DNA of 64,000 nucleotides, taken from Gracilinanus agilis (lineage: Eukaryota). The position numbers and the translations under genes were made by a program. Position 1 is the stretch's first letter, and each line of letters starts with the position of its first letter. Below are positions 1 through 64,000 of the stretch, piece after piece. Location of the stretch: positions 720,750,944 to 720,814,943 of the forward strand of contig NC_058130.1 of the NCBI RefSeq assembly GCF_016433145.1. Direction: 5' to 3'. The notes under the pieces are model-generated. The model saw nothing but the letters and a program-made list of their open reading frames with translations. It did not search any database and was not told the origin of the DNA.

Positions 1-265
1 TGTGTGTCAGGAAGTTCACCAGCATTTTGGGGACCAAGGTAGACACCAAACAGAAATCCACTAAGGACAGGTTCGAGAGGAAGAAATACATAGGGGTGTG
101 AAGGTGGGAATCAGAACCAATGGTCAGCATGATGAGAAGGTTCCCACCCACCGTGACCACGTACATGCTGAGGAATAGCCCAAAGAGAGGCAGCTGCTGC
201 TCTGGCTTCTCAGAAAATCCTAGAAGGAGAAATTCAGAGATACTTGTTTGGTTTTCTGGTCCCAT
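1..265 (-). CDS. Olfactory receptor, OR7-like; 5' partial (first 88 codons), runs off the window's left edge
   Basis: Reverse complement reads [91 protein letters not shown] at 265..263; 262/265 nt identical to 20678..20942. Integrity of the remainder cannot be seen. Confidence 0.93.
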
Positions 266-612
266 GTAGCTTCTTTTTCTGCTAGGAAAAAGATGGGAGA
301 AAAGTATTAAGTGAAAATACAGACATCCTTGACTTATATAGAGAGGAAATTCCAGGGAATGACTCAGAAGAGCTAAATTTGAAATACAGCTTTATAACAT
401 CCTGCTTTTTTTCATCTGAGTGATTCACTTCCCCCTCTCTAAGATTCAGTTTCCTCATCTGTAAAATGAAAACAACATACTAAATGTTCCCTTAGATTAC
501 TTCAGATTCTCTAATTCTATAAAATTCTGCTAACCACTTTTAGCACTTTAATTTTATTATTTTGACATTGATATATGTATATATATATATACACACAGAT
601 ATATATGCATAT

Positions 613-686
613 ATATGTTTATTTATCCCTGTGTTGATAGGGATCAATAATACAGGGATAAACAATACAGGGATAAATAAACATAT
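613..686. repeat. 24-bp inverted repeat (quasi-palindrome) plus a 15-bp tandem unit
   Basis: 613..636 ATATGTTTATTTATCCCTGTGTTG vs 663..686, 23/24 complementary; AATACAGGGATAAA(C/T) repeated at 649..663 and 664..678. Confidence 0.9.
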
Positions 687-739
687 GTATATGTAAAAAT
701 ATGCATATATCTCCACCAAAAATATTTATCCCCTTCTGG

Positions 740-2165
740 CTATGGATGCCCTTCCGCTTATGCATATCCTTCCTAAACTGTGGTATCTAGAACTCAATGG
801 AGGACTCATTGGTGTGATATAATCCAGTCAGACTATAGATCACCTCAAGAACAAAGGCATAAAGGATACCCTCATTACAGACTCATCTAATTCTGCTCTG
901 CTCCTCTTAATGCCACTACATGATGACTTTTGCTCAAGATATACTCTTGCCAAATCACACTTTTAAGTCCTATTAAACCCAGGGTCCACCAGAATATCCA
1001 AAACTTTTTTTCATACAAATGACTATCTGACCATGCCTTCCTTTATCTCTGCCTTTCAAAGTTGATATTTTTTAGCCCAAGTTTAAGTCTAAGGTCTTAC
1101 TCTTCCCAAGTGAATTCCATTCTATTAGAACCAGTCTGATGTCCCTAGTCTATCAAGTACTTTTTGTATCCTATGTCATCCAAATTGTTAGTCATCCTTT
1201 CCAATTTCATGTCATCTGCTAATTTCATAGACATAGTTTCTATGCCTTTATCCAAGTCACTGATAAAAATGTTGAACAGAGATCCAAGGACAGATTCCTC
1301 AAGATATTAGACCAAACAGATAATGAACCATTAATAATAACTCTTTGAAATTGCACACTCAGCCAATTCTAAATTCAATGAATTGCACTATCATCTGATC
1401 TTAATCTCTTTTTTCTGCAAGAATCATTTTGACATCTTTACCAAACACTTTGTTATAATGGAGATAACAATATCTATGTCATATAGATATTACCTGATCT
1501 TTTCATCTATCTACTAGGGTAACCCGGTGGAAATAAGTTTAGTCTGGCATGACCTATTCTTGATGACGTCATACTGGCTCTTTGTAATCATCTGTTTCTT
1601 TCCTAAATATTAACTAATCATCTCTTTCATGGCCAGTTTTAGAAAATTTTCTGGAATTGAAGTCAAGCTTACTGATAGATGTTACAGACTTATTTCCAAA
1701 TTTACAATCAGGACAACATTAGTTCTTCTATTTATTGTTATATCTCCTTCTTCCCCTGGTCTTTCAACCATTACTCACTGGCTCAGTAGTTAAATATACC
1801 AGCTATATCAGTACTGGAAGATGTAGTTCATCTGTGCCAGATGGCTTGAATTCATCAAAGGAGCCTAGGCACTTTCTTACTCTTTTCTTACTTATCTTGA
1901 GAATCTAAACCTAATTAACCATTTTTATTCTAACTTCTCCAGTGCAAAGACTATATCCCTTGGCAGAAAAAAAAGAAGGCTTGAACATCTGCTACCTCTT
2001 TCTTGTCAATGATCATCCAATCCACCTCAAGCAGAAATCCTATTCCTTCTTTGATCCTCTCCTTTGAACAAGAATAGCTTAAAAAACCCTTTTTTGTTGT
2101 CCAGCATGATATTGAAAAGAACTCTGGACTTGGAATCAGGAAAGACTCTGTGATCTGCTTCTGTT
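740..2165 (-). mobile_element. L3/CR1 LINE, decayed ORF2 and 3' part
   Basis: Minus-strand translation near 1951..2130 gives KKGFLSY..KERIKEGIGFLL (CR1 ORF2-like); CR1 3' motif GCATTAAGAGGAGCA on the minus strand near 900..915. Confidence 0.8.
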
Positions 2166-2189
2166 TCTGCAGTGATGGTAGCGAATGAG

Positions 2190-2470
2190 AGAAAAGGAGT
2201 GGTCTAACAGGTAGAACAAGAACCAAGAAGGACCAGTACAATCTAGCAGGAGAGACTATCTCCAGCAGTTCAGAGAGGAGAGAGTATCCAGGAGAATAGG
2301 GTGACTGACAGTGTTAACTGCTGCAGAGAGGTCAGATAGGATGAGAATTGAGAAAATGCCACTAAATTTGTCAATATAGAGATCACTAGAAACTTCAGAA
2401 AGAGCATTTTAGATTGAGTGACAAGATCAATGACATGGCTGCATCAGAGAGACTATAAGGAAGGTGGAAT
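2190..2470 (-). mobile_element. L2 LINE RT fragment
   Basis: Minus strand CTCATCCTATCTGACCTCTCTGCAGCAGTTAACAC is the L2 LDLSAAFDT region; mirror copy at 17820..18075. Confidence 0.75.
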
Positions 2471-2519
2471 AGTGATGGAATTAGGGAAATTTAGAGAATG
2501 GTTGGATTGGGGGATTTTT

Positions 2520-2800
2520 TTCTTTATTAATGTTTTATTTTTCCCATTTACATGTAAAAACAATTATTGACTTTTGTTTTCTAACATTATGAGTTCCCCA
2601 TTCTCTCCCTCCCTCATATCCTTTATCTCTCCCTGAGACAGTAAACAATTTGCTATTGGTTTTATATATATATGTTATCCTACAAAACATTTTTCTGTAC
2701 TCATGTTGTATAAGAAGACAGACACACATGCAAAAGAGATGGGTAGATTCATGCCTGTTCATCCAATGCTATTCTCTCTTTTTTCTTGAAAAAAATGATA
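2520..2800 (-). mobile_element. Marsupial L1-type 3' UTR fragment
   Basis: T-rich tail followed by TTTACATGTAAAAACAATT, the same end motif seen at 13990..14050 and 54110..54330. Confidence 0.6.
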
Positions 2801-3734
2801 AGAGAATAATGAAAGGATACTTACTGATCACTTTCCAGTGCACACATGCTGAGGATCAACTGTAGTAGTCAAAATATGATCCTATGGAAAAGATGATGCA
2901 TTTGGAAATAGGAGTAAGTCATAAGAAAATGGAATTTTGACTTCTGTGTGTACTGAGTCAGGTTATATTATAATCACATATGAAAGGAGAATGGGATTTA
3001 TTTCATTTTATCACCTTCTCATTGATCACACATCCTTTGGGGTCATATCACAGTCTATTTGGAGTGATTCCAAGATTATCCAGAGACCTCTGCTGTGGAG
3101 TATCTGAAAATCCCCACCATCCAATGTTTTTTTCTTTTTCTTTCTCCGAGGTCTCTTCAAATTCTCTTCTTGCTACTGTGAGTAGGAAATTCCCCTCCAT
3201 CATTATTCCCAGTTTTTAATTTTTTCCCTCAATTTATGGTAAATGGCCTCAGTTTCCTGATTATCCATAATGGGAAAGAGAATATAAGAGGGCCCTACGC
3301 AGTTTTTAAGGACTCTCCTTTGGAGAGTTAGATTAGGAACCACTCCATCCTTAGTGGGCTCATTTTGGGGCAGCTGTGTTCTGACCTGGACTCTAGAACA
3401 GACTTGGTTCAGAGGGGCTGAATCACACTAAATGTGGACTTCTATTAGCAATGACAATTATGTATTTCTAAAGTGACTTATTGTTTTAACAAGGACATTA
3501 ACTCATTTGATGCTCACTAGAACATGGTGAAGAAGAAAATGGGTTATTGACTTTGAAATTGAACAGCTTATTTGGCTCTTCTCTTAAGGCTCTTATTAAC
3601 AATGAACAGAAATAATTGAGCAAATATCAACATTTTATAGTTAAAGCCCAGAGAAGGTAAGCAATTAGCAAACATCCAAAAGGTATTTGGTGACAAGGTT
3701 AGGAATTAAATCTAAATCTTTTGATATTAAGTCT

Positions 3735-3985
3735 CTCAGATGCAGCAGTGGTTATCACATAGAGTAATAAACCTGGAGTCACAAGATCAAAGACAAGTCC
3801 AGCCTCAGACATTTACTAACTATGTGACCCTGAGCAAGTTATTTAATTTGCTTGCCTCAGTTCCTTCAATCGTAAAATAGAGAAAATAATACCTACTATA
3901 TATAGTTGTTGTGAAGAGCAAATGATATAATATTTGTAAAAAGTCCTTAGCACAATGCCTGGCACAAAGTAGGCACTATATAAAT
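3735..3985 (+). mobile_element. MIR/CORE-SINE
   Basis: CORE domain (CCTCAGACATTTACTAACTATGTGACCCTGAGCAAGT...CCTCAGTT) and MIR tail (GCCTGGCACAAAGTAGG); mirror copy at 17280..17470. Confidence 0.85.
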
Positions 3986-4249
3986 CTTTTTCCCTTTTTC
4001 TCCTCCTTCCCCATTCTCCTTTTCCTCTACATTTCACTGCCTTCCCACCTCCCCCTTCACTGAGCTAGATGCTGAGGTTTGAGTATTTAGGGACACAGTG
4101 ATGACTCAGAACGAGTTGGAATCCAACCTGGACTAAGCTATAATTTGGGTTTTGTGGGGATTAGCAAAATCTCTGAGTTTCTGAAGAAAAATCAGATATC
4201 TCCCCATTCCTGTATTTTTCCTCCCTCCTTTCCCTCTCTTCCTCATCAT

Positions 4250-4570
4250 ACGTACTGGTCATTAGAAAAGAAGATAGGTTTGGTCACTGTTTCTGTCCTT
4301 TTTTAAAGAAGGTCAAGTTAGACAGCAGCTCTGCATCCTAGAAGATTTAAGGCATGTAGCTTCTGTCATGAGGGTAATGTCCCTAGAAGATTAAGTAGAC
4401 TCATTCCTGGTGTGTGGCAAATGATTTGAGGACCTAGGGGCCAGGATGGGAACAAAAGAAAGATTTTACAATTCTTGAGGCCTTCTACACTGAATCCTCA
4501 CAGCTCCTCATTAGAAAAATCATGCAATTGTCATTCCATTCCCTTGCCAGTTCAAATCCCTGTAGGGAAG
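4250..4570 (-). promoter_or_regulatory. Predicted OR promoter, non-coding exon 1 and splice donor (copy 1; for the OR at 1..265)
   Basis: CTAATGAGGAGCTGTGAGGAT at 4514..4494; donor-like CA|GTACGT at 4255..4250; homologous to 16690..17012 and 48972..49290. Function is inferred. Confidence 0.6.
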
Positions 4571-5695
4571 GAAATACTAAAAGGAAAGTTCCTAATAATG
4601 AGACCTATATGACAATGGAATTCAACCAATGGAAATCTTTCAGCTGAGGCTTGACAGCTATTTCTTTGGGCTGCTAGAGAAAAGGTTCATTCTATGCCTA
4701 GGGGATGAACTAAATGACCTCAGAGTTGTTCTGGCTCCCTGAAGCCAGTGAGCTCCATCATTACTGAAGGCATCCAAGAAGAAGATGGATGATCACTTTT
4801 GTGCTGTGAAGAGAATTCTTAACAAATGACAAGGTTGGGCTAGATAGTTTCATAGGTGCTTCTTGCTTCTAAAAACCAATGAGTTACCTAATAAAGTAGT
4901 GATTTCCTAATCATTACATTCTATAAGTAAAGGCTTAATGAACACTTATAGTTTTGAAAGTCATGGATTGGAGCCAAATATCTATATTTAAATCCCATTT
5001 ATGTTGCTTAACTTCTCTAAACCTGAGTTTCAAAATCTATAAAGCTAAAATCTTGAACTAGGAGACCTCTAATCTCATTTGTAAGTTTAAATCAATCTGA
5101 TGATCTTGTAAATCTAATCAGGAGATACCTACTCAAGTCTGATTTGGATTATGTGTCCTATGGATTCTCTGTCATTTCAGAGAATATATGAAAGAAAAAA
5201 TTTCAATTAATTCTCTATCTTTGGGGACACCAGCTTCAAGGTGGTATGTTTCCTTCAAGTCCTGCATACCCCTAACTTGGTGGAGAGTCTTCAGTGTTGG
5301 CTTCTTAGGTTGGAGAATTTGATTATATGTCCTCTCACAGAAGACATATTTTTAAAATCTTAATTCTTTTATTATTTTTTAAATCTCAATTATCTCTGTA
5401 GAATGAAAGAGCTAAAAGACAAGTAAAGACCAATTGTTGCCCAATCAGAACCTGGTTTCAGAATTCATACATGCCTCTAAAACTCTGAAGAGGTATGTTC
5501 AGGGTAGATGCTGCCCCCACCCACATTATGAAAGGATACAGATGCCAAAGAAATGGAGAAATAGGCTCACTACATATGAAAGTTTGTGAACCTTACCTCA
5601 GAGTTATACAAGTTAACAGTAGGAAGGTCATGTCAAAATATTGCCAGATAATGATTTCATTCAGAAATTTAGAGACTGATATAATGTTAGAGGTA

Positions 5696-5932
5696 GCTGG
5701 TGACCTAGAAGATAGAGTGCTGGACCTGGAGGAAGGAAGACTCATATTCCTGATTTCAAATCTGGCCTCAGACATTTACTAGCTATGTGAAGTCACATCA
5801 TTTAACTCTGTCTCAGTTTCCTCATCTGTAAAATGAGCTAGAGAATGAAATGGCAAACCACTCCAATGTCTTTGCAGGAAAATCCCAAATGAGGTCAGAA
5901 AGTTGGACACACCTGAAAATGACTGAACAACC
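5696..5932 (+). mobile_element. Mar1-type SINE (CORE plus RTE/BovB tail)
   Basis: CORE followed by GAAATGGCAAACCACTCCA...GAAAATCCC...AGTTGGACAC. Confidence 0.85.
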
Positions 5933-6455
5933 ACACCATAATGATGAAGTGTACAAGGAATTGTACCATCAGGAAAATTTTGCTTAAAGCTATATGGCTG
6001 CTCACTCTGATATTGTTTTTTATTGAAAATTGTGTAAAAGAGTGTCTGGCACAGAGTAAATACTATATGAATTTAGTTATTTTTATTGTTATTTATTTGT
6101 TATCATTATGTTTGTGAGATCCTGAAATTCTTTTGCAAGGTATCCAAAAGGAAGAGTAACCCATTTGTAACACTTTCCTCTTTTTGTTATTTCAAAGATT
6201 TGATCATTTCACCAATATGTGTACTATTTCCAGTGATACAGATTATGTCACAATCAAAGCTTTCTAGATGGTGAGTCTTTTAATATTTCATTAAATTTTG
6301 TTTTTATTTTTTAATTTGCATGTATTTAATACTTTCCACCTCTCCTCAAGTGTCCAAAATTAAAAATATAACAGATATGCACAGTCAAGCAAAACCAATT
6401 CCCATATTGGCCATATCCAAAAATATGTCTTGTTCTGAGTATTTTTAATATTATT

Positions 6456-6640
6456 ATTATTTTTAAACCCTTGTACTTTGGTGTATTGTCTCATAGGTGG
6501 AAGATTGGTAAGGGTGGGCAATGGGGGTCAAGTGACTTGCCCAGGGTCACACAGCTGGGAAGTGGCTGAGGCCGGGTTTGAACCTAGGACCTCCTGTCTC
6601 TAGGCCTGACTCTCACTCCACTGAGCTACCCAGCTGCCCC
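6456..6640 (-). mobile_element. SINE1_Mdo-type SINE, young
   Basis: Minus strand starts GGGGCAGCTGGGTAGCTCAGTGGA and ends AAGGGTTTAAAA; TSD TTTAATATTATT at 6444..6455 and 6641..6652. Confidence 0.92.
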
Positions 6641-8491
6641 TTTAATATTATTTTAAAAATATTTTTTCATGTTTACATAATTCACTTTATTTCCTTCCTT
6701 TCTTCCCTCCCCACTCCCAGATCCGATAAACGTTTCCACTGGATTATACAAATGTTATGACTTATACATATTTCCATATTTTTTATTTTTGCAATAGATC
6801 AATCTTTTAAAACCAAAACCCCCAATCATATATCCATATAAACAAATAATAAGTCATTTGTTTTTCTTCTGTGTTTCTACTCCCACAGTTCTTTCTTTCT
6901 ATATGAATAGCATTCTTTCTCATAAATCCCTTGAGATTGTCTTGTAGTAACAAAGTACATTGCATTGGATTGGTCCACAATATTTCACTTTCTGTGTATG
7001 ATGTTCTCTTGGTTCTGCTCATTTCACTCTGCATCAGTTCCTGGAGGCTCTTTCAATTCATTCAGAAATCCTCCAGTTCATCATTCCTAACAGCACAGTA
7101 GTATTCCATCACCATCATATATCACAATTTGTTCAGTCATTCCCCAGGTGAAGGATACCCCTTCATTTTCCAATTTTTTGCCACCACAAAGAGTGTGGCT
7201 ATGAATATTTTTGTACAAACTTTTTTCACTATTATCTCTTTATGGTACAAACCTAGTAATGGTATTGCTGTATCAAAGGACATGCATTTTTTAAGCCCTT
7301 TGGGCATAGTTCCAAATTGCCTTCCAGAAAGGTTGGATCAATTCACAGCTCCACCAGCAATGTGTTCCTGTCCCAATTTTGCCACATGCCCTCCAACATT
7401 TATTATTTTCCTTTACCATTATATTGACCAATCTGCTAGGTGTGAGATACTACCTCAGAATTGTTTTGATTTGCATTTCTCTAATGAGGAGGGATTTGAA
7501 CACTTTTTCCATGTGATTATTGATAGTTTTGATTTCTTCATCTGAAAACCGCCTATTCACGTCCCTTGAACATTTGTTAATTGGAGAATGGCTTGATTTC
7601 TTGGACATTTGACTTAGTTCCTTATGAATTTGAGAAATTAGACCCTTGTCAGAGGCATTGTTATAAAAAAATTTTTTCCTAGGTGGTTGCTTCCCTTTTA
7701 ATTTTGGTTGCATTGATTTTGTTTGTACAAAACCTTTTTAAGTTAATGTAATCAAAATTATTCATTTTGCATTTTATAATATTCTCTATCTCTTGCTTGG
7801 TCTTAAATTCTTTCCTTTCCCATAAATCTGACAGGTATACTATTCTATGTTCACCTAATTTACTTATAATTTCCCTCTTTACACTTAAGTCATTTGCCCA
7901 TTCTGAATTTATTTTGGTACAGGGTGTAAGATGTTGATCTAAACCTACTCTCTCCCATACTGTTTTCCAATTATCCCAGCAGTTTTTGTCAATTCATGGA
8001 TTCTTGTCACAAAAGCTAGGATCTTTGAATTTATTGAACACTATCTTGCTGAGATCATTTACCCCAATTCTGTTCCATTGATCCACCCTTCTATCTCTTA
8101 GCCAGCATTATATTGTGATGATCACTGCTTAATAGTATAGTTTAAGATCTGGTACTGCTAGGCCTCCATCCTTCATTTTTTTATTAGTTCTCTTGATATT
8201 CTTGATCCTTTGTTCTTCCAAATGAACTTTGTTATAATTTTTTCTAATTCTATAAAAAAGTTTTTTGGTAGTTTAATAGGTATGGCACTGAATAAGCAAA
8301 TTAATATGGATATGATTGCCATTTTTATTATATTAGTTCATCCTACCCATGAACAATTAATTTTTTTCCTATTGTTTAGATCTAGTTTTATTTGTGTGAA
8401 AAGTGTTTTGAAGTTGTGTTCATATAATTCCTGAGTTTGTCTTAGCAGGCAGATTCCCAAATATTTTATATTACCTAGAGTGATTTTAAAT

Positions 8492-8928
8492 TGTGTGGTG
8501 AAAATGAAGGGAGGATGGTAGAATGGATGGGAGAAAGGAGAGAGGAAGGTAGAGGAAGGGAAAAGTAGGTTGTGGTCCCCAGCCCCCTGCAGGGGAAATT
8601 GACTAGAGCCCTCAAATGAATAGTCAGAGAGCAACTTTAGGGTTTCAATAGCTAGGTTTTATTTAGGTTAGGAAAGGGAAGGTCTACATAAAACTAGGAG
8701 GTGGACAGAAAGGGAAAAAGGTGCCAAGAGAGTTCTGTAGAGAGCTAAGCTTTCAGGGTTGAGAGCAGACCCTCCTGGGTAGAGAGAGAGAAAAGGAACC
8801 AAACTTTCCCTTTTATACTTTCCCTGAAACCTCCCCCAAAGGAAGTGGGAGGTGTCAGGGAAAGTTGTAGCAGAGAGAGTCCTGGGAGACAAAGTCTTCC
8901 AGGGCTTACAATAATTTCAAATGACACA
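8492..8928 (-). mobile_element. ERV1-class solo LTR, 437 bp
   Basis: TGTGT...ACACA termini; 4-bp TSD AAAT at 8488..8491 and 8929..8932; minus-strand GTATAAAAG and AAATAAAA; same family as 58310..58721. Confidence 0.9.
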
Positions 8929-9543
8929 AAATGGAATTCCTTTTTTAACTCTTCCTGCTGATTTTTATTGGAAATAAATAGAATTTTAGAAATAAATAGA
9001 AATGTTGATAAAATATGTGAATTTATTTTGTATCCTGTAAATTTGCTAAAATTATTATTTCCACTAGCTTTTTAGTTGATTTTCTTGGGTTCTCAAAGCA
9101 TACTCTCATTTCATCTGCAAAGAGTAAGTTTAGTTTCCTCACTGGCTACTCTAATCCCTTTGATGTCTTTTTCTTCTCTAATTGCTAAAGCTAGCATTTC
9201 TAATACAATATTAAATAGTGGTGATAATGGGCATCCTTGCTTTACTCCTGGTCATATTGCGAAGGCTTCTAAGTTATCCTCATTGCAGATGATACTTGTT
9301 GATGGTTTTAAATGAATACTGTTTATCATTTTGAGGAAAACCCTTTCTGTTCCTATACATTCTAGTGTTTTCAATAGGAATGGATCTTGTATTTTGTCAA
9401 AGACTTTTTCTGAATCTGTTGAGATAATGATGTGGTTTCTGTTAGTTTGATTATTAATATAGTCAATTATGTGGATGGTTTTCCTAATGTTAAACTAGCC
9501 TTACATTCCTGGTACAAATTCCATCTGGTCATAGTGAATAATC

Positions 9544-10035
9544 TTTGGTTTTGTTTTTTGTGGTTTTTATACTATCTTTTATTTAATTAACTTATTTAGA
9601 ACATTTTTCCATGGTTACAGGATTCATGTTCTATCCTTCCCCTCCTCTTACTCCCTCCCATAGCCGATGTACAATTCCACTAGGTTTTACATGTGTCATT
9701 GATCAAGACCTATTTCCATATTATTGATATTTGCACTAGGGTGCTCATTTTAAGTCAATATCCTTAATTATATCCTCATTCACATGGGTTGTTTTTCTTC
9801 TGTGTTTCTACTCCTATAGTTCTTCCTCCGAATGTGGATAGTGTTCTTTCTCATGAGTCCCTCATACTTGTCCTGGATCTTTGCATTGTTGCTAGTAGAA
9901 AAGTCCATTACATTCAATTTTACTACAATGTATCAGTCTCTGTGAATAATGTTCTTTTGGTTCTGCTCCTTTCCTGGAGGTCTTTCCAGTTCACATGGAA
10001 TTCCTCCTGTTCATTATTCCTTTGAGCACAATAGT
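9544..10035 (-). mobile_element. Nested L1 3'-end insertion
   Basis: T-rich tail plus L1 3' UTR; TSD GTGAATAATC at 9534..9543 and 10036..10045. Confidence 0.85.
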
Positions 10036-10144
10036 GTGAATAATCCTTGTGATCACTTGCTGTAGTCTCTTTGCTAGTATTTTATTTAAGATTTTTGCAT
10101 CTTTATTTATTAAGGAGATTGGTCTGTAGTTTTCTTTCTCTGTC

Positions 10145-10575
10145 ACTCTCTTTTTCAGTTATCCAAGTCCAAACACAAGTCAATTCAGGGCAATTGGCAA
10201 TGTCCTGGGATATAGTGGATAGTCTTTACATCTTTCATGTCTGACTAAGAGCACAGTGCTTTGCTTCCACTGCCTTCATGGCCATTGTGAAGAAATTATT
10301 CTCATCCACCCATTCTACCAGGGAAAGTCTTCACGTGCTTGGGGTAGATATTCCCCTAATTCACTTATGGGTTTAAGACCTGTTGGTTACCCTCAACTTG
10401 GGTTAGCCAGTCTGTTAAGATAATTTTACTGGGGTGAAGCCACTGTATGACTTCTTGGAATCACAGGTAATCGTTGGGTAAAATTTGGACACCAAATATG
10501 AATAAGCAACCTTGGAAAAGGTTCTGTAACTCCTCACAGCAGAGGAGCTAGTCTTCCTTGTATAACCCGTACACA
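10145..10575 (-). mobile_element. RTE-related marsupial element (Mar3/WALLSI-like)
   Basis: Reverse complement aligns with 30340..30740; family name is from recall only. Confidence 0.6.
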
Positions 10576-10579
10576 TCCT

Positions 10580-11900
10580 GGTAATTTTGGGTCCTTAGTT
10601 TCAAATAGCTTTCCAGAATGTCTCGAAAATTCTTGGAATTGGAACTTGTGGAATTGGAATTAACAGTTTCACCAACAGTTCATTAATGTAACCATTTTCC
10701 TTCAGTCCTTAGAAAATGTGTCATTTTCCTTTTTTCAACAACTTTGTAAATTTGATGGATGGGATCTGGGTTGCTTTAATATGCATTTCACAAATTATTA
10801 GAGATTTAGATAGTTCTTCAGAATAGTAGTCAATAGTTTGGATTTCTTCCATTGAAAACTGTCTGTTCTCATCCTTTGACCATTTGTCAATTGGAAATGA
10901 CTCTTACTAAAAATGTGAATGACTCTTATGTATCCTGAAAATGGGACCTTTAATGGATAAATTTTCTATAAATATTTCCCCCAATAAATTATTTCCCTTC
11001 TAATTTTAATTTTGTTGGTTTTGTTTGTGAAAAAATTAGAATTTCATAGGATCAAAATTATCCATTTTTCCTCTGCATTCTTCTCTCTCCCTGGTTTGGT
11101 TATAAATTCTTCTTCTATCCAAAGATAGGAAAAGTAATTCCTTCCTCAATTATTCACTTATTTATAATGTATATACATATAATATATACTGTATAACATT
11201 TTATTTCTAAACCACGAATTTATGTAAAGCTTATCTTGGTATGTAGTATGAGGTGTTGGTCAAAACAAATTCTGTAAAGATTAAAAATTGTTTTCACATG
11301 TAATTGAAAAAATATAATTTTTAATTTTTTCAAATTTTTATCAGACTGCTTTTCAGTTTTTGTCAAATAATTAGCTCTTGTCCTGGCAGCTGAGGTTTTT
11401 GAAATTTTTAGAATACTAGATTACTAGCTTCATTTGCTTCTATAGGTTGTGTACCTAATCTATTCCATTGACTGACCTATTTTTTAAGCAGTGCCAAATC
11501 ATTTTGATTATTTCTGCTTTATAGTTAAAATACCTAAAAATCTGGTTTTCATTTAAATTGATTATTTTACTGGCAGATAGTCTCTAATAATTTTATTTAT
11601 TTATTTTTCACATTTTGTGAATTTTTTTCTTTTTTATACTGATAATTTAGTTTTAAACTTTCTTTTCTTAAACAAATCCACATACTGACTTTTTATATAG
11701 TGTGTAGTTTTATTAATTCATTTTTAATTTTAATTTTATTAATCCCTCCTGTGATTTTCAATATTTTTTTTATTTTGGCTCTTAATTGGTTTCAAAGAAT
11801 TTATTTGCTAGCAATTTTTCAGTTGCATACTCGTCTCATTCTTTTTTTCTTTCTGTCTTTTATTGACAAAAGTATCTAGAGATGTAAATACTAAAAACTC
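10580..11900 (-). mobile_element. Old, internally deleted L1 ORF2 remnant (left palindrome arm)
   Basis: Mirror of 13415..14680; shares the same internal ORF2 jump and the same nested short L1-tail insert (about 11280..11335 vs 13990..14050). Confidence 0.8.
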
Positions 11901-11934
11901 AAGAAAAGAAAAAAAAGTAAAGGACAAGATGGAG

Positions 11935-12472
11935 TGTTTTCACTAAGCTGTCCAGCAGTAAGGTCCCCTTGCTCTGTCCTGCTGTTAGACTTGGTTTTCT
12001 TTCCTATAGAAGACCTTTGTTTTCAATCTTGGTGTAGTAAAGGCTGTGGGTCTGAAGTTTTGCTCCATCTAAGCCGCCATCTCCAGACCATTTTTGTTGT
12101 GTTTCTCTGGCTTTCTCCTCTAGCCACCTCCCCCGTGCCTGTGTTCAACTTCTCTAGTCCAGCACCAGCAAGGTCCTCTCTCTGGGACAGTGCACCCACC
12201 CGGGGATTTCAGAGGTCTCTGGAGACTCCTCACAGCCTGTGGGGGAGGGGTCCTGGGATTCCCCTTCTGTACCCTCAGACCCAACAGTTCAAGAATTCAA
12301 GCCTTTTTCTTGACATACCTCTTGAGCTCTCCAGCAGTAGAATCCCCCTGCTCTGTCCTGTTGTTAGATTTGGTCCTCTTTCTTCTCAAAGCTCTTGGTT
12401 TTCTATCTCAGTGTGGAAAGGGTGCGAAGGTATTAAGATTTGCTCCTAAGCTGCCATCTTCCCAGAATTCCC
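11935..12472 (-). mobile_element. L1 5' UTR/promoter-like segment with two tandem 5'-terminal modules
   Basis: About 135-bp module at 11951..12086 repeated at 12330..12465 (period about 378); each starts on the minus strand with a YY1-like (G/A)AGATGGC(G/A)GC, typical of L1 5' ends. Confidence 0.55.
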
Positions 12473-12479
12473 TCAAAAG

Positions 12480-15400
12480 TTATTTTCAGTAATAGCCCTT
12501 GAATTAACATGCAATTATAGCCTAAACATATAAAGAATTAGTGGATCAAGGACAAATTATAGAAACAAATGGAAATTTCATTGAAGAAAATTTTAATAAT
12601 AAGACAACTTATTGCAACTGATGGGATGTGAATGGGATGAACTCACAAAATGGAAAAAGAGAGTAGAATGTATTAGAAAGAAGAGTTTTACAATATATGG
12701 TTATAAATAACAAATGTGAGATATAAAGGTTCACATATTGTTAAAAAAAAATAAGGGACCAAATCAAAATCAATGTTTTAGTGGAACTCAGGAAAGCACA
12801 GGTAGCAATCATGATCTCAGGGAAGTCAAAAGCAAAAACAAATTTGATAAAAAAAAAAGATAAACATGAAAACTTTTATAGTGAAAGGTACCATAGACAA
12901 AGAGTTATAAAAAACAATATTTTGAATGGTAGAGCTTAAAGGAGAAGCTAAATGAGTGACAGTGAAAAATAACAAAGTTCTAATAGGGGGAGGCCTCAAT
13001 GTACCCCTTTCATACCTAGATCATAAAAAATAATCAAGAAAGAAGTTAAGGCCTCTAATTGAATTTTAGATATGATAGATATTACACTATTATTGAATGT
13101 ATACATAAATGAGTATACATATTTCTTGCTGGGGGGAATGAAACACTTACAAAAACTGACTATACAAAAGGGTATAAAAACTTATAAACAAATGTGGAAA
13201 AGTAGAGATTTTAAACATTTCTTTTAATGATAATGATACAAATAAGATTTATTCAATAAGGAGATGTTGAATAAAGGATTAAAAATTAATTGGAGACCAA
13301 ATGACATTCTTAAAGAATAATTGTTAGGTCAAGGAGCAAATCAGAGAAAGAACAGATAATTTCATTAAAAATAATAACAATATACCAGTATTTTTGAGAT
13401 ACAGTCAAAGTTCTCTCTAGGGTAAAATGTACAACTCTAGATATTTTTCAATAAAAGACAAAAAGAAAAGATCAGTAAAAAGGGTGTTCAACTGAAAAAA
13501 TCCCAAAAAATAAATTATTTAAAACTAATTAAATGCCAAAATAAAAATCCTGAAAATCAAAGAAAAGATTAATCAAATTGAAAACTGAAAAATAAATTAA
13601 TGAAATTATAAGTTATATAAAAATAAAATTCCACTAAATGATTTTGTTCAAAAAAAGAAAGTTTAAAACAAATATATCAGCATAAAAAATAAAAAGGAGA
13701 ATTCATAAAACAGGAAGAAGAGTTAAAGGAGATTATTAAAAAATCTCCATAAGCAAAATTTTCAATTAAAATGGAAGCTAGATTTTTAGCTGTACTAACT
13801 ACAAAGTAGAAACCATCAAAATGATTTGGCATTGCTTTAAAAAATAGGTCAATCAGTGGAACAGATTAAGTATACAGCATACAGAAACAAATGTATCTAG
13901 TAGCCATGTATTCCAATAAATACAAGGACCTCAGTTACTAGGGTAAAATTATTAATTGACAATAACTGAAAAGCAGTCTGATAGAAATTGTTTTTTAAAA
14001 TTTTAATATTTTATCTTTTTGAATTACATGTAAAACAAATTTTAATTCTCATAAAAATTTCTTTGATCATCACCTCATACCACATACCAAAATAAGCTCT
14101 ACACAACTTACATATAAAAAGTTACATAATAAACAAATTAGGGAATCAAGGAAGGAATTATCTTTCACCATTACATATCTTTTTATAGATATAAGAAGAG
14201 GTCAAACAACAGAGAGGAAAGAATACAGAGATAAAATGATTATTGATGATGTAAAATTCAACATTTTCTATGAACAAAACCAAAACACTTAAAATGAGAA
14301 GAGAAATAGTTTCTTAGTGAGAAATATTTACAGCAAATTTATCTAAGAAAAGTTCTGTTTCCAAGATACATAAAGAACTCACTCAAATTTTGAATAAGAG
14401 TCATTACCAACTGACAAATCAACAAAGGATGGGAACTGACAAAACAACAAAGGATGGAAACAGGTAGTTTTCAAAGGAAGAAATCCAAACGATCAACCAC
14501 GATGTTGAAGAACACTATCACTAAAATTAGAGAAATGTGCATTAAAGGAACTCCAACATCCAATTTTTCAGATTAGCAAAGCTGTTAAAAAAAAGAAAAT
14601 GACTAATTTTGGAAGGGTTAAAGGAAAATAGTCACATTAATGAACTCTTAGTGGAATTGTTAATTTCACCTCTACTATTTTCAATTCTAAGGATTTTTAA
14701 GGAATTCGGGAAAGCAATTGTGGGAAGCCATTAAGAGAAATTAGAATCTCAAGTAGATATTTTTATCTGGACCCCATCAAAAGATCAACACAGACTGGCA
14801 GAGCCGTGTTTGACCTTTTCTCCCTACAATTAGTTTGAGACTGGAATGGGCTTTCTGAGATAAAAATCTGAGATTCCTCTTTTGATTCCTTTCATAATTC
14901 ACACCTTTCTTTAAAAAGCAATATAGTCTTATTGAAAAAGTTTTGGGCTATCAGTAATCCAGCAGGAGGAGGGTTAACACTATTCCCCTTTGGCCAGGAA
15001 TGCAGCTGCCTGGTTATAGCCATGGCCAAACCCTAAGCAGGGGCATTTTGCCCAGAATTAAAGTAAAATAATGAGTCTCGAAAATATTATTTAACACCAT
15101 TAAGGCTGAGAAATTCAGGGGCTTTCTGGCCTAACAAAATGTTCCAGACTTCACATAATGATAACACATATAGTTAATAGTTTAGCATAGGTTTTATCTT
15201 GAAGCTTCTAAGGCTTTTGACTATGGTAAAAAATACTGCTCTGTGTAATTGTGGGAAACTTTCTTGGGCTTTTGGGGGAAGGGGATCTTTAACTTTCTAT
15301 ATAATAAACTGGTGACTCCATTGTACCTCAGAGCACTTTGAGCTAACAAGCCATGTTTCCACTCAGATAAGTCTCTGGTTATAGAGCAGGATCTCTATAA

Positions 15401-15740
15401 GCAATTTTGAGCTTTGCCTCCAAAGCTTCTAAACTATGTATACTTTTTTGACCCAGAGATACCACTCACTACAAGGCATGAGTCTTGTATATCAGAGAAT
15501 GGCATTATAAAAAGAGGGAAAGAACTCACATGCCCCAAAATATTTAAAGAATCTCTTCTTGTAGTGCCGACAAACTAGAAACTCAAAGAATGCCCATCCT
15601 TGGGGAATGGTAAACAAAATACAGCATAGGAGTATAACAGAATGCTCATGATCCATAAGAAACAAAGAAAAGGAAATTATTTTCTGAGTAATCAGGGAAG
15701 ATTTGTATAAATTGATGCATATAGCAAAGTTGCAGGATAT
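12480..15740 (+). mobile_element. Old L1 ORF2 remnant (spacer plus right palindrome arm), interrupted by an LTR-like insert
   Basis: Degenerate endonuclease and RT-region sequence, A-rich on the plus strand; L1 resumes at about 15400 (AAGCAATTTTGAGC...TTTGACCCAGAGATACCACT). Confidence 0.75.
14686..15399 (+). mobile_element. LTR-like insertion, old
   Basis: About 715 bp interrupting L1 and absent from the mirror arm (10580..10660); AATAAA at 15303..15308; termini degenerate, no clear TSD. Confidence 0.5.
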
Positions 15741-16085
15741 AAACCAAACCCACATAATTCATTAGCATTTCTGTATACAGCCAACAAAGTTCAACAGCAA
15801 GAGATAGAAAGAGAAATCCCTTTCAAAATAACCATTGGCAATATGAAGTATCTAGATCTATCTGCCAAGATAAACCAAGGAACTATATGACAACAATTAC
15901 AAAACACTTCCTACATGAATTAGGTTGTATCTAAACAAGTGGAAAAATGTTAATTGCTCATAGGCAGGACGCACCAATATAACAAAAATGATAATTCTAT
16001 TTAAATTAATTTACTTATTCAAGGCCATACAATCAAACTATTAAAAATATTTTATAGAATTAGAAAATAATAACAATTTATCTAG
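15700..16085 (+). mobile_element. L1 ORF2 RT fragment
   Basis: GCAAAGTTGCAGGATATAAA...CATTTCTGTATACAGCCAACAAA encodes the KVAGYKIN...AFLY region. Confidence 0.8.
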
Positions 16086-16689
16086 AAGTAGAAAAGGAAT
16101 ATAAAGGTTTTTCCTGATCAGATTTATGGGACCATTAGATTGATTTAGATCTTCAGATATGATTAGAGATCTTTTAGTTCATGATTCTAATTTTAAAGAT
16201 GATGACACTCAGGTCTAGAGAAGATAAGCAGCAGAAATGGGATTTAAATGAAGGTACTTGGTTCCAAATCCATTGTTCTTAAATCTGTAACAGTTTATTA
16301 AGTCTTAATTTGAAGAGCTTAATGATTAGGATTCACTACTTCATGAGGTAACTTATTGGTTTTTAGAGCCAAGATGGACCTTAGAGATGATCTATTCCTA
16401 TCCTATCATTTGTTAGGAATTCTCTCCACAACACAATAGAAAAGTGATTATCCATCTTTTGCTTGGACACCTTTAGTAATGAGGGAGCTGACCAATTCCA
16501 AAGAAGTACATAGATTCAGAGGTTGTTAGAGCCAGAACAACTCTGAGGTCACTTAGTTCGTCTCTTAACCATAAAATTCATCTTGTCTCCAGTGATCTAG
16601 AGAAGTAGTTATCAAGCCTCAGCTGAAAGATTTCTATGTTATTTTCCATTGTGATATAGGCTTTATTATTTGTCAGTTTTCTGCCAGGA

Positions 16690-17012
16690 TTTCCTACCCT
16701 ATAGGGACGTGAACTACTCAGGGAATTGATGACAATGATTTTTCTAATGAGGAGCTATGGGGATTCCACTTTGAAAGCCTAAGAATTGTAAAATCTTTCT
16801 TTTTTTCCCATCCTGCCCCCTAGGTCCTCAAATAATTTGTCATAGACCAGGAATGAGTCTACTTAATATTCTATGGACATTATCCTCCATGCCAGAAGCC
16901 ATGTGTCTTAAATCTGCTAGGATGCAGAGCTGCTGTCTAACTTGCCTGTCTTTACAACAATTCAGGGTAGAAATAATCACCAAACTTGTCTCCTCCCTGA
17001 CCACCAGTAAGT
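16690..17012 (+). promoter_or_regulatory. Predicted OR promoter, non-coding exon 1 and splice donor (copy 2; for the OR at 20678)
   Basis: CTAATGAGGAGCTATGGGGAT at 16744..16764; CCCCTAGG near 16817; donor CA|GTAAGT at 17007..17012; predicted intron 17007..20661. Confidence 0.65.
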
Positions 17013-17279
17013 ATGATGAGGGGGAGGAGAGAGAGAAGAAGGGAGAGAAAATATGAGAATGGGACAAGAGCTGATTTTTTCCCAGAAACTCAAGGAGATT
17101 CTACAGTCCTCACCCAACCCAAATCATACCTCCATCCAGGTTGGATTCCAGATCATTCTGAGCCACTGATGAGTCTCTAAATGTCCAAATGTCAACCTCT
17201 AGTTCAGTGAATGGGCAGGTGGGAGTGTAGTAAAATGTAAAGGAAAAGGAGAATAGGGGAAAAGAAAAGGGAAGAAGAT

Positions 17280-17470
17280 TTATATAGTGTCTACTTTGTG
17301 CCAGGCATGGTGCTAAAAGCTTTTTACAAATGTTAACTCATTTGATCTTCTGTTTATGGTAGGTATTATTTTCTCTATTTTATGATTGAGGGAACTGAGG
17401 CAAACAGATTAAATAACTTGCTTAGGGTCATATAGGTAGTAAATATCTAAGGCTGTGACTTGATCGCAAA
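17280..17470 (-). mobile_element. MIR/CORE-SINE (mirror of 3735..3985)
   Basis: CTACTTTGTGCCAGGC...GAGGGAACTGAGGCA...CTTAGGGTCATA. Confidence 0.8.
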
Positions 17471-17819
17471 GGATGTGTGATCATCCAGAGGATGGGAAGA
17501 AGAGATAAATCTCAGACTCCTTCCCATATGTTTATAACTTAACCTGACCCAGTAGCCAAAATTCACTTTCTCTATCACTCTCCTTCCTATTACCCCTATG
17601 CACAACCTTGTCTCTAGGTATAATGTCTTGGCTTCTATAGGTAAGTCCTCAGCAGGTGGGCTATGGGCAGTTATCATTGAGTACCCCCTCCCTATTCCCT
17701 TCTCATTTTGTGAGGGGAAAAAAGTGGATACCATAGCATGAATAGATGGGTTGCAATTACATTCTCTCTTTCCAAATCTACCAATACTCTGACATTTTCT
17801 ATTTCCATTGGGGTATTGC

Positions 17820-18075
17820 CATCCTTCTAGTCTCCCTGGCTTTCAGCCTCCTCATTAACTGTTACTTCCCATTCAATTTAAAATGCTCTCAACAAGTTTC
17901 TAGTGATCTCTTTATTGACAAATGACAAATCTAATTCCGTTTTTCTCAATTCTCATCCTCCCTAACCTCTCTGAACCATTTGACAAGCTCTTCTCCTGGG
18001 TTGCTGGAGACATTCTCTCCTGCTAGATGATTTCCCTTGATTCTTTGATTATTTTCCTACCTTTTATATCACTCT
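17820..18075 (+). mobile_element. L2 RT fragment (mirror of 2190..2470)
   Basis: AAGTTTCTAGTGATCTC...TTCTCAATTCTCATCCT...ACCTCTCTG. Confidence 0.7.
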
Positions 18076-18179
18076 ACAATTATCAATGCAGAAGCAAAAG
18101 CAGACCACACAGAGTTTTTCCTGACTTTAAGTCCACAACTCTTTTAACTACCATTTTGGACAACAAAAAAAAGGTATTT

Positions 18180-18580
18180 ATTCATTTAATTAATTAATTT
18201 GAAATATTTTTCCGTGTTTACATGTTTCATGTTCTTTCCCTTCCCTCTTACCACTCCCTCCCATAGCCAATGAGAAATTCCACTGGGTTTTACATGTGTC
18301 ATTGATGAAGACCTAGTTCCATATTATTAATATTTGCATTAGGGTGATCATTTAGTCTATATCCTCAATCATATCCCCATCGACCCATGTGATCAAGCAG
18401 TTGTTTTTCTTCTGTGTTTCTACTCCCACAGTTCTTTCTCTGGATATGGATAGCATTCTTTCTCATAAGTCCCTAAGAATTGTTCTGGATCATTGCATTG
18501 CTGCTAGTAGAGAAGTCCATTACATTTGAATGTGCCACAGTGTATCCATCTCTGTGTATAAGGTTCTCCAAGTTCTGCTC
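18180..18580 (-). mobile_element. L1 3'-end insertion, right arm only
   Basis: TSD AAAAGGTATTT at 18169..18179 and 18581..18591; empty site in the left arm near 2080..2105. Confidence 0.88.
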
Positions 18581-18929
18581 AAAAGGTATTTTTAAAGCTA
18601 TGTTTTAATGAAAAAGTATTTTAATATCTTTGCTAAGAAAATTCCAGATAGGGTCATGAAGAGTTGGACATGACTGACATGACTAAATTCATCCAGTTAG
18701 ATTTGGTCCACTGACCCTAGCCTATCAAGAACTTTTTATTACTTATCACTTCTATCCAACATGTTAGCCATTCTTACCAATTTTGTGTCTTCTGCAAATT
18801 TCACAGGCATAGTTTCTATGCCGTCTATGCCCCCAAAGCTATACTTGGACAAAGTAGATTGAAGAAGTTCTAGCACTCCAGTTTGAGGTGACTAAGATGA
18901 TAATGGACAAAAAAGAGGTCGCATATATG

Positions 18930-20350
18930 CTCATGTCTTATTTTCCTTTGTTTTTTCTCTGCCAGGGAACTTGGCCCTCTTCACTGGAAAGGTCAGAGTA
19001 AAAATGATCAACAAAAAAGAGTAAGGACTAAAGAGATAATAATAAGTACCTAGTTATCCTTGGTGAATTCAAGAAATTTGGTCCAGATGAACTATATCTT
19101 CCAGTACTGAGATGAGAGATGTATTTTACTATGGAACCGCTGAATGATATATGAAAGAAGATAGCCATAACAATATATAAAAGAGCCAATATTGCCCCAA
19201 TTATTAAAAAATGGAAAAGAATAGTGTCTATAAAGTATAGATCAGTTAGCTTGACTTCAGTGTCAGAAAAAATTCTATAATTCATTATGAAAAAGATAAT
19301 TAGTGAATATCTAGAAAAGAAATGGTTATAATAAAAAACCTTCACCAAAGACGAATCATGCTAGACTAAACCTATGTCCTTTTGTGTCACAGGGTTATTA
19401 CATTGGTAGATCAGGGAAAGGTTATAGATATTGCTTACCTAGATTATAGCCAAATGTTTGATAAAGATAAAATAATTCTTCCAAAAAAGATAGAAAGATA
19501 GAGATTAGAAGATGGTACAATTCAATGAGTTTAGAAGTGCATGGATGTGCTGTCTCAAAGAGATTATTAATGGTTCATTGTTGAGAATGTCTTCGGGAGT
19601 CTGCTTGGGCCCCTCTTATTTAACGTTTTTACCAGTGACAGTGAAACAAAATTGGTAAGGTTGGCTAACATGTTGGATGACAGTGTTAAGATTTTAAAAG
19701 TTCTTGATAGCCTAGGGGCATTGAACCAAATCTAACAGGGTAAAATTCACTTGGGAAAAGTTAAGACCTTAGTCTAACACTTGGGCTAAAAAAATCAACC
19801 TTGCAATTCAGAGATAGATGGAGGTGTGGCTAGATGAACATTTGTATCCCAAAGTTTTGCATATTTTAGGTCAATGTGATTGATTGATTGATTTTCTTTT
19901 AAAACTCTCTCCTTCCTTCTTGGATTCAATACTGTGTATTGGCTCCAAGGCAGAAGAATGGTAAGGGCTAGGCAATGGGGGTTAAGTGAATTGCCCAGGG
20001 TCACATAGATAGGAAGTGTCTGAGGCCATATTTGAACCCAGGACCTCACATCTCTGGGCCTGACTCTCAATCCACTGAGCCACCCAGCTGCCCCCAGTAC
20101 AATGTGATTTAAAAACATGATGTGGCAAGAGTTAAATCATGAGCAAACATTATCTTGGGCTGCATTAAGAGGAGCACAGCATGCAGGAATAAGAAGATAC
20201 CTCCTCTCTAATGGGTCATCTCAGGACATCCTATATGTCCTTGTGTCTCAGATGATGTTAGAGCTATAATTTGTCTGTAATGGATCACACCTAGAATGAG
20301 TCTTCCACTGAGTTCTAGAAGGACATGGATAGGTTGATGGGCATACAAGG
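18930..20350 (+). mobile_element. L3/CR1 LINE remnant (mirror of 740..2165)
   Basis: RT motifs recognisable (YRSVSLTSV, DIAYLDYSQMFDK) and CR1 3' GCATTAAGAGGAGCAC. Confidence 0.82.
19882..20095 (-). mobile_element. SINE1_Mdo-type SINE, right arm only
   Basis: TSD CAATGTGATT at 19872..19881 and 20100..20109; inserted into L3. Confidence 0.9.
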
Positions 20351-20639
20351 TAACAAGGGTAAATGTCCCCTGGTGGAGATATAATATCTATACATAGATA
20401 CATATATGTGAATGTATACATATGTCTATATAATAAAATTAGAGAGCCTGAAAGGATCTCAGGAATCATTTACACTGAATTTTATAGAAAAGGAAAATGA
20501 GTCTTTTAGAAGGGATTATTCAAACTAAGTAAGGAGGGTATGGTAAAACTGTACTTCAAATTCAGCTCTTCTGAGTCCATCTTTTGGGATTTTATATATA
20601 TATGTGTGTGTCAAGGATGTCTTTATTTTCACTTAATAG

Positions 20640-20664
20640 TCTTCTCCCATCTTTTTCCTAGCAG
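20640..20664 (+). other. 3' splice acceptor upstream of the OR coding exon (NAGNAG)
   Basis: Polypyrimidine TCTTCTCCCATCTTTTTCC then TAG CAG (AG at 20660..20661 and 20663..20664), 13-16 nt before the ATG; identical in the mirror gene. Confidence 0.75.
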
Positions 20665-20677
20665 AAAAAGAAGCTAC

Positions 20678-21613
20678 ATGGGACCAGAAAACCAAACAAG
20701 TATCTCTGAATTTCTTCTTCTAGGATTTTCTGAGAAGCCAGAGCAGCAGCTGCCTCTCTTTGGGCTATTCCTCAGCATGTACGTGGTCACAGTGGGTGGG
20801 AACCTTCTCATCATGCTGACCATTGGTTCTGATTCCCACCTTCACACCCCTATGTATTTCTTCCTCTCCAACCTGTCCTTAGTGGATTTCTGTTTGGTGT
20901 CTACCTTGGTCCCCAAAATGCTGGTGAACTTCCTGACACACAGTAAGGCCATCTCCTATGCTGGCTGCCTCACCCAGATGTACTTCTTCATGGTTTTTGC
21001 TTGTTTAGACACCTTACTCCTCACTGTGATGGCCTATGATCGCTTTGTGGCCATTTGTCACCCGTTGAGTTATGTGACCATCATGAGCCCACAATTCTGT
21101 GGCTTGCTGGTTTTACTCTCCTGGACTATCAGTCTTCTAAATTCAGTACTCCATTGCCTTTTGGTGATGAAACTTTTCTGTACAGAACATGAGATTCCTC
21201 TCTTTTACTGTGATCTTACTCAGATTCTTAAACTGTCTTGTACCGACACCCTCATCAATAATATCTTGGTATATTTAACAACTGTACTGCTGGGTGTTCT
21301 TCCCTTCACAGGAATAATTTTCTCTTATACTCAGATATGTTCTTCTATAATGAAGGTCCCATCTGCTGGGGGAAAGTATAAAGCATTTTCTACCTGTGGG
21401 TCTCACCTCTGTGTTGTTTCATTATTCTATGGAACAGTTCTTGGAGTATATCTGAGTTCCTCAGTCACACAGTCTTCTTGGAAGAGCTCAGTCGCCTCAG
21501 TAATGTATGCTGTGGTTACTCCCATGTTGAATCCCTTCATTTATAGTCTGAGGAACAAAGACATCAAAGATGCCCTGAGAAGACTCATTAGCAGAATGGC
21601 TTCCTCTCAGTGA
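20678..21613 (+). CDS. Olfactory receptor, class II, OR7-like, 311 aa, intact ORF
   Basis: Motifs NQT sequon, [48 protein letters not shown]. Start placed at MGPENQT (20678), not at 20540. Confidence 0.96.
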
Positions 21614-22087
21614 TTGGGCATGGTTAAGTCTGAGAATATGGTACTAGGAGATGTGCTCCATAGTCTAGTAGTCATAAACCTCAGTTTCCAAACATGAAGC
21701 CCAGGACTTTTCAGGGTCACCTCCTGTTCCTTCATAATGTGTTTCCCCTGTGGTTAAATGACTTGCAATATGTGAAAGTGCTTTGTGGCCAGTAAATGCT
21801 GCAAACATATAGGAAGTTGAACAAAAACAATTTATTAAATTTCTAAAATATGAAAGGCATTATGTTAAGTCCTGTGAATACAAAGACAAAAAAAATGGTC
21901 CCTTCCCTTCAGAAGCTTAGGTGTATGACACCCTGTGAAAATAATAATTAGCTTATTGTAAAGTTAGTGGCCATGTAATGGCTTCTCAAGCCCATATGGT
22001 TCTCTTCCTCTGTTGCATTAGGGGTTTATATTAAGCACAAATTTAGGAGTACAATCACAGTTGCAATTGCACCAAGCCCCTAGTTGG

Positions 22088-23038
22088 GAAAAGTCCCAAT
22101 ATTAAACCAAAAATTTAGAATTCTGATTAACTTACATTTATATTTATCTCTAAAATTTGGCTTCTTTGTTATTGATCTAAAATGTTGTGAGGAAGATTAT
22201 TTAGTTATTAGTTAGGAGACTAAACAGGAAGGGCTGGAGAATTCCAAATGGAATGGGAAAGCAGGAAGTATGACTTTGCTATCTGAGACAGACTCCATGG
22301 TGGCTGGTACAAGCTATAACTGACCCTGGGAGACCTCAGAGCTAGTGGAACTGCACCCTGATTCCCTGGGATCCTGGAGAGTGGTGAAGGTTGGAAGCAG
22401 AGGACATCAATCCTGCAAGACAGCACTGAGTCGGGAAGTGGCTTGTTATCTGGTGGACAATTTGCAGACTTCCTCTCCCTACTGGGCTACTTCGGATCAT
22501 CAGTTCTGGAGGAATTGGCTCCTGGCATCCTGATAACATCTCTGGACTCTGCTGTGAGGATTCCAACTCCAGTCCTGCTATTCTCTGGGCCCTGCCTGGA
22601 TTAGGTCTTAGATGAGAGTAGATAAGTCCCTCCCCTGACCCTGTGGTTTGCCCTTAGTCTGAAAGTGTAGAAACCCCTATTCCCATCCTTTACCATAGTT
22701 TAATTAAAATTGTTATAAACTCTTGCCTTTTGCCTGCTAGTCTCCATAGGCCCCTTGCCTAGAAGGTGCAGAGTGACAGTTAGGACCCAACTGCCACTTC
22801 TGGAACAGATACCCCCTTAGCAGTTAAACCCAGTCTCCCTCCCTTGTTTGGTCCTTCGTTCTGACATTCCTGTCTCCCTCACATCCCATTGTGAGCCCAC
22901 AGATAATATTTTAGTTTAACTCCCCTGGTTTTCCACATTATAGAAAAGTTCCACTATTAAGCCAAAAATTTAGAATTCTGATTAACTTATATTTATATTT
23001 ATCTCTAAAATTTGGCTTCTTTGTTATTGATCTAAAAT
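22088..23038. repeat. 96-bp direct repeat pair (22088..22183 and 22943..23038) flanking an LTR
   Basis: 4 mismatches in 96 bp by manual alignment. Confidence 0.95.
22186..22937 (+). mobile_element. ERV solo LTR-like element, about 750 bp
   Basis: TGTGAGGAA...TTTTCCACA termini; higher GC than flanks; ATTAAA near 22703; no 4-6 bp TSD. Confidence 0.75.
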
Positions 23039-23137
23039 TCAGATGAACAGAAACATTCATGTAAAGAAACAGTAGAGTATATTGAAATATCTGTTAATAA
23101 TAGACAAGAACTAGGACAAGACTAGCATTAGCTCTAG

Positions 23138-23389
23138 AGTCAGCTCGGTGGCACAATGGAGAGAATGCTGCATTAGGAATCTGGAAAGCTCATCTTCCTG
23201 AGTTCAAATCTGACCTCAGACAATTGCTGTGTGACCCTGGGCAAGTCACTTAATCCCCTTTGGCCCAAGTTAAATCCTCTGTCAAATGAGCTGGAGAAGG
23301 AAATGTCAAACCATTACAATATTTTTGTCAGGAAAACCCCAAATGGTTGTGAGTTGGGCATGACTAAGAAACAACTGAACTGCAACAAC
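23138..23389 (+). mobile_element. Mar1-type SINE
   Basis: tRNA-like head, CORE (GTGACCCTGGGCAAGTCACTT), BovB-like tail (GAGAAGGAAATG...GAAAACCCCAAATGG). Confidence 0.85.
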
Positions 23390-24199
23390 TTGTTTTCTCC
23401 TCTTCTTTGTCATGGATCATGACTGTTTATTTTTCTCCTTTTCTAAATCTTCCTCTGTGTGCTGCCAATTCTTTCTGCCTTAACTCTAGATATCCATACT
23501 CTTTCCTTTTAACTGCTAGACCCTAGATATCTCTCTACTTTTGAGGTAACTCTTAATTTTATACAATTTTCTCAAAGCACGACAAACCCTTGACCAAATT
23601 GAGACAGTCTTCCATTTTGATTCAAGGGAGTATACAGGACCTTCTTATCACTTAGGGCTGACTGATATATTAAATCAAGAAATGTTCTTTTAAATGGGGT
23701 CATGAATCAGTGGACCCCTGCCATTATATATACTGCCTTTAAATGAATGTCTAAATACATGGTGAGTGGAGGAAGGAGAATGAACTAAGAACTGTGGGGA
23801 TGAAGAAGGGATTCCTGTGAGAGGTGTCATGTAAGATGAATCTTGAAAGAAAATAATAATTCTGAAAAGTATAAGTGAGGATGGAATGGTTCTAGTCATA
23901 GCTTTAAGCTATGCACATTATTTTTATTTATTTCTTCACTTATATTATTTAATAAATAAGCTATGTACCTAGCAAAGCACTTTACATATATTAACTCATT
24001 TGATCACCCAAAACAATCTTGTGATGTAGGTGCTATTATTATCCCTATTTTACAGATGAGAAAAAATGTAACACAAAAGTTTAGTAACTTCTCCAGGGTG
24101 ACATAACACATAACTGAAACAAGATTTGAATTCGGATCTTCCTGACTCTACTCCTACCTTCTATCCATTGCACCAAATAGCTGCATAGGAGATAGCTTG

Positions 24200-24830
24200 T
24201 ATGAAGATTAAGTTGTAGGAAATTGAAGAGTGAGTTTAAGAAAAAGTAAGTAGGTCCTTCTGGTTGGAAGACAAAGTACATGAGAGGGAGGTGATGTGAA
24301 ATTTCTGGAAATGTAGGCAGAAATAAAACTAGAAAGGGAATTAAATACCAAATTGATTTTGTATTTTATTCCAGGGGCAGTAGTGATCATTGAAACTTCT
24401 TATACACAGGAATGACATAGTTAGATCTGTGCTTCAACAAGATTATTTTGGTAATTTTGTGAGGGGTATTTTAGAGGAAGAGAGACTGGAAGTAGTAGGG
24501 AAAAATTTGGAGGCTGTGACAATAGTACAGGCAAGGGATGGTGAGTGACCAAATTGGGAAACTGGTTGTGTTGAGTAGAGAGAGGGGGAGAAATGTGGAG
24601 GTAAAGTAGACCAGATTTGGCCAATGATCAGATATAGAAGCATGGAGGATTGATTAGAGTTGAAGATGATGCTTAGCTTGTAAACCCATATTGTGCAGAA
24701 TGAGAGTGATGCCTTTAACGGAATAGGAAAGTAGGAGAAGGGGAAAGGTTTTTTGGGGGGTTCATATATTACATTTTGTTTTGGCAAGAAAGAAGAGACA
24801 ATTGATCTGGAATGTAGCAACTGGGGATGT
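24200..24830 (-). mobile_element. L2 LINE remnant
   Basis: Minus strand CTCACCATCCCTTGCCTGTACTATTGTCACAGCC corresponds to the L2 ISRLDYCNS region. Confidence 0.65.
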
Positions 24831-25152
24831 GTAAATGCTCCAAAGGAGGGGCTGAATGGGAAGCCAGAGTCCTCAGGTAAGGGGTTGTGAAAAAAAGAGT
24901 CAAGTCAAAGTTATGGGTCAGAAGGACCTAGACTGCTGATGACAACCAAGTACGATTTACTGAATGAATACCCAGGCTTATAAAGGCAGAAACCACAAGG
25001 AATTTTTCTCATGTAAAGTCAAGCAACTTTCCCATAACAATGTAGCCTTGAGAGATAAAGCCTTGAGCAAGGAACCGAAGGTGGGGATAACCAGGGACAT
25101 AAGAGGAACTGAGAAAGGGGAGAATCAGGTGCTGAAAAAACATGCTTTTCTG

Positions 25153-25207
25153 TCTGGAAAAAAAGGTCTGGGAAAAGGAGCCTGGGAAAAGAAGTCTGGG
25201 AAAGGAT
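25153..25207 (+). repeat. Degenerate 14-bp tandem repeat, 4 copies
   Basis: TCTGGAAAAAAAGG / TCTGGGAAAAGGAG / CCTGGGAAAAGAAG / TCTGGGAAAGGAT. Confidence 0.75.
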
Positions 25208-26334
25208 TATTGCTTCATATCAGCAACTTGTAGAGAAATGTGGAAACTGAGGGAATCAACTATTTTGTTGGTGGGAAATGTAGAAACTGAGAGATCTCAG
25301 GCCTTAGTTAGACAATGGACCTCACTTAGCATCAGGAGTCAACAGACTTTTACCTTTTCAGAACCTGAAACCTCAGTCCCTAACAGGGATGCACCCCTCC
25401 ACCAATTCCAATCTAAACCTCTCCTTTACTTAGATGTTCTTCATGAAGTATTTCGATGGAAAAAATAACCCCAAACCAAAACTTTATTACCTAGTGGTCA
25501 ATCTTATGGTGATGAATCCTTGTGCACTTAATTATATTGGTCCTTGCACTGCACACATATAATTTGTTTCCAAATCTGTACTGAAGATCTTTTAAGTTGG
25601 AAAAAAGCTTGGCTTCTACTAGTCTATTGACAAGAAGTTAATATCTCCAGAAGAGAACAATTGTGGGTATTGTGGAAAGTTAGTACTAATCTGTAACTCT
25701 TTTTGGCATCCCAAAACAACTGACTTTAAAGAAGTTTCATTTTAAGACTGAAGCTACTAATTTGCTTCTCTCCCCTTGCTAAAGCAGGGTGGAGACAAGT
25801 TTTTTGTTTATTTGGAAACAAGCCTGTTGGGTGGGGAAACAATTAAATGAACTAGGCAGAGCCATGCTGAGAAAAGTAGACATGCAAAGTGTGGCCATTC
25901 TAAATGATGTGGATGTGTTCTGGCTACTGCTCTTGTCTGGACTGAAGTCTGAACCCTCCAATCAAAGAAGCTTGGGAAAGAGACTTCACAAAGGCCATAA
26001 ATTGGTAGAGGGAAGAGGAAATCCCTCTCTTCCCCTGGAATTGGGGACTGGGAAGATGCAGGGTCTGTTTTGGGGCTGGTGCAGTTGATTCACTGAGAAG
26101 GCGGCTAAGAGAGTGTCTGGCCACAAGAGGTTGCTTTTTCTTTCTCTGGTCTGATTTTTATTATTTAATAAATAATTATAAATGAAAATATGGCCTCCAG
26201 AAAATTTTAAGCATAACAGAACAAACACCAGATATCTATTATAATATATTGTTCTTAATTTTATGTTTATTGTCTTTGGCTCTTTTCTGTCCTTAGAGGC
26301 AAAGTAACATTTAACTTTAGAATTGGAAGGGACC

Positions 26335-26518
26335 AGGAAGCTAGGTGGCTTAGTCAACTGGGAGCCAAGTCTAGAAATGGGAGAGCATGGGTTCAAATCT
26401 CAGGTGTTTCCTAGCTATGTGGTCCTGGGCAAGTCACTTAACTCTAATTGCCTAGCCCTTATCACTCTTCTGCTTTGGAACCAATAATTCTAAGACAGAA
26501 GGTAAGGGTTAAAAAAAG
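26335..26518 (+). mobile_element. SINE1_Mdo-type SINE
   Basis: GCTAGGTGGCTTAGT...GGGCAAGTCACTTAAC...CTAAGACAGAAGGTAAGGGTTAAAAAAA. Confidence 0.88.
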
Positions 26519-27921
26519 AACTAGAAGAGATTTTTGAAGATGGATGAATATAGTATTTGTTAAGTATTTACTATATGGAAAGCACTGTGTGTGCTAGGTG
26601 CTGATCATCCAAATGGAGAAGTAAGACAGTTCATGCCCTCAAAGAGCTTATATTAAAAAAAATTTTTTTAGGAGCTCACATTTGAATGTGGTCCTCTGAT
26701 CCAATTTCCTATATACATTACATATGCATATATGTCCTTTCCATGTTAAACATGAAATTTTGATGTAGTTGCAAGTCTATAGGAATTTGAGTAACAAGGT
26801 CTTGGTGAATTGTAGCTCTAATACTTATTACTTACATGATCTTGGTCAAGTCTCAAGCTCTATGAACTACAATTTCCTCATGTATAAAATCATAATGATG
26901 ATGATTTCTAAAGTTTCTTTTAGCTCTAAACCCCATGATCTCTTCCACTGGCAAGAAAACTAACACTTTGCTGGCTAGCCTAGGCTATTGTTGGGCAGTT
27001 TTGATTGACATTCATTGGAGTAGTTGGCCATAAGAACTACATGGTGAAGGGTCAGTCAATCAACAATTATTTATTAAATACTTACTATGTATCAGGCAGC
27101 CTGCCAAATCCTGGGAATACAAATTAAAAAAAAACCCAACTCCTCACCCTCAAGGAGCTTACATTCTGATAGGAAAAATAGGTCATAAAAGGAAGCTAAA
27201 AAGGGAGTGTTGGACAAAGCTAACTCATGGAGGAACATAGTAAGGAGAAGTCTGGAGTGCAGCATGGGAAGAATGAAGATGAAACTGGCCTGGGGACCAT
27301 TAACCTCTATTACATGGATGTTATGGGAGGAGCCATTCAATCAAAAGGAGAGGCCAGTGGAGTGGAGGCTATTTCTAACATGTTAATTCAAGGGTTGAAG
27401 TGAGGTTTGGGGACATGGGAGAAGGAAATCTAGGGTATAGCCAGGATAGAAAGGAGAACTATGTTTGGAGTCAGAGATGGATTCTCAATCTTGGTCCTGG
27501 TGCTTACTATTTGTGTGACCCTGAATAATTTACTTCAATACTCTGGCCTCAGTTTCCTCCTCTATAAAATGAGAGTAGTGGAAGTAGATCATCTTAAAGG
27601 TGATTTCTAGCTCTAAATCTATAAGCCTATCACAAAGACTAAAGATTTTATTTCCAGCAAATACAAATGACAGGTTTAATTCTGTGGCATGTGGGCTATT
27701 TATCTTTTTACCATATTGAAATGATAATTATCTATGCAGGCTTGTCTCCTTCCTACCAGAAAGCGAAAATGATTGAATAACATCTTTCATTGGTAGGTTT
27801 GTTAGGCAGCATAAAGTTCTTGTTATACAAAATGGCAAGAAAATCCCCAACAAAACCCAAACCCAAACACATTAGTATAAAAATAGAAAAAAGCTCATGA
27901 AGAGGTCAAGAAGGGTTCTTC

Positions 27922-28668
27922 TATAAGAATTTAAATTTAGGTTACATGCTAAATATGAGAATTCTAAAGTAATATTGTGATCACCAATTTAAAAATATTA
28001 CATTTTAAGTCAAAATGCCTTTTAGCAGCTTTATTTACAAAGAGGTGGAAAGAGTGAAAGTGGAAAAATATAGATAAAGAGATGGATTATAATAAACCTA
28101 CCAGCCCTTTTCCTGAGAAACCAGGTTCAGCCCCCAGCAAGGCTTCTCCAAAGACCCTGTCTCCATGTGGATTTTTCCCAGTAATCCTCAGTCAGAAGTC
28201 CCAGCAGTGCCTTCAACCAGGGTTCCACAAATGCAGCCTCTTCCAAAGCCAAGGCAGGAATCTCCAGAACCAATCTCTCCAAAAGCCAGGAAAGGAAGGC
28301 CAGATACTCACCCAGCAAGGTGACACAGGCTCCAGGGAAAGAGTCTCCTCCTTTAGTCCAGCTCACCAAAGCAGAGTCTCCAAAGACAAACTCCAAAGGA
28401 GAAGAAGTTCAAAGGAGAAGTCCTTTGTTCAGGACTTTTAATAGTCCTTTTTCCATGTCACTTCCTGTCCCTTCCCCACTTTACGGAAACTAATTGCTGT
28501 CTTTCAATTTGCCTAGCACTGCCCAGGAAGGGTGGCAGTAGCCTTTGGAGGTATGAGCTTACTCTAGTGACTCATGAATTCTCTTACTTAGTGTTAAGTA
28601 GAGGTGCTTTGAGTTCTTGATTCATTTAGCTAAAAATAGGGAAGGGGAAAGTTAATCCTATTTTCACG
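27922..28668 (-). mobile_element. ERV 3' LTR, minus strand
   Basis: Reverse complement aligns with LTR 31650..32554 (GGACTAT(T)AAAAGTCCTGAAC, GTAAATAAAGCT, TTTAAATTCTTA(C/T)A); preceded on its own strand by PPT AGAGGGGAT (28677..28669). Confidence 0.85.
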
Positions 28669-30060
28669 ATCCCCTCTGTGATTCTTTGGGAGACTAGTCT
28701 CCCTAATGAATCATTTAACATAACTAGTTTATACCTCTAAAGATCTTCTAGCTAAAGATGCATACAATATTGTACTACCTAAGAGGAAACTACAATAGTT
28801 GGAGATAAGAGGAAAATAGAAAGAGAGAGAGGAAAACCAATGTTTGCTAGGCCAATTGACAAAAAGCCAATTAGGGGGCAATCTCCTTTGGCATAAGACT
28901 TTATATTCAGAATAAATGATATGTTCAACCCCCTTCAGTTCAATTAATTATATCCAAAGTTCATTCTAGATCTTCTGATGCAGTGTATGGTTTCCATAGA
29001 CTTCTTTATGGTGACTTCTCCAAACAGTTCACTTTCTTGATTAAGGGAGTTAGCCAGCTCCTTTTCCTGAACTTTCTCTCAAAAATTTTTAAATGTTGGA
29101 TTTTACAAAAATTATACACTTCCATGTTTCAGAAAGTTTAAGGATAGAAGAAAAATTTTATATAGAAGTGGAAAGCATCAAGTATTGTCGAATGCCTGCA
29201 ACTAGGTAAAAAAAAAATGAAATCTTCCTACTATTTTCCATTATTGGAATGCCTTCCTTCTATCTCTCTGTCTATTGAATTTGCCTGAATCTGCTTACCC
29301 ATCCTTAAAAACCCAGCTGAAGTGTCATCTCTTCCAGAAAGCCTTCCCTGATTGTAACATTAAGCTATTAGGTATGCAGCTGCTTAACTTAACTGTTTAT
29401 GGTTTGAGATTTGCTCCTACAATAAGACACATTTCTACACAGCATTTTTAAATAAAAGGTAAGATAAATAGATTTGTTACTATTATGCAAAGATAAGAAC
29501 AACACCAGCAATAATAAGAGAAGTAGAAAAGAATGTTAAGATGCATCACCATGGGGAAGCACCTACACCTGAATATTCTGACTGGAAGTCTCATGACTGG
29601 AAGTCTTCAGGGTGACCCATTCAGGAAAGATCCCAGGCAAAGTATCCTTTCCATGGGTGAGACTTCAAAGTTCACTTTCCAGAAGGTGTTTTTTATTGAC
29701 CTCAAACAAAGAAAGCTTTATGTCAGCAGTAGTTTGTATCACTGCTTCCAGGGTACTAGCAACCTGGCCAAGGTCTGGAGCCCCCAGAAGCAGCCAGGCA
29801 AAATATATCTCAAAATTTAATTAAGAATTATGAAGACAACACATTCTATGAGATAAGGGTTAATCTCACAGAAGTATGTTTACCACCAGACAATCAGAGA
29901 CCTTGGGAAGCTGATGAAAACTCTGGTCAAAGTTCAAAGCAGCCCCAGGTTCTGCTGGTAAATGTGAGACCTATGATATAAAACTGGGAAGATTTACTAA
30001 ACTTATACTTTAACCCTTCACTGATACACTGAAATTAGTAACAGTCTTTTCCCCCTTTGG
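28669..30060 (-). mobile_element. ERV internal 3' region, decayed, no clear ORF
   Basis: Abuts the PPT and 3' LTR; right boundary uncertain. Confidence 0.5.
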
Positions 30061-30339
30061 ACTTCATATATATTTTATTTCACATTTATTTAATGCACTT
30101 ATCATGTATAATTCTGTATTATAACTACCTGTGTTTGGGTTATCAGATTGTAAACTGCCATGAGGGCAGAGACTTTCTTGCTCTCTTAATGCAGTTCTCT
30201 GTATAGTCAAGTACTTAATATGTTTGAGGAATTGGAAACTAAATTGAATTGACATTTGATGTCAGAAAATCTAAGATCTTACTCTTGGAGAATTTCCACT
30301 GAATCTTAGTGTTTTAATTTGTATGTAAAGGGAATATAA

Positions 30340-30740
30340 CAGTAGCTACACCCTTGCCAAACATCCTCAGATGGGATAAGCCAGATTGAGAGTAACCTAT
30401 TTAGGGGGATTTCCAGCCCAAGCATGGGAAGACTTCCTATAGCACAATGGACAGATGAGAACAAATTGTTCTAGTGGCCATAAGGTGGCTGAAATAGGTG
30501 CTATGGAGCACTTAGACCTTGGACAGATATTGAAGAAGCCAAATTCATCCACTGCATCCTGGACATCCTCAGACATCCTGACTTTTGTCTTGTTCCTGGA
30601 GTTGGATGATTCTGAAAGAGAAAAGAGAGGATTGATGTTGATGACTTTATACACATCTGCCTAACAAATATAATTCATGTGCAAGTTAAGACATCATTCC
30701 ATGATGCCATTGGTTCCCTTTGAAATAAAGATGAACAAAG
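30340..30740 (+). mobile_element. RTE-related marsupial element (Mar3/WALLSI-like)
   Basis: GATGAGAACAAATTG...TCATCCACTGCATCC...GACTTTTGTCTTG; same family as 10145..10575. Confidence 0.6.
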
Positions 30741-31359
30741 GGCATGAACTCCCTAAATACTAAGATACTGCTATATATCGGCATGAAGGAAGGATGCCTT
30801 AGAAACTATGTGGAATATAATATTGGCTTACGTCACAGGTAGTGTTTTAGTTTGAATAGCTGAGCCTGTACCATCTGGATCCCTCAGTTCCTTCTTGGTA
30901 TTATCTCTAGCTATCATCTAGTCATTCTGGTGATCAAATGAGATAATTTGAGAAAAATGCTTTACAAATTGTAAAGCTCTATAAAAATATTAGTAGCAGC
31001 TACTAGCCTATATGTTTAATTTCTAGAAGTAAGCAATACATGATTGCATGAATTAAAAAAGTATTTATTGAGCTCCTACTGTGTGTAGACACTGTGATAA
31101 ACACTGGGGAAATAAACACAGGCAAGCAAGACAGTCTTTACCCTCAAGAAGATTCAAATTTTGTAGTAAAAGATGGCATATAATTGAAGATAGTTTTGAA
31201 AGTTGGGGATATCAAGGAGGAGTGCCAGAATGATGGTGGTATGCTTTGGAAATGACTGGGAAGTGGTATGGTGGTCTCATTCCAAGGAATATTGGGCAAA
31301 TAAGGTGATAGATTGATCTATCAGAACCCAGGTTTCCCGGGGACACTTTTAAGCATAAC

Positions 31360-31649
31360 ATAGATTCTTTGTTCATCTCTCTTGATTTTATCAACTTTTA
31401 TCATTGTTTTATATAAGATCATGATGGCAACTCCTGTTCTTTTAAAGTCATCTGAAATAGAATAGATTTTTATTCTATTTTTTCACATTCACTCAGTATA
31501 TATCTATATGCTTTAAATATTTTTTATGCAGCAAATTTGGGGGTTATATTCTCTTATTCATTGCTATGTACTTTATCATTTTTTCTTTTTCCTATGAAAT
31601 TCAACCCATTCACATTGAGGAGAACAATGGTTAAATTTATGTTTTCTTC
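31360..31649 (-). mobile_element. L1 endonuclease-region fragment
   Basis: GATCATGATGGCAACTCCTG...ATTCAACCCATTCACATT, typical antisense L1 EN sequence. Confidence 0.65.
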
Positions 31650-32554
31650 TGTGAAGAGTGAATCAAGCTTTCTTTGTCTATCAATCAGCACCTTTTAAAT
31701 TAATCAATCAAGAACTTAAAATATCCTTACCAGTCACTAAGTAGGAGAGTTCACAAGTCATTTGCCAGAGTGAGCACTAACTCCAGAGGCCACTGACCCT
31801 GACCCTGGGCAGTACTAGGCAAATTGAGAGACTGCAATTGGTTCCTGTAAAGTAGAGGAAGGGGCAGGAAGTGATGGAAAAAGGACTATAAAAGTCCTGA
31901 ACTTCCTGTCCCTGGGACTTTGGCTTGGATATTCTTGGGACTTCACCTTGGGACTTTGCCTTGGGAGACTGTGCATCAGTGAGCTGGGTGACTAGCTGGC
32001 CTTCCTTTCCAGACTTCTGGAGAGATTGGTTTTGGAGAGGCCTTCCTTACCTGTAGGAGGCTGCATTGGTAAAACATTGCTAAAGACACCTTTTGGACTT
32101 CTGGCTGAGGATTATTGGAAAATCCATGTGGGGACAAAGGAAATGAGCCCCTCACTGGAGCAGCATTTAGGGTGATGGGCTAGGTTAGTGATGGGCAAAC
32201 TACAGCCCATGGGCCAGATGCGGCCCTTCTCCTTCATAATCTTTCAGTCATTAATAGGGCTTAGTATCACAAAAAATACACGAATTTTGTAAAATATATC
32301 ATTATTATTTTTTAATAAATTATATTGGCCCGCCTAATTTTTTTTCCTTTCTTTGGCCCCTTCTTTAAAAAGTTTGCCCATCACTGGGCTAGACAATTCT
32401 CTACCTTCTTACAATTTCCCACTTTCACTCTTTCCACCTCTTTGTAAATAAAGCTAGTAAAAGTCATTTTGACTTAAGTTATAATATCTTTAAATTGGTG
32501 ACCACAATATTACTATAGAATTCTCATATTTAGCATAAATTTTAAATTCTTACA
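31650..32554 (+). mobile_element. ERV 5' LTR with a nested MITE
   Basis: TG...CA termini; CTATAAAA near 31887; AATAAA near 32447; followed by leader and gag remnants. Confidence 0.88.
32186..32386. mobile_element. Non-autonomous hAT DNA transposon (MITE), OposCharlie/OC1-like
   Basis: 16-bp TIR (T/C)AGTGATGGGCAAACT; 8-bp TSD GGCTAGGT (32178..32185) vs GGCTAGAC (32387..32394) with central TA. Confidence 0.88.
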
Positions 32555-34350
32555 AAAGTCTGACAAGCACACTCTATCTTCTGATAATTTCCTTCACCTT
32601 CTACTATCTCTATACTATCCCTCAGTCCCAATCTACAGCTGTTGACCTGTTTGCTGGGAAGAAGGGTAAGTCCTAAATTTTTTTTCTTTCTTTCCCCCTT
32701 AAACTGAAAACAGCTGAAATTACCTTACCAGCAGCTGCTGGGTAAGCTACCTGTTTTTTCTTAGGCAGTAATTAGCCAGCCCCCAGCCCCCACCCCCCCT
32801 ACCCCTCACCCCCGCCTCAGGGAGTAAGCAACCCTACCCCCACAAGATTCCATCTCGAAGCCCAGAATTTCTTTTTATTAAGGCCTTTACAAACCCCATG
32901 TGTCTCTACTAGGGAACCCCCTTTCAAAACCACTTAAAGTCCTTTTGTCCAAGGCCAACTCAGAGAAGCAGCTTTCTGCCCTCATGGTGAAAGCATGTGG
33001 TTCTGGTAGTTTTACCACTAGGGGGAAGGAGAGAGTAGAAAACTCTCCCAAACCTCTTAGCTAAAATTCAGGCTATACTCTGAGAGATTTACCTACAAGA
33101 AAGTGTGTTTTATTTTGCCTAACATAGAAAGCTTTTGCTTTCTCCTGTTGCCCCTCCTAAACTTAGTCTCTGGCTTTTTGCTGGCCCTCCACTCAAAAGC
33201 TAATTGCTTAGGATATGCCTGTACTTACAACAATTTCCTTATCAAAAGACTACTCTAACTCCTAGCCATTACATACGGGGATAGTGCCATCTACTGATAA
33301 AAAGTAGAATTGCAAGCAGTTCTAATAATTAGATTTAAAAAAATGCTAAATAGGTGAATAATTATGATTTTTAACAGCATAATCCAAATTGGGAAAATGT
33401 TGTTTCTTGTCTATATGAAATGGCTCATGATCCCAGAGAACATTTCACAATGGCTTTATTTAGCACTGTTTCTGGGTATATTCATAATAACAAGATACAT
33501 TGCAGTTTATCTATCCCTCTTTAAGAAAAAACTGACAAATAGCCTGAATAACCTCGAGAATCATATGAGAGATTCATCTCAGCTGCTTCCTGTCCAACAC
33601 ATTTCCCGTTCTGTCCAACACATTTCCTGTCCAATCCAACCAATCCCTCCTACTTCTCAACCAATCGCTGAACTAAAAGCTCACCTTGAAAGACAACTGG
33701 AAAATACTGAGAAGAAGATGGAGGAGAGTTTGGGGGAGCTCAAGGCTTATATAAAAACACTGAGAAAAACTTGAAAACTCCCAGAGTAATAAGAGAGATT
33801 TATCTCTCCACACTCCCTCATTATCAGAGCTGACTCAGTCTCTGTCCCATCCTACCCTATGCAATTTTGCTCCCCCTACTCAACCCATCCCTTTCACCAC
33901 CATACCTGATCCATCTCCCCACATTCCCTCACCATCTAATCCTACCCAGCCTCCTTGCTCTTGCCATTGCCACTCTCTCTCTTTTTTTCCCCACCCACTA
34001 CCAAAACTCACCCATGCCTCCCTCTGCCCCTACCTCCTATCTTTCTTCCTCTGCCCTAGCCCCTTCCTTCTTTGTCCCAGCCCCTTCCTCCTCTGTCCCA
34101 GCCCCACCCCCCTGCCCAATCCATCCCTCTCCCTGCCCCTACCTCTCATCTCTCTGCTATTATTGATGGGTTGACATTGAAAATTTGTTACAAACCTTTT
34201 TGACAGAAAGAGAGAAAAATGAAATCATGTGTCTTGTTAATCAGGCCCAAGAAAGGATAGCAATTCATTGGCCACGTGAGGACCCAAAATGGAACCCTAA
34301 TAGGGAGGAAGATTATGCCAGACTAGAGAGACCAACAGAGATGCCAACAT
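32555..34350 (+). mobile_element. ERV1-class internal region: leader, TM/coiled-coil ORF, Pro-rich tract, capsid fragment
   Basis: 34167..34331 translates WVDIENLLQTFLTEREKNEI...WPREDPKWNPN, resembling gammaretroviral Gag p30; Pro-rich 33780..34160 resembles p12; GGTAAG donor-like sites in the leader. Confidence 0.75.
33364..33774 (+). CDS. 136-aa ORF in the ERV gag position (hydrophobic helix plus coiled coil); probably the frameshifted 5' end of gag
   Basis: ATG-initiated; WLYLALFLGIFIITRYIAVYLSLF then KKK; heptad-like IAELKAHLERQLENTEKKMEESLGELKAYIKTL. Expression unknown. Confidence 0.4.
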   Translation: MIFNSIIQIGKMLFLVYMKWLMIPENISQWLYLALFLGIFIITRYIAVYLSLFKKKLTNSLNNLENHMRDSSQLLPVQHISRSVQHISCPIQPIPPTSQPIAELKAHLERQLENTEKKMEESLGELKAYIKTLRKT

Positions 34351-34683
34351 CTCTTAAAGAGAAAGTCCTATTTTGAAATGGAACAACTTGTCTTTCATAG
34401 AAGCTTCACTCAACAGGAAGTAATGTAAGGACCCTATGAAAAGCTTACTTGCTTTGGCCACATGTGTTCTCTATGCATGTTCCTCACCACCAGTATTTAA
34501 TACTACACATACAGGGATCTTTTACCTATTGTGGGAGTTACCTTTCAGAGACTCCCTTGATAGGTGAAAATCCACAAAGTACTGGAGTTACTTTTATTTT
34601 ATTATTAATATATATTTTAAGGCTTTTAAAACTCTTTCCACTCCCCTATAAACCTTTTGCACACTCTTATTAGCCTTTCCCAC

Positions 34684-35428
34684 TGTAAAAGTTAAAAAAA
34701 TTATGGTTGCCAAATTGTAATAATTACAATTAAATTAAAATTAAATTATGAGGCTATTAGTAGCTTTAGTAGTATTATTACAGCAAAATAGAAATAGTAA
34801 AGAGAGGGAAATGTAGGAAGGAGGTAGAGGGTTGCCTAGCCTACCACCATAAGTGCCAATCCAATGAGATCCAGTTCACAACCCCTCCTCCCCCACAAGG
34901 GTCCAAACTGTCAGAACAGCAGGAGAATACCTTTGGCAAGAGTGTCCAGAACCTAAATCTGAATCTGAGACCCCTTAGCCTAAGTCACCAACGCAGGAAG
35001 GAATCTGAGTCTCCATCAGGATCCAAATGGGAATCCCAATATCCTTTCAGCAAGAGCCACTAGCTCCAGAGTTCAAATCTCAGAGATCAAATGCAAATCA
35101 GAATGTCCCACTTTGTGCTGGGTCTCACCTTATAAACATTTCTCTCCACCCGCAGTTCTCCAACATCATCTCAGGAACCAATCATAGTTCCTTAATTTGA
35201 CTGTCATTGCCCAGGGGGACAGTGCTTGTGGGATCAATTTCCTGTCTTGTTGGTTTCAACTTCCTTTCTCTGAGGGTATGTCTGTACTTGCAATCAATGC
35301 TGAAGGATTTTCAAGTTTCTGACTCATTACATTAAAGGTCACTGATTGATTACATTAAAAGGAAGGAGAATTCCAAGTCCCTGATTGATTTAAATTAAAA
35401 CAAAGGGAGGTAAAATTCCTTTCTCTCA
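34684..35428 (-). mobile_element. ERV solo LTR, 745 bp
   Basis: TG...CA termini; TSD CCAC (34680..34683) vs CCAT (35429..35432); minus-strand TTTATAAG near 35130. Confidence 0.8.
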
Positions 35429-36094
35429 CCATATTCATAAATAGCCAATCAACTCCCAGGATACAGAACACAGATCTGGTTGATATAGCAAAAACTCTAC
35501 AATATAGAATTAGATATGTATTTTTTAAGCATGCACAATACAGTGAAGCCCCAATAAGTGAACCATGATATAGCAAGGGACACTGTATGCACATTTCTCC
35601 CATGGACACAGTGTATATTTGTGAGAAAGAGTGCCCCAGGTTTATGGGGCACTCACTATCCTACCTCAGTAAATGCCTCTGCTTTGAGCTAATTGTGTTT
35701 ATTGATTGCCTTTGACAGATAAGGAGGCTGGTGGGAGATTCATAAGCTACCATTTTAGAGTTGAACTTGATGTAATCATCCCTTGGGAACTCAACCTTCA
35801 AGTTCCAAGTTGAAAAAGCTAACCCCAGAGGGGGTGTTACACAGACAATCTTACAATGATCTAGGTAGGAGCAGTTGAGCTCAACCACCTAGGTTCATTC
35901 AGAGAGGCTTTCTGAAGTTCACATGAGCAGGTGGCTCAGGTTTGGTGACTCATGCTTGATCCTTTTGGCATGATAGGGCAGGCTTACTTAAGTATGCACA
36001 GACTCACTTCTTCAGATATTCACATGTTTTCTGAGAACTCTAATGCTTAGGATACTAAAGATCACCCGTTTGCTTCAAATTTTCTAGTGTCATG

Positions 36095-37522
36095 GAAATT
36101 ATTTCTCAGATATCATCTCAGGTTGCCCATTGCTACTGCTAATAATTTTCCTATGGATGATTTTGGAAATAGTTACTTTTATCTTACAATAAGGAACTTT
36201 TGAATTTTTTATATACCAGGTAAGTGGTTACAAGCAGATACTATATGATGAAGTTCAAAGAAATCTATTAACTCCACTTGCAGGAGAAAAGATTACATTA
36301 AACTATACTTGCTGAACCTGGAGTCAGGAATTCCTGAGTTCAAATTTGACCTGTCTCAGACACTAGATTTAGTTACCCTCTGTCTGCCTCAGGTTCTTGC
36401 ATCTTTAAAATAAGAATAATAATAGTACCTATCATATAGAGTTGCTATGCATATTTAAAAAGATTTTCTTTACTAAGTGCTTTGCAAACCTGAAACAAAT
36501 TTATTTGTGCAAATAAACATTTATTCACATGTTTTACATAAATCTTAAAAACCATAAAAATCTTAAAATTTATATAAACAAATATATATTTATTTGATAA
36601 TGAAATTATCATCATTATCATCATTGATATACTTAACATAAAAGTTTCCTCTGCTTTCAAGGGGGAATTTCCTGAAATGGAAGTTCTTCTGGCAGTTAGA
36701 GTAGAAATAAATAAAAAAAAAATCCATTCCTATATAGAGTCTATTATTTAGCCTAACTTGTATAGTCAGTTAGGTGGCTCATTGGATAGAGTTCTGGGTC
36801 TGTGGAGTTAGAAAGTCCTGAGTTCAAACCCAGCCTGATATACTTATTCGGTGTGTGGCTGGGGAAGCAATTTAGCCTCTATCTGTCTCAATTTCCTCAT
36901 CTGTAAAATTAAGATAATAATAGCCACCTATCTCCCAGGGTTGTTGTGAAAATCAAATGAGGTGATATTTGTAAAGTGCTTAGCATAGTGCCTGTCACAT
37001 AGCAGGCATTATGTAAATGCTATTATTATTATTACAAATCAGTAGATTCTCCATCTCATATGATTCTCAGAAGACCCATATAAAGATTATTCTTATGGAG
37101 GGTTTACTCTTCCTATTTTACTGAGAAGGAAATTAAAAGCGAATAATGAGGGATGGAAATGACTTTTTCAAGATCATGTGGGGAGTTAATAATAGTAACA
37201 CAATGAATACTATTTCTTCTCTCTGTGGTCAATGGAACTCTTACTGTATACAGAGGGCCCCTCCCTCAATAGAAGTTATTTCTCAGATATCATCTCAGGT
37301 TGCCCATTGCTACTGCTAATAATTTTCCTATGGATGACTTTGGAAGTAGTTACTTTTATCTCACAATAAGGTTGTGCTTAAAAAGTTACAAAGTATAGAA
37401 GAACTATTGAATTTTTTATATACCAGGATAAGTGGTTACAAGCAGATACTATATGATGAAGTTCATTTGCTATTATTGTTATTATTATTTTACACAGACT
37501 GGGAGGTGTAAGGAAATTTACT
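36095..37522. repeat. Local short duplications: 36095..36257 vs 37272..37465, and 37466..37522 vs 38313..38369
   Basis: First pair near-identical apart from a 30-nt indel; second pair 55/57 identical. Confidence 0.92.
36766..37030 (+). mobile_element. MIR/CORE-SINE
   Basis: GGTGGCTCATTGGATAGAG...CAATTTCCTCATCTGTAAAA...GTGCCTGTCACATAGCAGG. Confidence 0.85.
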
Positions 37523-39193
37523 TCTCCTCCTAGTTCCTGTAGAAATCTAATCATCTCTCCTTCCTTACCTTTCTTTTACAACATATAAGAAGGTACCAGG
37601 AAGGAATGGGACAGGCATAGCAAAAAGAGCTTGAAACTGGGAGTTAAGACATTTGAGTTTTGCTTCTAATCCTATAAGTAACTTGTGAGACCTGAGAACA
37701 GCTATAGACTTACTGGGACTCAGTTTCCACAATTGACATCCAATCCAATGCTCTTTAGGCCAGGCCAAGAGGTAGTGAGTTTCTTATCACTGGAAGAGGA
37801 CAAGTAGAAAGAATTTAGAGCTAGAAGAAAGCTTGTGGATCACCCAGCCCAACTTTCCGGTTTTACAGATAATGAAAATGGAAGTGGGAATCAAGCAATT
37901 TGCCCAAGATCACTAAACTAGTATATAGTAGGGTTCAGATGTAAATCACAATCTTACTCAAACTCTTATATACCCGCCACAACTGCACAGTTAGACGTTT
38001 ACATATCACAAAGAGAATTCTTTCATTTGTAGGAGGCTGACTTAGAGGACTTCTAATTTCTATTATATAACTAAGATTCTATGACTTCACGATTCTAAAG
38101 TGAAGGAGAAATATCAAATAATAATATTAGCAGTACTACTAATAATAATATATTACATTGTTGTAGTAGTTTAAGGTTTGCAAAGCATTCTACAAATATC
38201 TCATTTAACCCTCATAGCACTCCTATTAGGTAGATGCTATTATTATCTCTATGGTATGGTATGAGATAAAGTTTCTAAAGTACTTTGCAACTCCTAAGGT
38301 ACTATATAAATGTTTGCTATTACTGTTATTATTATTTTACACAAACTGGGAGGTGTAAGGAAATTTACTCAAGGTCCCACAGGATATCAAGGTCTGATAC
38401 CAAGTTTGAACTCACTTCTTTTTAATAAGTCTATTACTTAATCCACTAGACAAGGCTATATCCTACCAAATCTTTATGCCTAATATGTTCACAATAATAG
38501 TTCCAATGTTTTATAGTAATAGATGATTATACTGGATTCTTGAAGACTTGACTAGCAAAATACAGGGTTTGGTAAGTTTTGAGCCACATTGGAGAGGATT
38601 TGAAAATATGTTCAGGGATATACTGTTGTCCAAGGAACATTTAAAGATAAAAATTGGCAAATAGTTTTTGAATTTTTTTTTGGCCAGAGTAACAACACAA
38701 GAAACTAAGCATAGGAAATTAGGCATCTGAGCTGATGTATAGAGAATGAAGAGCCACAAAATCACAACTCTTTCCTCTCTGTTTCCTTTTTCTTTCTGAA
38801 ATTTTATAGGACTTTACAACTTTTTGCATGCTTTTCCTTAGGTCATTTCATTTGATTCACAGTGGTGAGATAGTTCCTATGATGGACATTAACACAAATG
38901 AAAAGATTGAGGCTCAGAGGAATTAAGTGACTTGTACAGAATACACAAAGTATGACCCAAAGACTAGAAAAAAGGTCTCTCCAAACTCTATATCTATTGT
39001 TTCTTTAGGAAGAATGGGTGTTATGACAGAATAGGTCATGAAGAATCAGAGTGCAACATCAAAGAAAGTCCAGAAATAGATACTATGAAAAATTATATGT
39101 GTGACAGCAAAAAGATCATACAGTCATTAAAGTGGGACCATAGATAATCAATGGGCTTCACACTTTGAATCCAAGGTTTCAGTCTGCCAGACT

Positions 39194-39402
39194 ATTTTTT
39201 ATTTAAAAAAAACCTTAATCTCCATCTTAGAATCAATACTGTGTTTTGGTTCCAAGGCAGAAGAGTGTTAAGGGCTAGACAATGAGGGCTAAATGACTTG
39301 TCCAGAGTCACACAACTGAGAAGTATCTGAGGCTAGATTTAAACCCATTATCTCCTATCTCTAGGCCTGGTTCTCAATCCACTGAGCCACCTAGCTGCTC
39401 CC
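39194..39402 (-). mobile_element. SINE1_Mdo-type SINE in the OR 3' flank, shared with 56373..56585
   Basis: TSD CAGTCTGCCAGACT / CAGTCTGCTAGAAT in both copies. Confidence 0.9.
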
Positions 39403-39463
39403 CAGTCTGCTAGAATCTTGATTTCATATACTGATTCCATATTCCCAGGGTGATGCCCAATCA

Positions 39464-40399
39464 CTAAGAGGATGCTGTTCTGCTAATGATCCTCTTCAGG
39501 GCATCCTTTATATCCTTGTTTCTCAGGCTATAAATGAAGGGGTTCAGCATGGGGGTTACCACAGAATACATCACTGAGGCAATTGAGATACTCCTGGAGG
39601 AATGGGTAGTTGCAGAACTCAGATATACTCCAAGACCTGTCCCATAGAATAATGAAACAACAGAGAGGTGAGACCCACAGGTAGAAAAGGCTTTATATTT
39701 CCCCCCAGGTGATGGTACTTTTAATATTGAGGAGCAGATCTGAGAATAAGAGAAAAGGATCCCTGTGAGGGGCAAAATACCCAGGAGACCAGTTGCAAAA
39801 TATATTACTATCGTATTAATGAGGGTGTCAGAACAAGAAACCTTCATAACTTCACTAAGATCACAGAAAAAGTGGGAAATTTCACGTTCTGTGCAGAAGG
39901 ACAGCCTCATCATCATTAGAATTTGGAAAATGGAGTTTAGAATACTTATGGTCCATGAGATCAGAATCAAGAGACTACAAATCCGTGGACTCATCAGAGT
40001 GACATAGTGTAGAGGGTGACAGATGGCTACAAAGCGGTCATAGGCCATCACAGTAAGGAGTAAATTGTCTGAACAAGCAAAAATCATAAAGAAGTACATC
40101 TGAGCAAAGCATCCAACATATGAAATGGCCTTATTGTGTGTTAGCATGTTCACCAGCATGTTGGGGACCAAGGTAGTAACTAGACAGAGATCTACCAGGG
40201 ACAAATTGGAGAGAAAGAAGTACATTGGAGTGTGGAGGTGGGAGTCTGAACCAATGGCCAGCATGATGAGAACATTCCCAAACACAGTGACCAAGTACAT
40301 GACCAGGAAGAGCCCAAAGAGGGGCATCTGCTGCTCTTCCTTCTCAGAAATTCCCAGTAGGAGAAATCCCGACACATATGTTTGGTTTTCTGGTTCCAT
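39464..40399 (-). CDS. Olfactory receptor, class II, OR7-like, 311 aa, intact ORF
   Basis: All canonical OR motifs present; 287/311 aa identical to 56647..57582. Confidence 0.96.
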
Positions 40400-40412
40400 A
40401 TATCTGATATAT

Positions 40413-40440
40413 CTACAAGGAAAGGAAGTGAGAAGTTAGC
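40413..40440 (-). other. Branch point, polypyrimidine tract and acceptor before the OR coding exon
   Basis: Minus strand GCTAAC TTCTCACTTCCTTTCCTTG TAG, 13 nt before the ATG; conserved in the paralog (57596..57623). Confidence 0.8.
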
Positions 40441-41872
40441 AAAATGGAAATATAGTCATCCCTTATTTTGTAATGGAGAGAACACTAGATTTAGACTTAG
40501 AAGACTCAAGTTTAAAGGCAAGATCTGTGCCTTTTATTTTTTTTAGATGTCAATTCCTCTTTCTGGGTCTCAGTTTCCTTATATTTAAAATGGAGTTGGA
40601 CTATGTGATCTCTAAGTACTTTCAGCTCTTGCATCCTTGGAAACTCTCCTAACCATATTTAGAACCTAAGTAATTTATAATGAAAGTATATAAAAATTTT
40701 AGAAATGGAATTCCTATAAGTTCAAAATATATTATGAATTAAACATTGAAGTAAATAAATATTTATAGATCAAAAATATTTTAAAAATATTTATAAATAA
40801 AAATTACAAAACTTCAAAATGATGGAAGAAACAACAAAATATTTATCCTAATTATGAAGGGGAGATGATCAATAATTCAGTAAAGAGTTACTTACAACCA
40901 AATAGATGTTCTTTCTCACATGAAAATAAAATAAAAGTAATTTAAAAAGAAAACCCTTTTGATTGGGAAATATATTGATTATAGTTGTGGTAGATAATAA
41001 CTGACATCAAAAATTGTTTTTAAAAATCACAGAAGCAATTCTTTCTTAACAAAATATTTGAACAATTTTCAAAATGAATGCAAATATTTTAATTAATATT
41101 ATTTGTCTTGTGATCTGTATTTCCTCTCTCTCACCTAACCTACCTAATTGAGAAAATAATAAAAACAAAACTTCTTTTACAAACACATAGTCAAGCAAAA
41201 CAAATTCTTCAAATTCCTAATAATCATTTGACATCACTCAATTTCACTAATAATCAGAAAGATATAAAATAACATAACTTTGAGGTACTGCCTCAAACTC
41301 CTGAAATATGTAGGAAATAATTAAAATGTAACACTGATATGTTTGAGTAAGAATAGGTAATCACTCATTCCTTGCAAATGCAATTGCAAAGTTCTAAGAT
41401 ATTTTTGGACAATAATCTCACATTATATGATATTGATCCAATAATTACATTTTGGAGAATATGCTCTGAATGTATTGAAATTATTGATTCAATAATTTTT
41501 AGAGCACCAGTAGGCATACATTCATGAATAAAAAACATTGAAACAATCCTATAATAGGATAATAATTAAATAATTTGTGGTAAATTATTGTTAAGAAATC
41601 CTATAAGTCAATTTGCTATAATGCAACAATGGAGAATACAAAGAACTGCATCAAGACCTTTATCAAATAACAAAGTGAAAACAATAGTTAAATGGATGGA
41701 GAACACACTAGTTATGATTATATAAAAAGTAAAGTGAATGTCAATGAATGGAATCTTGATGAGGAATTAAAGGGAGAGATTATAATATTTTATACAATGT
41801 AATTTGTTAATTTAAATGTAAATAGGTACTAAATAAATTTAAATGTATCTATTGACATTCAATTATTCTTTT

Positions 41873-42002
41873 ATAACCCTTACCTTCTGTCTTGGAGTCA
41901 ATAATGTGTATTGGTTCCAAAACAGAAGAGCAGAAAGTGCTAGGCAATGGGGGTTAAAAGACTTGCCAAGGTTCACAGAGCTATGAAGTGTCTGAGGCCA
42001 GA
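41873..42002 (-). mobile_element. 5'-truncated SINE1, shared with 59514..59634
   Basis: TTATAACCCTTACCTTCTG...GCCAGA at the same paralogous site in both copies. Confidence 0.82.
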
Positions 42003-44017
42003 ACAATGATCTTTTAAATAAAATATTTGGTAAATATTTTTAAGAGAATATGTGCAGGTAGAATAAATTCTGCTCAGCTGTAAAGGGATCTCAATTTTTG
42101 GAGGGGCAACAGTAATATGGCAGGAAGAGTGAGGGATGGGAAGTTTGCTTTATAGAAAGAACAGTTCAGAAATGAGAGATATCAAGAGAATAAAAGGAGT
42201 TAATGTGATCCATTGTTTTCCCTCCATAATCTACCCCCATCCCCCCAAAACAAAGGCAGGGGCTGGAGAGTTGTTGAGTCCAAGATCCTTAAGTCAGCAA
42301 TAGCCTTACTTCAGTGTAAGATCAAGGGAGATTAACTAAAGTTAACATGGTCTAAAATGATGCCTACACTCAGGAAACCAAGTATACAAAAGCTCGAGGT
42401 TATACAAAAAAGATACTTTCAAATGCAACATTCAATATATGCACTATACTGGTACTTTCTTTCCTATTTAAAAAAATTATTACTAGAATTTTCAAAAGGT
42501 AGAAAGATTAATTTGCAGAATTGCAGGAATGTAGACTTAAGTTCAATATAAAGAAGAATTTCTTAAAAATCAGATCCATACAGAAATGAAATGGGATGCT
42601 TCAGGAGTCAATGAGTTTCCCAACACAGAAGTTTTTTCCAGCAGAGATAAAATGATCACTTGTTCATGGTACCATCATTAGTTTAGTCATTATATATTTG
42701 AAACCTTAGTATTATCATTCAATATTTTTTCTCTTTTATTTCCTATTTCCAATCAGGTGCCAAGTCCTGTTGAATTCACATCCAATACATATCTGGCATC
42801 TACTACACCTTTCTTCCCATTGTCATGATCTAAGATATAAGAAACTCTCACTATTGCCTGAGGGTACATGGCAGTCTTTTCTTAACAGTCCTCAATATAA
42901 CTGGAAATCCATACTCAACCCCAATCTTGCTTTCACTTGACTCTTTAATACAATGTTTCTCTCCTATTCAAGAACCTTCAATGCTGTCTACTATTTCCTA
43001 CCAAATTCAAGATATATTCCCTTGAATGACATTGAAGGCTTTCCATAATCTGGTGCAACACTAAATTTTCCCTTTCAGTTAATTTGGGGAATTGGGCTAG
43101 GATACCATAAAGATATTGCTAGAAGATATAAAAGATAGTAATTGCCTAAATTGAAGGGTTTCTATCAACAGATCCAACATAAAAAACAGGGCATGTGTAC
43201 TTTTCATTAGTGAACAAAGCATTGGACACACATCAGGAAATTAAGGTGATAAGTTCCAGCTCCCGAAAGCTGAATGAGTAGAGATCCTCCACAGGCCAGG
43301 TACCAAAAATGAATATTTTCTCTCAGGGTTCCTAGAGTTACCACTTTAGAGAAAATTCCTCAACACACCAAGGAACTGCTAGGTAAATGACAACCAGTAA
43401 AAAGTAAGGTTTCCCTTTGGGGTTCTAGACATAATGTTGGTCTTCAAAGCTGCCCTAATAGGTTCTTCTATCATCTCACTGAAATGGCAACAATTTTAAT
43501 GAAAGAACAGTTTGTTAATTTGAAATTTATCATATACTTGGTGTAAATTTAGTACCATGGTCAGAGAATCAACTTCCCTTATATAAGACCATAGCAGCTC
43601 AAAAAGCAGTTCCAATGGTATTCCCTCAGCTACTAGGCTATTTCACCATCATAAACCTCTTCTCTGAATACAATTCTTTCACACTTTTAGTTTGAATGGA
43701 GTTTTGAACCTCCTATTCTTGGGACAAGACCCTGCTACCAACCTAGGTGTGTTTTCCTGCAAAACTAGAAACCCCTTACAGGAAACCTGGCAAAATTGGT
43801 TAACAGACCTCTAGATGAAAATAGAGAATGTGTGATATCATGAAGTAGACCATCTTGGGAGAAGTATAGAAATTTTTAATTTATATTTAAGCAAATTCTG
43901 ATATTTTATATCATCTTTTACTTGTTTTCTTATTCTTTGAAGTCAGACAAGTCTTATTCCTCTTTTGAGTGATTCTCTTCAGATACTTATATTTAATATC
44001 TTGATAAGTTCCTCAAG

Positions 44018-45340
44018 CACCTTGTTACTGAGCCTTGCTGTCAAACTCTCTAGCTACCCAACACCCTGTGCTACCACACCTACCGACCGACCCTCCCCCC
44101 CCCCCAGCCTTTTCCCTCAACTGCCTTCCTCAGGCCATTTCCACCAAGGCAAAGGGATTATCCTATTGTATGTCCACTATCCAGAACCTCCACTCTTTGG
44201 ACCTCTATGCTGTTGCAAGTGAGCTTGACAACCTGCTTCCTGCTAGGACTAAGGATTATATCTATATAATAATTCAACAGAAAAACAGGAGGAAGATGCT
44301 CACTACTGTCCAAGGGATTGCTGATTATTGTCATAAAAAGAAACTAGAGAAGTCATTGATGGAGAAATTTGCCTGCAATGATTCTGTAATTGAGTATTGA
44401 GAATATGGAGAAGTAATTCAACTACAGGGTGACCAGCACAAGAACATATGCCAGTTTCTCCTGGAGACTGGGTTGGCTAAGGACCACCAGCTGAAGGTTC
44501 ATGGGTTTTAAGTGCTCGTGGCTCACTGAAGCTTGTGAGAATTTCCTTGCAATGTGTAGAAAACTTCCCTTCTGTCCCTTGTCACAAGTTTAAAAGCCTC
44601 ACAGCTTGTTTAATGTAACTATTTGGAATCCACTATTTAACTTGGACTAATGTGACTCATTCATGTAATAAACCAAAAAGAGCAATGCCACCTAGCCTTT
44701 CAGTCCCTCATTTAAACAAAAGTAAAGCCTATCAGTGCTCAGTTGGAAACTAAAATAATCTGTTGTTTCAGTCAAGTCCAAAGTCCTAGCAGCATCTGAT
44801 ACCCTATCTTTTCAGAGACTCCTTGATGCTCTCTCCACAGAGCCCCCTGTCCATTTAAGAAAACTATGACTCTCTGAGCTACCCTTAATGATGCTCAGAA
44901 GAATAAGGTCACCAACACCCAGTTGAACCACCAAGATAAAGATAGCCTTTGTTAGCAGAACGGGCATCCCCAGGATGATTTGCACCAACTGACTCAGGGA
45001 ATAGTTTCATTTTAGGGCAATGGCATGACGTTTTCTTTCTTACATCACACCAAGGTCCAGTGCTTGACTAAACTTTTACTAGTAGTGTTCTGCTTCTGGG
45101 GAATGCACAAGTGGAGAGAAACCCATACCACAAGGCCAACTTTACCTAAATTAAACTTTTGACATTGAACTAATGTATTGAAACAGTCAGTGTAGTAACT
45201 GCAGAGCTTGCTTCTTAATAGCAACAACTGCCCAATGCCATGTGAAGTCAACAGACTGATTTTTTAAAAATTAAATAGTTTAAATGTGATATAATATATT
45301 TAAGCTCTTATTTAAATAAAACTGACCTGTGAAGAAAAAA
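44018..45340 (+). pseudogene. EIF1: EIF1 (SUI1) processed pseudogene with 5' UTR, 113-codon CDS (44170..44511, premature TGA at 44398..44400) and long 3' UTR
   Basis: MSTIQNLHSLD...LTTVQGIA...KFACN..VIE.*EYGEVIQLQGDQHKNICQFLLETGLAKDHQLKVHGF; intronless; AATAAA at 45315..45320 and A-tail; TSD ATAAGTT(C/T)CTCAAG at 44004..44017 and 45341..45354. NLHS and GLAKD favour EIF1 over EIF1B. Confidence 0.95.
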
Positions 45341-48300
45341 ATAAGTTTCTCAAGGGCAAAGATTATGACTTAGCTTACTACTTGGATTCCTTTAATTGGC
45401 ACATGGCTTCCCTATCCATATTTCTAGAATCTTTTGAAACGAATATTTTTGGGGTATGGCAAAGAAAAAGGTGCCATATGTGGTTGTAACCAATAACTCA
45501 CATATACATTTTCCTTAAATACAGACACATATTTTATTAAAAGACAGAAATGCTACCTTGTCCTGTTTATATATGAGAGATGATTAAGAATTTTTGATAT
45601 TATATTATACATATTTTAATTTTTATTATTCATCTACTGCTTAACTAAATTTTCATCCTTTCAAGGTCTCATCACTACAAATAAATAATCTTAGGTTCTC
45701 AAAAGTCAGAAAAATAGAGACTAATCTCTGTCACTTCCTATGCAGTAGAAAAAAACTTAAAAGAAGTTATTCATCAGAGGCTGGTCTGTGGTTGATGCAT
45801 TTTTTAGGGACCAGAATCTTATGAAACCATCTTCTAGGGCATAGATGGTTTAATATCTGCATCATTAGGAGAAAGTATTAATCATATCTGGGATCTGAAG
45901 AGTAAAAGTCACATTCTTATAGAGGTTGAAAGTTCATTAAGCATTTTTGCCACAACACTCAAGATGGGAATTTGAAGGGCAAGTATTTTGACTCATTTTT
46001 TAGGTATGAAAAAAATTAGACTGAGAATTTAAATGACTTGCTTAGAACTAGACTTAGAAAGCTGGCAAACCAAGTTCTTAGAAAATTCTCAATTTTATTC
46101 ATGTATCTTGAAGACATTGATTTTGTAAAATATTACTCTGTGTTATAACTAGCAAGTGCCTTCACCTCTTAGGCTTTTTTTGTCTGAAAAAATAAAGGGG
46201 TTAGGAATGATATAAAGAAGATTTTCTCTCATCTTGAGAAAAAGGAAGAGTAGGAGGAGGGATGAGCAGTACAGGAGATGATTGCCAGAGATGTAAAATG
46301 AAAGTGAACATATCATAAAAAAATAAAGGAGTGAGATAGATCCAAAGGGTGCAGTGATAACACCCTGTTTGGCTTCAGTCTAGATACTCTCCTGCATACC
46401 AAAGACCTTAGTGTTCCCAGAACTGAATACAGAACTTTAGATATGGACTGAACACGGAACTGATTTTAGAGTTAAAAGTCTCTAATATCTAGTATTTTCT
46501 CTCTGTAACATTATTGATAAGTAATTTCTCCTCTTCTAGCTTCAGTTTCTCCATTAGTTTCCATTAGGTGATTTCTATGACTCGTTACCTCTGACATTCT
46601 TTGTTCCTAGGCTCCAGTTTTAGGAGTTAAGTCAGGGACTAGTAGTGATCCAAAGAACTATGAGCTGTCAGCTCTATTTTGAGGAACAGCACTGAATTCT
46701 CCCATTGTGGAAAGGTGCAGCAACCTGCAATGGAAGAATTGAGGAGGAGGCAACCTTCTTTATGGTGGCAATAGAGTGGCTACTGTTGTGGAACCTTATG
46801 ACAGCTTCAGCTGCCTTCAGAGGTTGTCTCTGACCTCAGTAAACTTCTGCCATTTGGTATAGGTTTGGCTACTTTGGGAGTATCATTAGGAAACTGCTGA
46901 CTTTTGGGTTTCCTTCAGTACTGAAGTGCTGGGAAGGTGGGAAGGCAGTCAGGAGTTCTTTATGTCTTTCATTCTATGGATTCTCCTAAGCTATTGCTTC
47001 ACTTGGATTGTAATGTCTTGTAGTGTTAGGTTTCTACTCTGATGTGACTATTTGATAAATGAGGATTTTTCAGACAGCCAAGGTCTGCATTTTTTATGAG
47101 ACATCAGTGTGATGAATGCCATTCACCTAGAGAGGGTTTTTGGGAGCTTCAGACTCTGCTTCCAAAGCTGATGTTTTATAATCTTTGACCCCTTTCTGAG
47201 CCTTAACTTAGATTTTCTTTCTAGATCTCAATTTTTAGTTTTCATGGAATCAGGGACATTGATGTTAGCCTTGTAGCTGGATAAACTTTCTAGACAGGAT
47301 TATAAGATGAGAGGGTTTTATTTATTTTAATAATATATTATTTAGATTTAGAAAGTATCTTAAAGGTCATCTCGTACTATATACAGCTGAAGAAACTGAT
47401 GCCAGAAGTAACATGTCCAAAGAGATATAGGTGACTGTGCCTGGCAGAAAGTGTTTAATAAATGCTGCTTCTTTGATGAGAGGCAAAGGCAGGAAACTGC
47501 CAAAATCCTCTAAAGAATCAGCATCCTCTTAAGAACCCAGAAAGAGATTGTTTTGTGGCTGAACTCTGAACTATCTTCTACAATGGAGAGCAGAGTAACC
47601 ATCAGAGTCATTCCAGCTCTTATGAGGAGTCTACCTGGATGTTTCACCTAATGTGGTCAGCTTGATGTTTGCATATGGAAATCATTTGCTAGAGTTTGGC
47701 AAGTGGATTTAGTAAAAGCACAGGTCATCCAAAAAAAAAAAAAAGGAAAAAAATCTACTTTTGGAAGGGATTTAAAATACATATAAATTACCAAGGATTG
47801 GAATATTCTTAGAATACACAATGACAGAATCTATACATCCTTAAAGCGTAGAATGTCTGACCTACAAATTTTACAAGTTTGAAACTGAGATCTGGAAAGA
47901 AGGGAAATGACTTTTCCAAAGTCACAGAATGAGTTGATGATAAAGCTAGGACTAAAACTCAGGTCTTCTGATTCTGTTTGTTGCAACACAATGAAATAAT
48001 GAAATATAACAGTAACACTCGTAACAAAAATGATTTTGACTTCTCTTGTCCAGGGCCCCAGAGAATTCCTGCTCACTACTATCATTTGTAGTCCAATTGA
48101 ATTTTCCAATCCTTCTCCAGCCCTTGTATAATAGCCAATTCCTGAGTCATTCTCACTACTTTCTCCTTGACAGTATACTTAGGAATTCCAATCCTCCCTC
48201 AATTTCTTATTTTCTTGTCTTCGCTTTGCTTATAACAAGGAATTAGATTTAGCCTCCTCATCAACTTTTATAAGGGATAGAATTCTTCTTTAACTTATTT

Positions 48301-48971
48301 CATTTCTGGCCCTTTGGATAGTGAAGTTCTCTGGATATTGCAAAGTTAAGTTTGTTGGACGTCTCTCAGCCTTAGAGTCAGAATGCTTGTTAGGTAAGCC
48401 CTCCCATGATCCAGATTTCTGTCTTCTGTTTTTGCCAAGTACCACAATGGGAAATTCTTTACGTGCTGCTAGTCAAAGATTCTTCTTGATAAATTTACTT
48501 AAGATCACTTGTCTACATCTGGTCTCTCCTATTATAATGATATCAGCTACTCTTTTTAGTAATTTAAAGTTACCAAATACCTCTGCAACCACATATTTTA
48601 ATTCCAAAAGATCTGTGAAATACATAGAGCAGGCCTATTTTGTTTCATGCTGTCATTATAGAGATGGTAATTGAATTGCTCAAGATCTCACAGATAGTCC
48701 TCTGTAGCAGGCTTGGGACTTGAACTGAGTTTTCTTGTTTGAATTTAGGACTTTCCCCACTGCACTCCCCTATGCTCCCTACTGGAGGTCATAGTGAACT
48801 CTGGACTTTCCTTTAGACTTAATGCTGCATCAGACTGGTACTTCTAGACTCAACAATATTAGACTAAGATTTAAATTTTATTGGCTTGTAATGATTTTCT
48901 TGGATTTCTGAGGAAGAAAGGCATACCTCTTGCCTTTGCCTCTTTCACATTGACTCCCCTTCCCTCATAGT

Positions 48972-49290
48972 ACTTACAGTGCATCACCAAGAAGCAATGC
49001 TTGACTGATATTACTTCTGTCCTAGATTGTTGTCAGGAAGGAAGACACCAGCTCTTCCTTGGAGAACAGGTAGAGAAAAGGCGTTGGGGACAGGGAGTGA
49101 GGTATCAGAGAGGCACGAGTAGACTCCTTCTTGTCCTGGAACTGATGGTTTCCCTAGGGGCAATGACAAGTAGGGGAATATTTTTGATTTCTAGAATAAT
49201 AGAGACTCATCCCCATGGCTCCTCATTAGGCAAATCATACAATTGTCTTTCCATTCCTGGAGCATTTCCGCTCCCTGTGGGAACACAAGG
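48972..49290 (-). promoter_or_regulatory. Predicted OR promoter, non-coding exon 1 and splice donor (copy 3; for the OR at 40399)
   Basis: CTAATGAGGAGCCATGGGGAT at 49229..49209; O/E-like TCCCTAGGGG at 49151..49160; donor CT|GTAAGT at 48977..48972. Confidence 0.6.
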
Positions 49291-49429
49291 AGCCCTGGCA
49301 GCAAACTTCCTAATAATGAGAACTGCCCAACAATGGAATATGCTATTTCATGGTTATATGCTATATGTCACTGAGAGAAAGGTTTAAGCATTGTCCATTA
49401 CTGCCTTCATCCTCTCCTTCACTGTAAAA

Positions 49430-51030
49430 TTTTTCACACATCTTTAGATGACATAATTTACCCTATTCTATCTTTCCCTACCCTTTCCTCTCAGTGCAAT
49501 CCTTTTTTATACCATCCTAATCTGCTTACTTCTATACCCTCTTATTCTTTATACTCTTTCTAATAGCTCTAATTCTGATAAAATTGTTTTTAAGAATTAC
49601 AAATATCATCTTTCCATGTAGGAATTCATACAGCTTGACCTTATTGAATCCCTTGAACTTTCTCTTTCTTAATCACCTGCTTCTTTTGGATTTTTGTATT
49701 TGGATATTAAATTTCCTCTTTAGGTCTAGTCTATTCATCAGAAATGCTTGGAAACCTATTTTATAAAATGACCATCCCTCTTGAAAGAATATACTCAGTT
49801 TTGTTGGATAGGCAATTCTAGGCTAAAACCTAGATCTTTTGCTTTCTGAAATGTCATATTCCAATTCTTCTGATCCTTTAATGTGGAGATTGATAAATCC
49901 TATGTAATCCTGCCTGTAGTTCCATGGTGTTTAAGTTGTTTCTTTCTAGTTGCTTGCAGTATTTGTTTGGGGACACTTGAATCTAGCTATAATATTCCTG
50001 GGAGCTTTCCTTTGCGGATTTATTTCCAGAGGTGTTTTGTAGATTCTTTCAATTTTTATTTTACCCTCTTGTTCAAGAATATCAGGACAATTTTCTTTGA
50101 TAATTTCTTGTGTTATGATATTCAGGATTTTAAAAAATCAAGAATCCAACAATTCTTAAATTGTTTCCCCACATCTATTTTCCAAGTTTTTTCAATGAAA
50201 TTATTTCATATTTTCTTCTGTTTTTTTCATTCTTTTAATTTTGTTTTACCGACTTTTGATGTCTTAAGAAGTCATTAGTGCCTAGTTGTCCAATTCTAAT
50301 TTCTAAAGAATGATTTTCTTATGTGGTTTTGAACCTCTTTTTTATTTGGCCAATTCTGCTGTTATTTTCTTCTTGCATTTTGTTTCCTTTCTCTTCCCCA
50401 TTTTCCTCTGCCTCTCTTAATTGATCTTGGAAATAATTTTTGAACTCTGAGACCCATTCATGTTTTTATTTGAAACTTTGTATGTGTTTGCTTTGCTTTT
50501 CATTGTTCCCTTCTGGGTCTGTGCTCAGTCTTCTTTGTCTCCTTGAAAACATTTCTATGGTTAGGTGTTGTTTTTTTATGTTTACTCATTATCATAGACT
50601 TTTTATTGACTTTCACTTTCATCTTAAAGCTGCGCTCTGTTCTCAAGGTAGAGAAGGCACTTTCTTAAATTTTAGTTTTTCCTTGATGCTACCCATAGCT
50701 CTATTTCTGGGTTTCTGCCAAGTTTCATTCCAATGTGACATGATGGCCTGTAGGCTGAGAACTCTGCTGATTCAATTACCCCTTGAAACTGCTGATGACT
50801 TGCAGAGGTCAGAGCAATGTGAGCTTCCCTGTGTAGGAGCTCAAAGTCTCACCTCAGCCTTGGATGGGGGCTTTTGGTCTCACTCTGGGCTTGATCAGGT
50901 TAGGCATACTGTGGACTGTTTTGCCCTGGGGCTTGTAACTTAGTCTGCCTTGAGTTTCAGTAAGGGTTAGCTCTGAGTCTTGGTCTGGGCTTACACAAGC
51001 CAGCCCACTTCAGACTGTTTTGTGCTGAAG
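49430..51030 (-). mobile_element. Old L1, ORF1/inter-ORF region plus 5' part
   Basis: Antisense L1 ORF1 sequence (GCTTTCTGAAATGTCATATTCCAA...AATCCTATGTAATCCTG); boundaries approximate. Confidence 0.7.
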
Positions 51031-51551
51031 TTTGATTTTGCAAGGGATTTCAAAATTTCTGATCCTTAGGAGAAATGTCACCAGAGTGCTTAGGTACTTG
51101 AGCCTTAGAGATAACTGAAATCTTATCCCCTCTTGTCTGTAAGGGGAATGGAACAAGAGCTGTCTTGCATGAGCTTGCATTTCAGCAAAAAAAAATGCAG
51201 AAAATGGCAGAAAATGTGTAGACAAACTTAGAGGTGCTTGTAAGAGTCTTTGGGAACATATTGCCACCACAATAGAGGTAGACTGTAGCTGTGGTGATGT
51301 GAGGAGAAGGGCTTCCCACCTGTCTCCTGTCATAGCCTACAACATCTTGGCCATGATGTAAAAGCTCAGCAGAAAACTGCATCCAAATAGATAATGTTTA
51401 GCTGGAACTGAAGTATGAGAGATTTTGAAGGAAGTTATACCCATTCTATGATTGACTGATAATCTCAATTCTAGTACTGTTTCCTTTCTGCTCTTGCTGT
51501 TCTCTCAAGTGAGAGAACAATCTCCACCTCCCAATATTTGATTGTTTACTT

Positions 51552-51740
51552 CCTTTTTTTTTTAAACCCTTCACTTCTGTGTATTAGTTCCTTGGTGGAA
51601 GATTGGTAAGGGTAGGCAATGGGGGTCAAGTGACTTGCCCAGGGTCACACAGCTGGGAAGTGTCTGAGGCCAGATTTGAACCTAGGACCTCCTGTCTCTA
51701 GGCCTGGCTCTCACTCCACTGAGCTACCCAGCTGCCCCCC
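51552..51740 (-). mobile_element. SINE1_Mdo-type SINE, young
   Basis: TSD ATTGTTTACTT at 51541..51551 and 51742..51752. Confidence 0.92.
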
Positions 51741-52038
51741 AATTGTTTACTTTCAAAAGAAAATGGTTTCTTTAAGATATTGTTCAGTTTGTGCATATAT
51801 GTCTGAAATTAGGTTTGCTTTAGGACAATCTCCAAGAAGTTTCCGGGATGAAGGTTTAAAGCAAATTGAGAATATTTTTATTAGAAGATTTTAAGCTCTC
51901 CTAAAGCAGAGAGGCCCAAGTAAATGTGTACCTAGCCATTGAATCAATCAATCTGTTAATAAGCATTTTTGAAGTCCTACTCTGTGTGCCTGACACTGTT
52001 AAATCCTGGGGATACAAACAATGTGAAAAAAGAAAGAA

Positions 52039-52258
52039 GGGCAGCTACGTGGTCCAGTAGATAGAGTGTCAGAACTGGTCAGTTCTTAAACCCTTACTAC
52101 TCCTGAGACTCTAGGCTAATCATTTAACCTTCCTTGCCTCAGTTTCCTTATTTATAAAATCAGCTGGAAAAGGAAGTAGCAAGTAGTATCTTTGCCAAGA
52201 AAAGTTCAAACCTAGTCATGAAGAGTTGGACACAACTGAAATGAATGTAAAACAACAA
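52039..52258 (+). mobile_element. Mar1-type SINE
   Basis: CORE plus AGTATCTTTGCCAAGAAAAG...GAAGAGTTGGACACAACTGAA tail. Confidence 0.8.
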
Positions 52259-52304
52259 TAAATTCTCTTTCTTTCCTACTCTTTCTTTTGAAGGGAGGAG
52301 TTAA

Positions 52305-52580
52305 GAGAGAGCGATTCTGCTTCAAAGAAATTGAGAGTTAGAGAGAGACAGAAACAGATTGAGAGAGGAGGAAAAGAGAAAGGAGCGGGAGAAAAAGAGA
52401 GAGAGGGAGAGTGAGAAACAGAAAGACAGAGAAACAGAGAGGGAGACAGAAACAAAGACATAGACAGACAGAGATAGACAGAAAGAGATTGAGAAGGGGG
52501 AGAGAGACAGAGAGAAAAAGAAAGGGTGGGGATGGAGACAGGGACAAAGGGAGAGAGACAGACACATGGAGTGAGAGAGA
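52305..52580 (+). repeat. Purine-rich (GA/GACA)n low-complexity tract
   Basis: About 275 nt almost free of pyrimidines on the plus strand. Confidence 0.9.
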
Positions 52581-53699
52581 ATGTGATTTTCCTTTCCAAC
52601 TAAAATAATTTCAATTTCCAGTAATTGTTAAACTTGGATTCTTGTGGAATTCTAGAGATTTCTGCTTGTATTTTTCCTGCATTGCAGATGTTCTTTATGG
52701 CATCTAAGTTGATGAACATGGATAGGTAGTTTTGTCACTACTTTTCCTTTTCACTTTAAAGTCCACTTGATTAGATTTGTAAATCTTCAGGAAAAAGCAT
52801 TTTTTATAACATGAAATAAAATCAATGGAAAAAAACATTTATTAAGATCCAACTGTGTATAAAGAAAACATTTTCAATGTGTTGTAGCTACAAATACAAG
52901 AAATAAAGGGAGAAAAAATGTACAAAGACAGATAAATATACATATATGCATACATAATATAAATGTATTCACATAAATAACACACATACGTAAACACAAC
53001 TATTACTAGGTGCCTTCTGTGTATGGCCATGACCTATTTATTTCCGTATTTTTCACTTCATCTAGAAATTAAAATTCTATCTTTAGACATCATCCTCTTA
53101 ACCTCCCTCCAATATTTACATTTCACTTCCAAAATTTATGCTCAACATCAGCAGCAGTAATTACACATAACTTGTGCTTCTAACATCTTTGATTTTTTAC
53201 CCAAAACTTTCTCATTCTTAGCAACAGTTTGCTACCTCCTTCAGGCAATTAGATTTGTACCAAAATGAATTTCCAGTTCTGTGTAGAAATGGGCAATTTT
53301 TTGCAAATCTAGGGAGTCTCACCTTCATGTGATAGATCTATTCTGCAGAGAAAGAAGATGTCTCCATTTTTATTGTGACATTAGAGAAATTAATATCTTG
53401 ATATCCTGAATGAATTACTATGCATACTTCTTTATCTCTTTTTCTCCTGATTCTTCCTGAAAGACTCCTCACTTAACAGTGCCCTTAGATCCATATCTTG
53501 TGGGAGAAACAGTTTCTTCCTAGCTTCCTTTTCTTGGGACAATATGCATTTCAATTACTGATCTCCAAATGTTTGACTAGCTTATTTCTTTCCTTTATGG
53601 TACTATTTTTTTTTACCATTTATCATACTAACATAAATCTAGATCTCCTTGTCTCTTTCGGTTTTTCTTTTGAGAACTGAAGCTGGGCCTTTCATTTTA

Positions 53700-54650
53700 A
53701 AAGTTTTGTCTCTTAAAATGTATTTTAATTTATTTAATTGTTTCCCAGTTATACATAAAATTTTTAATATTCATTAAGCACTTTAAGAGTTCCATATACT
53801 CTCCCTCACTCTTGTTTCTTCCCATCATCTGAGAAGGCAAGCAATATTATAGCAATTATGCATGTGAATTCATGCAAAACATATTTTCATATTGTCCATG
53901 GCCCTTTGGAATTGTCTTGGATCATTGTTTTGATCTGAGTACCCAAGTCTTTTGCAATTGATCATTCTTACAATATTGTTGTTACCATGCACAAATTTTC
54001 CTGGTTCTGCTCACTTTACCTTGTATGAATTCATATAAGTCTTCCAGGTTTTTGTGAAATTATTGTGCTTATTATTTCTTTTATGCGATAACTGCAGCAT
54101 AACATTTTATTTTTTAATATTTTATTTCTTCCCCTATTACATGCAAAAACAATTTTTAACATTCATTTAAAAAGTTTGGGGTTCCAGATTTTTTCCATTC
54201 TTTTTTCCCTCCTTCCCTTCCTCTCTGTTTTCCCCTTTCCTGAGAAGGCAAGCAATGTGATACAGATTTTATATGTGTAATTATGTAGAACATTTTTTCA
54301 TATTAGTTTGTGGAAGAGTTCTCAAATGCAAAAGATAAAAAAATGAATATGGCATGTTTCATTCTTCATTCAGATTCTAGTTCTTTCTTTGAAGGCAGAA
54401 TGCTCATCATTTCCAATAGCATCAGAATCATATGACACAACTTGTTCAACCATTCCCCAATTCATGAGTATGCACTTGATTTCCAATTCTTGCCACCACA
54501 AAAAGAGCTATCATGAATATGTTTCACAATTGGTACTTTCCCCTTTACTTTTATCTCATTGGGATACAGAACTAGAAGTTGTATATGTTTTATATGCTGG
54601 TTCCTAAAGGTATATACAGTTTTGTAGCTCTTTGTTTCCTCCTCATTTTT
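53700..54650 (-). mobile_element. Stacked L1 3'-end fragments
   Basis: Two CTGAGAAGGCAAGCAAT-type 3' UTR ends (about 53830 and 54240) plus CCAATTCTTGCCACCACAAAAAGAGC. Confidence 0.7.
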
Positions 54651-56372
54651 ATAGAACACTGTTATCCCCAAAGAGAGGGATGCATTCTTTGAAGTTCTTT
54701 TCTGTTTCTACTATGAATCAGAGCTGTCGATATTTTGAGCATAGATAGAAATTATTTGTTTTTGGCAGAAAGACAAACATTGTATACTATTTGGTTCTCT
54801 GCATAATTCTCCATATCCTCCATACTTCCTGGAAGGAAAATCCTCAGTCCTTTGTAATTCTTGCTAAGAGTTCTTGTAGTCAGTTTTCATGGAGAACATA
54901 TCAGTTAGAGATGTCCAACAATAGTGGTCTGGACTGAGTTAAGAGGTAGTGAGTTTCTTATCATTGGAAGAGGACAAGTAGAAAGAATTTGGAGCTAGAA
55001 GAAAGCTTATGCATCATCCAGCCCAACTTTCTAGTTTTACAGATGATGCAAATGGAAGTGGGAGGTTAAGCAACTTGCCCAAGGTCACTAAACTAGCAAA
55101 TAGTAGGGTTCAGATGTAAATCACAATCTTACTCAAATTCTTATATACCTGCTACAACTGCACAGTTAGAAGTTTACATATAAAGAGGATTGTTCCATTT
55201 GTAGGAAGTTGACTTAGAGAACTTCTAATTTCTATTACAGAACAAGATTCTATGACTTCATGATTCTAAGGTGAAGGAGTAAAATCAAATAGTAATAATA
55301 TTATTATTAATATTTTGGCTACTAAATGATATTGTTGTATTTTAAAGTTTGTAAAGCATTTTACAAATATCTCATTTGGCCTTCATAATACTCTTATTAG
55401 GTAGATGCTGTTATTCTCTGTATAGGAATATATGAGATATTTCTAAAGTGCTTTGCAACCCTCAAAGTACTATATAATGTTAGCTATTATTGTTGTTATT
55501 ATTTTACAGAGATTTGGAGGTGTAAGGTAACTTACTCAAGGTCCCACAGCATATAAGCTGATACAGAGTTTGAACTCACTTCTTTTTAATGATAACTAAA
55601 TTACTTAATCCACTAGACAATGCTACATCCTATCAAATCCTTTCTCCTTTTGTGTTCACAAAAATAGTTCCAATGTCTAATTAGGATAGAGGATTACACT
55701 GGATAATTGAACATTTGATTAGCAAAACACAGGCTCTGGTAGGATTTGAGCCATATTGGAGAAGATTTGTAAATATGCTTAGGAATATACTGTTGTCCAA
55801 GGAACCATTTAAAGATTAAAAATTGGCAAATAGTATTGAATTTTTTTTTTTGGCTGGAGTAACAACACAAGAAACTAGGGATAGGAAAGTAGGTGTCTCA
55901 TGGAGGGAGCATGAATAGCAACAAAATGAAAACTCCCTCTTTTCCATTCCCTTTCTCTTTCTGAAACTTTATAGGACTTTACAACTTTTTGCATGCTTTT
56001 TCTTAAATCATTTCATTTGATTCACACACAGGAATTAGTCTTGTGGTAAGACTTCCTATAATGACCATTTACACAAATGAAAAGATTGAGGCTCAGAGAA
56101 AATAAGTAACTTATCCAAAGTATACAAAATATGACCCAAAGACTAGAAAAAAGGTCTCTCCAAATTCTATATCTAGTGTTTCTTTAGAAAGAATGGGTTT
56201 TGTGACAGAATAGGTCATGAAAAATCAGAGTGCAACATTAAAGAAAGTCTAGAAATAGATATCATGAAAAATTCTATAAGTGACAGCAAAAAGATCATAC
56301 AGTCATTAAAGTAGGACCAAAGATAGTCATTGGACTTCACACTTTGAATCCAAGGTTTCAGTCTGCCAGACT

Positions 56373-56585
56373 ATTTTTTATTTAAAAAAAAAAAAGCTTA
56401 ATTTCCATCTTAGAATCAATACTGTGTATTGGTTCCAAGGCAGAAGAGTGTTAAGGGCTAGGCAATGGGGGCTAAATGACTTGCCCAGAGTCACACAACT
56501 GAGAAGTATCTGAGGCTAGATTTAAACCCATTATCTCCTATCTCTAGGCCTGGTTCTCAATCCACTGAGCCACCCAGCTGCTCCC
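56373..56585 (-). mobile_element. SINE1_Mdo-type SINE (paralog of 39194..39402)
   Basis: Same TSD and the same departures from the other SINE1 copies in the window. Confidence 0.9.
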
Positions 56586-56646
56586 CAGTCTGCTAGAATC
56601 TTGATTTCAGATACTGATTCCATATTCCAAGGGTGATGCCCAATCA

Positions 56647-57582
56647 CTAAGAGGATGCTGTTCTACTAATAATCCTCTTCAAGGCATCCTTTATATCTTT
56701 GTTTCTCAGACTATAAATGAAGGGGTTCAGCATGGGGGTTACCACAGAGTACATCACTGAGGCAATTGAGATATTCCTAGAGGAGTGGGTAATTGCAGAA
56801 CTCAGATATACTCCAAGACCTGTCCCATAGAATAATGAAACAACACAGATGTGAGACCCACAGGTAGAAAAGGCTTTATATTTCCCCCCACGTGATGGTA
56901 CTTTTAATATTGAGGAGCAGATCTGAGAATAAGAGAAAAGGATCCCTGTGAGGGGCAGAACACCCAGGAGACCAGTTGCACAATATACTACTATGGTATT
57001 AATGAGGGTATCAGAACAAGAAATCTTCATAACTTCACTAAGATCACAGTAAAAGTGGGAAATTTCACGTTCTGTGCAGAAGGACAGCCTCATCATCATT
57101 AGAATTTGGAAAATGGAGTTTAGAATACTTATGGTCCATGAGATCAGAATCAGGAGACTACAAATCCGTGGACTCATTATAGTGACATAGTGTAGAGGGT
57201 GACAGATGGCCACAAAGCGGTCATAGGCCATCACAGTAAGGAGTAAATTGTCTAAACAAATAAAAGAGAGGAAGAAGTACATCTGAGCAAAGCATCCAGC
57301 ATATGAAATGGCATTATTGTATGTTAGCATGTTCACCAGCATCTTGGGGACCAAGGTAGTAACTAGACAGAGATCCACCAGGGACAGATTTGAGAGAAAG
57401 AAGTACATTGGAGTGTGAAGGTGGGAGTCTGAAGCAATGGCCAGCATGATGAGAACATTCCCAAACACAGTGACCAAGTACATGACCAGGAAGAGCCCAA
57501 AGAGGGGCATCTGCTGCTCTTCCTTCTCAGAAATACGGAGGAGAAGAAATTCTGATGTATATGATTGGTTTTCTGGTTCCAT
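56647..57582 (-). CDS. Olfactory receptor, class II, OR7-like, 311 aa, intact ORF
   Basis: All canonical OR motifs present; 53 nt differences from 39464..40399 by manual count. Confidence 0.96.
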
Positions 57583-58309
57583 ACATTTGATATATCTACA
57601 AGGAAAGGAAGTGAGAAGTTAACTAAATGGAAATATAGTCATCCCTTATTTTGTAATGGAAAGAACCCTTGATTTAGACTCAGAAGACTCAAGTTTAAAT
57701 GTAAGATCTACAATTTTAGTTTTTTTTCAACAAGTCAGTTCTTCTTTCTGGGTCTCAGTTTCCTTATATTTAAAATGGAGTTGGACTAGGTGACCTCTAA
57801 GTACTTTCAGCTCTCAAATCCTTGGAAACTCCAGTAACCATACTCAGAATTTAAATAATTTATAAATGAAATTATAAAACTTGTTTTAGAATTTGTATTC
57901 TTTTGTTGTGAAAATTAATTGTGAGACATTCAAGTGAATAAATATTTTAAAATAACATATTTTAAAAAGAAAATAAAGATATTTAACTACAAAATGATGG
58001 CAGGAAGTAGAACAAAACATTTATCTTCATTAGGTAGGGACAATTATCAATAATTCAATAAGAAATTAATTACAAAGTAGATGCTCTTTCTAATATGAGA
58101 ATAAAAACAATTTTGAAATAAATTTAAAAAGGAGAAAACAGTGAAATGGGAAATGTATTGATTGTATTTGTGGCAGATAATATCTTGATATCCAAAATAT
58201 ATTCATAAGGAATTATTTAAAAACACAGAAAAATTTCTCTCCTAATAATAAAAGATAGAAACAATTTTTTGAAAATGAATACAAATATTTTAAGTGAAAT
58301 ATTATTTAT

Positions 58310-58721
58310 TGTGTAGTTTAAAATGTTCTAAGTCCTGGGAGACTACAACTCCTAGGACTCCCTACCACAACTTCCTCAGACACCTCCAACTTCCTCTGTG
58401 GGAGGTGTCTGAGAAAGTATAAAAGAGAGAGGTACTGGTGCTTTTGGTGCCTTTTTCCCCCAGAGCAGTTTTTTCTAGAGAACCCATTGGAGATCTACTC
58501 CTAACCTTTCTCTTACATAACTTTTTCTAATCTAAATAAAACTCAGTTAAATAACCCCAGAGACTAGCCTGACTTTTCTACATAAAGATCCTAGCCTACC
58601 CTCTAAAGGGCTCGAGTCAATTTCCTCATACCAGGGCTGGGAGCTACCCTAACTTCCTCTTACTTCCCTACCTTCCTTTTCCCTTCCTTCCATCATTCTT
58701 CCTTCTACCAGCCACATCACA
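58310..58721 (+). mobile_element. ERV1-class solo LTR, 412 bp, copy 2 only
   Basis: TGTG...CACA termini; GTATAAAAG and AAATAAAA; TSD TTAT/TTCT; empty site TTGT at about 41103 in copy 1; same family as 8492..8928. Confidence 0.9.
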
Positions 58722-59513
58722 TTCTCTTGAGATCTGCATTCTTTCTCTTACCTAGCCTCCCTAATTTAGACAGTAATAAAAACAAAACTTCTCTTTCAAA
58801 CAAGTATAATCAACCAAAACAAATTCTTCAAATTCTTAATAATAATTTGAAAATGCTTGTTTACTACTACTAAGAAAGATATAAATTAACATAACTTTAA
58901 GGTAACATCTCAAGCTCATGAAATATGTAAGAAATAATAAAAATTCAACACTGATAAGTTTGATCAGGAATTTGTATGCTCATTCCTTGCAGATGAAATT
59001 ACAAAGTCCTAAAATATTTTTGGAGAACAGTCTGGCATTACATAATATTGAGCAAATAACTACATTGGGGGGAATATATTCTGAAAGTATTAAAAGGATT
59101 AATTCAAAGATATTTGGAGCATCATAAAGTATACATGCAAGAATAAAATCCATCAAAACAATCCTGTTATAGGAAAATAGTTAAATAATTTGTAGTAAAT
59201 TATTGTCAATTAATACTTTAAGTCAATTTTCTATAATGCAACAATGAAGAATACAAAGAACAATAGCAAGATATTTATCAAATAATACAGAGTAAAAAGA
59301 AAAATTACATGGATACAGGACATGCTAGTTATGATTATATAAGAAGTAAAATGAATATCAATAAATGGAATCCTGATGAGGAATTAGAGGAAGTAACAAA
59401 AAATTGTTATAACATATGTTGGAATTTATTCATTTAAAGATAAATAGCTACTAAATAAGTTTAAGTGTATCTATTGATATTCAAATTTTAGTTTGTTTGT
59501 TGTTTTTTTTTTT

Positions 59514-59846
59514 ATAACCCTTACCTTCTGCCTTTGAATCAATTCTGTGGGGTTCAAAGGCAGAAGAACAATAAGGGCTTGGCAATGGAGGACTTGCCCA
59601 GGGTTACATAGCAAGGAAATGCCTGAAAGCCAGATTAATAATCTTTTTTTAAAACCTTTATCTTACATTTTAGAATCGATGCTGTGTATTGTTTCTAAGG
59701 CAGAAGAGTGGTAAGGGCTAGACAATGGGGGTTAAGTAACTTGGCTAGGGTTATACAGCGAGGAAATGTCTGGGGTCTGATTTGAACCCAGGACCTCCCA
59801 TCTTTGAACCTGGCTCTCAATCCACTGAATCCCGTAGGTGCCCTCC
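59514..59846 (-). mobile_element. Two adjacent SINE1 elements: shared truncated copy (59514..59634) and copy-2-specific full copy (59648..59846)
   Basis: Second element has TSD AATAATCTTTT / AATGATCTTTT (59637..59647, 59847..59857); empty site at 42004..42015. Confidence 0.87.
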
Positions 59847-62800
59847 AATGATCTTTTAAATAAAACATCTGATATTTATATATTTTAAAAGAAGATGTGT
59901 AGGTAGAATAAATTCTGCTCAGCTAGAAAGGGATCCCAGGTATGGGAAGGGCAACAATAATATGGAAGGAAGAGTGAGGGATGGGAAGTTTGCTCCACAG
60001 AAAGAACAGTTCAGAACTGAGGTATAACAAGAGAGCAAAAAGAGTCATCATGGTTCATTGTTTCCCCACTCCATACCCCGCAAAAACAAAGGCAGGGGCT
60101 AGAGAGAGTTGTTGCATCTTGAGATCCTGAAGTCATCAATAGCATTATTCCACTTTAATATCAAGGGAGAATAGCTAAAGTTAACATGAGCTAAAATGAT
60201 GCCTGCACCTAGGAAACCAGGCATACAAAAGCTTGAGCTTATACAAGAAAGATTCTTTCAAATACAACATTCAATATATGCACTACACTGGTACTTTCTT
60301 TTTTCCTATTTAAAAAATGATCACTGGCATTTTCAAAAGGGAGAAATTTGCAGAATTACAAGAATGTAGATTTAAACTCAATATAAAGATGAATCTTCTA
60401 AAAACCAAATTCATACAAAAATGAAATCGGATGCTTCAGGAGTCAGTGAGTTTCCCAACACTAAAGTTCTTCCAGCAAAGACAAAATGATCACTTGTCCA
60501 TGGTACCATCATTAATTTAATCATTATATTTTTGAAACTGTTATTATTCAGTATTTTTCTCCGTTATTTCCCATTTCCAATCAAGTGCCAAGTCCTGTCG
60601 AATTCACATCCAATATATATCTGGCATCTACTTCACCCTTCTTCCCCTTGTCATGGTATAAGAAATGAGAAACTCTCACTATTGCCAAAGTTTACATGGC
60701 AGTCTTCTCTTAACAGGCCTCCATATATCAATAGAAATCCATACTCAACCCCAATATAGCCTTAATTTAACTCCTTAATATAATATTTTTTCTTCTACTC
60801 AAAAACCTTTGATGCTGTCTACTATTTCCTACCAAATTGAAGATATATTCCTTTGAATGACATTGAAGGCTTTCCATAATCTTTAACATTAACTTTTCCC
60901 TTTCAACACATGTAGGGAATTGAGGTAGGAAATCATAAAGATATTGCTAGAAGATAAAAAAGATAGCAATTATCTGAACTGGGAAGGTTTCCATCAACTG
61001 ATCTTTTCTGGACATATAAAAAACAGGACACATCTACCTTTCATTAGTGAACATAGCATTGGACACACCCCTGGAAATTAAAGTGTTATGTTACAGCTAC
61101 ACTGAATGAGTGGAGATCCTCAACAGTTCAGGTACCATAAAAGAATATGTTCTCTCGGCTTTCGTAGAGTTACCACTCTAGAGAAAACCCTCAACACACT
61201 GAGGACCAGCTACATACTTGACAATCAGAAAAAAGAAAAGTTTCTTTTCAGAATTCTAGACATAATGTTGATCTTCAAAGCTGTCCTAATAGGATTTTCT
61301 GCCATTTCAATGAAATAACACCAATTGTAATGAAAGAACAGCTTGTTAATGTGGAATTTATCATATATCATATCCCTGATGTAATTTTAGTATCATGGTC
61401 AGTGAACTGACTGCTCCCATACATAAACTCTTAGTATCTGAAAAATAGAAAAGCCTTCAGAAGCCATCTAATTCAATCTCTAGTCACATTGGTAGAGATG
61501 GGAAATGGGTAGTGATAGAAGCAAGACTTTCATGTTCTGAAATCTTGTATTTCTCACTAGTTAAGCATAAATGGCAGTATCTATAGTTTCAACACTAGAC
61601 AAGCATAAATTATAAAATATATATTATTAATCAGTTAACCATTCTGTATTATTAATGACCTGTACTGAGACTGTACTGTTCTGCTCTGTACACCAGCTTT
61701 GTGATATTTTTTATTTTTAATTGCTTATATTGTTCTGCTTTTACCTTAGTTCTGAACTCTTAGGCATTATTAATTACTTATAGTGGTTGTTTTACTATAT
61801 TATATCCTCTCTATGTTCCCATCTTTGATGAAGTTATTCCAGAAGGTTAGCAAGATATCTTCTATATTATCAAATGATAGTAGGTGGAAAAATGGGGGGA
61901 ACATAGGACATGTACACTAAAAGCTCTGGCAGTCCAGGGGAATCCTCCAAACCTTCACATGCTCCTTATTCCCTTTCTAGATTCCTCAAGATTACCTATC
62001 ATGTGTCAGATCTGAAACCATACCTCCAACTGGATTTGGACCCTCCTTCTCTATGCTCATTTTCTGTTTTCTGCCTCTAAGTCCCTTTAGCTCCCAGGGT
62101 GGACTATTCTGAAAAAAAGGTAGAGACATTCCTATAATAGGAGGAGACAAGCCCTCAGGCCCTCAATAAATATGCACAGCCAGATACACACCTTGGGCTG
62201 CTTCATCAGTCCTAGAGCTACTCGATCAGCCCTGGGGGCCATTCCATCAGTCCCAATGGTATTCCATCAGCTATTAGGCTATTTCATGACCATAAACCTC
62301 TTCTTCTTTAAATAAAATTCTTTTGCTCTTCTAGATTGAATGGGGCTTTGAGTCTTCTATTCTTGGGGCAAGACCCTGCTACAAATTTTGGTGTGTTTTC
62401 CCAGAAGACTAGAAATCCCTAACATTAAACCTGGCAAAAAATATTGATTAGTAAATCTCCAGGTGAAGATTCTCCACAATAAACAATGCATGATGTCACA
62501 AAGTAGACCATTGTAGGACAATTATAGGACATTTTTATTTATATTTAAGCAAATTCTGACATTTTGAATCTTCTTTCTCTTGTTTCTTCCTTATCCTTTG
62601 AAGTCAAACAGATAAGTCTAATTCTTCCTTTGAGTGATTCAGATATCAATATTTAAGCAATTTTGATAAGTTCTTCAAGGGCAAAGACTATGATTTAGGT
62701 TGCTACCTGGATTCTTTTTTTGGGCACATGGCTTCTCTATCCATATTTCAAGAGTCTTTTGAAATGAGTACTTTTGGGGCATGGTAAAAATATGCCATCT

Positions 62801-64000
62801 CTGATTGTAACCAATAGCTCACATATACATCTCTCCTTAAATACAGACACATATTTTTTATTAAAAGATGGAAATATTACTTTGTCCTGCTTATGTATGA
62901 GCAATGAGTAAGATATGTTGGTATTATGTTCTGTATATTTTAAATTTTATTATTCCTCCACTAATTAGTTAAATTTTGACCCACACAAGGCTTTATCATT
63001 GTAATCAAGTAATCTTAGATACTCAAAAGTCAGGAAAACAGAGTCTAATCTCTGTCACTTACCATCCAGCTTAAAAAGACTCCAGAGAAATTATTCATCA
63101 GATGCTGATCCTTGCTTAATGCATTTTTAGGAGTGAGGATCTAATGAAATTGCCTTCTAGAACATAGAGAGTTTAAGATCTGTATCACTAGGGGAAAGTA
63201 CTAATCATATTTTGGATCTGAACAATAACAATTCACATTTTTATGGTGACTTAACTTTAAGTATTTTGTCACAACATCTAAGTCAGAAGTATGAAGCACA
63301 AGTATTTTGACTCCAATTTTACGGATAAAGAAAATTAGACTGAGAATTTAAATGACTTGCTTAGAGCTGGACAAAGAGTATGTGTCAGAAAGCTTACTCA
63401 GACTCAGTTATTATAAAAATTTTCACCTTTATCAATGTCTTTTAAAATCATATTCATTTTGAAATATATTTTCCTTATCTTCTAATAATTGAAGCAAAAT
63501 TGTTAAAAGAAAGAAAAATGACAGTTCATCAAAACTGGCCAAATACATTTAAGACTTCTGACAAAGTATTTACTATTCCACATAGGCTCCTACTTCTGCA
63601 ATGAAATGAATTACATATATTTTCTCAATTTCTCTCTTGGGCCAATATTATTAAATAACAGTTTTATTAATTTTTTCAGATCCAGCTTGTAACTCAAATG
63701 CCAATGCAATTTTCACTCTTTCAAGCTGACATTTTGCAAATATTGTGATTCTGGGGAGAATGTGAAAAGTGAATAATGAACAGAGATGAGAAATTTTGAA
63801 GAAGAGAATCACTCCCCTTTGTGACACCAGTGAATTTTTCATGGAGAAAGTTTTCACCAAGCTAGTCTTTGAAGAAAAGCATTTGGTTTTGAGGAAGTAC
63901 CTTCAAGTAATAAATGATGACATTTGAAAGAAATAGAGATTGGTAAGTAGATGATGAGACCAGGGGACCAAAAGTAATTCAGCTTATCATAGGAAAGATG

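What the first reader, a model, noticed from the sequence alone, without database searches (positions are those of the whole stretch)
4250..49290. One conserved promoter / non-coding exon / splice-donor module upstream of three OR genes
A roughly 320-bp non-repeat module occurs at 4250..4570 (-), 16690..17012 (+) and 48972..49290 (-), each co-oriented with and upstream of an OR CDS (about 4.0, 3.7 and 8.6 kb away). Shared blocks in order: CCC(T)A(C/T)AGGGA; GACAAT; CTAATGAGGAGCYRTGRGGAT (4494..4514, 16744..16764, 49209..49229); GCCCCTAGG; GAGTCTACT; GAGCTG(C/G)TGTCT; then a donor GTA(A/C)GT (4255..4250, 17007..17012, 48977..48972). Copies 1 and 3 also share a MIR3/L3 remnant just upstream. The third copy serves a much more diverged receptor whose intron shows no homology I could see, so the module appears selectively retained. 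Established knowledge: OR promoters carry homeodomain (Lhx2/Emx2, TAATKR) and O/E (Ebf) sites and splice to a single coding exon. This predicts introns 282..4255, 17007..20661 and 40413..48977.
Basis: partly seen in the sequence, partly recalled or inferred. Interest (0 to 1): 0.75.

Follow-up and report, generated by a model that had tools for sequence, protein, structure and literature searches.

The report
Shared olfactory-receptor promoter and first-exon module
Three smell-receptor genes in this opossum window carry the same roughly 370-bp stretch a few kb upstream, most likely their inherited promoter plus non-coding first exon; this is ordinary gene architecture for the family, and no RNA data could be found to prove it.

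Summary
The module occurs exactly three times in the window: 4250-4621 (-), 16641-17012 (+) and 48972-49342 (-). Each copy is co-oriented with an intact olfactory receptor (OR) coding exon 4.0, 3.7 or 8.6 kb downstream.

Copies 1 and 2 belong to a whole-gene inverted duplication that stays alignable through the intron, so their likeness alone says little. Copy 3 is a true island of homology. A 125-bp core is 71% identical to copies 1/2, against 48-59% for other alignable non-coding DNA. A weaker exon-like stretch follows, and homology ends near a conserved GTAAGT donor.

The core holds one invariant homeodomain site (TAATGA). The O/E (Olf/Ebf factor) sites are only degenerate.

The best reading is a shared ancestral proximal promoter, non-coding exon 1 and splice donor of one OR subfamily. 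This is a known architecture, and this scan has already reported similar modules elsewhere in this genome.

It is not proven:
- No RNA run holds the locus.
- A related species' DNA is no more conserved in the module than in the intron.
- "Non-repeat" is doubtful: the 5' part reads, antisense, like the C-terminal end of a CR1/L3 LINE ORF2. I could not confirm that objectively.

The parts
4250..4621 (-). Module copy 1, upstream of OR unit 1 (ATG at 265, CDS runs off the window start).
   Evidence: It is 81% identical to copy 2 and is embedded in whole-unit homology 5130-1.
16641..17012 (+). Module copy 2, upstream of OR unit 2 (CDS 20678-21613).
48972..49342 (-). Module copy 3, upstream of OR unit 3 (CDS 40399-39464). 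It is an isolated island of homology to copies 1/2.
   Evidence: nhmmer E about 4e-31 against units 1 and 2.
16641..16764 (+). Conserved core, the putative proximal promoter. Its counterparts are 4621-4494 (-) and 49342-49209 (-).
   Evidence: 71% identity between copy 3 and copies 1/2 with few gaps. Significant on its own, E 7e-9 to 9e-14.
16745..16750 (+). Invariant homeodomain-type site TAATGA inside the block CTAATGAGGAG. Its counterparts are 4513-4508 (-) and 49228-49223 (-).
   Evidence: The block matches 10 of 11 positions of the V$HOXF consensus mTAATgrggrw, which is enriched in mouse OR promoters (PMC3247239). In copies 1/2 it matches 10/13 positions of the 'extended homeodomain' AACTTTTTAATGA (PMC7804114).
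16696..16707 (+). O/E-like palindrome ACCCTATAGGGA. Its counterparts are 4568-4557 TCCCTACAGGGA and 49283-49272 TTCCCACAGGGA.
   Evidence: Two mismatches to TCCCYNGRGAR on both strands in each copy. Spacing is non-canonical, so this is weak evidence.
49150..49160 (-). Near-consensus O/E site CCCCTAGGGAA, present in copy 3 only. The block GCCCCTAGG is shared by all three copies (16816-16824, 4441-4433).
   Evidence: One mismatch; the window background for hits with one mismatch or fewer is 0.31 per kb.
17007..17012 (+). Putative splice donor GTAAGT. Its counterparts are 4255-4250 GTACGT (-) and 48977-48972 GTAAGT (-).
   Evidence: Same alignment column in all three copies. It is the only decent donor conserved in all three. 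Beyond it, homology between copy 3 and copies 1/2 is not detectable on its own.
20640..20677 (+). Acceptor region of unit 2: a polypyrimidine tract, then the tandem acceptor TAGCAG (introns would end at 20661 or 20664), then 13 nt of 5' UTR before the ATG.
   Evidence: The second AG (20664) is the one conserved in units 3/4.
266..300 (-). Acceptor region of unit 1. The same TAGCAG occurs at 284-279, and the ATG is at 265.
40400..40440 (-). Acceptor region of unit 3: CTAAC branch-like site, polypyrimidine tract and TAG at 40415-40413, then 13 nt of 5' UTR. The unit 4 counterpart is 57583-57623.
20678..21613 (+). OR coding exon of unit 2 (311 aa).
   Evidence: Pfam 7tm_4, E 1e-53.
39464..40399 (-). 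OR coding exon of unit 3 (311 aa).
   Evidence: Pfam 7tm_4, E 3e-56.
56647..57582 (-). OR coding exon of unit 4 (311 aa), a tandem duplicate of unit 3. Its module is predicted near 66.3-66.6 kb, outside the window.
   Evidence: Unit 3/4 homology runs to 46134 <-> 63470. No module copy lies in 57.6-64 kb.
1..265 (-). Partial OR coding exon of unit 1 (first 88 codons).
49255..49425 (+). Probable relic of a CR1/L3-type LINE ORF2 C-terminus, antisense to the OR gene and overlapping the 5' part of module copy 3. Counterparts are about 4540-4700 (+) and about 16530-16720 (-).
   Evidence: Translations read ...GAFPLPVGTQGALAANFLIMRTAQQWN, KGKFLIMRPI*QWN followed by MEIFQLRLDSYF, and IEIFQLRLDNYF. The likeness to the CR1 motif comes from my memory and was not confirmed by phmmer, Pfam or the Atlas.

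Best explanation
The module is the proximal promoter, non-coding first exon and splice donor of one class-II olfactory receptor subfamily. It was inherited from the ancestral gene unit and copied along with the gene at each duplication.

Inferred working:
- Homeodomain factors (Lhx2/Emx2 type) bind the invariant TAATGA. O/E (Ebf) factors bind the degenerate O/E-like sites in the ~125-bp core (16641-16764 and its counterparts).
- Transcription starts some tens of bp downstream, probably near the GC-richer CCCCTAGG block that follows an A/T-rich TATA-like patch.
- An exon of roughly 150-200 nt ends at GTAAGT (17006|17007, 4256|4255, 48978|48977).
- The exon is spliced over 3.7-8.6 kb to the acceptor 13-16 nt before the ATG.

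Shown: the three copies, their extent and their conservation profile; the conserved donor and acceptor consensus; the homeodomain site.
Inferred: the transcription start site, factor binding, and use of the junctions.

The 5' part of the module probably began as an old CR1/L3 LINE fragment lying antisense to the gene.
For: - There are exactly three copies in 64 kb, each co-oriented with an intact 7tm_4 coding exon and 3.7-8.6 kb upstream of it.
- Between gene pairs whose 4-fold sites are only 60-64% identical, non-coding homology survives at just two places: this island (E about 4e-31) and the ~270 bp before the acceptor.
- The core is 71% identical, against 48-59% in the other alignable non-coding blocks. 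One 21-bp block is 20/21 identical between copies 2 and 3.
- GTAAGT/GTACGT sits at one alignment column at the 3' edge of detectable homology.
- The acceptor, polypyrimidine tract and branch-like site are conserved in all four genes.
- Between copies 1 and 2, the highest non-coding identity of the whole unit (91%) is at 16784-16884, against a background of about 75%.
- TAATGA is invariant.
- GC dips and then rises around the CCCCTAGG block, and window GC is 36%. Both fit published OR promoter features (PMC3247239; PMC12547500).
- OR transcription start sites usually lie under 10 kb upstream, with 1-2 short UTR exons (PMC1955453).
- Read depth over the module in a related species' DNA is single-copy-like (2-12), while true repeats in the same stretch reach 10^3-10^6.
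Against: - There is no RNA evidence. No RNA run holds the locus.
- In those related-species contigs the module differs by 6-8.5%, the same as the intron (6-9%). The CDS differs by 2-6%. The differences include TAATGA to TAATAA at 16749 and a change in the CCC of the O/E-like palindrome at 16698. Orthology of those contigs is not established.
- Copies 1/2 have no O/E site within one mismatch of the consensus core. The TATA-like patches are poor matches.
- The putative exon between copy 3 and copies 1/2 is no better conserved than other alignable non-coding DNA (53-54%).
- Part of the module looks like an old LINE fragment, so some likeness could come from repeat origin.
Confidence: 0.62

Rival explanations
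1. Neutral hitch-hiker. The island is an old LINE fragment and neighbouring DNA that sat upstream of the ancestral gene and was copied with it. It remains alignable by chance and because few insertions hit it. The real promoter lies elsewhere.
For: - The exon-like part is only 53-54% identical between copy 3 and copies 1/2, like other alignable non-coding blocks.
- Related-species divergence in the module equals that of the intron, and it touches the TAATGA and CCC blocks.
- Antisense translation shows CR1-like C-terminal motifs.
- There is no transcript evidence.
Against: - The core is 71% identical, against 48-59% elsewhere, and a 21-bp block is 20/21 identical.
- A consensus donor is kept at the same column in all three copies.
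- Detectable homology ends near the donor.
- The highest non-coding identity between copies 1 and 2 falls inside the module.
- The rest of 3.7-8.6 kb of intron has lost detectable homology.
Confidence: 0.2
2. Regulatory element but not the start site. The conserved core is a gene-proximal enhancer or choice element bound by homeodomain/O/E factors, and the GTAAGT is incidental.
For: - The best-conserved part is the factor-site-like core, not the putative exon.
- A homeodomain site lies immediately next to a G-rich, O/E-like half site (CTAATGAGGAGCCATGGGGAT), which recalls adjacent HD/O-E arrangements in OR enhancers (PMC5608512; PMC7804114).
Against: - One copy travels with each gene, in a fixed orientation.
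- Published OR enhancers are intergenic elements shared by clusters, and the composite motif is reported as enriched in enhancers relative to promoters (PMC12547500).
- The conserved donor and the exon-like stretch (E 2e-7) are left unexplained.
Confidence: 0.1
3. Independent insertions. Units (1,2) and units (3,4) each acquired their own 5'-truncated copy of one LINE family. The three-way likeness would then reflect repeat family membership, not shared descent or function.
For: - LINE copies are 5'-truncated, so they tend to share the same 3' region.
- CR1-like motifs appear antisense in all three copies.
- Another such relic lies at 42554-42592 in the unit-3 intron.
Against: - That independent relic matches the modules only at E 0.14-0.72 and is not found by the three-copy HMM. 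The modules match each other at E 7e-9 to 9e-14 for the core alone.
- All three copies have the same orientation and the same donor column.
- phmmer against 1.84 billion proteins found no LINE protein at all, so even the repeat assignment is unproven.
Confidence: 0.05

Closest known systems
Mouse OR proximal promoters with non-coding 5' exons (M71/Olfr151, MOR23, P3; genome-wide maps by Clowney 2011, Young 2011, Plessy 2012, as summarised in PMC12547500 and PMC3247239)
   Same: - An AT-rich region without a CpG island, a few kb upstream of a single coding exon.
- A homeodomain site and O/E-like sites within about 200 bp of the inferred start.
- A short non-coding exon spliced to an acceptor just before the ATG.
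- A TAATGA core with a T-rich 5' flank, as in the 'extended homeodomain' site.
   Different: - The start site and factor binding are not mapped here.
- O/E sites are degenerate in two of the three copies.
- The species is a marsupial.
Subfamily-wide conserved promoter / first-exon blocks of mouse V1R genes (PMC1955453)
   Same: - Paralogues of one subfamily share a conserved block that covers the promoter and the upstream exon.
[quoted passage not shown]
- Promoter conservation is only slightly above the surrounding non-coding block in most subfamilies, and gene conversion is a possible contributor.
   Different: - A different receptor family and a different organ.
- Here only three copies could be compared, with no RACE data.
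Conserved promoter of the OR37/MOR262 (family 13) genes, and other OR promoter cassettes already reported by this scan in this genome (notes s1-170993, s1-181971, s1-153945)
   Same: The same kind of finding: a short non-coding module repeated upstream of each member of an OR subfamily.
   Different: The sequence is different. The AGGGA-W-N-ATG-Y-CCC plus TATAAA cassette of s1-181971 is not present here. I did not re-test those notes.
OR cluster enhancers (H, P, J elements, 'Greek Islands')
   Same: Homeodomain and O/E-type sites close together.
   Different: - Those are single intergenic elements serving many genes.
- This module is duplicated with each gene and ends in a splice donor.
CR1/L3 LINE 3' fragments
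   Same: Antisense translation of the 5' part gives ...NFLIMRTAQQWN... and ...EIFQLRLD..., in the order and spacing I recall for the CR1 ORF2 C-terminus.
   Different: There is no significant database match, the module is at single-copy depth, and it is tied to OR genes. The assignment rests on memory.

Membership tests
OR proximal promoter + non-coding first exon | Lies within about 10 kb upstream of a single OR coding exon and is co-oriented with it. | tested here: met
   3.7, 4.0 and 8.6 kb upstream, on the same strand as the 7tm_4 exons.
OR proximal promoter + non-coding first exon | Transcripts start there in olfactory epithelium (RACE/CAGE/RNA-seq). | not testable with these tools
   No RNA run holds the locus.
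OR proximal promoter + non-coding first exon | The exon ends in a functional donor that is joined to an acceptor upstream of the ATG. | tested here: inconclusive
   Consensus GTAAGT/GTACGT is conserved at one column, and polypyrimidine-AG acceptors are conserved 13 nt before each ATG. Use of the junction was not observed.
OR proximal promoter + non-coding first exon | A homeodomain (Lhx2/Emx2-type) site near the start site. | tested here: met
   TAATGA is invariant in the three copies at one column. Binding was not tested.
OR proximal promoter + non-coding first exon | An O/E (Ebf) site within a few hundred bp upstream of the start site. | tested here: inconclusive
   Only copy 3 has sites within one mismatch of TCCCYNGRGAR. 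The shared palindrome has two mismatches, and the background rate for two mismatches is 3.8 per kb.
OR proximal promoter + non-coding first exon | AT-rich with no CpG island, and a local GC rise at the start site. | tested here: met
   Window GC is 36%. There is a dip at -40 and a rise at 0 to +80 around the CCCCTAGG block in all three copies. The signal is weak.
OR proximal promoter + non-coding first exon | Higher conservation than neighbouring non-coding DNA. | tested here: inconclusive
   Met between paralogues for the core: 71% against 48-59%, and 91% against about 75% for copies 1/2. Not met in the related-species contigs: 6-8.5% divergence in the module against 6-9% in the intron.
Greek-Island-type OR enhancer | A single intergenic element shared by many genes, with a composite Lhx2/Ebf motif. 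| tested here: not met
   One copy per gene, each duplicated with its gene. The composite motif itself was not tested.
Dispersed repeat (CR1/L3 LINE fragment) | Many copies unrelated to OR genes, and a significant match to the repeat consensus or its protein. | tested here: inconclusive
   There are only three copies in the window and single-copy depth at 90% likeness or more. phmmer, Pfam and the Atlas gave no LINE match. CR1-like peptide motifs are seen by eye. No repeat library was at hand.

The most novel reading that the evidence does not exclude
A 5'-truncated CR1/L3 LINE fragment that landed antisense upstream of an ancestral marsupial OR gene was taken over wholesale as that gene's promoter, first exon and splice donor. 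On this reading the homeodomain site is the antisense of two ORF2 codons, and the fragment has been kept through all later duplications of the subfamily.
Probability: 0.25. Interest if true: 0.4.

Novelty: new member of a known kind. Interest (0 to 1): 0.25.

Why it matters
If confirmed, the finding gives three, probably four, opossum OR genes their missing 5' ends. Automatic annotation usually omits these. It also offers a marsupial example of how far an OR promoter drifts between paralogues while keeping a ~125-bp core with one homeodomain site. It does not change the picture of OR regulation. The only less ordinary aspect is the possible origin of the promoter and first exon from an old LINE fragment.

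Tried and rejected
- RNA test: the look-up of sequencing runs found no RNA holder. The four best 'RNA?' runs proved to be low-coverage DNA-like contigs of a related species. They cover intron, module and CDS alike, and no listed joint matches the predicted junction.
I therefore could not fetch the sequence beyond 64000 for the fourth gene, or orthologous loci in other species.
- Rfam: no family anywhere in the window.
- LINE origin:
  - A 23-nt pattern recalled from memory had no match at up to 3 mismatches.
  - phmmer of the stop-free antisense ORF 48971-49384 against 1.84 billion proteins gave one hit, P0001. It is an 830-aa tandem-repeat product matched in 13 weak stretches and is not a LINE protein.
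  - Pfam at E up to 10 and the ESM Atlas gave nothing usable.
  - Weak HMM hits at 8866-8957, 37209-37273 and 7643-7694 were not convincing on alignment.
- A metagenome scan for the 30-nt core pattern gave no hit.
- The search of earlier findings by sequence was blank.
- Coding-exon reading rejected: the alignment gaps are not multiples of three, and copies 1/2 have stops in every antisense frame.
- I did not run the search for homologous proteins, because the proteins are plainly ORs and the operators flagged that search as costly.

Full report
**What is there**

The window holds four class-II olfactory receptor (OR) coding exons (Pfam 7tm_4):
- unit 1: ATG at 265, minus strand, runs off the window start;
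- unit 2: 20678-21613 (+);
- unit 3: 40399-39464 (-);
- unit 4: 57582-56647 (-).

Every block and donor coordinate checks out against the sequence (alignment A1). Only these three copies occur on either strand of the 64 kb, and three methods agree: blastn with word size 7, nhmmer with each piece of the module, and a three-copy HMM run with --max.

**How the copies relate**

- Units 1 and 2 are a head-to-head inverted duplication that stays alignable over the whole gene unit, 16105-20942 against 5130-1. Across that alignment, 100-bp windows are mostly 66-80% identical. The module windows reach 82%, 91% and 83%, and the coding exon reaches 99%. The likeness of copies 1 and 2 is therefore largely inherited. 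The modest excess at 16784-16884 is the highest non-coding value in the unit.
- Units 3 and 4 are tandem duplicates, alignable from the CDS up to 46134 <-> 63470. This places unit 4's expected module near 66.3-66.6 kb, outside the window. No copy lies between 57.6 and 64 kb.
- Between the two pairs, the CDS is 79% identical and 4-fold sites are 60-64% identical. Non-coding homology survives at only two places:
  - the last ~270 bp before the ATG, a MIR-like block plus the acceptor (E 1.5e-10);
  - the module (E about 4e-31).

**Anatomy of the island**

I split the island into pieces and searched each alone.

| Piece | Coordinates | Result against copy 3 |
|---|---|---|
| Core | 16641-16764 | E 7e-9 to 9e-14 |
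| Middle | 16782-16979 | E 2e-7 to 5e-5 |
| After the donor | ~230 bp | no hit |

Identity of copy 3 to copies 1/2:

| Region | Identity |
|---|---|
| Core | 71%, few gaps |
| Middle | 53-54% |
| After the donor | 48-50% |
| MIR-like block | 52-59% |
| Last 60 bp before the ATG | 61-63% |

So "selective retention" is real for a ~125-bp core. It also holds for a few short blocks: GCCCCTAGG, GAGTCTACT, AGAGCTGSTGTCT and the donor. The body of the putative exon is not distinguishable from other alignable non-coding DNA.

**Signals**

- TAATGA is invariant at one column, at 4513, 16745 and 49228. The block CTAATGAGGAG fits 10 of 11 positions of the V$HOXF consensus, which is listed among matrices enriched in mouse OR promoters (PMC3247239). 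[quoted passage not shown]
- O/E evidence is weak. Against the V$NOLF core TCCCYNGRGAR, only copy 3 has sites with one mismatch (49160 and 49056). The shared palindrome TCCCTAYAGGGA has two mismatches, a level that occurs 3.8 times per kb by chance.
- An A/T-rich, poorly TATA-like patch precedes the CCCCTAGG block. GC dips and then rises there in all three copies. This fits published OR promoter features but is not strong.
- The donor is cca|GTAAGT, cca|GTACGT and act|GTAAGT at one column. It is the only decent donor conserved in all three copies.
- Acceptors are conserved in all four genes. Each has a polypyrimidine tract, a branch-like TTAAT/CTAAC, and an AG 13 nt before the ATG. Units 1/2 have a tandem TAGCAG acceptor, so the intron may end at 20661 or 20664. 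The second AG is the one shared with units 3/4.

**Expression test**

This was the decisive test, and it failed for lack of data.
- No RNA run holds the stretch.
- The four runs laid on 16500-21700 carry short contigs over module, intron and CDS alike, so they are DNA of a related species.
- None of the joints listed matches the predicted junction; 294 further joints were not shown.

Two by-products are useful:
- Depth over the module is 2-12, while real repeats in the same stretch reach 10^3 to 10^6. The module is therefore not a young dispersed repeat.
- The contigs differ from the window by 6-8.5% in the module, 6-9% in the intron and 2-6% in the CDS. The differences fall at 16749 (TAATGA to TAATAA) and at 16698, in the CCC of the palindrome. 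If those contigs are orthologous, recent constraint on copy 2's module is not detectable.

No orthologous locus, and no sequence beyond 64000, could be fetched.

**Repeat origin**

Translating the strand opposite to the OR gene gives:
- copy 3: a stop-free 138-codon frame (48971-49384) ending ...PGAFPLPVGTQGALAANFLIMRTAQQWN;
- copy 1: KGKFLIMRPI*QWN, followed by MEIFQLRLDSYF;
- copy 2: IEIFQLRLDNYF.

From memory, this is the order and spacing of the C-terminal motifs of CR1/L3 LINE ORF2 (...RKNFFTxRVVxxWNxLP...SLEVFKxRLD). By eye the likeness may run on through the homeodomain block and the exon.

I could not confirm this objectively:
- phmmer against 1.84 billion proteins returned only a tandem-repeat artefact;
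- Pfam and the Atlas were blank;
- no repeat library was available.

So "non-repeat module" is doubtful for at least the 5' ~100 bp, and the whole module may be a LINE relic.

This does not rescue the refuting scenario. An independent relic of the same type at 42554-42592 matches the modules only at E 0.14-0.72. The modules match each other at E 7e-9 to 9e-14 for the core alone. They share descent, and probably constraint, beyond family membership.

**Verdict**

The architecture is well known:
- OR genes have short non-coding upstream exons and promoters with homeodomain and O/E sites (PMC12547500, PMC3247239).
- Paralogue-wide promoter/first-exon blocks with a donor motif are documented for V1R genes (PMC1955453).
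- This scan has already reported similar OR promoter modules on other DNA of this same genome (notes s1-181971, s1-170993, s1-153945). Those notes are leads I did not re-test.

I class the finding as a new member of a known kind, of low to moderate interest.

Noticed in passing
window 1-265 (-) vs 20678-20942 (+): The first 264 nt of the unit 1 and unit 2 coding exons are 98.9% identical, with 100% identical protein. Their introns are only 66-80% identical. This fits gene conversion between the inverted paralogues, as another first-reader note (s1-189314) proposes.
   Followed up: partly
window 330-520 (-), 20440-20620 (+), 40470-40671 (-), 57650-57823 (-): A MIR-like SINE core (CATTTTACAGATGAGGAAACTGA...) sits at the same place just upstream of the acceptor in all four OR genes. 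Its insertion therefore predates all the duplications. The MIR identity is from memory.
   Followed up: partly
window 20659-20664 (+) and 284-279 (-): A tandem NAGNAG acceptor (TAGCAG) lies in units 1 and 2. Units 3/4 have TTGTAG at the same place. Either AG could be used, with no effect on the protein.
   Followed up: no
window 48971-49384 (+): A stop-free 138-codon frame runs antisense across the whole of module copy 3. Copies 1 and 2 have stops in the matching frame. It is probably a chance-preserved relic frame of a LINE ORF2 and not a gene.
   Followed up: partly
window 42400-42700 (+): A separate CR1/L3-like ORF2 C-terminal relic (…CRLKFNIKKNFLKIRSIQK*NGMLQESMSFPTQKFF…) lies inside the unit 3 intron, also antisense to the OR gene.
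   Followed up: partly
window 18240-18587 and 19806-20153: Two very high-copy interspersed repeats sit in the unit 2 intron. Summed contig depth is 0.5-4.6 million in the four runs of the related species. The second family recurs at least eight more times in the window, for example at 39221-39406, 56403-56589, 51570-51739 and 6481-6640.
   Followed up: no
P0001 (protein): An 830-aa predicted protein is made of 13 tandem 63-aa units (…SLGQAQRTSSLPGPSKQPGTLSGASSENILITRTLQTTRHSLWG…). The units weakly resemble the antisense frame of the module. It may be the translation of a satellite derived from a related repeat; its source organism is unknown.
   Followed up: no
window 20540-20677 (+): The open frame of unit 2 extends 46 codons upstream of the conserved ATG, through the acceptor and the MIR-like block. 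This extension is not conserved in units 3/4 and would mislead ORF-based annotation.
   Followed up: no
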